This document shows positions 1 to 64,000 of a stretch of 64,000 bases of DNA, one piece after another. Origin of the DNA: the human T2T-CHM13v2.0 reference genome, Homo sapiens. The notes beneath the pieces were generated by a model. It saw only the letters and a list, made by a program, of their open reading frames with translations. It did not search any database and was not told the origin of the DNA. A program made the translations under genes and the position numbers. Where the stretch lies: NCBI RefSeq assembly GCF_009914755.1, contig NC_060946.1; one strand, written 5' to 3'. How positions within the stretch are numbered: the stretch's first letter is position 1; the number at the start of each line of letters is the position of its first letter.

Positions 1-259
1 TTTAAATCATGAGAAGTACATAAAATTAAATGTTCCCTATTTCTTATTTTAGCCTCCCCTTTTAAGCATTTTATTTATGTATGTATGAATGTATATGTAA
101 TATATGTTGTAGGTCATATTGAGTATTTATGATATGCTAGGCACAGGCACACTGTATTCCTGGGAATTACAATGGTCATCAGTCAAAACCCCTGCCACTA
201 GAGCTGCATGGCCTTGTGTTATTTGGAGAAGCCATCATTTCTTTAAGTTCCCTCTCATG

Positions 260-495
260 AGAGGCAGTGGAATGTGATGGTGGTGGGAGCTCAAGCTCTA
301 TATTCGTATCCCAGCCCTGCCAGCAACTGTGCTGAAATCTTACTCAACTTCACTGTGCCTCCGCCTCCTTATCTGCAGGCTGGAGATGTGTCTCATCCCC
401 ATTTAACAGAGCTGTTGTGAGCATCACACGTGGTGATACACGTAGGGTGCTATACTTGTGGGTGGCACATGGCAAGCACCTGGTAAATGGTAGCT
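260..495 (+). mobile_element. MIR SINE remnant
   Basis: Degenerate MIR core (aacttcactgtgcctc...cttatctgc...gttgtgagcatca). Confidence 0.65.
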
Positions 496-662
496 CCCAC
501 TGAGGGACGTTTAGGTTATCATTCGTACTTTTATAAATCTAAAAATTGCCTTGTATACATTTTTGCACACTTACACTTTAGAATCTTTAAAAAAAATTTG
601 GCTACCTTTCTGTTGTGAAGTTTTGCTTTTAGTGGCTTTGTTAGAGTGCTGTGAAAAACTAG

Positions 663-1113
<451 letters not shown>

Positions 1114-1127
1114 TCCATTTTCAAATA

Positions 1128-1361
1128 CAGGTTGAGAATCCCGAATCTGAAAATCCAAAATGCTCTACAACCCAAAATGCTCCAAAATCTGAAACTTTTT
1201 GAGCACCAGCACGATACTGAGAGTGCTCATTGGAGTATTTCGGATTTCAGATTTTCAGATTCAGGATGCTCAACCAGTAAATTTCATGCAACTATTTCAG
1301 AATCCGAAAAAGTTTGAAACACTTCTGTTCCCAGACATTTCAATAAGGAATACTCAATTTG
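1128..1361. mobile_element. Tigger4a/MER46A-like non-autonomous DNA transposon
   Basis: CAGGTTGAGAATCCC...GAATACTCAATTTG terminal inverted repeats, TA flanks, internal AATCCGAAA repeats. Confidence 0.85.
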
Positions 1362-2868
1362 TAATACCATTTTAGAATAGTTAGGCGAGCTTTGCTCAGG
1401 TTTGAAAGGGTCACGTAATGTTAATCACTAGGAAATACTTTTGTCTCAAGTAGTGTAAGCCAAGAAAATACTGTCTTGAGAACTTTGCCTGATGAGCTTT
1501 GAATGTCAGAGAAAGGAATAATATTAATTCCTACTTCTAGTTGAGTTAAAGTCATTTAATTTGATGTTTTGTTTCTGTATACCCTGCTTGAAAAACCAGA
1601 ATAGGCTTTTAAAACCTCTAAATGTGTATGTGTTGTTGTTGTTTTTTTGTTTTTTTTTTTTTTGCCTTTGGCAGACCTGTTTTGCAAATGACCAACTTTC
1701 TATATGAGTTTTTAACAAGAATGTTGCCACTTGTTACTTTTCACATTTGAAAGAATCAAATAACTTATTTTTAGGGTATTATAATTACAAATAGATTGTG
1801 GTTTTCTGCAGTCAGTGGAGGAATGTAAATAAACCATTGCTGCTGTAACTATATATAAACGCATGTAGGACAGGAGATGTGCTTGAAAACTGTGAAGCAA
1901 AAAGGAGTCCATCTTTCAGAAAGAGACAACCCTTTTCTTTAAGATAAATCCGATTTATGTGTTGTCTTAAGATAACGAATGACTTGTTTCTCAGTTTTGA
2001 AATACATAGCCCACAGTGTTGGATCAACACCTTCATAGCTTCACGAAGACCAAAATATTTCCTCTGTGTCCCTGGCCACAGGGATCCCTAGTCCTTGAAG
2101 GTGTATCAGAGGAGTCCATGTGTCGAGTGCCTGCTGGAAGAGGGCCAGGAGTAGACTGCGTGGAGGGGATAACTGCAGGTGGAAGGAGCTCTGCTCTTGA
2201 CCGTTTACCTCAGAGTCTGCACTACTGGGTATCTCCAAAGTTACAGCTTGTCAGCATTGCTTCCATCCGTCTTATTTCCACACATTTTGTCTTTTCTTGC
2301 TAGCCCTTTCCTTCTCGCCCAGGTTTTCACTAATGTTTGATCTAACACACTGAATTTAGTGAGGAGGACTTCAGGCCATTGTCTTAGACTATGATAAGGC
2401 CAAGTTCTGTGTTGAATGGGCTTCAGCCTTGCAGGTTGCATTAGCTCAGTAGCAGGTTTCAAAAAATGCTGGCCACTGATCATCAGCCTGTCTTGTTGAG
2501 TATAGTAGAGAGAAGTAGTTATTGGTGATCACATGTTGGTGAGCAAACTTAACTGGTAGCTCAAAACATATTTTTGGTTCTAAGCTATGGGTGCTTCCCA
2601 GCCAGGTGTCAGGACACTCTGCAAAGACCTAATATGTCACAGCATGCCAGGCTTACCCCTGTCCAGGGTCTGGCCCACCCCCTTAATGGATTCCCACCAG
2701 GGTTGTTTCTGGTTCTATGACCCACTTTGCTCTTTCCATCATTTCATGTCCTGCCATTTGCCCTTCCGTAACAAAAGTCACCTTCATGAGAGTACTCCTT
2801 GCGTCTGCTTTAATCTCTTCCAGGTATGTCATAAAAATGCAAAAATGTACAAATTTTGTACATTTGGG

Positions 2869-3376
2869 TGCTATTTGGGTGGGGAGATGGAGAGAAGGAA
2901 AACTGAAGAAGGTAAAATAGAATTGGGAAAACAGCCTAAAAAACTCTTTGATTACTTTGATAGATACCACTTATGGTAATTCTTTAGTTATAATAAGCTC
3001 TGTATTTAAAATGAAATTTTGAGACCAAGTGTTTTCTTTCCTTATACAGCCTGAGGTTCAGTCATCAGAACAGAATCGTGTGGTGAGGCCTTCTGCTTCT
3101 GCCAATTTTGTTTTGTTTTGTTTTCATTTCCTGCCACATGGCAGGTGCTGCTGAGAAGTACCTTCAGGAACCACTGAATATTCTAGCCCCATCTTTCTAA
3201 GGGTTCGGTGATGTAGAATGCTAAAAGGGTTCGGGCTGTTAGTCAGAGAGGGAGGAGGGTGTCTAGCATCGGCGTGGGCCTCTAGTTGTTCTTTTATTGC
3301 CCTTTATGATGTGTCTATTTTGCTTTTTCTTTCCTCCTTCAGTTTTCCTTCTCTCCATCTCCCCACCCAAATAGCA
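2869..3376 (+). repeat. Perfect 40-bp inverted repeat in non-repeat sequence (2869-2908 / 3337-3376, 428-nt spacer)
   Basis: TGCTATTTGGGTGGGGAGATGGAGAGAAGGAAAACTGAAG and its exact reverse complement; FSFPSLHLPTQIA appears in ORFs 2683..2970(-) and 3218..3421(+). Confidence 0.95.
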
Positions 3377-6266
3377 TCACCTTCCTCAGCCCTCTACTTT
3401 TCATCCCTATTCGCTTCTTAATAAATAAAAGCGAATCAAAAAGACAGCAAAGAGAAAGGAGAAACATTTTATAATGCAGAGTTTTGAGCAAAATACTTAA
3501 CTCTGTGTCTTTATATGCCACCACATCTCTTTAATTTTTAGAGGATATGAATATTTTGTCGTTTGTATTTCATAAGCCATCTGTACTGTGTTCAGACTCT
3601 GTGGGTTCTTTGTTGTTTAATTATAGGAAAAGGAGGTATAGGGCAGGAACTTTTTACATACTTGTGAATTTTGGTCAGTCCTGTGAAATGTAAGCCTCTG
3701 GCATTTATTCACGGACCATTGGGATAAACCAGGCATGTAGGTTCAATTTTTTTTGCCTTTGTTGGGATGCTGTGGCCAGTAGCCAGGGCCAGTCATTCCA
3801 GATTCATCCCCTGCCACTCTAGTCCCCAGGGACTAACAGAGTCCAGACAGTGTACATTTTCCTGGCTACGGACTTGACCTTCTGCTTCCTCTGTCCCACT
3901 GCATTCCAAAAATGCTAACAAGTGACTAGCGAGCGTAAATTTTATGTGTTGCAAAAGCAGTTGTGGAACTTGGGTTTCAATGTTTGCACCACTATTTGTA
4001 AGCAGGATGTTATCTCTAAATGATACATGTGTAACTGACCCAGGGGGGCTGCCTGGCCTCCTTGATGCTCTTCTGTGAGAATAATTGACTCTGGTAGTGA
4101 CAGAGCTGCCTGCGGCTACTAAGAAGCTCTGCTGTACTTAGGCCACCTGCCATTGTTCTGTCTCTGCTGCTGCTGCTGCTTTTTCTATTTTTAATAAGTT
4201 GCCAATTACTTGGTTTTTATAGTGATACCAACAGTTCACTAAAATGGGCATAGGAAAAATGTAGTTGGTTTCTAACCTTCAATTTCACTTATCCAGTGAA
4301 ATTAATGACATTAAACACTTTCATCAGTTATTATTGTGAAAGTACAGGTACATTTTTATCTTACTGAACATCATGGTTTAGTTTTTCCATTTTGAAGACA
4401 GTATACAACTATGTAGCTAAGAGCAGTTTGCCTAACATATGTTAATTTTCACAATGATAATCTCAGGTGTGTTCCACAGATGTGATCTAATAAATTGATC
4501 AACTGTTCCTGACCACTACTGGGCCACACTGGAGTGTGCTGAGTTCCCACCTCATAGTGAAAATTGTCAGGATCTTTTGTCTGTTGCATTCACTGATTAC
4601 CTCAAGCACTTAGTAGAAGTTTAATAAATATTTGTAGCATTGTAGTAAGCAAACAAATGTAATTAAGTAGATGGTGTTCACAGATTATCCATTAATATAA
4701 GGTGAGACCAAAGTTTTGTGCACCAGTACTGAAAAGGGATTACTTGGTATTGGCTAAGGTCAGAAGATTACTGGTATTCTAGATATGCTGATTCTGTGGC
4801 TTATAGATTAAGAAAGAATTTAGATATATATTAATGTAATTACTGAAAATCACTAGAATGGTTCACTGTTGGTTTGTCCATAGAAACACTAATCATCATC
4901 AACCTAGAAGCTTTGGGATCTAGGTGAAGTCCATTACTGAATCTTGAAAATGAGTCATTAATCTGAAAATTGACAGTTAAGCATTGAGCATTTTTAAGAA
5001 AGTAATTGAAAAAATATCTGGAATCTACCACTGCCTAACAGTAATACTAGTTTTATGACATTCTTGGTTTACTGTATTATCTAATTACTTTAAAAATGTA
5101 ATTGAAAGTGTTGAGTGTTTATCATCTGGAGAGCATTTTATTATAAATTAATCAGAACAGTAGTTTTGAATCCACAAGTGCAGTAAGTTTCAATGCTACT
5201 TTGATTGGCAGAACCCACCAAGTGAATTTAGGCAGCCAGAAGGGATTTTGATTATTGGGAAAGTCTTTTTGGGTTCTGAGGTTAAGGTGGATTTTATTCT
5301 TCTCATCTGTCATGACGAAGGGGTGATCCACGCAATAGTACTTAAGAAATAATGCAGTAGAGCCACATGCTGGCTTCCGTTTCCAGAGCTGCCTCCTGGG
5401 CCTTTACCTCTTTAAGCCTCAGTTTTCTCAACTGTACAGTGAGCTTCATAGAATTTACCTCAGGAAAGTGAGGTTTACACATTTAGGGAAATGTCCAACA
5501 CATAATGAGCCCAGAAATATATTTTTTTAATTTTTTATTTTTTGTTTTTTTGAGCATGGACATATTAGATATTAATATAGTTACTAAAATATCTGATTTC
5601 TGTATGAGATGCTCATTAAAGAACTTATTGGTGTAAGTATATGATTGGGTACTGTTTCTAAAGATCAGCAAAGTTTTGTCTTTTTTATTTAAACGATTCC
5701 CTGCTTAAGAATATAATTTTTAAAAGTATACCATTATAGTACCAAGAGAAAATACTAGAAATGTGGGACCAGACCTGACAAGACCTTCATGGGAGAAAAT
5801 GTAAAATTATATCAGAAGACATTAAACTAACATCTAAATAGACAGAGCTTTGTCATTCATGGTTAAGAAGGCTCAATTATTTTTAAAAATGTCAATTCTT
5901 CTTGAATTGGTATATAAATTCAAAGTAATTCCCATAAAAACGCCATGCTTTTTTTCTGAAACTTGATAAGATGATTTTAAAATTTATATGGAAAAGAGAA
6001 ATGACAGGAACAACAAGTGGGAGGATTTAACCTGCTAGATCCCTTGCCGTAAAGCTGTAGTAACGAAGAGCAGTGTGGTGTAGATGCAGGGGCTGAGGTG
6101 GGTCAGCGCGTAAGTGGGAAGCCTAGACAAGACCGCCACGCGTACATGGAATCTTGCTCTGTGGCGGAACTGGCCTGACAGTAGGGAGAGGCGACAGTTG
6201 ACACTGCAGTTTAGTTGGGGAAATAATGGACTTTTCGACAAGTGCTCTGGGATACTTCATATGGAT

Positions 6267-6525
6267 TGCGTTAGTCTCTTAGGGCCGCCGTAACAAAATA
6301 CCACAAACTGAATGGCTTAAAACATCGGACGTTTATTCTCTCACAGTTCTGGAGGCTAAAAGTCCAAAATTACTCGACCTCCGAAGGCTCTAGGAAGAAT
6401 TGCTCCCCATCTCTTCCTAGCCTCTGGTTGCTGGCAGTCCTTCACGTTCATGCCTTAGAGCTGCATCACTTCAGTTTCTGCCTCTGTCTTCACATGAATG
6501 TCTTTGCCTTGTAAGGATCAAGTCA
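6267..6525 (-). mobile_element. MLT1 (MaLR) LTR fragment
   Basis: ttagggccgccgtaacaaaataccacaaactgaatggcttaaaac...ttctctcacagttctggaggc. Confidence 0.8.
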
Positions 6526-6647
6526 TACACCACATACAAAAATAAATACCAAATGGATTCAGATAAATATGAAAAAAATTATTTCTAGAAACAAATATGG
6601 AAGAATATTTATGACCTTGGAGCAGGGATGATTAAACAGGATAACAT

Positions 6648-6794
6648 GGCTGGGCGCTGTGGCTCACGCCTATAGTTCCAGCACTTTGGGAGGCTGAGGC
6701 AGGAGGACTGCCTGAGCTCAGAAGTTCGTGGGCACCTCTACTGTGGTCACACCACTGCACCCCAGCCTGGGCGATGGAGTGAGACTCTGCCTCA

Positions 6795-6828
<34 letters not shown>

Positions 6829-6832
6829 TATA
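6648..6832 (+). mobile_element. Alu monomer (left/right-arm chimera or FRAM-like) with A tail decaying to (TA)n
   Basis: Left-arm start, right-arm end, single monomer length. Confidence 0.8.
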
Positions 6833-7219
6833 TGTATAATAAAATAAACGTAACAAGAATGAAAAAGTTGATACATGTTCATTATATCATGATAAGAACT
6901 TAAAGTCACCAAATGACATTATGGCCAAAGTGAGAGACAAGCTAGGAGAAGATATTTTCAGTACATGTGATCAACAGAGGATTTATATCCAGAATACAAT
7001 GCAGAACTCCTACTAATCAATAAGAAAAAGACCTAGTAGAAGAAAAAAATGCTCAAAAGAAACATAGAAATTTCACAGTAGAGAAAATCCAAATGGCCAA
7101 TAAATGTGGAGGGGGAGATACAACTTAATTAGTAATCAAGGAAATGCTAGTTAAACCACAATGAGGTCCCATTTTATACTCATAAAATTGGCAAAAATTA
7201 AAAGAATTAAGAAAATACC

Positions 7220-7523
<304 letters not shown>

Positions 7524-9119
7524 AAGAAAAAAACAAGTTTTGGTGTGGTTATGGAATAGCAGGAGCTTTTACTTTTCTGGTGGGAGTGTAAATTGTTGAA
7601 ACCACTTTGGAAAAGAGTGTAGCAATGTCTAGTAAAGTTGGAAAACATGGACACTCTATGAGCCAGCAGTTTCAGTTGTGGGCTGGTAACCTACCCCACA
7701 GAAGAGCTGTATGCATGTACAGGAGGCATGCCCTAAGATGTCTGCAGCAATGTGGCTTGTCCTGGCAAAAATTGGAAACCTTAATGCCCATCAGTAGGCA
7801 AATGTATAAATACAGCGTGGTACTCTTTACATTTACATGAATTTTAGGGACATAGCATTGTGTGAGAAAAACAAGTTGCAGAAGAATAAAGTAATAAAAT
7901 TCCACTTAAGAAACTCAGAAATACAACTGAAATGTTGTTTAGGTTACCAAGCATGGTGTGGTCAATCAAGGGAGTGCTAAGTTAAGGGGAAGTTAACGCT
8001 TGTGGAGTAGGGAAAGGTGGGATTATACAGGGGGCTTCTGAGTACCGGAAAGGTTATTCCTTAAGCTGAGTGGAGGGTATATAAAAGTTATTTCGTATGT
8101 ATTAAATATGTAATAAAAATTTTTCTCCAGAAGTTTTATTATTTTTTAAGAGTGGAAAAATAACACAAATGTCATCTCCATCCAAAAAGTAATTCAGGCA
8201 CTGAGTACTTATTTTTAAATGCGTTTTGAATTCTTTGCCAATGAGAGATGCCTGAAACACGGAAAGGAAAGACCTAGTGATCCTTGTTTGTCCCATGACA
8301 TTGGCATTGAGAGGCGTCTGCCGCTGTAGACATGACAGTGTATCTCAAGAGCAGCCTGAAGGAGGTTTTAGTGGCATGTGAAAGCACCGTCAACATTTTT
8401 ATCAGAGCAACAATATGCCTATCCCCTGTTCATTTTATTATTATTATTATTTTTTGGCAACTAAGTAATTGAGCCAGATGGAAAATGTTTCCCACATTAG
8501 GTTCTCTTTCAGCTTTCATGCATGTCAGCCATTTAATTTTACTGTTCCTAATCTCCTAATGATAAGACTTCAAAATGTGAATAATTGGCTAAGAGAGTCC
8601 AATTTATTCTCTAGAACAGAAACTTCTAAAGATAGCTTATACCTGCCCCTTTCTACCAATATCCATTTAGTTAATGGATAGTAAGAACAAAATAATAAAA
8701 CCAGCTTTTATTTCTTCCTAGCCTGTCTGAACATGCAGTCATCTGGTTGGTTAGCAGTTGAAAAGGCCCAAACCTTTATCTCACCATAAGAACATGGGCT
8801 TGGAAATCAGACAAACAAACCTAGATTCACGCCTCATCTCTGCACTTACTATGAGTAAAAACTCTGTAATTTACTTAAAGGCTCTGAACCTCGGTTCAGG
8901 ACATGGTGGTAGTTCTGCCCCTGGCTTCCCAGAATGGTGGCATTCTTACGCTAACCTGCCATGGCATGCATAAGAAGCATACCCCCAGTGAGAGGATCCC
9001 CTGCTGCAGTCACTAGTTGTGTATCTCAAGAGATTTTCACTTGAATACTCTGAGCCTTGGTTTCCTCATTTGCAAAGTGGGAAGAAAGACTTCCACCTCT
9101 CTGGGATAAAGAGAATGCA

Positions 9120-9414
9120 GGCCAGGCGCAGTGGCTCACGCCTGTAATCCCAGCACTTTGGGAGGCTGAGGTGGGTGGATCACGAGGTCAGCAGTTCAAC
9201 ACCAGCCTGGCCAAGATGGTAAAACCCAGTCTCTACTAAAAATACAAAAATGAACCGGACATGGTGACAGTTGCCTGTAATCCCAGCTACTCTGGAGGCT
9301 GAGGCAGAGAATTGCTTGAACCCAGGAAGCGGAGGTTGCAGTGAGCTGAGATTGCATCGCTGCACTCTAGCCTGGGTGACAGAGTGAGACTCTGTCTCAA
9401 AAAAAAAAAAAAAA
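9120..9414 (+). mobile_element. AluS
   Basis: Full dimer; TSD AGAGAATGCAG. Confidence 0.9.
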
Positions 9415-10186
9415 GAGAGAATGCAGATGTGAACACATGCATACTTGGTGACCTGCAAACTGCAGGCCTGCATCACCACTGTTGGAGACCTTGTACCCTT
9501 GCTTGTGGGATGCCCGCCTTGTGCCTTCCCCCCAACCCCCAGGCTGCTAGAGACCTCGCTTCCTTCCCCCACCTGAAAGGGTTTAACTATAAAACAGAGA
9601 TAGAAATATCTGTGGTACAAGTTCACTACACAGATCAAGTAGTCAAGTGAGATGAGACAGACAGTGAGTATGAAAAAGCTGTTGTCTCTCAGATTCTGTG
9701 GGAATATAGGCACAGATGATGCTCATCCTAACACCAGGCATTGGCCCCCTCACTGAGCAAGCCTGGTAATGTTATTTGTTCAACATGCAAAATTTGATCT
9801 TTAAAAAACAGCTTTGAAAGTAACATGGCTTGGACAGTCTTTTTCTTAAAATTGGTAAGGGAGTTTGTATATCAGTTTCTGCTTCTCTATTCATTGAAAA
9901 CTGTTAACACTTTGGTAAAAATTATTTTCTTTACCATTTTATACGCACAGCTTTCAGTTGTTAACACTGGTGTAGAATCTAAACTCATTTACACTATTTA
10001 AGTTTGCCCCTTTGACTGCAGTGGAGACGGTGTTAGGGCTTAAATAAAGACTGGCTTCAGAAACTATTAACATATTGTTGGTAGCAAACATTCATTGATA
10101 ACCGTCTTTCCTAGAACTTAATTAAATTGTAAGGAAAATATTCTTTACCTGTCACCTTAGTCCAGGAACCTGGAAATATGCTTGAC

Positions 10187-10399
10187 CAGAGTTTCAAAAC
10201 CTTGGAAATGACATTTGGGGCTGGGTAATTCTTTGTTGTGGGGGCCATCCAGTGCCTTGTAAGGTGTTTAGCAGCCTCCTAAGCCTTCTACCCACTAGAT
10301 GCTATTAGCACCCTGCCACCTCAGTCATGACAAACAAATGTCTCTATATATTGTCAGATGTCTCCTGAAGGGCAGAATCATCCTTGCTGAAAACCACTG
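10187..10399. mobile_element. MER20 (hAT-Charlie) DNA transposon
   Basis: taattctttgttgtggggg...gtttagcagc...ctacccactagatgc...gaaaaccactg. Confidence 0.85.
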
Positions 10400-10500
10400 T
10401 CTTACACTCTTCTTTTTCACTTCCCTCCCACATTTAGTCAGTTACCAGCCCTTTTAATACTGCTTCCTGAATATCTTAGTGAGATTTCTTCTTCATCTTC

Positions 10501-10757
10501 TTCTTTTTTGAGACAGGATCTTGCTTTGTCATCCAGGCTGGAGTGTAGTGGCATGCTCCTGGCTCACTGCAGCCTCAGCCTCCTACGTAGCTGGGACTAC
10601 AGGTGTGTGCCGCCACGCCAGCTAATTTTTTTATTTTTTGTAGAAAGGAGGTCTTGCCATGTTGGCCAGGCTGGTCTCTAACTCCTGGACTCAAGCGATT
10701 CTCCACCTTGGCCTCCCAGAGTATTGGGATTACAGGCATGAGCCACCATGCCCGGCC
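10501..10757 (-). mobile_element. AluJ-like, antisense
   Basis: Alu consensus, reverse orientation. Confidence 0.88.
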
Positions 10758-11958
10758 TGTTCTTTTTTTTTCTTTTATTCTCATCGTTCATGTGTTAGTT
10801 TGAGTGCTTTTCCCATGCCTGAACTATTCTAGTAGTTCAGGAACACCACCTGTATTGAGTAGCTGATACGTGGTGCTTTACGTATATCATTTGTCGTCCT
10901 TGCCACAAACTTACTGTGGCTCTCTGGGTTGTAAGCAACCTAAACCCAGCTCACACTTTTAAACCCAAAGAGGATCTTAGAGGCCTAAGTTACTAGGAAG
11001 CCTCGGACTCCTCCCTTCTCTATATTTTGCGGACGTGCTTGCATGTGCTTTGCTTCCTTGTCCTTAGAGCCAGCCGTCCCAGAACGGGACAGCAGAAGGG
11101 TGTCTCCAGGAGAACTCCGGCAGCAGTCCTTGGATGGGCCAGTTCTTCAACAAAACTGTTAGGGAGATATCTCCATTTTATATGTCAGGAAATTGAGGCT
11201 CTGGGAGGGGGAACCCTGTGCCCCAGGCTACATTGTGGCTAATGCTGGCAGACTGACTGCAAAGCCTGAACTCTTCGTATTACTGTGTGCTGCTTCCTAA
11301 CTCCTCTTTCCTTTCGTCTGTCTCTTCTCCTGCTGGATAGTCTTTCTTATTTCAAATGTTCGCTTTTGCAATTACAAATGTGGTTGTCTAATTACTTTGC
11401 TTAGTAGGTGCCTTCCATGGTTCCTCACCAAGATGAAGTTCAAATTTAGCCTGAAAGACAAAGCCCTTTATATTTGACCTTGCTTATCTTGGAGTTATAG
11501 ATTTATCTCCTCTCATTTACTTAGTTGTACTTAAGGCTTCAGCTACCCACTGCTTCACAACTTAATGCTTTTGCTTCTGCAGTTTCCTCAACATTGGGGA
11601 GTGGTCAAGATCACAGGCCCTAGGGAACAGACTTGGCTCTACCACCTACCACATCTGTGACCTTGGACCCTGTCAGACATGCCCTGCCCACTGCATCCCT
11701 TTAGCTGACGCCTGTTCAGGATGCAACGTGGCCCTCACTGGAAAGCCTAGCCTCTTAACCATTTCATTCTTAGCCTCTGTACATAGTGCTGTTAGCACTC
11801 TCCTTAGTGAGTATCCTTATTGCCAGGATTTATTATTTTTTAAATGCATACCTTTGGGAACAGATTAGTTTGGGATTTTTGTGGCCTTTGGGTATGGACA
11901 CAGTTTAAGGTTGTGATCTCTTGTGTACTGAGTTTCTACATACTTCCAGCATGCATAG

Positions 11959-12333
<375 letters not shown>

Positions 12334-13365
12334 TAATTTTTAAATTGAATTTCAGTTGCCACATGTGGCTAGTGGCTACCATATTAAACAGGCTAGGTCT
12401 CAACTGTTAGTGATAGCTTAACCTTCCTGTTAAATGAGATTTTATGTCTTCTCGTGTATAACTTCTGATATTCTCCTTCCTTTCTTTTATGGAAAACTTT
12501 TCTGTATTAAGACTTAAACTCCTGCCGCACCTGGAGTAATAAACTTGTGGGAAAACTGAATAAAGTACTAATGCCACTGAACTGTACAGTTAAACACAGT
12601 TAAAATGGTAAGTTTTATGTTATATATATTTTACCATAATGGAAAGTCAAAGAGCACATGGTGAAGGGACACAAAGCCTGCAGTGAGAGGCCATCAGGGA
12701 GGCTTTCCCAGAGGAGGCGGCACCCTCAGTCTGAGAAGTATTGATACGAGCAGTGACCCCGGGAAAAGAGATGACAAGTGGGTTCTAACTTGGACCTGAA
12801 GGGGCTGGAGAACAAGTGGGGTCAGGCCCTGGTGTGGCAGACCGAGGAGATGAGACTTGGCCCATCCAGTCACGGGAAGCCACTGAGGGATTTTAAGCAA
12901 GCAAATGACAAGTTTGGATTCCATTTCAAGAAAGATCACTCTGGCTGCTCTGTAGAAAATGTATCAGAGGGTGGCAGAACTGCATCAAGGGAGACATAAT
13001 CAGGCTAATAACAATCACAGTGATAATAATAGCAGCTAGCATCCCGTGGTGCAGTGGTTCAGGAGGAAATGATGAGTGCCTGGGAGGCTGCATAGAGTGC
13101 AGTGATCGCACAGCTAGTAAATGATGGGCTTTGGAAAGATGCCAAGATTTCTGCTTTTGGGGGAAGTCTTTACTCATTTTGCAGTGCACTACTGTATAGG
13201 AATAGCTAATCCAAAGTCAACTGATAACTCTTCAAATATGGAAAAAGAACTCGGGTTCATATGACAAATAATGAGAGAATAATATGTAAGCTCTCTTCCT
13301 TAAAAAAATAATGTAGACAGGTACCGAGGAGAAAGATGCCTGTGGCTATAAATAAAGGGGTAGCA

Positions 13366-13807
<442 letters not shown>

Positions 13808-13929
13808 TTATCAATGTCAGTTTCTTCGTTGGGATATTATAGTTATGTAAGATATTACCATTAGGGGAAACTGGGTAATGGGCATACAGAATCTCTGTGT
13901 GGTATTCCTTGCCTTCTTTCTTTCTGTGG

Positions 13930-14287
<358 letters not shown>

Positions 14288-14419
14288 TAAAAGCAAACAA
14301 AAAAATTGAATAAAGCAGGTCTCCCTTGGTGCTCCTAGTTTTCAATATTTTTTACTTACCCAGATGTTTCTTCTGTAATAATTTTCTGTGCAATGATTTG
14401 TTTTGATCAAGTTTGACAC

Positions 14420-14603
14420 CTTACTAAAGAATACTTAGCTTTCTTTTTTTTTTAACCTTTTAACATCTTTCAAATAAGGATGTATCTTAACAATTCATGG
14501 AGACTTAGCATTGAATCACTTTAATTGGTGTCACTTTTTCTTAGTGGCACATGAAATATTGATGTATCTTACAATCACTGGTGTCCTAGATCCGATACAT
14601 ATG
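14420..14603. mobile_element. MER104-like (Tc2/Kanga-derived) DNA element
   Basis: taacatctttcaaataaggatgtatcttaacaat...ttcttagtggcacat...atcttacaatc...ctagatccgat. Confidence 0.6.
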
Positions 14604-14680
14604 ATTAGTGAGTCATTCAGCCATGTTGGAAAAGCACAGTAGCTGGTGACAGTTTTGCTAGCTACATTTTTCATGTGTGA

Positions 14681-15213
14681 TTTATCAGTTAAGTGTGTGT
14701 TTCTCAGCCCCAAGCCCCCATTCTCTGTGTGTGCTTTTAAAGCTGGGATCCTGCCAGCCACATTTCTCATTGCCATCTGGCTCTTCCTTAGGCAGTGCCA
14801 ACGGGGCAGGAGAGGGTGACTGCATGGCCGGAGAAGGAAGAAGGAACTTGCTGCTTCCTGTTCCCATGAGGGCACTTGAGCAATGCTTTTTTGCCCCACA
14901 GCAGCAGCAGTTCCTTCCTGTAGATGCACCTGAATCCATTTTGCAGTTTTCCCAATACTTGGAGGTCCATCTTCGCTGCATCCTCAGGGGTGTTGACACT
15001 GGCCCAAAGCTCCATGGAAGCCTCTTCCCTTTGTTCCCCCAGCCCTGGGGCAGCTCCCACCTCTATAGTACCTTAGTGTTCTCTCTCTCCCCTTTTCAGT
15101 GACTAGTTAATAACTTTATGTCTAGTTAACAATTTTTTATATTCTTTGTATGACAATCTGTATGTTAAGATGATGAGTGTGATTTCTGTCTCCTATGTGG
15201 ACCTCGACTAATA
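14681..15213 (+). mobile_element. LTR33-like ERVL solo LTR
   Basis: gctgggatcctgccagccacatttc...ttaggcagtgccaa...; end tttctgtctcctatgtggacctcgactaatac. Confidence 0.7.
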
Positions 15214-15269
15214 CCTCGTGAACAGAGCCACCAGCTCAGCATGGGCTGCATCTCAGCTTCTCCTTCATA

Positions 15270-15860
15270 CATGCTCTGTTCTCTGTAGCCAGTGACCTTT
15301 TGAAATGTAAATCTGATATTCCTCCCCTTCAGATCCATCAGTGGATTCCTATGCTCTCAGGTAAAAGAAGAAAATTCTTGCAGGGACGTGAGTGGTCTGG
15401 CTCATTTACAAGCCTGGTCTCATCTCACACTTCGCTTCCCTTCATCTTTGTGATGCAGCCACACAGGTCTTATTTTAGCTCCTCAACAGCCACATTGCTT
15501 TCTGCTGCGTAGCCTTGGCCCATGCCGTTCCCCCTAGTTAGATGCCCCGTCTGCTTCTTACCTAGTCAGCTTTTTCTTTCTTGGGCCTCAGTTTAATTGT
15601 AACTTCCTGGGGAACACCCTTTTGGCCTCCCTGGCAAGGTCTGTTCCCCGACCGCATGCACTCCCAGCCCCTCATTTCCCTTATGGCACCCACAGTCTCC
15701 GTGAGCATTTGTATGTGCTACTCTCTACAGCAGGCCTCTTTCCCCACCTGCACTATTTAGTTTCATGAGTGCAGGAACTAAGTCAGTGTTTTTTTTCTTG
15801 CTGCTGTGCCCCAGAGCTTGGCACATTATATATGCTCGATAAATATTTGTTGAACTAAAA
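15270..15860 (-). mobile_element. L2 3' remnant
   Basis: Ends in the L2 terminal gctcgataaatatttgttgaa motif. Confidence 0.6.
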
Positions 15861-15898
15861 GTAGGAAGAGACCATTTGGTGAATCAGTTTTTACCATA

Positions 15899-16019
15899 AG
15901 CGTGAATCCCATGAACCCAGGACGCAGAGGTTGTAGTGAGTCTAGATGGCGTCACTGCACTCCAGCCTGGGTGACAGAGTGAAACTCTGTCTCAAAAATA
16001 AAAAAACAGAAACAAAAAC
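15899..16019 (+). mobile_element. 5'-truncated Alu right arm
   Basis: gaacccagga...cactgcactccagcctgggtgacagagtgaaactctgtctcaaaa. Confidence 0.8.
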
Positions 16020-17074
16020 GCAACACCTCTATATTAAGTGGTTCTTTCTAATTTTTTAGAAAGTCTCTCTTGCTGTGCATTTAACTACTTCAGTAAAAAT
16101 ACTGACAAGGAGCCAAACCAGGAGAAAAAATCTACTTATTAAACTGGAAATAATGTATGTTAGGTTGCTGCCTTCTCTAGTATTCATCGGGAAAGATAAT
16201 ATTGAAAACGTACATACTCAGTTGAAACCTAATTCTCATAGTGGTTTCTGTATTACCACCCCTCCTTAAAAGACAAACATGAATTATCCTACTTCGTTTC
16301 CTTGAGTTGCCATCAGTCCCAAATTGGAGGTTTTGATACCACGAACCCACAACGCACAGGTATTTGCCCTCCTAAAACTTCCTATATTCCAGTACAGCCC
16401 CTTCTGTCTGACCGATGCAGCTGTACCTTTGTCTTCCTTTCCTCTAAGTCGTCTGCTCTGGCTAGGTGTACCGTATATCCTTCCAGGAGCCCATTTCCAT
16501 ACTCTGAAAATTCCTCCTAACCTTGGAAGCATTTCCCTCATTGTTCCTTGTCTTCATTACTGCATCATTAGCATCAACCTTTTTTGTAGTGAATAAAAAA
16601 GTAGAGACTACTTCTTAACACATGTCCTACGTAGCAGTTCCCAAATTATTGTTTTGTTGAAGTTGGATTTTTACTAATTCTCTAAAAGCACCATAAAATG
16701 TAGTGCTGAAAGGAACCTGACATTGTGTAGCCCAGTTTCTTTTCCCATAAGTATGACCCCAAGCAAGTGAGTGGCCTGCCCAGGTCTCGTGGGGTGTCAG
16801 AGGCAGAACTTGGGCTCCTGGCACCCTGCTCATTATTTTGGTCACAGTGAGGACCATAAACCTACTACTACGTGTAAGGCAGTGTTGGGAAGGGACAAAC
16901 AATGTGACTGTGTACATTAATTTCTTTTTAAACTAGTCTTCTAGAATTTACACATCCAAATCCATGTTGCTTTTAAAAAGTAGACTATGCAGATGCTGAA
17001 AAAGATGCCTCAGCACTGGTTTAGTCTGTCTGAAAATAGTTTCAAAACAGTTTGAACCAAGAAAATATTACTGA

Positions 17075-17374
17075 GGCCTGGTGCGGTGGCTCACACCTGT
17101 AATCCCAGCACTTTGGGAGGCCGAGGTGGGTGGATCACCTGAGGTCAGGAGTTCAAGACCAGCCTGACCAACATGGCAAAACCCTGTCTCTACTAAAAAT
17201 ACAAAAATTAGCCGGGCCTGGTTTCGTGTGCCTGTGGTCCCAGCTACTCAGGAGGCTGAGGCAGGAGAATCACTTGAACCTGGAGCAGAGGTTGCAGTGA
17301 GCCGAGGTCACGCTACTGCACCCCAACCTGGGCGACAGAGTAAGACTCCATCTCAAAAAAAAAAAAAAAAAAAA
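17075..17374 (+). mobile_element. AluS
   Basis: Full dimer; TSD attactga. Confidence 0.9.
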
Positions 17375-17618
17375 TTACTGAAATAAGCACAGAACCCTCC
17401 AAGGTAACTGCTTTAAAGAGGACAAAACCTATTTGTCTCAGTGAATTCTACTGTGATTGTTACAATGGCTGACATTTCTTTATACTGTCCTTTACAGACT
17501 ATGGCTACTAATATCAAAGTGCTTGTAATATTCTTAGAGATGATGACCCAATTTGATAATATTAGGAATGATTTTTAAAATTTTTTTATATAATAACTCA
17601 TTGATTACCAAGTGATAG

Positions 17619-18012
<394 letters not shown>

Positions 18013-18787
18013 GAGGCAAAAGACTCAAGTTAGCTGCTGGTAAAGACTGACAGACATTCTTTTTATTTCTTTGTTTAACAAGCATTTATTTAAGTGCCTT
18101 TCTTGGACCAAGCATGGGCGGCACAAGATGACCAAAGAAAGGCAGAAGGTGACAGATTACAGTTGGATTCTGGTAACAGCGAGTACAAGTCTCTTCAGGG
18201 AGACATAGAGGAGATGGGGATAAAAGTTGAGGCCACGTGAATGTCGAGCTTTTAAGAGCCAGCCAAGAATGTTGGCTTGATCCTGATGGGAAGGATGGAG
18301 TCATTGGCAACAGTGGGACACTTTTGAGGAAAAGCAGGCATAAATTAGAACTTCCTGGGCATTCTGAGAAGCAGGTTCACTTGCCTCTTGAGTTTTCAGG
18401 CTGAGCTAGGCAGATGACATCATACACACAAGCACAAAAGTATTAAGTTGCTGTCAAAGGCTGTTACCTAATGAAAAGTCAAATGGACTTTGTTACAGTC
18501 ACCCATTGTATAGGATTTGTTTACCTACCAGTTCCTCTCCCTGGGAGACCGGGCTGAGCCCCTTGAAGACAGGCTATGTCTGGTTCACCTCTGTATCTAT
18601 ACCCAGGACCAATAGCACTTAGTACATGGGCAGTAAATACTTGCTTTAAAGAACGATTAAGTGCTCCATGCTTTCAGGACTACACTGTGGAAAAGGAGAG
18701 CTTGGAGTAGGAAGGTATATGAAGGAGCAAGAAAGTCATTTATGGAGGTGGGAATGACCTAAGCAAAGGTCTAGGCTTGGGAATGAA

Positions 18788-18833
18788 GACAGGAGGCCAG
18801 CAGGAGGGTGGACAGGAGGCCAGCAGGAGGGTG
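18788..18833. repeat. Perfect 23-bp tandem duplication (GACAGGAGGCCAGCAGGAGGGTG x2)
   Basis: Read directly. Confidence 0.9.
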
Positions 18834-20794
18834 GAAGTTCTTTGATTGCAGCCCAAGGAAAGGATGAGTTCTGGAAAGGATAGCAGGGGCCCTCCCTCCC
18901 GGTCTGTATGGTTCAGGCATTCACCGTGCCCCTCACGCCACATCTGTTCCATCTTCCCTGCTGCCTTTGGCTGAGGAAATTGGTGTCCGTGGTGGCCACC
19001 CAGACCTCCTTCCTGCGCTTCACACTCAAACAAGGCTGTTCCCCATGTCTTGGGTCTGTCTTTCCTCTACCTGGATCGTTCTTCCCCATGGCCTGGTCTC
19101 AGCATTGAGTTCTCAAATGTCCCCCCTTCCCTCACCTTATCCGAAGGACCCATTCCCCGTCCTCTCTACATTCTGTCCTATTACCCTGTCTGGTTTATTT
19201 TCTTCCTAGTATTGATTACTACTGGAATCCTCATATTCATCAGTCTGCTGGTTTAATGCCTGTTCCCTTTACTGGAATGTAAGCATGATTTTGGTCTTTT
19301 TCTCCTCTGTCCTGAGTACCCAGAACAAAGCGTGGCCTATGGAGGACACTAAATGAACGCATGGGGGAAAAACGGGTTTTATTGCAGAGGGAGACCCTTT
19401 GTTTCATACAGATCGTTTGTAAACTTAGATATTTTATTAGCAACAAATTATGATAGAGCTTACAAACTCCTTGAGAATCGCTGCGGTAGTAGATGGGGGT
19501 GGAGCTTCTCTAGGCAGCATTTCAGTGTGTCCTAGCTTGGATGCTGTGGCTTCCCGAGCTCTGAATCTATACTGCTTACTCTGGGCTTATGGAGTGTGTA
19601 GCAGGGAATCCTTGTTGAAGGATCCCCAAACCCTTGATAGCCATGGACAGCCCACAGTGGTCATGGAGCCGGAGCCAGAATGTAATTCCCAGTGTGACCA
19701 GGAGCTAGAGTTTAAGTCAAGGCAGCAGGTATACTCAGGTGCATTTTCCATTCCCTTTGAGGGAGGGGTGGAGGTTTGAGCCCCCTCCACATCCCACCCC
19801 ATTGGGGTGCCTTTGTCACTCTTGACAGCTTTAGAGTGACTTAGATGGGAGATTGGTGGGGAGGAGGGGGGGAGGGGCACTGTTTGAATCTACCCTGCTG
19901 GAGGCACTGAATAGTTTTATAAGTATGTGTACACTCTATTGTTCAAGTGTTTGCTTAAATCACTGTATCTTCTTAGAAATTTTTGTAACCTTTTGGTTAG
20001 CACTGTTACAGTTTAGTTTTGATGCTCGGTGTTTCATTTCCCATCTCCTTTCACCTTTGTTTTTTAAAAAAGCAAAAGATGCACGTAGAACAGTGGAAAG
20101 CTTAACTATAGAAACCCCGAGTTGGCCAGGAGAATTGGCAGGCGCTTGCTTTCTTCACTTTCCCTTCCCTTTTAAAGCCTTTGTTTTAGGAAAAAGGAAA
20201 TTGGTGTGTTTGGAGAGCAGTTGTTAGCTTTTCAAGACTGGACTCGTTGGTCTAATTTGGTAAGGGCCCAGAACACGTCCCATGAAGTAAGGGAAAAATG
20301 TGAAGCTGAAGCCGGCATGTGGGGGAGAGCTAACAACTGGACATTTTCACCCAAAGCCCCGCCTCACATGCCTTTAGCCAGAAGGCTTGGCTATTTATTT
20401 CTGGGAAGCTTTAGGTTTCCTACTGATGATGGCATCCCCCCTGGTGTCTGGGATGTTCCCTGCCCCTCCCTCCCAACTCTATCGATACCTGTAGCATTCC
20501 TTCTTGGGTCTGGGCACTGAGTCCAGGCCATGTGTGGAAGATTCCAGTTCTTTCACCATTCCATGTGACACAGCATGGCGGGTAGTTTCTTTTTTGTCAG
20601 GACAACTGTTTCCTTCTTTGAGGTGTATGAATGGTTTGTAGTACGTACCTGGGTTCCTAAGATAGATCTCGACTGTCTAGCCTGAGTGTCTAGCTATTTC
20701 AGGAACAATGTTGCTACACCAGTTGAGTGCTCAGGAACTAGATAAATGCAGATACGTTTAGTTGTTAATTTTCTCTCTCAGATAATTCATCTAG

Positions 20795-21256
<462 letters not shown>

Positions 21257-22111
21257 TGAGATGGTCACTTGGTGAGCAAGGAGTCCATATGTGGGGGGCT
21301 TGAATGGAAGGATCTTAATGCTTCCTGTCCTGAAGTGATGTTGTCCTGGCCCACCCATCTCATTTTTTACTTTAAAATGTACCAGAAGGTAGGATGACTT
21401 ACATCTAACTCACTTTAAGCCCCGGGAAAAGTGGAGACCAACTAAGTCTTGCTGTCTGGAGACCTCTCTGACCCATCTCTGTTGGGCAGTATTTTGTCTT
21501 CACGCCGTCTCGTAGTCCCTTCCTAAAAGTAAAAATAGGGAGTCCCTGGAACCTCTTACTTACCCATTTGCGGTCTATTGCTGAGGAGGGTTTAATTGAT
21601 GGCCACTCTAGGCAACCCACATCTACATGTTTGGGGAATCTTAAGTCGCCTCTGCGTACCGCTCTACAGAATGCTGAGGTGTCAGGAATAAAAGGGGCTT
21701 AAAGGGGATGCATAGATGAAAGGGAAGTTTTGTGGCTATTTGAAGGCCTTACTAGGACCAGAAGAAAGGAGGAATGCAGTCCAGGCAGGGAAGTGCGTGA
21801 GCCAGAGGGCCAAGGAGGAATGGGGCTTGTGTGAGGAAATGGGGAGTTCTCAAGGAGGAATCCTAGGGTCCCTGTGGCAAAGCCTAAGGTGGCCTTTCTT
21901 CTGAACTCAGGACAGCATTCCAGTCTTGACCACTCGTTTGACTTCCAGATCCGTATCTTGTTCAAATACAGTGGATTATCTTCTTTTTACTTAAAGTTTT
22001 TATTTAAATTCGAGATAATTATATATTCAAATGCAGTTGTAAGAAATAATCTCTTTTATCCTTTTATGCAGTTTCCCCCATTGGTAACATCTTGCTGTAT
22101 TCTCTCTCTCT

Positions 22112-22453
<342 letters not shown>

Positions 22454-22540
22454 TAAAAATTGAATGCCTCTAGTTTAAAAAGGTATATAGTTGTGTTACA
22501 GCCAATAGCATTTCCTTCTCTGACTCAGTAGTAATACTAG

Positions 22541-22832
<292 letters not shown>

Positions 22833-22859
22833 AGTTTTTTGTTTTGTTTCAAGGAATCT

Positions 22860-24200
22860 CTGTTCACATATAAAAAATTGCGTAAAAGCCCCCCTTTTCT
22901 TACGTACATGATATCATCAAGTACACATTTTTTGCATCTTGCTTTTAAAACTTAACACCTTATCTTGAAGACTTATCTTCCTTAGTACAAAAAGAACTGC
23001 TTGTTATAATTGCATAGTATTCTCTTGTGTGGATAAGGTATAATAACGTATTTAACCAGTCCCCTAATTGATGGACTGTTTCTGATCTTTTGCCGTTACA
23101 AACATATTTTGCAGTGAATATCCTTTGCATATATAATTTGCCACATGTGTAATTCTTTTCCTGTGATACATACTTAAAAATAGGATAGCTGGGTCAAAGA
23201 CTGTACACTTTCATTTTGATAGGTAGCTGCCAAATTGTCCCGTACAGAGATTGCACCCGTTTATATTCTCATCAGCAATGGTATATGTGAATGCCTTTTT
23301 CTGTGTTACCTTGGACACAAGGTAACTGTGTGTTACCACCAAATTTTGTCTTTGCCAGTTTGGTCAGTGAAAAGCGGTATCTTGGTGTACTTTGGTGTTG
23401 TTTTGTTTTGTTTTTTTTGAGACCGAGTCTTACTCTGTTGCCCAGGCTGGAGTGCAGTGGTGTGAACTCAGCTTACTGCAGCCTCCACCTCCCAGGTTCA
23501 AGTGATTCTCGTGCCTCAGCCTCTCGTAGCTGGGACTACAGGCATGAGCCACCATGCCCGGCTAATTTTTGTATTTTTAATAGAGACGGGGTTTCAACAT
23601 GTTGGCCAGGCTGGTCTCGAACTCCTGACCTCAGGTAATGTGCCTGTCTCAGCCTCCCAAAGTGTTGGGATTATAGGCGTGAACCACCATGCCTAGCCTG
23701 TCTTCGTATACTTTGAATACTCTATTCCCTTATAGAGAATGCAGTTGATCTATATCTTAGGAGGCTATCTTTCCTTTTCTGTGAACTGTCTGTTCATTTC
23801 CTTCACCCATTTTTCTTTTGTATTGTTGGTCTTTTCCTTGTTGATTTGTAGGAGTTCTTTATGTATTATGAAACCTAGCTCTTTGAGATATAAATGCTGA
23901 TTTTTTTCCCCCAGCAACAATGACCTTGGTGGATTCTATCATAATACTTGTTTTGAAGCATTTCTGTAGTCAGATGTAGCTGTCATTTGTTTATGGCTTC
24001 TGAGTTTGTATCATAGTTAGAAAGTCTTTGTTCGTTCTGCATTATGAAAAGAAAAATCAGCCACAGGTTTTTCAAATGCTTTAATGGTTGCCTTCCCAGC
24101 TTTCTTCTTTCTCTCCTTTCCCTTCCTTCCTCTCTTCCTCCCGTTTAAATACTTTATCCATCTGGAGTTTATTTTCACGCAAGGTATGAGGTATGGGTCT
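22860..24200 (-). mobile_element. Old L1 (L1ME-like) fragment interrupted by an Alu
   Basis: tttaaccagtccccta, gctgggtcaaag, tttgtaggagttctttat. Confidence 0.65.
23398..23698 (-). mobile_element. AluS, antisense
   Basis: Alu consensus. Confidence 0.9.
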
Positions 24201-24840
24201 GATCTTATGAAGTCGTGTGTGGTTCTTGAGTGCCTTCTCCGGGCGCCGTGTGCCTCATCCCTCTGTTACTCATCACCTTCTTTGCTGATGCAGAGTAGGT
24301 GCTTGATGTGGAGGAGGAGGTGGACCCTGCTGCCAGAAGCAGTAGCAGCTCATGTGCTTTGTATTGTTAGGTGCTTTCCATCCATTATTTCTAATCAACA
24401 CAGCCTCTCTTCAAGATAAGTAGTATATAGCTCCCATTTTACAGATGACAAACTTAGATGCCAGATAATTTGCCCAAGCTCCTACCATTGTAGTGTCCAA
24501 GATACATAAAATTTGATTTTAAAGTGTCAGACTCCAAAGGCTGTGCTTTTTCTCTTGGCCTGGCTGCAGTGTAGCAGGGGAGCACCTTGGAAGAGGCATG
24601 TGCTTATTGCAGTTGACCATGCTTGAGTACAGGATTTTGAGAGATGGAGGCAAAAGAACTTTGAAGAAGGTGTTGGAGGGGTCCGGAGACACAAAGAAAT
24701 ACAAAAATACTGTATGCACTCACTAATACAGTCCCTAGATCAATGATGTGTAGAAAGCATAATGCTCAACTGAAAGGAGAAAAAAATCCTTCTCATAGCT
24801 TAAGAGAACCTGAAGTGTCCTCTCAGAAAAACATATTTGA

Positions 24841-25193
<353 letters not shown>

Positions 25194-26302
25194 TCAGATT
25201 GTCTATTAAAGATTACAGGGGTAGATCATTCACAGAACATTTCCCCTGGGTTACCTAAGTAGAAATTAGGTGTTGAACTGTGTGTATAGAGACTTGGATG
25301 TCATTTTAAATGGAACTGGGCATCCTGTAACTGATCCTGAAGAGTTAAACACAGGTAAATGTTGGCTTAGTTGTTATCAAAATGCTGTATGTAAATCACT
25401 TTTTAGATTTGAAGTCATTTTCTCACTGGTGTATAATTTTAGTTGAAGAATTGGGTCATGTAAGTTCACAAGTCAGCTTTACTCTATAGTTTTTGATTAC
25501 TATTAAACATGCTTATCTTTCAGAAATATACATTTTCGTCAAGGTAATTCAATTATTCAGCTTGCTAAATTTAAATGACAACTGCTGGCACACAAGAACA
25601 CGACTTTCCATTTTTACTATTCTGAAAATAGAGCACAAATTAAGAGCATTGAGAAGTAGGGTACGACTGTCACCTGTGGAGTCTTGAATTCAGAGTTGAT
25701 TTTCTTGTCTGCCGATTTTTTTCAATACCAAGATAAGTGTCACAAATAGCACCCTTTCTCAGAGGATTTCCAGGATTCGAATAACAGACACAAACTTAAT
25801 AAAATGACAGTAGTGCAGCATAATCAGGAAGCCCACCTGCCGTCAGATCACTTGTTTGCAGTAGATACCGTGTGATCTCAGGAGCAGAGTCCACATCTCT
25901 TCCATTTATTTTCTAACATAAAATTCTTGGTTTTTTCTTAAAGCGTAGATCTGGAAAGGTGTGCAAAAATCACCTTCCTTGATGGACTGCATTACAAGTC
26001 TCCTCCAATCTTGTTAACTGGATATGCATCCTCCTAGAGTTGAGAACACATGGTCAGAGGAAAATCAAATGTATCATTGTTTGAATTCACTTATTTTTTG
26101 ATTCCTTGCCTGTGATTAATGCTTTTTAAAGATCTTCATGCACACTATTTAGCTCCATTTCTTCTGTGTGCATATGCAGCCCTGACAGAGACTTGGTCAT
26201 TGGTCAGTGAGAGAGGAGGGCCCAGAGCCTGAGGGGAGGGGCTCTTAGTTGAGTGCTCACCTTCCTGGTGTTGAGAGGCAGGAGGCCTCCTAGAACCACT
26301 AG

Positions 26303-27041
<739 letters not shown>

Positions 27042-27483
27042 TAAAATTACCTTTTAATGGAATTTCAATTTACTGTGATTTTGATGTTGAACTGCTAGCA
27101 ATCTGATTTCAAAGGTCAGTTATTATTTATTCTTTCAATAGAAAAGAAAAACTGTGTCGAACCATATGTGGAGGAAAGCAGATAAAAAAAATGCAACATG
27201 AAAAGGAAAACACCTGAATGTTTAGAAGAGCTGTCCCACCAGTTACTGTTATAAGTTCTCAGTTTTTCTCCTGAATAATATGTGCCTCAGAGCTGTGGAT
27301 TCTGGTTGATAAACTTATTTTCTCTCCTGTTTAGGAGCCATATTTCATCACTTTTCTGTAGAGAATAGTTCTTTCCAAGGCCATAGCTAAGACCGCTATT
27401 CCTCATCTTCTTTTTAGTTTCTTCGCTGTCAAGTGCTGACGGTAGAGTGCTGCTCTGGCTTTTGTGGGTTGGTCTGGCCCTTA

Positions 27484-28213
<730 letters not shown>

Positions 28214-28382
28214 CCAGGAGGCTGTTTCTTAGCCTGTTTGGATATTTGTAAAACCACTCCTAATTTCAGGCTGTTGTTAGAAGCATGGCATATTAATTGT
28301 AATGTATAGGAAAGTACTTTCAGGAGTAAAATGTGAGGTGTGAGGTGATGTTAAAGATTTATTCACTAAATCTTACATTAAG

Positions 28383-28418
28383 ACCTAAGGTGTCCTTTGA
28401 ACCTAAGGTGTCCTTTGA
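28383..28418. repeat. Perfect 18-bp tandem duplication (ACCTAAGGTGTCCTTTGA x2)
   Basis: Read directly. Confidence 0.9.
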
Positions 28419-28849
28419 AGTCAAGCAAAACCGTAAGAATGGTTAAAAAATTAACAGCTTTGGTTCAATTGCCTTATAAACACATAATATAGGTATTACT
28501 GATCGAAGGAAAGTTCAGTGAAGATGCTGGTAGTTTACAGCACTCCGGAGAATTAAAACAATGAGATGTAAAGGTAACAGCTCTAAAAATTCAGACATTT
28601 GCCTTATTAAGCTCTTTTCTACAAGAGACTTCATTACATTGAAAAATGAAACCTGGCACCCATCCTAGGAGAATTATCTGTGCAGAAGTTCTGATTTACA
28701 GATTTGTGATCTTAGGGAACAGTGTGCACACCCAGGGTGAAATTTCAACTGATAAAGGGATCTCACTTACGGGGCTGTGTCATTCAGGGTTCTGCCAGGG
28801 AAATGGGCCATTCCAGGTATCCCTGTAGGAAAGGCTTTTTTTTTTTTCT

Positions 28850-31050
<2,201 letters not shown>

Positions 31051-31499
31051 ATTTTCCAAATAGGAAAGATTTTAATATAGGGAATCGAAGGTTCACACAA
31101 CCGCTGGAAAGTCTAATGAAAGAAGTTCAGGAAGGCTCCTATTATTGTTGATGAAATTAGAGTGCATATTCCTAGAGGAGCAGTCATGTCAGCTGCATGC
31201 AGCTATGGCTTTAGATGATCTGGAAGCTGCTGCAGAATAGGAAAGTCCTGCCTGTTGTTGCCTATGTGTCTTTTTGCAACTGTTTCTAGAGAATATTGAC
31301 TTCTTTTCTGCTTTCCAGATCTAAGAAGGGTACCTCTCCTTGGTGGCAGCTAACCTGGAACCCTACAGGGAATGGGATTCTGGAAAATATAGTTCCAGGC
31401 CATTTCCTGAAGTGCAGGGAAGATCAGGAGAGGTGGTGATGGCAGTTTGACAGTCTGGCACTGACGGTATTAATAGAGATACATAATTACTCAGTCATG

Positions 31500-31860
31500 G
31501 AAAAGTGACTTAGCAGTATTGTGAAAAAACAGGAGTGTTAGGTGGCTGTAACTCAGTAAGATGTGATTTCCAAGAAAGCAAATGACCTCTTTAACAGTAT
31601 TAGCAGCGGCATATCATACGGGACAAGTAAGTGGCAGGCCCACCCTATTTGGTTGCCTTGCCCGGTAATTGGATGAGGGTAGACAAACTGGAACATGTTT
31701 AAGGGATAATGATCCCAGTGGTAAGGGGATAGAAAACCAGGTCGTGAGTGGAATGTGTGAAGGAACTAAAAGTGTTTCAGGGATGCATCATGGATAACTG
31801 CACATATTTGGAGAATTTATTCCATGTGTTCTGAAAAGGAAGTTTTAGGACCAGGGAGTC
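31500..31860 (+). mobile_element. L3/CR1 remnant
   Basis: aagaaagcaaatg...gacaaactggaacatg...tgaaggaact resembles the CR1 3' end. Confidence 0.5.
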
Positions 31861-32120
31861 GAAGCTATCAGGAGACATTTCTCAAGGCACTATGAAGAAC
31901 TTCCTTCCCAGCTGCACTAAGTTTGAGTAGGAAGCCACATCTCTCCTTGTTCGAGTTTGCTGAGCTGCCCAGCTCTAGAGTATGTAAAGCATGAGACAAA
32001 TGTTCTTCAGGCACCATTCTAACCCTGAAATTTTTTGCGGGGAAAAAGCTTTCAAATTGTTGGTTATAGCTTTTGCCACATAGAATTTTGGAAAGTAAAA
32101 ACAAGTTTTTAAAAATAGCT

Positions 32121-33034
<914 letters not shown>

Positions 33035-33151
33035 TTATTTGGTTTGAGTAATTCCAGACAAGCCAATTCCTTGCATATGCCTTAAAATACGTAAACTGGG
33101 AAATTCATGAAAAGCTTGGAGTCAGAGGGCTATGTCGGCAAAAGTCTATTG

Positions 33152-33810
<659 letters not shown>

Positions 33811-35354
33811 AACAACCAAGTGCATACTCGTGTGCTGCTCAAAGATCTAGGGACCAGCAGCTTATTAGAAATGGAAAATTGTAGGCCCTGTCCCACAGCA
33901 TTCTAAATAAGAATCTGCGTTTAACAAGATACCCATTAAAGTTTGAGAAGCATTGCTTTACACAGCCTCAGAAAGGAAGGTAACACAATGTAGAAGGAAC
34001 TGTGTTACATTTTGTTACCAACATATAAAAGTGTTACCTATCACATGTCACATAATAAAATTGAAGGCAGGAGAAATTTCTTTATCCCTTAAAATTAATT
34101 AAAAATGCATTTACCTTAATCTTTCTAGTTTTAATGTTGTTTTCTTCTTATAAGCCACTTAGAATGATTTTTATGCCCTAGTGCTATTTGGCCTTGTCTG
34201 CTAATTTAATATGTGCAAATTACATTAGCATCCCATTAAATTCCCTCAGATCCAGCAAATGAAAAAAATGTTAAGAACAAATCCAATATACATATTTGGA
34301 GTACCCTACTATGTAATTTCCTCTGCCTGAATGGATATGTTCCAACATGCTTTTTGTGTGTGTGCATTTTTAATTAAAAACATTTTAAGTGGATACTTTG
34401 AGCACTTGGCTTAACTCTCTTCATTGTACTCCTTTGTTAATTTTTCTTACCCCAAATTTGCGTGTGGTGTCATTAATCCTTAATTAGTTATAATTGGCAA
34501 TGGTTTTGTGGCTAGTTATTTTCTTACTGTTTTATAAGTTGCCAAGATTACCTTTTATTTTCTAAGGAAATAATGTTCATACAAGTCACATGTCTTAGGT
34601 GCATTTTGAAAACCCCTATTTAAATCTGTATTGGGCAGAGTCCTTAGTATGTAGATAGTAGAATTCATTCTCACTGGTGTGTGGGTTTATTAAATGGTAC
34701 TTGAGAGGCTGAGGGTCAGGTGACGCCCAGCACCACACCATGGAACTGGGGGTCCCGTGGGAGCTTTTTTCTTTTCCTGCACATTCAGGAAATTGCTGTT
34801 ACAGGGGTAGGCTCCAGGACCACGTCATCCCTACAACGCTCTCTGAGAAGATGGGTGCCCTGTGTGTCCTCTGGTAAAGTCACACATGCACCTTATTGGC
34901 ATAGCATAAATCACATCCCCATCTCTAATTGTGAAGGAGTCTTGGAAATAGGCCAGAGGGGCTTGGAATTGGTGTTGACTGAGCTGATGAAGATACTACC
35001 ACGAAGTGAGATAATAGCTCAGTGACTAGTACACCACTAAAATTCCTGGGAAAAGAATTGTATTGTGAATTATGTGTCAGAGGAGCATTTTAAATACCCT
35101 TGTGGCTATCTGTCTATTCCTGCTATACTTAAGGAATACTTGATCGATTAAACTAACAATTTGAGCATGTTAAGATGAAGTGTAGATTCTAGAGTATTTT
35201 TGGAAATCTATTTCTGTAATGTGGGGACTAAATGATTTCTCAAATTCCTTTTGACTCTTAACGTGACTTTCATAAAGAAAATGATTTAAAGTAGGAGTCC
35301 TTGACAAAATTTCAAACAGGAGACCAAAAGATGAGTCAATGTTTGAAGCTCTCT

Positions 35355-35830
35355 TTTTTTAATTGAAATTTTTGAGATAATTGTAGGTTCACATGCCAGA
35401 AGCAAGGCAGAGAGATTCTGTATGCCATTCCACCAATGGTAACTTCTTGCAGAACTATAGTACAATGTCGCAACCCAGATTTTGATACGATCTGCCAAAT
35501 TTTGATTTCCCCAGTTTTACTTGTATTTAATTGCCTATGTGTTTAGTTCTATACAATTTTATCACATGTGGGTTCATGTATCCACCACCATCAAATACAG
35601 GACAGTTCTGTCACCACAAGGGTCACTAGTGTCACCATTTTTTATAACCACTCCTGCCTCACCCTACCCCCCTTTGTATCCTCTGGCGCCCAACCACCTG
35701 TCATCTCAGAAATATTATCTAAATGGAATCTACAGTATGACACTTTTGGGAGTGGCTTTTCTCATTCAGCATAATTCCATGGAGATTCATCCAAGTTGGT
35801 GTATTATTAATGGTTTGTTCCTTTTTATTG
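35355..35830 (-). mobile_element. L1M 3'-end fragment
   Basis: gagataattgtaggttcacatg...ccaatggtaac...aatggaatctacagtatg. Confidence 0.75.
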
Positions 35831-36247
35831 TGGAGTTCTTTTTAATCTTTTACAGTATTAGTTTACTTCTGGCATAGTTCCCGTGTTGGGTGGCTGTCTT
35901 CCTGTTCCGGTCTGTCTGCCTTGATTTTGTGGAGTTGGAACTAGGACCGAAGGTGCTGCCACACTTACTGATCACAGGGTGTCAGGGATAGGTTTTGATG
36001 CTGTTACAGCCAGTCATCCAGACCTTAATGGAAGGGAAGATGCTTCTGGGAATGTGGAGCCATTTCCTGTCAAGATGAACCCTGGCTGTTCTTCTGAATT
36101 AAGGTTCTTATCATCCTTTCATTCCCATCAGCCTACAGGTGGAGATTAATATGTTCAAGTGTGAAATTGTCAGCCCTGCCTCTCCTGCATGTTTGAGGCA
36201 CGATGGGCTCAGAGACATGCATACAGCAACCATTGGTCATGACTCTA

Positions 36248-36558
<311 letters not shown>

Positions 36559-38210
36559 GTTGATCTCTAACCTGGATTATCACAAGCTTGAATTCACACA
36601 TCCAAGATCCTGGTACTTTCAAAACAGCAAAGGCACTGCAGGCTGTCTTCAGAGTATTCCAAAGTGTGGTAGAGACAGGGAACAGAGCAAGGAGAGCACA
36701 TTTTCTGCCCTGAAGGTGCTGTCTGGGTTGTGAGGTGAGGTAGGACTATTTAAAAAGTGGAACTGAGAGCCCCAGGAAAGCAGGCAGCACTGCATCTTGT
36801 TTGCTGCTGAATTCTCAGCCTCAGCCTGGTGCCTGGCATCAAGTGAGCACTGAAATACTGAGGGAACTGATGCGGCGGAAGGGAAACTTGCAGCCACGGT
36901 GCCCAGTTCTTCTGGTGTAGATGAGGGTGACTACCAAGTAAGCCAGAAAACCAGAGAAGGTGTGGGTGTGTGTCTGGGGAGGCTTGCTGCCGAGAGAAGG
37001 AAGAAGTGGGGGTAGCCATCTCCCTTCCCCCAAACTCACACCCAGCACTTACTTTCCCATCTTAGGCCCTGGGACTTACTCTTCTCTTGGCCTGGTCACT
37101 CATCTCCCAGATGGCTTTCTTTATGGAGGAGTCTGGATGTCCCTGTCTCACAGATGCCCGCTACGGACGCCTCATGGAAGGCAGCCCCCTCTTCCCATCT
37201 CTTCCCTCTTAGACACTCTGGCCCCTTTCCAGCTTTTTGTCTTCATGGCATTGCCTGGCGTTGTGTGTGTGTGTTTTCTGTCTCCCATCTAGAATGTCAG
37301 CTCCCTGAGGGCAGGGACCATCCTTCTTTTGCCCAGTCTTATATCCTGATTGTGTCACAGGTCAGTGCGTGGCATATCATAGACACTCAGCATGTTTATT
37401 AGATGATGTAGTTCGTTGTTTTGAGGCTGTTCTTTAAACGCATCTCCCCCGGGAGGGTAGAAAGTGTTGCTCACTCTTTAATGATGCATTTTGGTAGCAT
37501 TTACTTGGAGGCCCTACTGTGTTTCTGGTGTTTGTGCCACGGACATAGGGCAGGGAGAAAAGGAAGGTTCATTCCCCTTCCCTTGTGCTCAGAGGCTTCA
37601 GCTGTGGCAAACGCACACACACTCGACTCGCCGTTCTCTAGTGTGGTGGGTGCTCTGGTGCAGCAGGCCAGCCCCCCGATAGCAAGGTTGACAGCTGAGG
37701 AGAGAGGCGGGCCTCCTGACTGAAACTGAGAATGAGAGGTTTTGGAAGTTTTGCATTTAGGTGCTTGTGTTCACCAGTCGCAATTTGATTCCTTATTCAA
37801 TTACCAGAAAATATGTGCTGGTTAATTTAAAAAATGCATTCCCTGTAAGGAGATCCCCCCGCCCCCAACCACCGAATCCTGCTTCTGGTCTCATCCCTGC
37901 CACCTTCTCCCTTACACCCTGTACTGCATTCTGGTTGCCATTCCTCAGATACACCAATCTCACTGATTGACATTTGCCACTCCCTCTGTCTGGAATGTTC
38001 ACCCCCAGATACCCACATGGCCCCATCCCTCACCTCAGTGAGTCTCCATTCTCATGCAACTGTATCAGAGGCCTTTTCTAACTATTATATGGAAGGTGTT
38101 GCCCTCTCCCCACCTCTCTCCTTCTCTGTCAGGTGAACTGTCTTCTCCTGAGCACTGTTGTTGCCTGAACTGTGTATTTTATACATGCATCTTGTTGTAT
38201 ATCTTGTTCA

Positions 38211-38607
<397 letters not shown>

Positions 38608-39204
38608 GTGCCTGGCTCATATTAGACAATAAATGTTTGTTAAAGGAATGAGTCAGTTCCTAGACATCCTAGTAGAAGAGAGCCAAGTCAGTCTGTGCCT
38701 TCCGGTCTGTGCCTGTTACCACCCTGGTAAAAGCAGCCATGCCGCAGAAAGTCACTTCAGGTGCTCTGATGCTGCCAGTACCGGTGTCATCTGCCTTGAG
38801 ACCTTGAGGGCCAAACAAGAGACGGGGCAATAGTTGTGGGGTCTGCAGAAGAAGGCAAGTTTCTCTAGAGTTGGAGTTACTGGGGATGGTGCTGTTGAAG
38901 CAAGTGGATATTGAGCTAGGACTTGCCACTAGGGTAAGGTGTGATGGGCATTAAAGAGGATGGTTTTTGTCAGGCGTGCAGAATGAGGAAAATGTAAAAG
39001 CTAGAACTGTACTATGAATGGCTTTGAATGCCAATTACAGATGCTTCAAGCTCTTAGCTTTCCCTTTGCATGGTCTCGGACCATTGGAGGGTTCAGTTCT
39101 GGGATGTAGCCGGTTCCTAGGGATCTCAGCATCGTTGCTTTTTGGTGTTCTGAACTTGCATGCGGGGCAGTCTTGTTATGCCTCAGCTTAAGTGAATATT
39201 GTGA

Positions 39205-39520
<316 letters not shown>

Positions 39521-40204
39521 GAATATTGGGTATTTTCTATTCAGGTACAAGTCACTTCTACTTTTCTCTACTATTATTGTAAAAAATTAAGAAGAAAACA
39601 CTGTTGTATTCGCTCTTCACCTGAGAGGTTCTCAAGAGTAGTTTGGCTTTTTACCATTCAGGATTTATTCTAGATTATGGTGTTTGCACTTGCTTTATCT
39701 TTTGCCTGCCTGCACAGTACCTCCCACACATTCGTCCCCTGCAGAGGCAATATTAAACCCCCAGCTCCCCTAGACAATGCTTCGTAACCTTTTCAGGTCA
39801 AGACACACAGAGAAAAGATTAGTACAGCACACTGGGGTAAGTAGATGAGGTTGGACTGGGCTAGCAGCAGTCCCAGGCTGGGCTGTAAGGAGTTTGAGGG
39901 GCTTTGTATTCCATATGTACCTGGAAGCTGGGTGCACCTATAAACTATTCTTGGCACAAAGTTAGGGAATTGGAGGTGCCCATAGTATTGCTTTGGAAGC
40001 CATAGTAGAGACTCAGTAAATACTTAACTGAATTTGTTGAATGAATTAAATAATTTGAAAGTGATGAGTTTTACATCTGGCTGTATATTTAGAGATGAGA
40101 GAAAATATGAATGATTTCTCTTGCCCTTCATACTTAGAAGCAATTGATGATCAAGTAGGACCCACCTAGTCACCTGGCATTTGCGTTTGTTGCTGTATGG
40201 GAGG

Positions 40205-40318
40205 GTTTTTTATTGTTGTTGTTTGTTTTGGAGACAGGGTCTCACTCTGTTGCCCACACTGGAGTGCAGTGGCATGATTATGACTCACTGCAGCCTCAGC
40301 TTCCTGGGCTCAGGTGAT
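40205..40318 (-). mobile_element. Partial AluJ right arm, antisense
   Basis: gagacagggtctcactctg...cctgggctcaggtgat. Confidence 0.8.
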
Positions 40319-41566
40319 GGGAGGTTTGATTTTTGAGACATAAATCAGGTAATAATGTTTTCAAGTGTAGGTATAAACAAGAATTTAGAGCAGTTTCTCA
40401 ACCCTAGCTACATGTTAGAACCACTTGGAGGGACTTCTGAAAATCCCTGGAGATTTCTATGTAATTGACCTGGGGTACTGCCTGAGCAATAGTTTTGTGT
40501 TTGTTGTTTATATTTTCTTTTGTTTTTGGAAACAATCTCGAACTTACAGAGTTTGAATCTGTATGATTTTAAAAAGCCTCTTTTTCCCCTGAGTCATTTG
40601 AGAATTAACTGCTGATCCAATGCTGTCACCTGTAGCCCTTTCACCAATACTATAGTCTGTTTCTAACAAAAAGAACATTCTGGTGTAAAACCACAATATA
40701 ACCATCAAAGGGAAAAAATTAACACACCGATTCATGACCACCACTTACTCTTCAGCTCCATTCAAGGTGTGAGATTTGCCGCACATTGCATTTGGTTGTT
40801 AGGTCTTTGCAGTCTCCTTTCATTTGGAACAATTCCTCAATCTTTCCTTGACTGTCACAGCCTTAAAACTTTTGAAGATTGCAGGCCAGTATATTTTGTA
40901 GAATGCCTCTGAATGTGGAGTTGTCTGATGGTTCCTTTGATGGTATTCAGGTTAAACACATTTAAAAGGACTCATAGAATCAATGCTGTGTTCTTCTTAC
41001 AGCATCCTGTCATGTAACTCACAGTTTGAATTTGTCCCATAGCTGATGATGTTCACATGGATTACTTGATTAAGGTGGTATCTTGACAGGCTTCTCCTTG
41101 ACGTAATTACTCTTCTCAACCCTTTATGACAAGTATTTTATGGGGAGGTGTTTTGAAACTATGTGACTATTCCATTCCTCATTTCAATTTATTCATTTGC
41201 TTATTTCTCTCTGTATGAACTTGTGTTTTCCTATTTTATACAATGGCTTATAGTCTCTTACTATAATTACTTATTTTGATGTTGATGTTGTTCCAGATTT
41301 AGCTTGTAGGAGCACTTCAAACTGTCGTCTGTGGTCATTTGACGGATCCCATCATTCTTTGAGCACTCTTTTGCTTCTTGGCAAATGTACATTCCAGGTT
41401 CATCTTGTACTTTCCTTATGCTACCCCCAGAATTAGCTCTTGTTCCAGAGAACTCTGGTTTTATTTAGTGAAGAATAGAAGCCACAAAACTGGGTGCTAA
41501 GTGTGTTCATTGTTATTTGGATATTGCTTGTTCTCCAGCCCTCAGAGTGACAGAGCTAAGGGAATA

Positions 41567-41569
<3 letters not shown>

Positions 41570-41603
<34 letters not shown>

Positions 41604-41622
41604 ATGCGCACGTGCGTGTGTG
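41570..41622. repeat. (TG)16 microsatellite extended into a 53-bp alternating purine-pyrimidine tract
   Basis: Read directly. Confidence 0.92.
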
Positions 41623-41814
41623 AAGGAATATATACTCACATATGTACACAAACTTACAGCTAATATTTATTGTGTCTATATATATTGGAAACCATGAGTT
41701 CACGTCAATAACTAATTTAGATCCAACCCCACAGAGTTCATTTGAGTTTTCTCCATTTTCTTCCATTTGTGTAACTTATTTTCTCAACAGTGAGAAACAT
41801 GGCTGTCATTATTC

Positions 41815-42131
<317 letters not shown>

Positions 42132-42253
42132 TAATATACTTAAATAGTCCATCAGTCTCCTGTATGTAACCCATCTCCATCACCACCCCCATGGACGCCT
42201 TCTCCACATAGATGTCCATTGCTCTTTGCTTGGGCTCTCACTCAGAACAGGGA

Positions 42254-42560
42254 TTTATTTTATTTTATTTTACTTTTTGGAGACAGAGTCTCGCTCTGTC
42301 ACCCAGGCTGGAGTGCAGTGGCGTAATCTTGGCTAACTGCAACTTCTGCCTCTGGGTTCAAGCAATTCTCCTGCCTCAGCCTCTCGAGTAGCTGAGACTA
42401 CAGGCGTGTGCCACCACGCCCAGCTAATTTTTTTGTATTTTTAGTAGAGATGGGGTTTCACTGTGTTAGCCAGGATGGTCTAGATCTCCTGCCCTCGCAA
42501 TCCACCCGTCTCGGCCTCCCAAAGTGCTGGGATTACAGGCGTGAGCCACCGCAACCGGCC
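42254..42560 (-). mobile_element. AluSc/Y-like, antisense
   Basis: Alu consensus. Confidence 0.9.
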
Positions 42561-42965
42561 TGGATTTTTTTAAAGCTCCCCAAATGGTGCTAATGTGCAG
42601 CCTAGATAGAGAACAGTACTGAATTAGAAAAAAGGTGAGACTCACACTATTTGATTTATTGTTATAAATTTTTGATTTAAAAATGGCAGGTTTTTAAGCC
42701 AGATTTGGCAAAGTAGATTCTTCCTAAGGAAGTGAAATTTAAAAAGAAGACTAACTCCTACCAAAACAAAACAAAACAAAAAACAGGGTGAAAGTATAGC
42801 TTGTCACCTGCAAAGCTTTGAAATATATCTGTTTTAGAAATGAATTTACTTCTATTGAGCATGAATTTCAATCTATTTCCCTTAATTGCCTGTTTATAGG
42901 GACAATATTTGAAAAGGTTTGTTTTTGAAGAACGTGTTTGATTAAAACTTACCCCTTTTTTTACA

Positions 42966-43276
42966 TTTTATTTTATTAATTTATTATTCATTCATTTATT
43001 TATTTTGCTCTTGTTGCCCAGGCTGGAGTACAATGGTGTGATCTTGGTTGACTACAACCTCCGCCTCCCAGGTTCAAGCGATTTTCCCGCCTCTGCCTCC
43101 CAAGTAGCTGGGATTACAGGTGCATGCCACCACGCCCAGCTAATTTGTGTGTTTTTAGTAGAGATGGGGTTTCACCATGTCGGCCAGGCCAGTCTCGAGC
43201 TCCTGACCTCAGGTGATCCACCCACCTTGGCCTCCCAAAGTGCTGGGATTACAGGTGTGAGTCACTGCGCCCAGCT
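42966..43276 (-). mobile_element. AluSq-like, antisense
   Basis: Alu consensus lacking the terminal gagacggag. Confidence 0.88.
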
Positions 43277-44459
43277 AACATTGCATTTTTTAAAGTAAAC
43301 TTTTAATTTTAGAATAATTTTAGATTTAGAAAAAAATGACAACCTAATACCTTTTTTTTTTTTGTAAACACCAAATCTTTAAACAGGAAATACTCAGGCT
43401 GTGGTTGCTACTTTCCTGTAGTTGGTTTCACTGTAAAATGTGGAAGCCAAGTTACAGCAACATGGGCATGAGGAACCCCATCCACTCCTTCCACTTGCAG
43501 CCAGAGGAAGCAAAAGGCTTTAAGAGCCAAATATAACAGGATCTGTGGCCAGCCTGCCTGAGATGATCAACATCCATCTTACCAGTGTTTGTAAATCCAT
43601 TTTCTTAAAGGAGGGCACTGCTGCTGCAGGTGGATTTTCTCCGCGTGTTTCACACCTAGACAGAGGCACACAATCTGACTCCAAAGAAATCCAGCATAAG
43701 ACCTAAGGAAATTTCAGTAAAATCTCCTCCTTGGTTGTGTGGATTTTGCATATTAGGCTTTTATATCTTTATACCCAGAGGTGCAGAAGGAGAAAGGCTA
43801 ATATTTGAATGCAGACAAAGTCAGTGACAACATGTAGGTAAAAAAGTTTTTTAAGTCTTTTTTTTTTTTTCTATAAATAAGACATTATGTATTCACGAGA
43901 GCCTACCTCAGTTTTCATCCATGGTTCCTTTTGTATAGTTTCAGTATGTTAAACTAGATCTCCGCTTCCCAAACTTGAGTCCTTCGGGAACCATCTTTAT
44001 GATTTTGCCATGTTTGCAAACCTGTTATTCACTTAAGCTTTAATTTGACTCACTTGTAACTCAGCCTTATGCTAGGTGATATCTGTGAAACCATGGATTT
44101 GTTATCTGTTCGGTATTCTGAGGCCCTGGGAACTAGATCTTTAAGTCTCCTTCCAGCGATGAAATTCCATAAGCATAGAGTCTGGGGTTTCCCACTGTGA
44201 GCTTTGAAGTTACTGCAGTTGGTTGAGTGTATGTTTTTTCCCAGTTGATACATAGAGTGAAAGTTGACAGCATTCCAATAAATGTTACTTTTCAAATGTG
44301 TGCTGTAAATTAGAGTCTCTTAATTTCTTCAGATTCAGCACATTTCTCCAACTAGAATGTTTATGATTGTATACCATTTTTATTCTAATTCAGTGGAGCA
44401 AAACCTGGTTGTCTTAATTCATGTGTACGGGAAGATACAGTAGTGAATTCACCCAATAG

Positions 44460-44792
<333 letters not shown>

Positions 44793-45103
44793 TGATTTAT
44801 AGGACACTCAGTGCCTGCCTTAAAAATAGAAAATAGAAATAGAAATAGAAAATATATAAAACAAATAGAAAATATATAAAACATATAGTATTAATACATA
44901 TAGAGAAAAAATTTAGAATACAGAACATAGAGCTTTATGTTCACCACTCTGAAGATGAAATGGGAAAACACCTAATTTATGATAAATACATATGTACCAT
45001 AATTGAGTTAATATATTCTGCATTATCTGTGAGGAATACTGCCCAGAAGCCATCTGGATATTGTCGTATTCAAATCAGGTCCTTTGCTGAGTGGAAATTA
45101 ATC

Positions 45104-45131
45104 GTGTGTGTGTGTGTGTGTTTGTGTGTGT
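45104..45131. repeat. Interrupted (TG)n microsatellite
   Basis: Read directly. Confidence 0.85.
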
Positions 45132-45404
45132 ATTCTTTTAGGTAGATATTATAAAAGCTTACCTTAATAGGCTTCTTTGAAACGAAACTTAATGTCATGT
45201 TTTACAAAAGAGGTGACAAACCAAGATGTGGGAATAATTAAATGTGAGTTTTATGGATCCTTTTGATTTAAATGAAATACTGTGTTCTATTCAGTCACAG
45301 AGATGAAATGTCGTCTTGCCCACCACTTACAAGCATTCAATTTGCTGCGGAAATGGATTGTGAATGTAGATGTATAACCTTCTGTTATGATGTTACTTTA
45401 ATAG

Positions 45405-45492
45405 AGAGAAGGAGCAAGAAAGGGAAGAACAGTTAATGGAAGACAAGAAAAGGAAGAAAGAGGATAAAAAGAAAAAAGAAGCCACTCAGAAG
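45405..45492 (+). CDS. TNRC6B: TNRC6B coding exon (88 nt, phase 2 to 0): (R/Q)[29 protein letters not shown]
   Basis: ttactttaatag acceptor, AAG|gtaggt donor; translation matches the Lys/Glu-rich TNRC6B N-terminus. Confidence 0.95.
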
Positions 45493-45581
45493 GTAGGTTT
45501 AATCAGTTAAGTCTGTCTTTTTATCTGCTAGGCATCCAGCATCCAGAACAAGAAACTGTCTTGGCTTGAATATCCGATATC

Positions 45582-45876
<295 letters not shown>

Positions 45877-47177
45877 TGAATACCTGATATCCCAATAATG
45901 GTACTTGAGACATTTGTTTACTTAAAAGTTTTTATATTTGGAAGTGGGAGAAAGTTCAAGGTCTGCATTTGTTACCATAAAGTAGATGTTAAATAATGCT
46001 ATGGCTGAGTTTTTGAAAACAACAGTAAACAGTATTACAAAGGCAAGAGAGTTTTCAAACTCTCAACTCTTGTCGTATTTCCTTATTTGTATATTAATTT
46101 AATCTATATTTTCTTAAGCAAGCCTATAGAATAGCTTTTAAAAACTGGCTGGAGGTTTGCCCCGGTGTTCTTTTGTTCCACCCACGGTGCTGTTGTCTAG
46201 ATGAGTCTACCTTGGGAGAATTACAAGTAGAAACCCCTCTCGGAAAGGATCTAGTGAGCCCACGTAGTGCTTTGGAGGATATGGCATTGTGTGGCTTTGA
46301 GGAATTGCTTAGAGAAAACAAGAGATGCTAAAAGAAAAAAGGCAAAGGGCCAACGGCTGTCACCTGTCAGGTCTCAGGTGAGCGGTTTGTCCGGCAGAGT
46401 TGTCCAAGGCAGAGTGGTTAGAATGTACCTTACCTCCCTGTTTGCCTCAGAGCATGCCCCTCTGCCCTGTCTGTTGTCTGATCTTACCTGTTTCCCCACC
46501 TTACCATTCTTTTTGCATCTCTTAACTTGGGCTCTGGCTCAGCAGGGTTGCTTTGGTACCTTTTTTGGAGGTAAGGTGATTTTCTGTCAGGTATTGTTAC
46601 TGCTATGTAAAGCATTTGGGAAGCAGGGCCTACTGTGGGAAAGGTTCGAGGGTCCCTGCCCTGGTGCTAGTTAATTGAAGCTAAGTTTAGGGAGAAAGAA
46701 ACTGTGATAAGGTTCAGAGGAAACTCTAGATTTAGAAGACAGTCAAGGCAGTCACACACAAGCCAGTGTAACACTGCACGTTTTTCCAGCATTATTGGAT
46801 ATAGCGTTTCTCATAACTCAATTTTTTGAATTATTGAAATAATAATTTGTGAGTATCAGCATAAGAAAAATTCTGAAAATAGTTTCTGAATTGGATTGCA
46901 TATGTCCCTGCTATGTTAAATATATGAAATGTAATTTTATCTTTTCTTCATGACTTAATTAAAAGGAACATTCATTATTATTTGGTGCTATAATAGACCG
47001 CTGTGCTCTTTAAGATTTTGTCTGCTTTTAATTGTGTTTGTCTCTATTAATAGTGGTATATTCTCCATCACATCTTCATGCAGTCAGGGTACCTGCTTCT
47101 AATGTGTTGCTTCTCACCTGAGTTTGTTAGAATTGCCTAAAATTCTGGAGTGAAAAGTCTAAATAAATAAGCCAGAT

Positions 47178-47482
47178 TGCCTGGTGTGGTGGCTCATGCC
47201 TGTAATCCCAACACTTTGGGAGGCCAAGGCAGGAGGGATCACTTGAGTCCAGGAGTTCGAGACCAGCCTTGCCAACATGAAAACCCCGTCTCTACCAACA
47301 AAAATACAAAAAAAATTAGCCGAGTGTGGTGGTGCACACCTGTGGTCCCAGCTACTTTGGAAGCTGAGGTAGCAGGATCACTTGAGCCCAGGAGGGGGAG
47401 GTTGCATTGAGTGGAGATTGCACCACTGCACCCCAGCCTGGGTGACAGAGTGAGATCTTGTGTCTAGAAAAAAAAAAAAAAA
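47178..47482 (+). mobile_element. AluJ-like
   Basis: Alu consensus with A tail. Confidence 0.88.
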
Positions 47483-50400
47483 CCATAGAAGTCAGATAAC
47501 CCAGAGATGTTTTTGTACTTTCCTTTGCGTCCGTGGCCACATGCCCTGTCACTGAGGTTGCAGTATGCAGGTCCACCAGCTGTGGGTGTTTGTAGCATTG
47601 CCCCTGTGGTTTCTGGGTTCTTGTCGCCGTGCCTCGCACACATTGCACCCTCCACCTCCAACTGGAGGGATGTGAGATTAAACCTCAGTGAAAGTTTTCT
47701 TTCCTTAGGACACTCACACATTTCCTCTACTAAGTTGATACAAAAATCGGATTTTGCAGTCTATGGAGATGAGTGATTAATAGGCTGGGTACCAAGGTAC
47801 TTGAGCAAAGGCTGTTAACAAGAGGATGCCAAACAGAGTGATTTAGAGAGTATATATTCCTCTTCATTTTTAACATACATAACAGTGTTTTCTTAAACTA
47901 CAAATATCAATACCTAAAATGATTAATAAAATATGCCTCTGTAATATGCCTTTGATTGGATTCCACAAAGAAAAATGATTTAAAATAAAGATGGTGTGAA
48001 TGTACTTGAGAGTGAATGAGATTATTTATGCAGAGAATGTAGTTTATGTAGCTGGACAGTCTCTCCTATGTGCCTTCATCTGCATTAAGAACTGATGAAG
48101 AAGTGATAGCAAAGGGGAAAATTACCGTAAATAAAATTTTTAAGTGATTAATTTTATGAACAATAAAAATTCTATCGTTTTTGCTCAAAAATGTTCCAGA
48201 TCAGCTTGACATAGAATCTAGGCTGACGCAGGCTGATGCGTGGCCTTTGATCTTGTTTTATTATACTGAACCATTGCATAATTTCAGAATTAAATTCTGA
48301 TTTAGCAGTTTTAAGGAGAGCACAAAGCTTACCATGTGATTATCTTCGTGGTTTCCAACCTTATTGTAGAGACATCACCTCAGCTAGGAGCCATAAAATG
48401 TGCTATGATGCAAAGAATCGTGGAGAACGTGCCAGAGATCTATCATGTGGTCAGTGGTTCATTCATTCGGTCCGCAAACATTTGTGGTGCCTCTTCTAAG
48501 GGCTTCCACATCTCTCATGCTGCTTTCCCCAGTGCTTTTTGACCACCTCTTTGTGTCCATCTTCACTGTTAGACTGACTGTAAGTTTCTTGGTTTTATTC
48601 GTATTTGTATGGCCAGTAACTAGGGCAGTGCCTGGTGCAGGATAATCACTCAGAAATTGTTTAATAAGTGAATGGTCAAGAATGAAGGTGGAAACATAAT
48701 TTTCTTGAAGAATTGACACTTACTTAAAGCTAAAACTAAATTACCTCCACACAGAAATTAAGCATGAGCCTTTTCCAGTGTTCATTGGTTGTAGCAGTTG
48801 GCTCTTCCTGGAGCCATCACTGAGTAAACTGGTAGATACCCATTCATGAGAGAGGTGTCAAAGAAGGGTTCCATTCACATTCATTTAGGCTGATGCTGCT
48901 AAAGGAGCATTGTTTAGCGTTGGCAGAACACATGCTTTGATCATCCAGCTTCTCGCCGTCTGGGGGACAGCTTTTAACAGAACCCACATGATAAAACATA
49001 TTTGACATTATTTGGGCTTGTTGCTTACAATGGGAAGGCACTGACTTCCTGTATAACTGATCTTCAAAATGGCATTCTAAGAAATAGTTACAATGATATA
49101 AAACCTAAATTGCCTTCGGGAATTGGTATGTGGCTGCATTGTCATTCATTCTTGGATAAGTAAAGATGTAGAAAAATTACACAAGAATATTTTCAGTAGA
49201 ATTGAGCTCTGTAACAGTACTGGGAAACATTCATTTTTAAGATGCTGGATTCCACAAATTCACTGTAATAGAATTAGCTTGTCATTTAACACAGGAATGT
49301 AGGAAACACACCAGGAAGTTCTACAGGCGGATCCTTTAACTCTTATTTAGAGTCTGATGGTGTGCTGGGATCCATTGCGAGGTGGGCTGGTCAGCTACAG
49401 GACCTTCCTTCCAGGGATGATTGTGTTTTTGTGAACCCCCATGGCCGTAATCCAGTACGATTACCAGCCACAAATCATCAGACTTCTTCTTTGCTATATG
49501 AATATTTTTATTACAAAAGTCAGATAACCAAGTAAAAATGCTTTAAAAGATTAACAGTTGGGAAAATGGGTCAGAATCACCCACAATCTCAAAAATTTAG
49601 TGTAACCACTATTGGAACAATGGCTTAGTTCCTTTTGGATGTTTTGCTTGTGCATCACCTTTGTGGTTTTATTGTTATAAATTAGATGCCCTCCTTTATT
49701 TTCCCCTCTTAAAAATATCAGAAGCAGTTTTCTGTAAGGCTCCTAATCATCATTTCCAAACTCTCTGAAGTCCATTACTATGTTCAGCCTGTCCAGCCTT
49801 CTAGGTTAATCATTTCCATAGACGTATTAGTTACTATATAAAGAAATACTTTCTTTTTTTTTTAACAAAGCACCCTTGATTTGTCCAAAATTTACATATT
49901 TCAATCTTACTGCTGTACTTCATGCTATTTTATATAAGTGTTGATAATAACAGCAAACATTTATTGAGCACTGCATAGCATATCTGATTTAATCCTTACA
50001 GCAGTCCTTTGCAGGGTTTATACTATTATTATCTCCATTCAATAGATAATAGAAAACTGGGGGTCTCATAGCCAGAAAGTGACAAGGTTTGGTTTTGAAT
50101 CCTGCTTTCCGACCATGACGTCTGATGCCTCTGATGATGAGTCCCTGAGGTTTTGCTTTTAGATTTCAGATCAAGTGTTTGTGTCTATACTCATAGGGGA
50201 ATCTTTTTGTGTCTATGGCTAATTTAGTTTCTGGGCCACATTCATGTGATTTTTCTCTAGTCATAGCATTCAAAATGCAAGTAGCATTCTCAGTGGGACC
50301 TCATCGTATAATGAGTGGAATGCTTTTTTTTTTTTTTTTTAAGTTTTACTATTCTTCCTAATGGTGGTCATGTAAATTATAGCTGGACATATGGCCACAG

Positions 50401-50567
50401 TCTCTGGAAGGATGTCTGAACTGACTCCCAGCTCCTTTTTCTGGATTTCAGCTATGCCTGTGTGCCTGACAGCTTGGATTACTTGAGTTATCAGACTAAA
50501 GTAGTCTGAAAATACAGTACTGAATTAAAAAGCAAATCTCATTTACTTTTATCTGTTTATTTTGCAG

Positions 50568-50589
50568 GTCACGGAACAAAAAACCAAAG
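50568..50589 (+). CDS. TNRC6B: TNRC6B coding microexon (22 nt, phase 0 to 1): VTEQKTK(V)
   Basis: Long pyrimidine tract ending tttgcag, AAG|gtaaga donor; bridges the frames of the flanking exons exactly. Confidence 0.93.
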
Positions 50590-50834
50590 GTAAGATCTTT
50601 TTTTTCTTTTTAAATTATTTAGAACCTTTTGTGTTTAGCTTTTACACTGTTGCTGACTCAGCCTCCAATCCACTGAAAAGAGAGTGGGCGTAGAGTAATT
50701 AAGGTGGGTTGTTTGCAGTCACTGAGGAGCAGTAATGACAAATTGAAAATACTTGTATTGGTGTTTCTAGTTGGCCTTAAATTTTTTAGGAGTCAAAAGA
50801 GTAAATACCTTGTTTTAAAAAGTATATGGGTCAT

Positions 50835-51130
<296 letters not shown>

Positions 51131-52469
51131 TCATGATTGTGAACTGAACCTTTTCAAAACTTTTTTTAAAGAATAATAGCAAAAAACAAACAACAGCTTT
51201 TAATTTACAGATGGGAATTACAGCAGTTTGTCCACCACCTTGACCCATGGCATGCATTGAGTCTGATAATGGAATATTGCACCTAGGATGTTTACTCTGC
51301 CTTCTAAGCTAAAACTTAGAATATGCTTTTTTAAAAGATAATACATTTTGAGTAGCTTAACTCTGCTAAAAAATAGTGACATGTTGTAAACAGAAGCAGG
51401 TGCCCCTTGGGTCATTCTCAATCTAATAGTCCATGTTGTTTTGGCTTCTTGCTCGCCTGTTAATTTTGATCATGTAGTTTTGTCTGGTGATTGTCACATT
51501 TTTGTTCATTTCCCCTTCAGAATGAGAGAATTAATTCTTTGAGATAGCTCCTCTCCTTGCCCACTTAAATATGTGTTTCTCAATTAGGTATGCATAAGAA
51601 TCATTTGCATAAAATCGTCAAAATATGCAGTCCCAGGCCATGGCCCTAGCAGATGTATTTTGAAAAGCTCTGCAGGTGACCCCAGTACATGTCCCTAGTT
51701 GAGAATCACTGCCTTAGATGAAGGGAATTAGATGTGACTGTGATGACTTGGAGGAGGACAGGGGTGACAGGGAGGTCAAGGCTTGATGGGAAGCCCTGTA
51801 ATGATTGGTTTCTTCATTGTTTTGTTTTGTTTTGTTGGACTACCAGACCAAAGCCTGTCACACAATGATGAAAGAGTAATAAGACAGTGCTAATTTCTTA
51901 GGAAACTTAGTTATGGAAAATAAATTCTCGTATGACTAGGCGTTACTATAATAAATTTCTAACCAAAAGACATTTCAAAGGAGAATGTAGTCCGGGAGTT
52001 TGTAGTGATGTGTAAAAGAAACCATAATTATTAGTTATAATTAATTGGTTACAGAGAATAGTATCTGCCCTTGTACATTTCCTCAGTTTCAGCCCAGAAG
52101 TAGGCTTTATTTTGGAAGGATCTTTGTAAATTACTTGCTTGAAATATAAATGATACTTTACCATAGAAATAGTGTTATGCATACTGGTACAGTGCCCATA
52201 CTTTCTAAACCAACATACTTTCTAGAAAAGGATTTGGGCACTTAAGTATTTATATTTGTAGGGCTTTTTGATGATTTATGGGGACAGCAGATGAGAAAAC
52301 TGGCATTTTTTCCTGGATAGTCTAGACTCTGGTTGCTGCAACATGGTGGTTGGGTTCCTAGGCCTGGCCACAAGACTGATGCTTGCAAAGCCAAGTGTTA
52401 GTTGTGCTGTAGAACTGAGCTCCTCTGTATGGTAAGTGGTGTTGGGAAACAGAAAATCTGTTAGGCATC

Positions 52470-52500
<31 letters not shown>

Positions 52501-52778
52501 TTTTGAGGCAGAGTCTCGCTCTGTCACCCAGGCGATCTCGGCTCACTGCAAGCTCCGCCTCCCGGGTTCACGCCATTCTCCTGCATCAGCCTCCTGAGTA
52601 GCTGGGACTACAGGCACCCGCCACCATGCCCGGCTAATTTTTTTTTTTTTTTGTATTTTTAGTAGAGACGGGGTTTCACCATGTTAGCCAGGATGGTCTT
52701 GGTGTCCTGACCTCGTGATCCGCCCGCCTCGGCCTCCCAAAGTGCTGGGATTACAGGTGTGAGCCGCTGCACCCAGCC
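52470..52778 (-). mobile_element. AluY-like, antisense, with a small internal deletion
   Basis: gcaagctccgcctcccgggttcacgccattc; TSD taggcatctttt. Confidence 0.9.
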
Positions 52779-53745
52779 TAGGCATCTTTTCTTATAGAAA
52801 AAATTTGGGAGGGGTACCAGACCTATTCTCAAACACACTCTTCTTTCCTCTACCAGTCTTAAAAATCAAACTTTCCTTTCTACTCACCACCAAATTTTTT
52901 TTTTTCCAATTGGGGGCTTTCTCATACCTACTATATAATGAAATACAGTTTCACAGTCTCCCTACTCTCCCTACCTCCCACCACTCCAATCAAAAGATAA
53001 CATAAAATAATCCTAAAGGGAGGTGAGAGGCCATTTCAGTCTCCTAAGGGATTTAATTGTTAGACAGCAAGTAAAAATACCAGTTGTCCCTGGGGTATGT
53101 TAAGACTGTAAACAGAGGGAGGGCCTGACCTTTCTATTGTTGGGTCTAGGTTTACAGCCACATCTTCATCTTTATTCCCAGTAAGCCCACCTTGGTACTG
53201 TAAATCTCCTTCTTCTCTTACCTCAGCTGACATGTCTGGGGAACGTGTTCCTTTCCCCAAAGATGGTGTCTTCCTCAGGCAATCTGCCCTTCACTCTGAA
53301 TCTACCCATCTTTCCCCAACAGTTGCTAGAAGCACAAAGAAAAGACTGTTGGTGCCAAGTCTCTGGTTGTGTAGAGGACTGAAGTGAGATTTTTCTGTAT
53401 TTCAGAGTAGTAGTGTATTCATTATATATTCTTCCTGTATTCTCCACCATTAAAAAAAACTGTGAGAATTCTGTGAGGAATAGGGTAGAGATTTCAAGTG
53501 GAGGTTATGTGAAGACATAGGCTAGAGCTGGCTTGCTACCAGGTATCAAATAATAGAAAGCACTTAAGGTAGAAGCTAATATCCTCCTTCGTTGGATTTT
53601 AGAGTAGAACTAAAAGAGTTTGATGGATTGATGTAATCGTTCAGATTTAACAGGGATGAAGTTTAGGATTAAGTTTAGGATTAAAAAGCCCAATTGCGTA
53701 GACTATGTAATGGAGGAAGTTGGACATAGATATTGAGCCTTGTTA

Positions 53746-53985
<240 letters not shown>

Positions 53986-53991
53986 TTAATA

Positions 53992-55441
<1,450 letters not shown>

Positions 55442-55788
55442 TTGAGAGAGGCTTTAGTTTAACTTAATATTGATTGGATAATGATATGTGGGTGGGGGAA
55501 CATTGAGAAGTCTAAGATACCAAGCAGGTTTCTGACTTGAGCAGCTGGTTCGGTGATAAGTTCATTCTTTGAGGGTGAAGAAATGAGATTGGGGCTAGGA
55601 AACAAGTTTGAGAGGAAGGGAAAGATGATAAGTGGTAGTTAAAGCCAGAGCATGGAAGAGTTTGTACTCAAGGAACTGAAATGTGGAAAGGGTGCAGACC
55701 CTATTGTCACATTGATTTTGTTTTGTTTTGTTTTGTTTTTAAGCCACTACTTATGGCCAAATTCATTTGCCATTCTCCAGTCAAAAGC

Positions 55789-56120
55789 CAGGATTGCCAT
55801 TATGGCCGTGGACAAAGTTGGCCTCACTGCCAACTTTTTTGTACTGCCCATGAGCTAAGAATATTTTCTACGTTTTTTAATTTATTGGAGAAAAAATGGG
55901 GACAATATTTCAAGACGTGAAAATGACAGGAAATTCATATTTCACTGTCCGTAAATAAAGTTTTATGGGAGCACAGCCACACTCATATGTTTACACATTG
56001 TCTATGGTGCTTTGGCCCCACAAGTGCAGAGTTGAGTTGTTGTGATGAAGACCATATGGCCAGTAAACCCTAAAATATTTACTATCTGGCCCTTTACAGA
56101 AAGTTTGCTGATCCCCCCTG
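55789..56120. mobile_element. MER58B-like (hAT-Charlie) DNA transposon
   Basis: gagctaagaat...aaataaagttttat...taaaatatttactatctggccctttacagaaagtttgctgatcccc. Confidence 0.85.
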
Positions 56121-56792
56121 ATCAAGAGTAGGAGAAGCCCACACAGGAAGAGGAAAGGAAGAGCTGAAGCGCTAGCTGGAGCACGTCTCACAGAAATGGG
56201 AGGGAGGGAATGACGAGTGGTGTCAGAAGCTGCAGAAAAACCGAAGAAGGAAAGGTCCAAGATGGGCTGGTTAGACTGGCAACAAAGATCACTAGTGACT
56301 TATGAGGAAAGAAACTTCCAGGGAGATGTTCAAGGCAAAAGCCAGTGTGTGTTGGGTTGAGGAGGGAGTGGAAGGTAAAGAAATAGAGGCAGTGCTGAGA
56401 GGTTACTGAAAATTGTTCAGTACACATTGACCGCTCACTGCATGTCATCAGATTTAAAATGTTCAGCCTAGAATATCTTTTCTAGGCCTTGTTTGTATTT
56501 TAACTACTACTTTAAAAACATTTCTAGGTCATTCTTTTTTATGTTTGATACCATTGAGATAGTTAAAGGAAATAATAGTTTGTACTAGTTCTGTGCAGCT
56601 GCTGTGTTCAGAACCCTGCCTGGTTTGGAAGTTTCTTAAAGAGCACTTTTATCTGAAAAAGTAGCATCTAATTGGAGTTTTCAGAAATAGGGGCAATTGG
56701 AAGTTTAAACTGTGAGATACAAGAATGGAATAAGAAAAATGGGATGAGGAAGGGGAGGAGATTCAATTATTAGAGCACGTAAATGGTTCTTA

Positions 56793-57479
<687 letters not shown>

Positions 57480-58595
57480 CACAATGTTTTTATTTCCCTA
57501 TAGTACTGAGATCATGTTTAAGCCACAAACCTTTCCTCTGGAAGATAAGAAACTATGCACTTACTTTGAACAGCTCATCTTTAGAAAAACTTGCACAACT
57601 TACAAATCCTTAAGATTCAGAAAAGAGACAGCCTGAAAAGTAACACATTCAGACTTTTAATGATAGCTTCTCTTGCCCTTTATCGTCTAACATTCTGGAC
57701 CATGATGATGGGTGATGCACACTGATTCTGATGTCTTAAGTTTGGACTTTGGGAGTCAATTTGGATCAGACATCCTGCCTGAAAAGCTGTGTTGCTCTCC
57801 AATTAGTGCCGGCAATTCTGGTTGGCCTTTAAAAGCTTAACATTCTTGGATTCACAGAAAGGTGTGATTTAAAAAATAGAGTAAGAATTCATTCAGGTGC
57901 TGAAACACAGTTTGCTATGACTAAGGTGGTGTCTTGGGCGTTTTCTGACTGTTTCCTGGAGGTTTTGTTTTTTTCTTTTTATACTTTGACCTATTTGTAC
58001 ATGATGTCCTGGAGTTTGAATGACTAATCTCCTGGGCCAGAGCACACTGTATTGGGAGGAAAGTGGTTGAGGTGTGTTCCCATTTTATAATGACTTTATC
58101 ATTTACAATCCATTCTGTCTCTGATGTGGTGGGAAAGTGCCCTGAGGAACTTTTGCAAGGAATCTTACATGATACGTGATACCTACCAAATTTCTTCAGT
58201 TGAAACAGTGCTGTGAATGTTTTAAAGTGAGTCAAACTGGTGTTCAGCCCTCAGTCCTGCAGGTCACTCTGTCATGTCTTGTTGTTTTTCTGGATTGAGT
58301 TAAAAGTATGTAGTAGACCTGGGTAACTTATAATGAAGATTCTTGACCTTTATAGCAGGGCAGCCTTACAGAAACATAGCTCTTTCTGTCCTAAAAACCA
58401 GTTGGGATGAATTTCTCCAGTCTCTGCCAACTTCTTGTTTATTCTCATAATAAGATAAAAGGGGATTGCGAATGCCCTGTGCTATAGAATCCTCCAGTAA
58501 CAGATAGAAAATTAATATTAAATAATCTTCATTCATTCATTTACCAGTTATGTATCCATCTGTTGTTATAGGTCATGAATATTAGATAATGACTA

Positions 58596-58895
58596 ATTTT
58601 CTTTTCTTTTTTTTTTGAGACAGAGTCTTGCTCTGTGGCCCAGGCTGGAGGGCAGTGGCACGATCTCGGCTCACTGCAACCCCCGCTTCCCAGGTTCAAG
58701 CAATTCTCGTCCTCAGCCTCCTGAGTAGCTGGGAATACAGGCGCATGCCACCACGCCCAGCTAATTTTTGTATTTTTAGTAGAGACTAGGTTTCACAATG
58801 TCGGCCAGGATGGTCTCGATCTCCTGACCCTGTGATCTACCCACCTCGGCCTCCCAAAGTGCTGGGATTACAGGCGTGAGCCATCGCGCCTGGCC
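58596..58895 (-). mobile_element. AluSc-like, antisense
   Basis: TSD gactaatttt. Confidence 0.9.
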
Positions 58896-59811
58896 GACTA
58901 ATTTTATTTTCTTAAGTCACACATTTATTCTGCTCATCAGATTTTGGATCCTCTGACCTCCACTCCCCCTCCCCTTACTGGGAGGCCTGGTGCTGCCTTG
59001 TGATTAGCTGAGGTTAGACATGGGGTTACCTGGAAATTGCTGCAGGCACCTGCTCTTTTCTCCTGTCACCCACAGTATGTTAATGTCCAGTAGTGGCATA
59101 GATTGGGCCGCCTGATTTCTGATGATGTATCTCTCTCATAAAGGAGCCAGTTCAGCAAGCAACATGCTGGCCCCGCATCATTTTAGCAGTCAAAGCAGTA
59201 CTACCCCCAGAGTTGGCCCTGACGTTACCCTGGGAGGCAGGGATTTGGGCCTCAGAATCATCCGAACTGTCAGGCTTGATGATTATTTCTGTACGACTTC
59301 CAGCCTCTATTTGCCAGGTAGATTTTTATGGAGAGGGTAGTGATCTTCTGGCAGCATGCAGCGAGGGAGGTACAGATCTAAGAGAGCCTTCTCTGTATGT
59401 TCGACGGGAAGAGCCAGAGGGTCCGGCAGAGTGCGGTTTCACGGTTGCCCCGACATTCCCACGCTGTGTGCGGGCCATTTTTAAAATTAAGTTTAAAAAA
59501 ATCAAATGATTTAAAGTAAACAGAAAAAGTATTTACATTTTGAAATTTCTATTTTAAAGAATTGGGAAGAAACACTTTTTTTTTTTTTTTAAAGAAAAGC
59601 AAAAAGATTTGTAACATTTCTAGTATTTACACAGAGAGCGGTGCAAGTCTTTGAGTCCAGGTAGCTGTAGAAACCAGAACCAAGCTGAGTTTGTGATTTT
59701 CTAGGCCTGGAGTTTCTTGTAAGAGTCCACTCTGTGCCATGCCCTAAGGAAGAAAGAAAAGATGAAAGATGGGTCCTTGCCCTCAGGAAGTCATGGCCTG
59801 GTGAGGGAGAA

Positions 59812-59927
59812 GGACTTGTAAATGGAGAATTTCTGTGATAGAGAGAGATGGGACTTGTAGATGGAGAATTTCGGTGGTAGAGATAGATGGATTTTTGAAT
59901 GGAGAATTTTCATGGTAGAGAGAGATG
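59812..59927. repeat. Degenerate minisatellite, 3 x ~39 bp (GGACTTGTARATGGAGAATTTC...TAGAGAGAGATG)
   Basis: Units 59812-59850, 59851-59889, 59890-59927. Confidence 0.85.
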
Positions 59928-60371
59928 GATGATGTGTTCCAGGAGCACTTAGGAAGAATGTTTAGCCCATCTAGGCCAGGGGCTTCAATAAAGTTTACTC
60001 AGGGGTAGATCTTTTAAGAATGTGGATGAAGGGAAGGGACCCTTGGACTGAGGCTTGAAACCTTTCCCAAGGACTTTGCCATGGACATTTAACTCTTCTA
60101 GGCAGCACTTCAGGGAATTAATTCCACTGTTGATTTAGGGGAGTGAATGTTGATTGCTTCCCTCTCCGCCTTAATTAATGGAATGTATTCCATGACCTTG
60201 CTGTGTTTAAATTCTTGTCACTGTCAGCCGCCACCTTCATCCTACCTTCAGCAAACTGAAGAGATTGTGGAGAATTTGGAAAAACTGTTTCCCTTGAGAG
60301 TAGAGTAAAAGGAGAAGTTACTTTGTTAGAATTGGTACCATGTAAGCTTTCTTACAAATAATCTTAGCCAG

Positions 60372-61135
<764 letters not shown>

Positions 61136-61206
61136 TATTTTTAAAATTTTTAGAAAAAATGTATTTGATGTATTTCAAAGACTGTTTCCCAACCCCTCTC
61201 TTTTAG

Positions 61207-61548
61207 TGCCCGAAGTGACGAAACCAAGTTTAAGCCAACCAACGGCCGCCAGCCCAATTGGCAGCTCTCCATCGCCACCAGTCAATGGTGGCAACAATGC
61301 CAAAAGGGTGGCAGTGCCGAACGGACAACCGCCAAGCGCCGCCCGCTACATGCCTCGGGAGGTGCCGCCGCGATTCCGTTGCCAGCAGGACCACAAAGTG
61401 TTACTAAAACGTGGGCAGCCCCCTCCACCGTCCTGCATGCTCCTTGGGGGTGGGGCAGGGCCTCCTCCCTGCACAGCACCTGGAGCAAACCCAAACAACG
61501 CACAAGTGACAGGAGCGCTGCTGCAGAGTGAGAGTGGGACTGCGCCAG
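61207..61548 (+). CDS. TNRC6B: TNRC6B coding exon (342 nt, phase 1 to 1): [19 protein letters not shown]...[25 protein letters not shown]...SESGTAP
   Basis: cccctctcttttag acceptor, CAG|gtaagg donor; overlaps ORF 61206..61622; contains the TNRC6-family [12 protein letters not shown]...HKxLLKRGQ motif; CpG retained. Confidence 0.97.
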
Positions 61549-61570
61549 GTAAGGCACCCTGTGAATCGAA

Positions 61571-61576
61571 TGCATG
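61571..61576 (+). promoter_or_regulatory. TGCATG (RBFOX consensus) 23 nt downstream of the exon 4 donor
   Basis: Exact hexamer in the usual downstream-enhancer position. Confidence 0.4.
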
Positions 61577-62132
61577 GCAGCTTGACAGAGAGAGAGCACT
61601 TTGTTTGCATTGCTTGATGTAAAGTCCAGGAAAGCCATTCATTATATAAACCACTGGGATTAGTCAAAAGATGAGAGAGGATCCTAGTATGCGATGTGTA
61701 TTGGTGATTCTTGGAACTGAGGTTTAGTGTTCCGTAAGTGTGTGCTCTTGGCATAAGGGCTAACTTAACTGCTGTTGCTTATTATTTTGGGGGCCTTTTT
61801 TCCTTCTCAGACTAGAGTGTTACAAATTTGAGCCTCCATAGTTCCACCGTCATATGTGTTCAGGGCATAATTGGACATGGGGCTTGTGCGAAGGCGAATC
61901 TTTAGATGCCTGTGTTATGTTTCCAGAATGCTAGGAGGATAGAGAAAATGATTTGCTACATTGCAATATAGAATCTTCGGAGGATTCTAAAATAATACTA
62001 TAGTTTTTAAATTAGATTTTTAAACTCAGTATTTCTTTTTGTGGGCCCTGGATTTTGAGCTTTGTTAAAAACTGTATGTAGAAATAAGGGATATTTAGCT
62101 GAAAGGTTCTACTAGAAGTTTTGAGAGTTTTT

Positions 62133-62459
<327 letters not shown>

Positions 62460-63199
62460 CTAAGTCAACTAACAGCTAAGAAATTCTAAATATCTTTTAA
62501 AGTTTATTAACAGATTTCAACTTAAAATGTCTTTTGGGGTGATATTAAAATTCAGAGCTTGAATACCATTAGGCATTGGCAAAGATAATGAATTGATGGT
62601 TGTCACCAGTAGGATGCTTTAATTGAGTTCTGAGTTTAAACAAATAATTGCCTAGAAAATTTGGTCACCATCTTGCTGTGTGCAGAGTAAGGATGGAAAG
62701 AAACCTCGTGGTGACACAGACTTCCTGCAGAGATAAGCCCTACCCATGGCCTTTCCTTCCTGGCTCTCCAAACCAGCTGCAAAAGGAAGCATGTGAAGGG
62801 GCAGGCCCTGTCAGGCGGAGTTTCTGCAGCCGAGTGTAGCCAGGCCTAGGTGGAGACTGGGGTCCAGTGTGAGTCAGAGTCCACATTATTAAAACGGAGG
62901 AGGCCCCTAAATCTCGAGTTTCGGTTTCTATGCTTTTTATTTTCCTATGCCTCCGTATAATACTTTTTGAAACTTCAAATTGATTAAAAGCTGCCTGGTT
63001 AAAGAAGCCAAAATAAATTTAGAAGAAATGATCTCATTAAAAACATGTTTTTCCCACCAAATATGGTAAATTCCACCAAAATATATGGTGAGCCAGACTC
63101 ATTTAACAGATTAAGTTCCTTGGGGTTGTGAACTCTGCCTAATTCATACTCATGTGACACCCCTGCCACCCTGGGCACCTAGCTCAGTGGCTCAGTGGG

Positions 63200-63960
63200 T
63201 ATTCATCATTCAGCAGATGCTTACTCCGCAGCATTGTGCTGGCTGCTGTGTGGAATTCTAACGTTAGCAAGTTAGGGTCTCTGCCTAAAAGACGCTAACA
63301 TGGGGAAGGAAAGTTGTGAACATGGTGCCACAGCACTGAGCAAAATGGCTCTAGACAGGGAAAGATTATTTTCAGGTGATGAGCTTGAAAACAGCTTCGC
63401 AGATGAAATGACACTTGAATTGGGCCCAGAAGGATGAGTAAATTTCACTGTGTGAATTCAGCAGGAAAACACAGTAGGTGCCAACGTGAAATGGTGCCAG
63501 AGTGAGAAGGCACAAGTTGTGGAATGTCAAGTAGTATCGAATATTGACATCTACATAGGAGGTAGTAGAAGATAAGACTAGAAAAGTTGGTTGGTCCCAG
63601 GTCATGGAACATCTTGATGACATTCGAGGCCAAGGAGTTCAGCTTTATTCTTGTGCACTAAGGAACTGTTGAAGGTTCTCCATACAGCAGTGATATAATC
63701 AAAAGTGTGCTTTAGAAAGATTGCTCCAGCCAGGGGTGTTTAGAGTAGGTTGAAGATACAGAGCAAGTTTAGAGTGCCATTGCTATTGCCTTGTCCCAAG
63801 ATACAAGAAGGCCCTTCTCTGTCAATAGGAATGGCAAAGGACGTAGCTTTGAGAGAGATGAAGTTAGACTTAACCGGTGTAACACAAGGCAAATGAAAAA
63901 AAAGAGATGACTAAGACAGTTGTGATACAAGCAACTGGGTTGAGAGAAACTGGCATGTGA
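63200..63960 (+). mobile_element. L2 remnant (reverse complement of the L2 3' end)
   Basis: ttcatcattcagcagatgcttact...ggccaaggagttcagctttattc...tttagaaagatt. Confidence 0.55.
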
Positions 63961-64000
63961 TCAGCTCTCCTAAGGGCAGAGCTCAAAGGAGAGCCCCTTT

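What the first reader, a model, noticed from the sequence alone, without database searches (positions are those of the whole stretch)
2824..59471. Candidate system: a structure-masked cryptic exon in each of three successive TNRC6B introns
Seen in sequence: three non-repeat intronic segments share one layout, namely pyrimidine tract + AG, a short exon-sized stretch, a GT donor, then downstream sequence complementary to the exon end and donor. They are 2824-2911 (partner 3314-3376), 49351-49381 (partner 49438-49484) and 59304/59318-59369 (partners 59392-59398 and 59456-59471). Two begin with AG|GT, like recursive-splicing sites. Adding the 88-, 31- or 52-nt forms to the normal mRNA gives a frameshift or stop. 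The first two have the same entry and exit phases as the next real exon (88 vs 88 nt; 31 vs 22 nt), so mutually exclusive use would stay in frame. Established: RNA duplexes that bury 5' splice sites repress exons, and poison exons tune dosage of RNA-regulatory genes through NMD. Inference: TNRC6B dosage or N-terminus may be controlled by RNA-fold switches that respond to helicases, ADAR or elongation rate. Pseudo-exons are common, so the pattern could be partly chance.
Basis: partly seen in the sequence, partly recalled or inferred. Interest (0 to 1): 0.8.

Follow-up and report, generated by a model that had tools for sequence, protein, structure and literature searches.

The report
One hairpin-masked pseudo-exon, two chance ones
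Only the first of the three proposed hidden exons in human TNRC6B introns stands out, because a long single-copy RNA hairpin is predicted to cover its exit splice site; the other two look like ordinary chance pseudo-exons.

Summary
The three segments are at the stated coordinates and the splice-site and frame arithmetic is correct. Only the first (C1) exceeds chance.

**C1.** It has a strong acceptor joined to AG|GTATGT (2822-2829), an 88-nt pseudo-exon (2824-2911) and a donor AAG|GTAAAA. A single-copy inverted repeat gives 40 perfect bp (2869-2908/3337-3376), a 10-nt bulge, then 13 bp over the donor (2909-2921/3314-3326). The duplex is about -87 to -92 kcal/mol (z -15.5, 0 of 300 shuffles). 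It is the longest low-copy inverted repeat found in the 292 kb fetched around TNRC6B.

**Prior listing.** C1's AG|GT is already in Zhang et al. 2018 (S1 Table) as a "putative" recursive splice site: hg19 chr22:40599438, 3'ss MaxEnt 11.28, phastCons 0.996. TNRC6B was found only in the S1 file of the six held supplement files.

**C2 and C3.** Their complementarity is chance-level:
- C2: z -1.4 to -1.7, rank 12 of 166 pseudo-exon donors.
- C3: weak donor, z -2.8 before correction for selection.
- Local folds: z -1.3 (C2) and -0.7 (C3).

The window holds 205 comparable pseudo-exons.

**Not testable here.** No expression, editing or arm-conservation data were available, so function is inferred. The three-part "system" is not supported. 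C1 is a reasonable candidate for a structure-silenced recursive or poison exon.

The parts
2803..2823 (+). C1 acceptor: pyrimidine tract and AG
   Evidence: Read. 82% pyrimidine at -20..-4 with C at -3. 3'ss MaxEnt 11.28 in Zhang 2018 S1 Table.
2822..2829 (+). AG|GTATGT recursive-type junction. Listed as putative recursive splice site hg19 chr22:40599438.
   Evidence: Distance to intron end is 42,580 = 45404-2824. Three of the four listed sites that I mapped fall exactly on an AG|GT, and the fourth is 7 nt off. phastCons 0.996 in the table. Reconstituted 5'ss GAG|GTATGT scores 4.88 on my rough matrix.
2824..2911 (+). C1 pseudo-exon, 88 nt, with a purine-rich 3' half
   Evidence: Inclusion gives a stop in exon 45405-45492. 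It is open if it replaces that exon.
2912..2917 (+). C1 donor GTAAAA (after AAG)
   Evidence: Rough matrix score 3.14, against 5.9-7.5 for the real exons. Paired with 3318-3323 at probability 0.92-0.95.
2869..2908 (+). Left arm, perfect 40-bp part of the helix (inside the pseudo-exon)
   Evidence: Pairs with 3337-3376 at -78.1 kcal/mol. Pair probabilities are at least 0.95 for 38 of the 40 pairs; the two at the bulge end (2907, 2908) are 0.93 and 0.83..
2909..2921 (+). Left arm, 13-bp extension that covers the donor (-3 to +10)
   Evidence: Pairs with 3314-3326 with two G-U pairs, -11.6 kcal/mol, probabilities 0.81-0.95.
3314..3326 (+). Right arm, partner of the donor segment
3327..3336 (+). 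10-nt bulge on the 3' strand of the helix
3337..3376 (+). Right arm, a pyrimidine-rich 40-nt perfect complement. It contains an acceptor-like ...ctccttcag ending at 3343.
49351..49381 (+). C2 pseudo-exon, 31 nt (chance-level; listed for completeness)
49438..49484 (+). C2 proposed partner; complementarity not above chance
   Evidence: Duplex -36.7 kcal/mol, but z is only -1.4 to -1.7.
59304..59369 (+). C3 pseudo-exon, 66-nt or 52-nt (from 59318) forms, with a weak donor (chance-level). It lies antisense to the annotated last exon of lncRNA LOC124905121.
   Evidence: The lncRNA is from the hub's gene table.
59456..59471 (+). C3 proposed distal partner
   Evidence: Duplex -24.2 kcal/mol with G-U pairs. 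The 186-nt fold is not exceptional, z -0.70.

Best explanation
The proposed three-part system comes down to one real feature and two chance pseudo-exons.

**The real feature (C1).** It sits in the long intron after the start-codon exon, which is about 68 kb in the main transcript and about 90 kb in another isoform. C1 is a recursive-splice-type cryptic exon: a very strong, conserved acceptor fused to a 5'-splice-site-like GTATGT, followed 88 nt later by a moderate donor.

**Shown here.** The purine-rich 3' half of this pseudo-exon and its donor are predicted to be locked into a 53-bp helix. The partner is a pyrimidine-rich copy about 400 nt downstream.

**Inferred mechanism.**
- The helix forms once the partner arm has been transcribed.
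- It hides the enhancer-like purine tract and the donor from SR proteins and U1.
- The 88-nt exon, which would bring a premature stop right after the start codon, is therefore kept out of the mRNA.
- If the acceptor is used at all, the regenerated site GAG|GTATGT wins over the buried donor and the exon is removed in a second, recursive step.

C2 and C3 are ordinary pseudo-exons with no special structure.
For: - **Helix is real.** 47 nt at 96% plus a 13-nt extension; -87.3 kcal/mol; z -15.5 with 0 of 300 shuffles; the 601-nt fold has z -9.3 with the helix in MFE and centroid; pair probabilities are about 0.81-0.95 at the donor and at least 0.95 for 38 of the 40 pairs in the perfect part.
- **Not a repeat family.** The 581-nt segment matches only itself and its own inverted arms. 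The same search found a neighbouring multi-copy element easily.
- **Rarity.** It is the only low-copy inverted pair of at least 30 nt, at least 88% and within 1.5 kb in the window apart from one transposon-like element (3 pairs in all). It is the longest of 3 low-copy pairs among 17 in 292 kb of the gene. It ranks 2 of 589 donors for long-range duplex energy; the other very strong values (donors 27762, 27637, 27679, 17340) lie where one search found long inverted repeats.
- **Recursive-type site.** It is listed as putative RS site 40599438 with 3'ss MaxEnt 11.28 and phastCons 0.996, and the mapping was checked. Only 15 of 1306 AGGT sites in the gene have as pyrimidine-rich a tract. My arithmetic therefore puts the chance that an arm of a given repeat starts within 100 nt downstream of one at about 1%.
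- **Splice-site competition.** The reconstituted 5'ss (4.88) is stronger than the pseudo-exon donor (3.14) on my rough matrix. Zhang et al. report this pattern for 67% of RS exons (passage).
- **Consequence of inclusion.** It gives a stop codon in the next exon.
- **C2 and C3 are at chance level**.
Against: - There is no evidence that the acceptor or pseudo-exon is ever used. TNRC6B occurs only in the S1 (putative) file among the 6 held supplement files of Zhang 2018, so by that search it is not among the 342 junction-supported candidates in three cell lines. No paper found mentions it.
- Conservation is known only for the four AGGT bases, from a published table. Conservation of the arms, and above all of the right arm, could not be tested.
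- TNRC6B is among the genes richest in ultraconserved non-coding elements (passage), so the AGGT may be conserved for a DNA-level reason.
- A nearby listed "putative" site (window 1131) is simply the end of a transposon-like element. The list therefore holds false positives.
- The donor lies in the weak 13-bp, A-U/G-U part of the helix (-11.6 kcal/mol).
- Predicted accessibility of the donor 9-mer is 5.7e-4. That is no lower than for two of the three real, used donors (2.1e-4 and 2.9e-5; the third is 4.5e-3).
- The splice-site matrix I used is recalled and rough.
Confidence: 0.4

Rival explanations
1. C1's inverted repeat is a neutral by-product of mutation, such as a local inverted duplication or template switch, that happens to lie beside a conserved non-coding element. 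The pseudo-exon is never recognised and the helix has no role.
For: - The arms differ by 2 substitutions and a 10-nt indel. That fits a fairly young, drifting copy.
- No expression evidence was found.
- TNRC6B introns are rich in ultraconserved elements, so a conserved AGGT can be incidental.
- A co-location chance of about 1% per repeat is a post-hoc figure.
- At least one other low-copy hairpin exists in the gene with no link to a splice site that I looked for.
Against: - The repeat falls on the donor of the pseudo-exon that follows one of the 15 strongest of 1306 AGGT acceptors in the gene.
- Both mismatches in the donor segment are G-U compatible on the sense strand. This is weak evidence: by my estimate, about 1 in 4 for two transitions.
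Confidence: 0.4
2. One reading: three structure-masked cryptic exons, one per successive intron, act together as RNA-fold switches that set TNRC6B dosage or N-terminus.
For: - All three have acceptor, exon-sized stretch and GT donor, and the frame arithmetic is right.
- By raw duplex energy, C2 and C3 are 7th of 588 donors.
Against: - The raw energies reflect G+C content. After dinucleotide shuffling C2 has z -1.4 (30 of 300) and C3 has z -2.8 (1 of 300).
- Among 166 pseudo-exon donors the z-scores have mean -0.11 and sd 1.04. C2 ranks 12th.
- Local folds have z -1.31 and -0.70. Long-range ranks are 161 and 83 of 589.
- C3's donor is weak.
- With 205 pseudo-exons in 64 kb, one per intron is guaranteed.
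- The pseudo-exons show no likeness to the exons they would replace.
Confidence: 0.03
3. The C1 helix is chiefly a double-stranded RNA substrate, for example for A-to-I editing or dsRNA-binding proteins, with no part in splice-site choice.
For: A perfect 40-bp duplex is well above the length I recall as needed for promiscuous ADAR editing. The helix is predicted with near-certainty.
Against: No editing data could be consulted. The search for TNRC6B with A-to-I, conserved and intronic gave 9 papers (8 listed), none about this site judging by titles and abstract starts.
Confidence: 0.1
4. C1's strong acceptor opens an alternative terminal exon. Transcripts would splice from the start-codon exon to 2824 and end at the AATAAA signals at 3420-3429, giving a truncated, non-productive isoform with the hairpin in its 3' end.
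For: Two overlapping AATAAA lie 44-53 nt after the right arm. The reading frame from the start codon stops at TAG 2918-2920 if the donor is not used (read).
Against: AATAAA is common in A+T-rich introns. No cleavage-site or transcript evidence was available, and I ran no chance test for it.
Confidence: 0.05

Closest known systems
Vertebrate recursive splice sites with RS-exons (Sibley et al. 2015, recalled, not held; Zhang et al. 2018, PMC6110456, passages and S1 Table seen; Blazquez et al. 2018, PMC6224609, abstract seen)
   Same: AG|GT junction with a very strong acceptor in a long intron. A downstream donor defines a short RS-exon. The regenerated 5'ss is stronger than the RS-exon donor. 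Inclusion would be non-productive. The site is already in the published list of putative sites.
   Different: No junction, lariat or sawtooth evidence for this site. The long helix over the RS-exon donor is not part of the described model. My search for recursive splicing + RS-exon + hairpin found one paper, where 'hairpin' occurs once (listing only).
Exons repressed by RNA structure at the 5' splice site (MAPT exon 10 stem-loop, SMN2 exon 7 terminal stem-loop; recalled)
   Same: The donor is base-paired, so U1 access would be limited.
   Different: Those are short local stem-loops at real, regulated exons. C1 is a 53-bp helix closed over about 400 nt at an unannotated pseudo-exon.
Pairs of conserved complementary regions that control unproductive splicing, e.g. 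BRD2 exon 3b (PMC10789245, abstract seen; catalogue PMC8052449, supplement search only)
   Same: Long-range intronic/exonic complementarity is proposed to set inclusion of a poison exon in a regulatory gene.
   Different: Conservation of C1's arms is untested. TNRC6B was not found in the 3 held supplement files of the catalogue paper, which may not hold the whole catalogue.
Inverted repeats from transposons (inverted Alu pairs, short palindromic DNA elements)
   Same: They form long intronic double-stranded RNA. Examples in the same window are at 54076-55441 and 1126-1279.
   Different: C1's arms are single-copy in the genome. The transposon-type examples have tens to thousands of relatives.

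Membership tests
Recursive splice site with RS-exon | AG|GT motif with a strong 3' splice site | tested here: met
   C1: ccag|GTATGT, 82% pyrimidine tract; MaxEnt 11.28 in the published table. The C3 short form is also AG|GT, but its regenerated site is weak at 2.13. C2 is not AG|GT.
Recursive splice site with RS-exon | Lies in a long intron, far from annotated splice sites | tested here: met
   C1: introns of 67,874 and 89,832 nt in hg19. The upstream exon ends ...ATGAG at window -22,450. C1 is 42.6 kb from the next exon.
Recursive splice site with RS-exon | Evolutionary conservation of the AGGT | tested here: met
   phastCons 0.996 for the four bases, taken from Zhang 2018 S1 Table. I did not compute it, and it says nothing about the arms.
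Recursive splice site with RS-exon | Downstream 5'ss defines an RS-exon, and the regenerated 5'ss competes with it | tested here: met
   Donor AAG|GTAAAA lies 88 nt downstream (3.14). The regenerated GAG|GTATGT scores 4.88 on a recalled, rough matrix.
Recursive splice site with RS-exon | Recursive junction reads, lariats or sawtooth read pattern | tested here: inconclusive
   TNRC6B occurs only in the S1 file of the 6 held supplement files, so it was not found among the candidate, sawtooth or lariat tables. No RNA-seq data can be searched here.
Structure-masked 5' splice site / long-range RNA structure controlling an exon | A stable helix that includes the donor, beyond what composition gives | tested here: met
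   Met for C1 only. Not met for C2 (z -1.4 to -1.7) or, after selection, for C3.
Structure-masked 5' splice site / long-range RNA structure controlling an exon | Both arms conserved, with compensatory changes | not testable with these tools
   No vertebrate genomes or alignments are on hand.
Structure-masked 5' splice site / long-range RNA structure controlling an exon | Exon use changes when the helix is disrupted and restored | not testable with these tools
   Needs a minigene or antisense experiment.
Poison (NMD-coupled) exon | Inclusion brings a premature stop upstream of later exon junctions | tested here: met
   C1: stop in exon 45405-45492. C2: frameshift. C3 52-nt form: stops inside. 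The 66-nt C3 form is in-frame and open, so it is not a poison exon.
Poison (NMD-coupled) exon | Inclusion isoform exists and rises when NMD is blocked | not testable with these tools
   Searches for TNRC6B + poison exon gave 0 papers. TNRC6B + unproductive splicing gave 3 papers: two I read in passages and the third I saw as a listing only; none bears on this. TNRC6B + nonsense-mediated decay + cassette exon gave 3 papers, 2 listed. I read the TNRC6B passages of one, which concern the downstream exon 6; the other I saw by title and abstract start only.
Mutually exclusive exon pair | Same phase and compatible length | tested here: met
   88 vs 88 nt; 31 vs 22 nt, same phase. Both substitutions stay open. 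By itself this has a 1-in-3 chance each.
Mutually exclusive exon pair | The two exons are homologous (tandem duplicates) | tested here: not met
   C1 vs the real exon: 418 of 500 shuffles align as well. C2 vs the real exon: 20 of 500. C1 lies 42.5 kb from the exon it would replace.
Transposon-derived inverted repeat | Arms belong to a multi-copy family | tested here: not met
   C1 is single-copy, and the control element was detected. The search states that very common words are skipped, so the counts are lower bounds.

The most novel reading that the evidence does not exclude
C1 is a conserved recursive-splice/poison exon placed directly after the TNRC6B start codon. A 53-bp long-range helix sequesters its enhancer-like purine tract and donor. 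The helix acts as a co-transcriptional timer: the time the polymerase needs to make the partner arm about 400 nt downstream, together with helicases, pyrimidine-tract binders on the right arm or A-to-I editing of the duplex, decides between silent recursive removal and inclusion of a stop-bearing exon. That choice would tune the dosage of a core microRNA-silencing factor.
Probability: 0.12. Interest if true: 0.65.

Novelty: new member of a known kind. Interest (0 to 1): 0.3.

Why it matters
TNRC6B is a dosage-sensitive scaffold of microRNA silencing. A switchable stop-bearing exon just after its start codon would be a direct handle on its level.

A long helix over the donor of a recursive-type exon would add a structural layer to the current model, in which the regenerated splice site competes with the RS-exon donor.

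As it stands the value is modest. There is one well-defined, cheaply testable candidate with exact junctions and arms given. The finding also shows that complementarity spotted by eye near pseudo-exons is mostly what composition and selection from hundreds of candidates produce.

Tried and rejected
- **Rfam.** No family reached gathering score in the whole window. At E up to 1 around C1 there were only two weak chance matches.
- **Transposon origin of C1.** Rejected: single-copy, with a positive control.
- **Raw duplex energies.** They made C2 and C3 look special (7th of 588). This disappeared after composition-matched shuffling.
- **Predicted accessibility of the donor 9-mer.** It did not separate the candidates from real donors. 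I dropped it as a criterion. I ran it on 6 sites only, because each took about 20 s.
- **Homology between pseudo-exons and the exons they might replace.** None found.
- **Locating the upstream exon.**
  - The first try, at the 89.8-kb intron start, found no clear exon. I did not find that isoform's exon end in T2T.
  - The main transcript's exon was found through the second intron listed by Zhang.
- **Literature, all 10 searches used**. Nothing on these pseudo-exons or on the hairpin.
- **Supplement searches for TNRC6B.**
  - 0 hits in PMC10156609 (3 files), PMC8052449 (3 files) and PMC6224609 (3 files).
  - 0 hits in PMC4482092 (2 files; file 1 was not searched).
- **Not available.**
  - Sibley 2015 is not held.
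These may hold recursive-site lists, RIC-seq contacts and ultraconserved-element coordinates that bear on C1.
  - Earlier findings of this scan were not open.

Full report
**What was claimed.** Each was said to have a pyrimidine tract + AG, a short exon-sized stretch, a GT donor, and downstream sequence complementary to the exon end and donor. Together they were read as RNA-fold switches acting on poison exons.

**Are the sequence features there?** Yes.
- C1: ...ctgctttaatctcttccag|GTATGT at 2824, 88 nt, then AAG|GTAAAA at 2912.
- C2: ...ctcttatttag|AGTCTG at 49351, 31 nt, then GAG|GTGGGC.
- C3: acceptors before 59304 and 59318 (the latter AG|GT), then GAG|GTACAG at 59370.
- The three lie in three successive introns of the annotated transcript, whose exons are 45405-45492, 50568-50589 and 61207-61548.
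- All three are single-copy in the human assembly. The same search readily found 1841 first-look candidates for a neighbouring repeat, so the "non-repeat" statement holds at that sensitivity.

**Frames.**
- The three real exons are open in one frame.
- The upstream exon of the main transcript ends ...TTTATGAG|gttggt at window -22,450. I located it through the second TNRC6B intron listed by Zhang et al.. The start codon is therefore the last full codon before the C1 intron.
Adding C1 gives a stop in exon 45405-45492. Adding C2 shifts the frame. Adding the 52-nt C3 gives stops.
- C1 in place of the 88-nt exon, and C2 in place of the 22-nt exon, stay open.
- Equal phase is a 1-in-3 event. The pseudo-exons are not similar to the exons they would replace (418 of 500 and 20 of 500 shuffles align as well). 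Nothing therefore supports mutually exclusive pairs.

- The real exons score 5.9, 7.0 and 7.5. C1 scores 3.1, C2 3.4 and C3 -0.6.
- The + strand of the window has 328 acceptors with at least 70% pyrimidines and a pyrimidine at -3.
- At C3-level thresholds there are 205 pseudo-exons of 25-100 nt (166 donors). With donors of 3.0 or more there are 39.
- One pseudo-exon per intron is therefore guaranteed.

**Complementarity, C2 and C3.**
- Raw duplex energies of exon end + donor against the next 105 nt put both at 7th of 588 donors. Both regions are G+C-rich in an A+T-rich window.
- Against dinucleotide shuffles of the partner region, C2 has z -1.43 (30 of 300 as good) and C3 has z -2.80 (1 of 300), or -2.47 with the 52-nt exon (5 of 300).
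- Across the 166 pseudo-exon donors the same z-score has mean -0.11, sd 1.04 and minimum -3.08. C2 ranks 12th.
- C3 fell just under the score cut-off and was not in that set. Its z would be about 2nd of 167, which is what picking the best of that many gives.
- Local folds are unremarkable: C2 z -1.31 (23 of 200) and C3 z -0.70 (50 of 200).
- Against the next 510 nt they rank 161 and 83 of 589.
- The repeat finder sees only a 14-nt, 86% pair for C2. That pair involves the exon start, not the donor.

**Complementarity, C1.** This one is real.
- Arms 2869-2915/3330-3376 are 47 nt and 96% complementary. A second register, 2909-2921/3314-3326, adds 13 nt.
- The folded form is 40 perfect pairs (2869-2908/3337-3376, -78.1 kcal/mol), then a 10-nt bulge (3327-3336), then 13 pairs with two G-U over the donor (-11.6 kcal/mol).
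- Pair probabilities are at least 0.95 for 38 of the 40 pairs in the perfect part. They are 0.81-0.95 at the donor segment.
- Whole-duplex energy is -87.3 kcal/mol. Against shuffles of the next 510 nt, z is -15.5 (0 of 300).
- A 601-nt fold has z -9.3 (0 of 20), with the helix in both MFE and centroid.
- In the window only three inverted pairs of at least 30 nt, at least 88% and within 1.5 kb exist: a multi-copy pair at 54076-55441, a multi-copy palindromic element at 1126-1279, and C1.
- In the 292 kb fetched around the gene there are 17 such pairs, 3 of them low-copy. C1 is the longest of those.
- The AG|GT itself is not in the helix.

**A caution on "masking".**
- The donor sits in the weak, A-U/G-U part of the helix.
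- The predicted probability that the 9 donor bases are all unpaired is 5.7e-4 for C1. For the three real, used donors it is 2.1e-4, 4.5e-3 and 2.9e-5.
- Computed burial of a donor therefore does not in itself mark a silent site. C1 differs in the length and perfection of the adjoining helix over its purine-rich exon body.

**What is already in print.**
- Zhang et al. 2018 (PMC6110456; I read passages and parts 293-294 of S1 Table) list 36,870 "putative" recursive splice sites. Their criteria are AGGT in introns of at least 5 kb, more than 2 kb from annotated splice sites, 3'ss MaxEnt of at least 5, and phastCons of at least 0.5 on the AGGT.
- For TNRC6B the table gives site 40599438, which is 42,580 nt from the intron end, with MaxEnt 11.28 and phastCons 0.996. 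It appears in introns 40552186-40642018 and 40574144-40642018.
- 45404 - 42,580 = 2824, which is C1's first base.
- Of the four listed sites I mapped by distance, three fall exactly on an AG|GT (1131, 2824, 58572). One is 7 nt off (8501 against 8508).
- TNRC6B was found only in the S1 file among the six held supplement files. By that search it is not among the 342 junction-supported candidates from three cell lines.
- C2 and C3 lie less than 2 kb from an exon, so that pipeline would have excluded them.
- The listed site at 1131 is the end of a transposon-like palindrome, so the list contains false positives.
- TNRC6B is named among the 100 non-transcription-factor genes with most ultraconserved elements (PMC13513235, passage). 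A conserved AGGT can therefore be incidental.
- I found nothing on the hairpin or on use of these pseudo-exons.
- The only TNRC6B splicing event I saw described concerns the downstream GW-rich exon 6 (PMC11039986, passages).

**Most likely mechanism (inferred).**
- C1 has the anatomy of a vertebrate RS-exon. It has a strong conserved acceptor and a regenerated 5'ss GAG|GTATGT (4.88) that is stronger than the RS-exon donor (3.14).
- Zhang et al. report that relation for 67% of RS exons.
- Only 15 of 1306 AGGT sites in the gene have as pyrimidine-rich a tract. By my arithmetic, the chance that an arm of a given repeat begins within 100 nt downstream of one is about 15 x 100 x 2 / 292,000, or roughly 1%. 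This figure is post hoc.
- I take the helix to hide the purine-rich tract and donor once the right arm is transcribed. The stop-bearing 88-nt exon is then either never defined or removed by a second splice from the regenerated site.

**The main rival** is that the repeat is a neutral local inverted duplication beside a conserved element. I rate it equally likely.
- Two substitutions and one indel in 53 nt fit a copy some tens of millions of years old if it is drifting. That age is my inference from a recalled mutation rate.
- The alignment test in the next steps decides between the two.

**Verdict.** One well-defined candidate remains. Its recursive-type site is already catalogued as putative. 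Its hairpin was not found in any of the searches named above.

Noticed in passing
window 1126-1279: A short palindromic, transposon-like element. Its arms 1126-1155/1250-1279 are 90% complementary and the fold has z -7.1. It has many relatives at 75-86% identity across the genome (1841 first-look candidates, 40 scored). Its terminal CAG|GTTGAG is listed as putative recursive splice site 40597745 (phastCons 0.82) in Zhang 2018 S1 Table, which is probably a false positive of that list.
   Followed up: partly
window 54076-54446 and 55067-55441: A 375-nt, 96.5% inverted pair of a multi-copy repeat, 620 nt apart, in the intron before exon 61207. I did not name the family. It would form a very long intronic double-stranded RNA, with possible relevance to editing or back-splicing.
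   Followed up: no
window 50566-50573: The real 22-nt micro-exon 50568-50589 itself starts with GT directly after its acceptor AG (gcag|GTCACG). An annotated coding exon here therefore has the recursive-type junction.
   Followed up: no
window 59304-59369: The 66-nt form of C3 is in-frame and free of stops. It would insert 22 residues rather than act as a poison exon. The segment also lies antisense to the annotated terminal exon of lncRNA LOC124905121 (58416-59743, minus strand).
   Followed up: partly
window 3420-3429: Two overlapping AATAAA signals lie 44-53 nt after C1's right arm. With the strong acceptor at 2824 this could define an alternative terminal exon. I ran no chance test and had no 3'-end data.
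   Followed up: no
window 3327-3343: C1's right arm reads as a long pyrimidine tract ending in CAG (3341-3343), so it looks like an acceptor. The helix pairs this CAG with CUG 2903-2905, bringing a donor-like and an acceptor-like site face to face across about 430 nt.
   Followed up: no
L016 7729-7841 (T2T chr22:40,593,729-40,593,841; outside the window, about 78 kb upstream): A second low-copy hairpin in a TNRC6B intron: 35-nt arms, 94% complementary, a 43-nt loop, fold z -8.1 (0 of 200). It gives only sub-threshold matches to generic plant microRNA-precursor models in Rfam (best 35.5 bits against a gathering score of 100).
   Followed up: partly
L008 747-757 (window about -22,454 to -22,444): The start-codon exon of the main transcript ends ATGAG and has a weak-looking donor, GAG|GTTGGT (1.09 on my rough matrix). 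That is weaker than the site that would be regenerated at C1 (4.88).
   Followed up: partly

What the first reader, a model, noticed from the sequence alone, without database searches (positions are those of the whole stretch)
2795..3376. Perfect 40-bp long-range duplex that covers an RS-like 88-nt exon and its donor
The acceptor ctccttgcgtctgctttaatctcttcCAG (ends 2823) is followed immediately by GTATGT, matching the recursive-splice-site consensus in a very long intron. A second donor AAG|GTAAAA follows at 2911/2912. The purine-rich 3' half of this exon (2869-2908) is exactly complementary to 3337-3376, and GTAAAATAGA (2912-2921) can pair with TCTATTTTGC (3314-3323; one G-U), so the putative enhancers and donor are both buried. 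In the incoming phase the exon is open (RYVIKMQKCTNFVHLGAIWVGRWREGKLKK). Joined to exon 45405 it gives TAA at 45465-45467; replacing that exon it is in frame. A strong-Kozak GAGATGG (MERRKTEE) also exits in phase 1, in frame with exon 61207. A 40/40 match in non-repeat DNA is not chance: it is either a selected structure or a recent templated copy.
Basis: partly seen in the sequence, partly recalled or inferred. Interest (0 to 1): 0.8.

Follow-up and report, generated by a model that had tools for sequence, protein, structure and literature searches.

The report
Inverted 40-base copy beside cryptic exon
A 40-base stretch in the longest intron of human TNRC6B is repeated backwards about 430 bases away, most likely a harmless DNA copying slip, next to a conserved splice-like site that published data sets do not show in use.

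Summary
2869-2908 is the exact reverse complement of 3337-3376 (40/40; 45/47 over 2869-2915/3330-3376). Chance expectation is 0, and these are the only two copies in the T2T genome. The borders are abrupt, the flanks share no similarity, there is no target-site duplication and no Rfam hit. None of the 40 pairs is G-U. That is the mark of a DNA-templated inverted copy (short-range template switch), not of a long-maintained RNA helix. Arm B sits in a 120-nt pyrimidine tract, so it is probably the source and arm A the copy. The age could not be tested because no other mammal genome was available.

The AG|GTATGT site at 2823/2824 is already in print as one of 36,870 'putative' recursive sites (Zhang 2018 S1 Table; 3'ss MaxEnt 11.28, 100-way phastCons 0.996). 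TNRC6B is absent from three lists of sites with read support. After joining to the upstream exon, the rebuilt donor (ACA|GTATGT) is weaker than the 88-nt exon's own donor. If used, the unit would therefore act as a poison exon rather than a recursive site. The RNA duplex (-78 kcal/mol) should form, but a function for it is inference only.

The parts
2795..2823 (+). Acceptor-like polypyrimidine tract ending in CAG
   Evidence: 15 of 18 pyrimidines at -20..-3. The published MaxEnt 3'ss score is 11.28 for the site that maps here.
2822..2825 (+). AG|GT junction, printed as a 'putative recursive splice site' (hg19 chr22:40599438)
   Evidence: Zhang 2018 S1 Table row, with phastCons 0.996 over these 4 nt. 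The coordinate mapping was validated: 2 of 3 listed sites in this intron land exactly on AGGT.
2824..2911 (+). 88-nt exon-like unit. It is not annotated. If included it is a poison exon (TAA at 45465-45467).
   Evidence: Length, open frame and downstream stop are. It is not in the RefSeq row given by the hub. TNRC6B is absent from the lists of used sites.
2844..2864 (+). Small local palindrome (ATGTACAAATTTTGTACAT) inside the unit
   Evidence: Forms a 10-bp hairpin in the MFE and centroid structures.
2869..2915 (+). Arm A of the inverted repeat (exact core 2869-2908), purine-rich. Probably the copy.
   Evidence: The arm is at the 1.4th percentile of pyrimidine content, while its flanks are at the 26th and 6.7th.
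2909..2917 (+). Donor-like site AAG|GTAAAA at the inner edge of arm A
   Evidence: 7/9 consensus and U1 duplex of -6.8 kcal/mol. P(unpaired) is 0.00-0.15 in a 1.6-kb fold.
2916..3329 (+). 414-nt spacer (the loop of the predicted stem)
   Evidence: No Rfam match. Unique in the genome except for one 36-nt low-complexity hit.
3297..3416 (+). 120-nt pyrimidine tract that contains arm B
   Evidence: The flanks of arm B are at the 99.4th and 99.6th percentile of pyrimidine content of all 40-mers in the window. Arm B itself is at the 98.3rd.
3330..3376 (+). Arm B of the inverted repeat (exact core 3337-3376). Probably the source.

Best explanation
The 40-bp (at most 47-bp) inverted repeat is a DNA-level templated copy. 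During replication or break repair the growing strand switched template, copied about 40 nt of nearby sequence in reverse-complement orientation, and switched back. This is a short-range template-switch mutation of the type that creates an inverted repeat.

The source is probably the pyrimidine tract at 3337-3376, and the copy is the purine-rich stretch at 2869-2908 (about 70:30 for this direction).

The copy happens to lie in the body of an unannotated 88-nt exon-like unit. That unit's acceptor is a conserved, strong AG|GT site already catalogued as a putative recursive site.

In the pre-mRNA the two arms should form a very stable stem with a loop of about 420 nt. The likely consequences are inferred, not shown. 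The purine-rich half and the donor of the exon-like unit would be occluded, which would help keep a would-be poison exon silent. The stem would also be a substrate for A-to-I editing. The repeat itself is most likely neutral rather than selected.
For: Shown here:
- Exact 40/40 complementarity, 45/47 when extended. Chance expectation is 0.00 in 100 shuffles.
- Only these two copies exist in the assembly.
- Borders are abrupt. Shuffles scored at least as well as the observed flank alignments in 263/300 (inner flanks), 125/300 (outer flanks) and 220/300 (inner 40 nt).
- No flanking direct repeat is visible in the sequence and there is no Rfam family.
- 0 of 40 pairs are G-U, as expected for copying at the DNA level.
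- Arm B matches its context (flanks at the 99.4th and 99.6th pyrimidine percentile). Arm A is more extreme than its flanks.
- Within the window it is the longest exact inverted repeat outside the separate 54076-55441 inverted duplication. The list holds 73 exact pairs of at least 14 nt. By my own reading of the sequences (a recalled Alu consensus, no tool), the rest of the 25 longest printed (19-31 nt) look like Alu or poly-A.
- Duplex energy is -78.1 kcal/mol for the core and -94.5 extended. Mean pair probability is 0.993 in a 1.6-kb context. The MFE z-score is -8.7 against 20 shuffles.

From papers (passages seen):
- Template-switch events that create inverted repeats made up 31% of high-confidence human-chimp events (PMC5453318).
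- Copied fragments of 25 to 125 bp, and up to 318 bp, are reported in human variation (bioRxiv 10.1101/2021.11.26.470150).
Against: - No outgroup sequence could be examined, so neither the absence of one arm in relatives nor the direction of copying is shown.
- The copy lies 428-468 nt from its source. Published searches look within tens to hundreds of nt, and one used +/-100 nt (PMC7954356). This case is at or beyond the range they sampled.
- The AG|GT site 45 nt upstream of arm A has 100-way phastCons 0.996. If that conserved block extends over arm A, then arm A is old. In that case either arm B is the copy or both arms are conserved.
- A 9-nt direct repeat, ATTTGGGTG (2862-2870 and 2873-2881), straddles the outer border of arm A. 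The simple one-jump model does not explain it.
- Perfect identity of 80 sites only bounds the age to a few tens of millions of years. This is my estimate from recalled neutral rates, so 'recent' is loose.
Confidence: 0.6

Rival explanations
1. The duplex is a selected long-range RNA structure. It hides the purine-rich enhancer-like half and the donor of a conserved recursive or poison exon, and so sets how often TNRC6B transcripts are spliced unproductively.
For: - The AG|GT site is conserved (phastCons 0.996) and has a very strong acceptor (MaxEnt 11.28).
- It is the only one of 573 AGGT sites in the window that passes a joint acceptor/donor filter.
- It lies near the middle of the gene's longest listed intron, with 47,252 and 42,580 nt on either side in hg19.
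- The duplex covers 2869-2915 and the donor is predicted to be paired.
- Inclusion gives a premature stop.
- Pairs of complementary regions that control poison exons are known in other genes (titles and abstracts of PMC8052449 and PMC10789245).
Against: - 0 of 40 G-U pairs and abrupt borders look like a DNA copy, not a maintained helix.
- TNRC6B is absent from three lists of used recursive sites and from the supplement of a paper on conserved cryptic poison exons.
- TNRC6B is not in the held supplements of the complementary-region catalogue. The full catalogue was not among the held files.
- No paper holds both 'TNRC6B' and 'poison exon'.
- The fold also pairs the AG|GT site itself, so the occlusion prediction is unspecific.
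Confidence: 0.1
2. An older, imperfect inverted repeat (quasi-palindrome) was made perfect over its 40-nt core by template switching between the arms or by gene conversion. Both arms would then be old and only the identity recent.
For: - Just inside the core there are weak further matches: 5 of 7 at 2909-2915, and 9 of 10 for GTAAAATAGA/TCTATTTTGC after a 10-nt bulge.
- This classic mechanism is described in PMC5453318 (passages).
Against: - Those extra matches are at chance level (220 of 300 shuffles).
- No residual similarity is found in 200 nt of either flank.
Confidence: 0.15
3. Whatever the duplex is, 2823/2824 is a working recursive splice site that removes the 89.6-kb intron in two steps.
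For: Motif, acceptor strength, conservation, mid-intron position and a downstream donor 88 nt away all fit.
Against: - Only 342 of 36,870 putative sites had junction reads in the source study, and this one did not.
- TNRC6B is also absent from the 900-sample brain set and the lariat set.
- The rebuilt donor ACA|GTATGT (6/9 consensus; -2.9 kcal/mol with U1) is weaker than both the exon's own donor (7/9; -6.8) and the upstream exon's native donor (7/9; -5.7). In the source paper, 67% of real sites show the opposite order.
Confidence: 0.1
4. The arms are the terminal inverted repeats of a small DNA transposon.
For: There are two inverted arms with an interior of about 420 nt.
Against: - No other copy exists in 3.1 Gb.
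- The sequences next to the outer ends (CATTTGGG / TCACCTTC) are not a duplication.
- Human DNA transposons are old (recalled), so perfect arms would not be expected.
Confidence: 0.01

Closest known systems
Short-range template-switch mutations (four-point model; Loytynoja and Goldman 2017, PMC5453318)
   Same: A stretch that is the exact reverse complement of nearby unique sequence, with abrupt borders, which creates a perfect inverted repeat and a stable hairpin. The copied length of 40-47 nt is within reported ranges.
   Different: The copy is 428-468 nt from its source, further than the +/-100 nt searched in one published screen. The ancestral state was not seen here, so the event is inferred from the product alone.
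Vertebrate recursive splice sites with an RS-exon (Sibley 2015, recalled; Zhang 2018, PMC6110456)
   Same: AG|GT in a long intron, a strong acceptor, high conservation, and a downstream donor that defines a short exon whose inclusion gives a premature stop.
   Different: No junction, sawtooth or lariat support appears in the lists examined. The rebuilt donor is weaker than the RS-exon donor.
Pairs of conserved complementary regions that regulate splicing (Kalmykova 2021, PMC8052449; BRD2/BRD3, PMC10789245)
   Same: Intronic long-range complementarity near splice signals of an unproductive exon. The energy is far below the thresholds I recall from that work.
   Different: Conservation of both arms is untested. 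Perfect Watson-Crick pairing without wobble looks copied rather than maintained. TNRC6B was not found in the held supplements.
Inverted-repeat ADAR substrates (usually inverted Alu pairs; established knowledge, recalled)
   Same: An intramolecular duplex of at least 40 perfect pairs in a pre-mRNA intron.
   Different: It is not Alu-derived and is much shorter than an Alu pair. Editing was not examined.

Membership tests
Template-switch mutation product | A segment that is the exact reverse complement of nearby sequence | tested here: met
   40/40 exact and 45/47 extended.
Template-switch mutation product | Abrupt borders, with flanks that are not homologous | tested here: met
   Flank alignments are no better than shuffles: 263/300, 125/300 and 220/300.
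Template-switch mutation product | Not a dispersed repeat or transposon | tested here: met
   Only two copies in the assembly. No flanking duplication.
Template-switch mutation product | Source within the short range of the fork (tens to hundreds of nt) | tested here: inconclusive
   The core arms are 428 nt apart (414 nt between the 47-nt arms), at the upper edge of what the published screens sampled.
Template-switch mutation product | The ancestral or outgroup sequence lacks the copy | not testable with these tools
   No other mammal genome is held. A scan of prokaryote assemblies for a contaminating orthologue found 0.
Recursive splice site with RS-exon | AG|GT in a long intron with a strong acceptor | tested here: met
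   Intron of 89,832 nt in hg19 and 89,640 nt in T2T. MaxEnt 11.28. 15/18 pyrimidines.
Recursive splice site with RS-exon | Evolutionary conservation of the site | tested here: met
   Published 100-way phastCons of 0.996 for the four nucleotides. Not recomputed here.
Recursive splice site with RS-exon | A downstream donor that defines an RS-exon | tested here: met
   AAG|GTAAAA lies 88 nt downstream and matches 7/9 of the consensus. This is a motif match only.
Recursive splice site with RS-exon | The rebuilt donor outcompetes the RS-exon donor | tested here: not met
   ACA|GTATGT scores 6/9 and -2.9 kcal/mol. AAG|GTAAAA scores 7/9 and -6.8. The scores are consensus matches and U1 duplex energy, not MaxEnt.
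Recursive splice site with RS-exon | Junction reads, sawtooth pattern or lariats | tested here: not met
   TNRC6B occurs only in the 'putative' table among the 6 supplement files. There were 0 occurrences in the supplements of PMC10156609 and PMC13622621. No raw reads were examined.
Conserved long-range RNA structure (PCCR) | Stable complementarity within one intron | tested here: met
   -78.1 kcal/mol and mean pair probability 0.993.
Conserved long-range RNA structure (PCCR) | Both arms conserved, with compensatory changes | not testable with these tools
   No alignments were available. Only the AGGT 45 nt upstream of arm A has a published conservation score.
DNA transposon with terminal inverted repeats | Target-site duplication and multiple genomic copies | tested here: not met
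Known structured RNA family | Match to an Rfam covariance model | tested here: not met
   0 matches at E up to 1 in 1500-5000 on both strands.

The most novel reading that the evidence does not exclude
A lineage-specific template-switch copy created, in one step, a 40-bp RNA clamp over the enhancer-like half and the donor of a deeply conserved cryptic 88-nt poison or recursive exon in the longest intron of TNRC6B. That would change how much productive mRNA of a core microRNA-silencing factor is made. It would be an example of a single mutation producing a splicing-regulatory long-range structure.
Probability: 0.07. Interest if true: 0.6.

Novelty: new member of a known kind. Interest (0 to 1): 0.3.

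Why it matters
If it is the neutral product of a template switch, it is one more clean example of a known mutational process, notable only for its length and its distance from the source. It would matter more if the copy changed the use of the neighbouring conserved AG|GT unit. TNRC6B is dosage-sensitive for microRNA silencing (recalled). A one-step origin of a structure that silences a poison exon would link template switching to splicing regulation. The locus is also a convenient natural test case, because a single antisense oligonucleotide or a change to one arm should show whether a perfect 40-bp intronic stem alters exon definition.

Tried and rejected
- **Rfam scan.** A scan of 1500-5000 gave 0 matches.
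- **Transposon reading.** Rejected on copy number and the lack of a flanking duplication.
- **Longer, older inverted repeat.** A search of the flanks gave chance-level scores.
- **Orthologue from contaminating host DNA.** A 26-nt pattern over the AG|GT site found 0 hits in the prokaryote assemblies. A shorter pattern was not tried because random hits would dominate.
- **Literature searches.**
  - 'recursive splicing' + 'TNRC6B' returned 0 papers.
  - 'TNRC6B' + 'poison exon' returned 0 papers.
  - 'TNRC6B' + 'inverted repeat' returned 11 papers, of which 10 were listed; none concerns this locus by title.
  - The four genome coordinates as numbers returned 5 papers, none on this locus by title, so the numbers are presumably unrelated.
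  - A six-term search with at least 2 terms listed 25 of 291 papers, and none of the 25 contained TNRC6B.
- **Limit on supplement reading.** Supplement file 1 of PMC6110456 is cut in storage. I read only part 293.
- **Splice scores.** MaxEnt scores for donors could not be computed because the model tables are not available. Consensus matches and U1 duplex energies were used instead.
Full report
**1. The observation**

- A pyrimidine-rich acceptor ends in CAG at 2823 and is followed at once by GTATGT.
- AAG|GTAAAA follows at 2911/2912, so the unit 2824-2911 is 88 nt.
- 2869-2908 is the exact reverse complement of 3337-3376, 40 of 40.
- The repeat finder extends the pair to 47 nt at 96% (2869-2915 / 3330-3376), with 414 nt between the arms.
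- The 40-mer has 2 matches in the window at up to 3 mismatches. The expectation from 100 shuffles is 0.00.

**2. It is not a repeat family or a known RNA**

- A 91-nt query around arm A found only itself and its inverted partner in the 3.1-Gb T2T assembly (2 matches).
- The whole region 2600-3600 gave 4 matches: itself, the two arm matches, and a 36-nt low-complexity hit on contig 12. The tool warns that such counts are lower bounds and that very common words are skipped.
- Rfam gave 0 matches at E up to 1 over 1500-5000.
- The bases outside the outer ends of the arms are not a target-site duplication.
- One search listed 73 exact inverted pairs of at least 14 nt within 1.5 kb in the window, and this one is the fifth longest. 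The four longer ones all belong to a separate inverted duplication at 54076-55441.
- By my own reading of the sequences, using a recalled Alu consensus, the rest of the 25 longest that were printed (19-31 nt) look like Alu or poly-A.

**3. Borders and origin**

The similarity stops abruptly. With the core removed, local alignments of the flanks were no better than shuffles:

| Flank compared | Shuffles scoring at least as well |
|---|---|
| Inner flanks | 263 of 300 |
| Outer flanks | 125 of 300 |
| Nearest 40 nt inside | 220 of 300 |

None of the 40 pairs is G-U. Perfect Watson-Crick identity with sharp borders in unique DNA is what a DNA-templated inverted copy leaves.

Short-range template switching is documented in humans:
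- Events that create an inverted repeat made up 31% of high-confidence human-chimp events (PMC5453318, passages).
- Copied fragments of 25-125 bp, and up to 318 bp, are reported in human variation data (bioRxiv 10.1101/2021.11.26.470150, passages).
- One published screen searched only +/-100 nt around a mutation cluster (PMC7954356, passages). A copy 428-468 nt from its source lies outside what that screen sampled.

A templated insertion during end joining would leave the same product, and I cannot separate the two.

**4. Which arm is the copy**

Arm B lies in a 120-nt pyrimidine tract. Its 40-nt flanks are at the 99.4th and 99.6th percentile of pyrimidine content among all 40-mers of the window, and the arm itself is at the 98.3rd. 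Arm A is at the 1.4th percentile, while its flanks are at the 26th and 6.7th.

Arm B therefore fits its surroundings and arm A stands out from its own. This favours B as the source, at about 70:30. It is context evidence only, because no outgroup could be read.

A 9-nt direct repeat (ATTTGGGTG at 2862-2870 and 2873-2881) straddles the outer border of arm A and is unexplained.

Under recalled neutral rates, zero differences in 80 sites bounds the age only to a few tens of millions of years. The copy could be shared by many primates.

The distance from 2824 to the next exon is the same in hg19 and in T2T (42,580 nt). That is consistent with both arms being present in both assemblies. It is not proof, because a third listed site is displaced by 7 nt.

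**5. RNA level**

- The core arms pair with -78.1 kcal/mol, and the extended pairing with -94.5 kcal/mol.
- In a 1.6-kb context the mean probability of the 40 core pairs is 0.993, with a minimum of 0.833.
- The 641-nt fold has a z-score of -8.7 against 20 shuffles. It contains 42 pairs, then a 10-nt bulge, then 13 more pairs that cover the donor.
- The donor 2909-2917 has P(unpaired) of 0.00-0.15.
- The AG|GT site 2821-2829 is predicted to be just as paired, at 0.00-0.22. Occlusion predicted by this model is therefore not specific to the donor.

**6. The AG|GT site is already in print as a putative recursive site**

Supplementary Table S1 of Zhang et al. 2018 (PMC6110456) lists, for the TNRC6B intron hg19 chr22:40552186-40642018 (89,832 nt), a site at 40599438. 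It lies 42,580 nt from the intron end, with values 11.28 and 0.996.

That distance equals 45404 minus 2824 in the window. Of the 3 sites listed in the part of this intron that lies in the window, 2 land exactly on AGGT (1131 and 2824) and their spacing is identical (1693). The third is 7 nt off. AGGT occupies 198 positions in 45,404 nt, so the mapping is secure.

The table holds 36,870 'putative' sites. They are defined by four criteria (sections read):
- AGGT in an intron of at least 5 kb;
- MaxEnt 3'ss score of at least 5;
- mean 100-way phastCons of the four bases of at least 0.5;
- no annotated splice site at the position.

The acceptor is therefore very strong and the site lies in a deeply conserved block. 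In my own simple filter it is the only hit among 294 AGGT sites on the + strand, and there were 0 hits among 279 on the - strand. The filter required at least 14/18 pyrimidines, a pyrimidine at -3 and at least 8/9 of the donor consensus.

**7. No evidence of use, and the recursive step looks unfavourable**

- TNRC6B occurs only in that first table among the 6 held supplement files of the paper. It is absent from the 342 sites with at least 3 junction reads and from the sawtooth and lariat tables.
- It has 0 occurrences in the supplements of a lariat-based study (PMC10156609, 3 files).
- It has 0 occurrences in the supplement of a study of 900 brain samples (PMC13622621, 1 file of 1.5 million characters).
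- It is also absent from the held supplement of a paper on conserved cryptic poison exons (PMC11632617) and from the 3 held supplement files of the complementary-region catalogue paper (PMC8052449).

I fetched the upstream exon from the same assembly. It is 68 nt and ends ...AAACA|GTGAGT. The donor comparison is:

| Donor | Consensus match | U1 5'-end duplex (kcal/mol) |
|---|---|---|
| Rebuilt donor after a first recursive step, ACA\|GTATGT | 6/9 | -2.9 |
| Donor of the 88-nt unit, AAG\|GTAAAA | 7/9 | -6.8 |
| Native donor of the upstream exon | 7/9 | -5.7 |
| Three annotated donors in the window | 8/9 each | -9.5 to -11.5 |

In the source paper, 67% of supported sites have the rebuilt donor stronger than the RS-exon donor (section read). 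Here the order is reversed. If the acceptor were used, the 88-nt unit would tend to be kept, and it brings TAA into frame at 45465-45467. The unit therefore looks more like a silent or poison exon than a ratchet point.

**8.

- Frame 1 of the joined annotated exons is the coding frame, and the unit is open in that phase.
- The first residue is Q (CA+G), not R.
- An open stretch of 29 codons is not evidence of coding.
- The ATG at 2887 does leave the unit in phase 1, but nothing suggests that a transcript starts there.

**9. Synthesis**

The best reading (0.6) is a neutral DNA-templated inverted copy, probably of the pyrimidine tract into the purine-rich position. It happens to sit inside a conserved but apparently unused exon-like unit.

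The stem should form in the pre-mRNA. Occlusion of the unit's donor and A-to-I editing are plausible consequences but are inferred only.

| Rival reading | Confidence |
|---|---|
| Selected regulatory structure | 0.1 |
| Correction of an older quasi-palindrome | 0.15 |
| True recursive site, whatever the duplex is | 0.1 |
| Transposon | 0.01 |

**10. Limits**

- No genome of another mammal was available.
- A scan of prokaryote assemblies for a contaminating orthologue found nothing.
- Paper reading closed and the search of earlier findings was not open.
- Donor MaxEnt scores could not be computed.
- The conservation and acceptor scores are taken from the published table and were not recomputed.

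Noticed in passing
window 54076-54446 and 55067-55441: A much larger local inverted duplication lies in the next TNRC6B intron. The arms are about 370 nt and 95-97% complementary, with a 620-nt spacer and exact runs of up to 104 nt. The first part looks Alu-like (my reading). The part at 54250-54446 has only these two full-length copies in the genome (17 matches, 2 of them full length). It would form a long double-stranded RNA in the pre-mRNA.
   Followed up: partly
window 2862-2881: A 9-nt direct repeat, ATTTGGGTG, occurs twice 11 nt apart and straddles the outer border of arm A. It may be microhomology or a second step of the copying event. It is unexplained.
   Followed up: no
window 2844-2864: A near-perfect palindrome (ATGTACAAATTTTGTACAT) forms a 10-bp hairpin inside the 88-nt unit, close to the conserved AG|GT site.
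   Followed up: no
window 1129-1132 and about 8499-8502: Two further AGGT sites of this intron are in the same published table of putative recursive sites. The first maps to hg19 40597745 (3'ss 8.0, phastCons 0.82) and lands exactly on AGGT at window 1131. The second is hg19 40605122 (6.0, 0.74). Its nearest AGGT in T2T is 7 nt away, which implies compensating small indels between the assemblies.
   Followed up: partly
window 3325-3440: Two acceptor-like pyrimidine-plus-CAG sites end at 3342 and 3389. They are followed by AATAAATAAA inside a 7-bp hairpin (TTCGCTT...AAGCGAA) near 3410-3440. This is a motif pattern like an intronic terminal exon with a poly(A) signal. It is a motif observation only.
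   Followed up: no
L003 498-565 (window -44303 to -44236): The 68-nt upstream coding exon itself begins with GT directly after its acceptor AG (cag|GTGGAAC), so it is an annotated exon with a recursive-type 5' end. The T2T intron is 89,640 nt against 89,832 nt in hg19, with the 192-nt difference in the upstream half.
   Followed up: no
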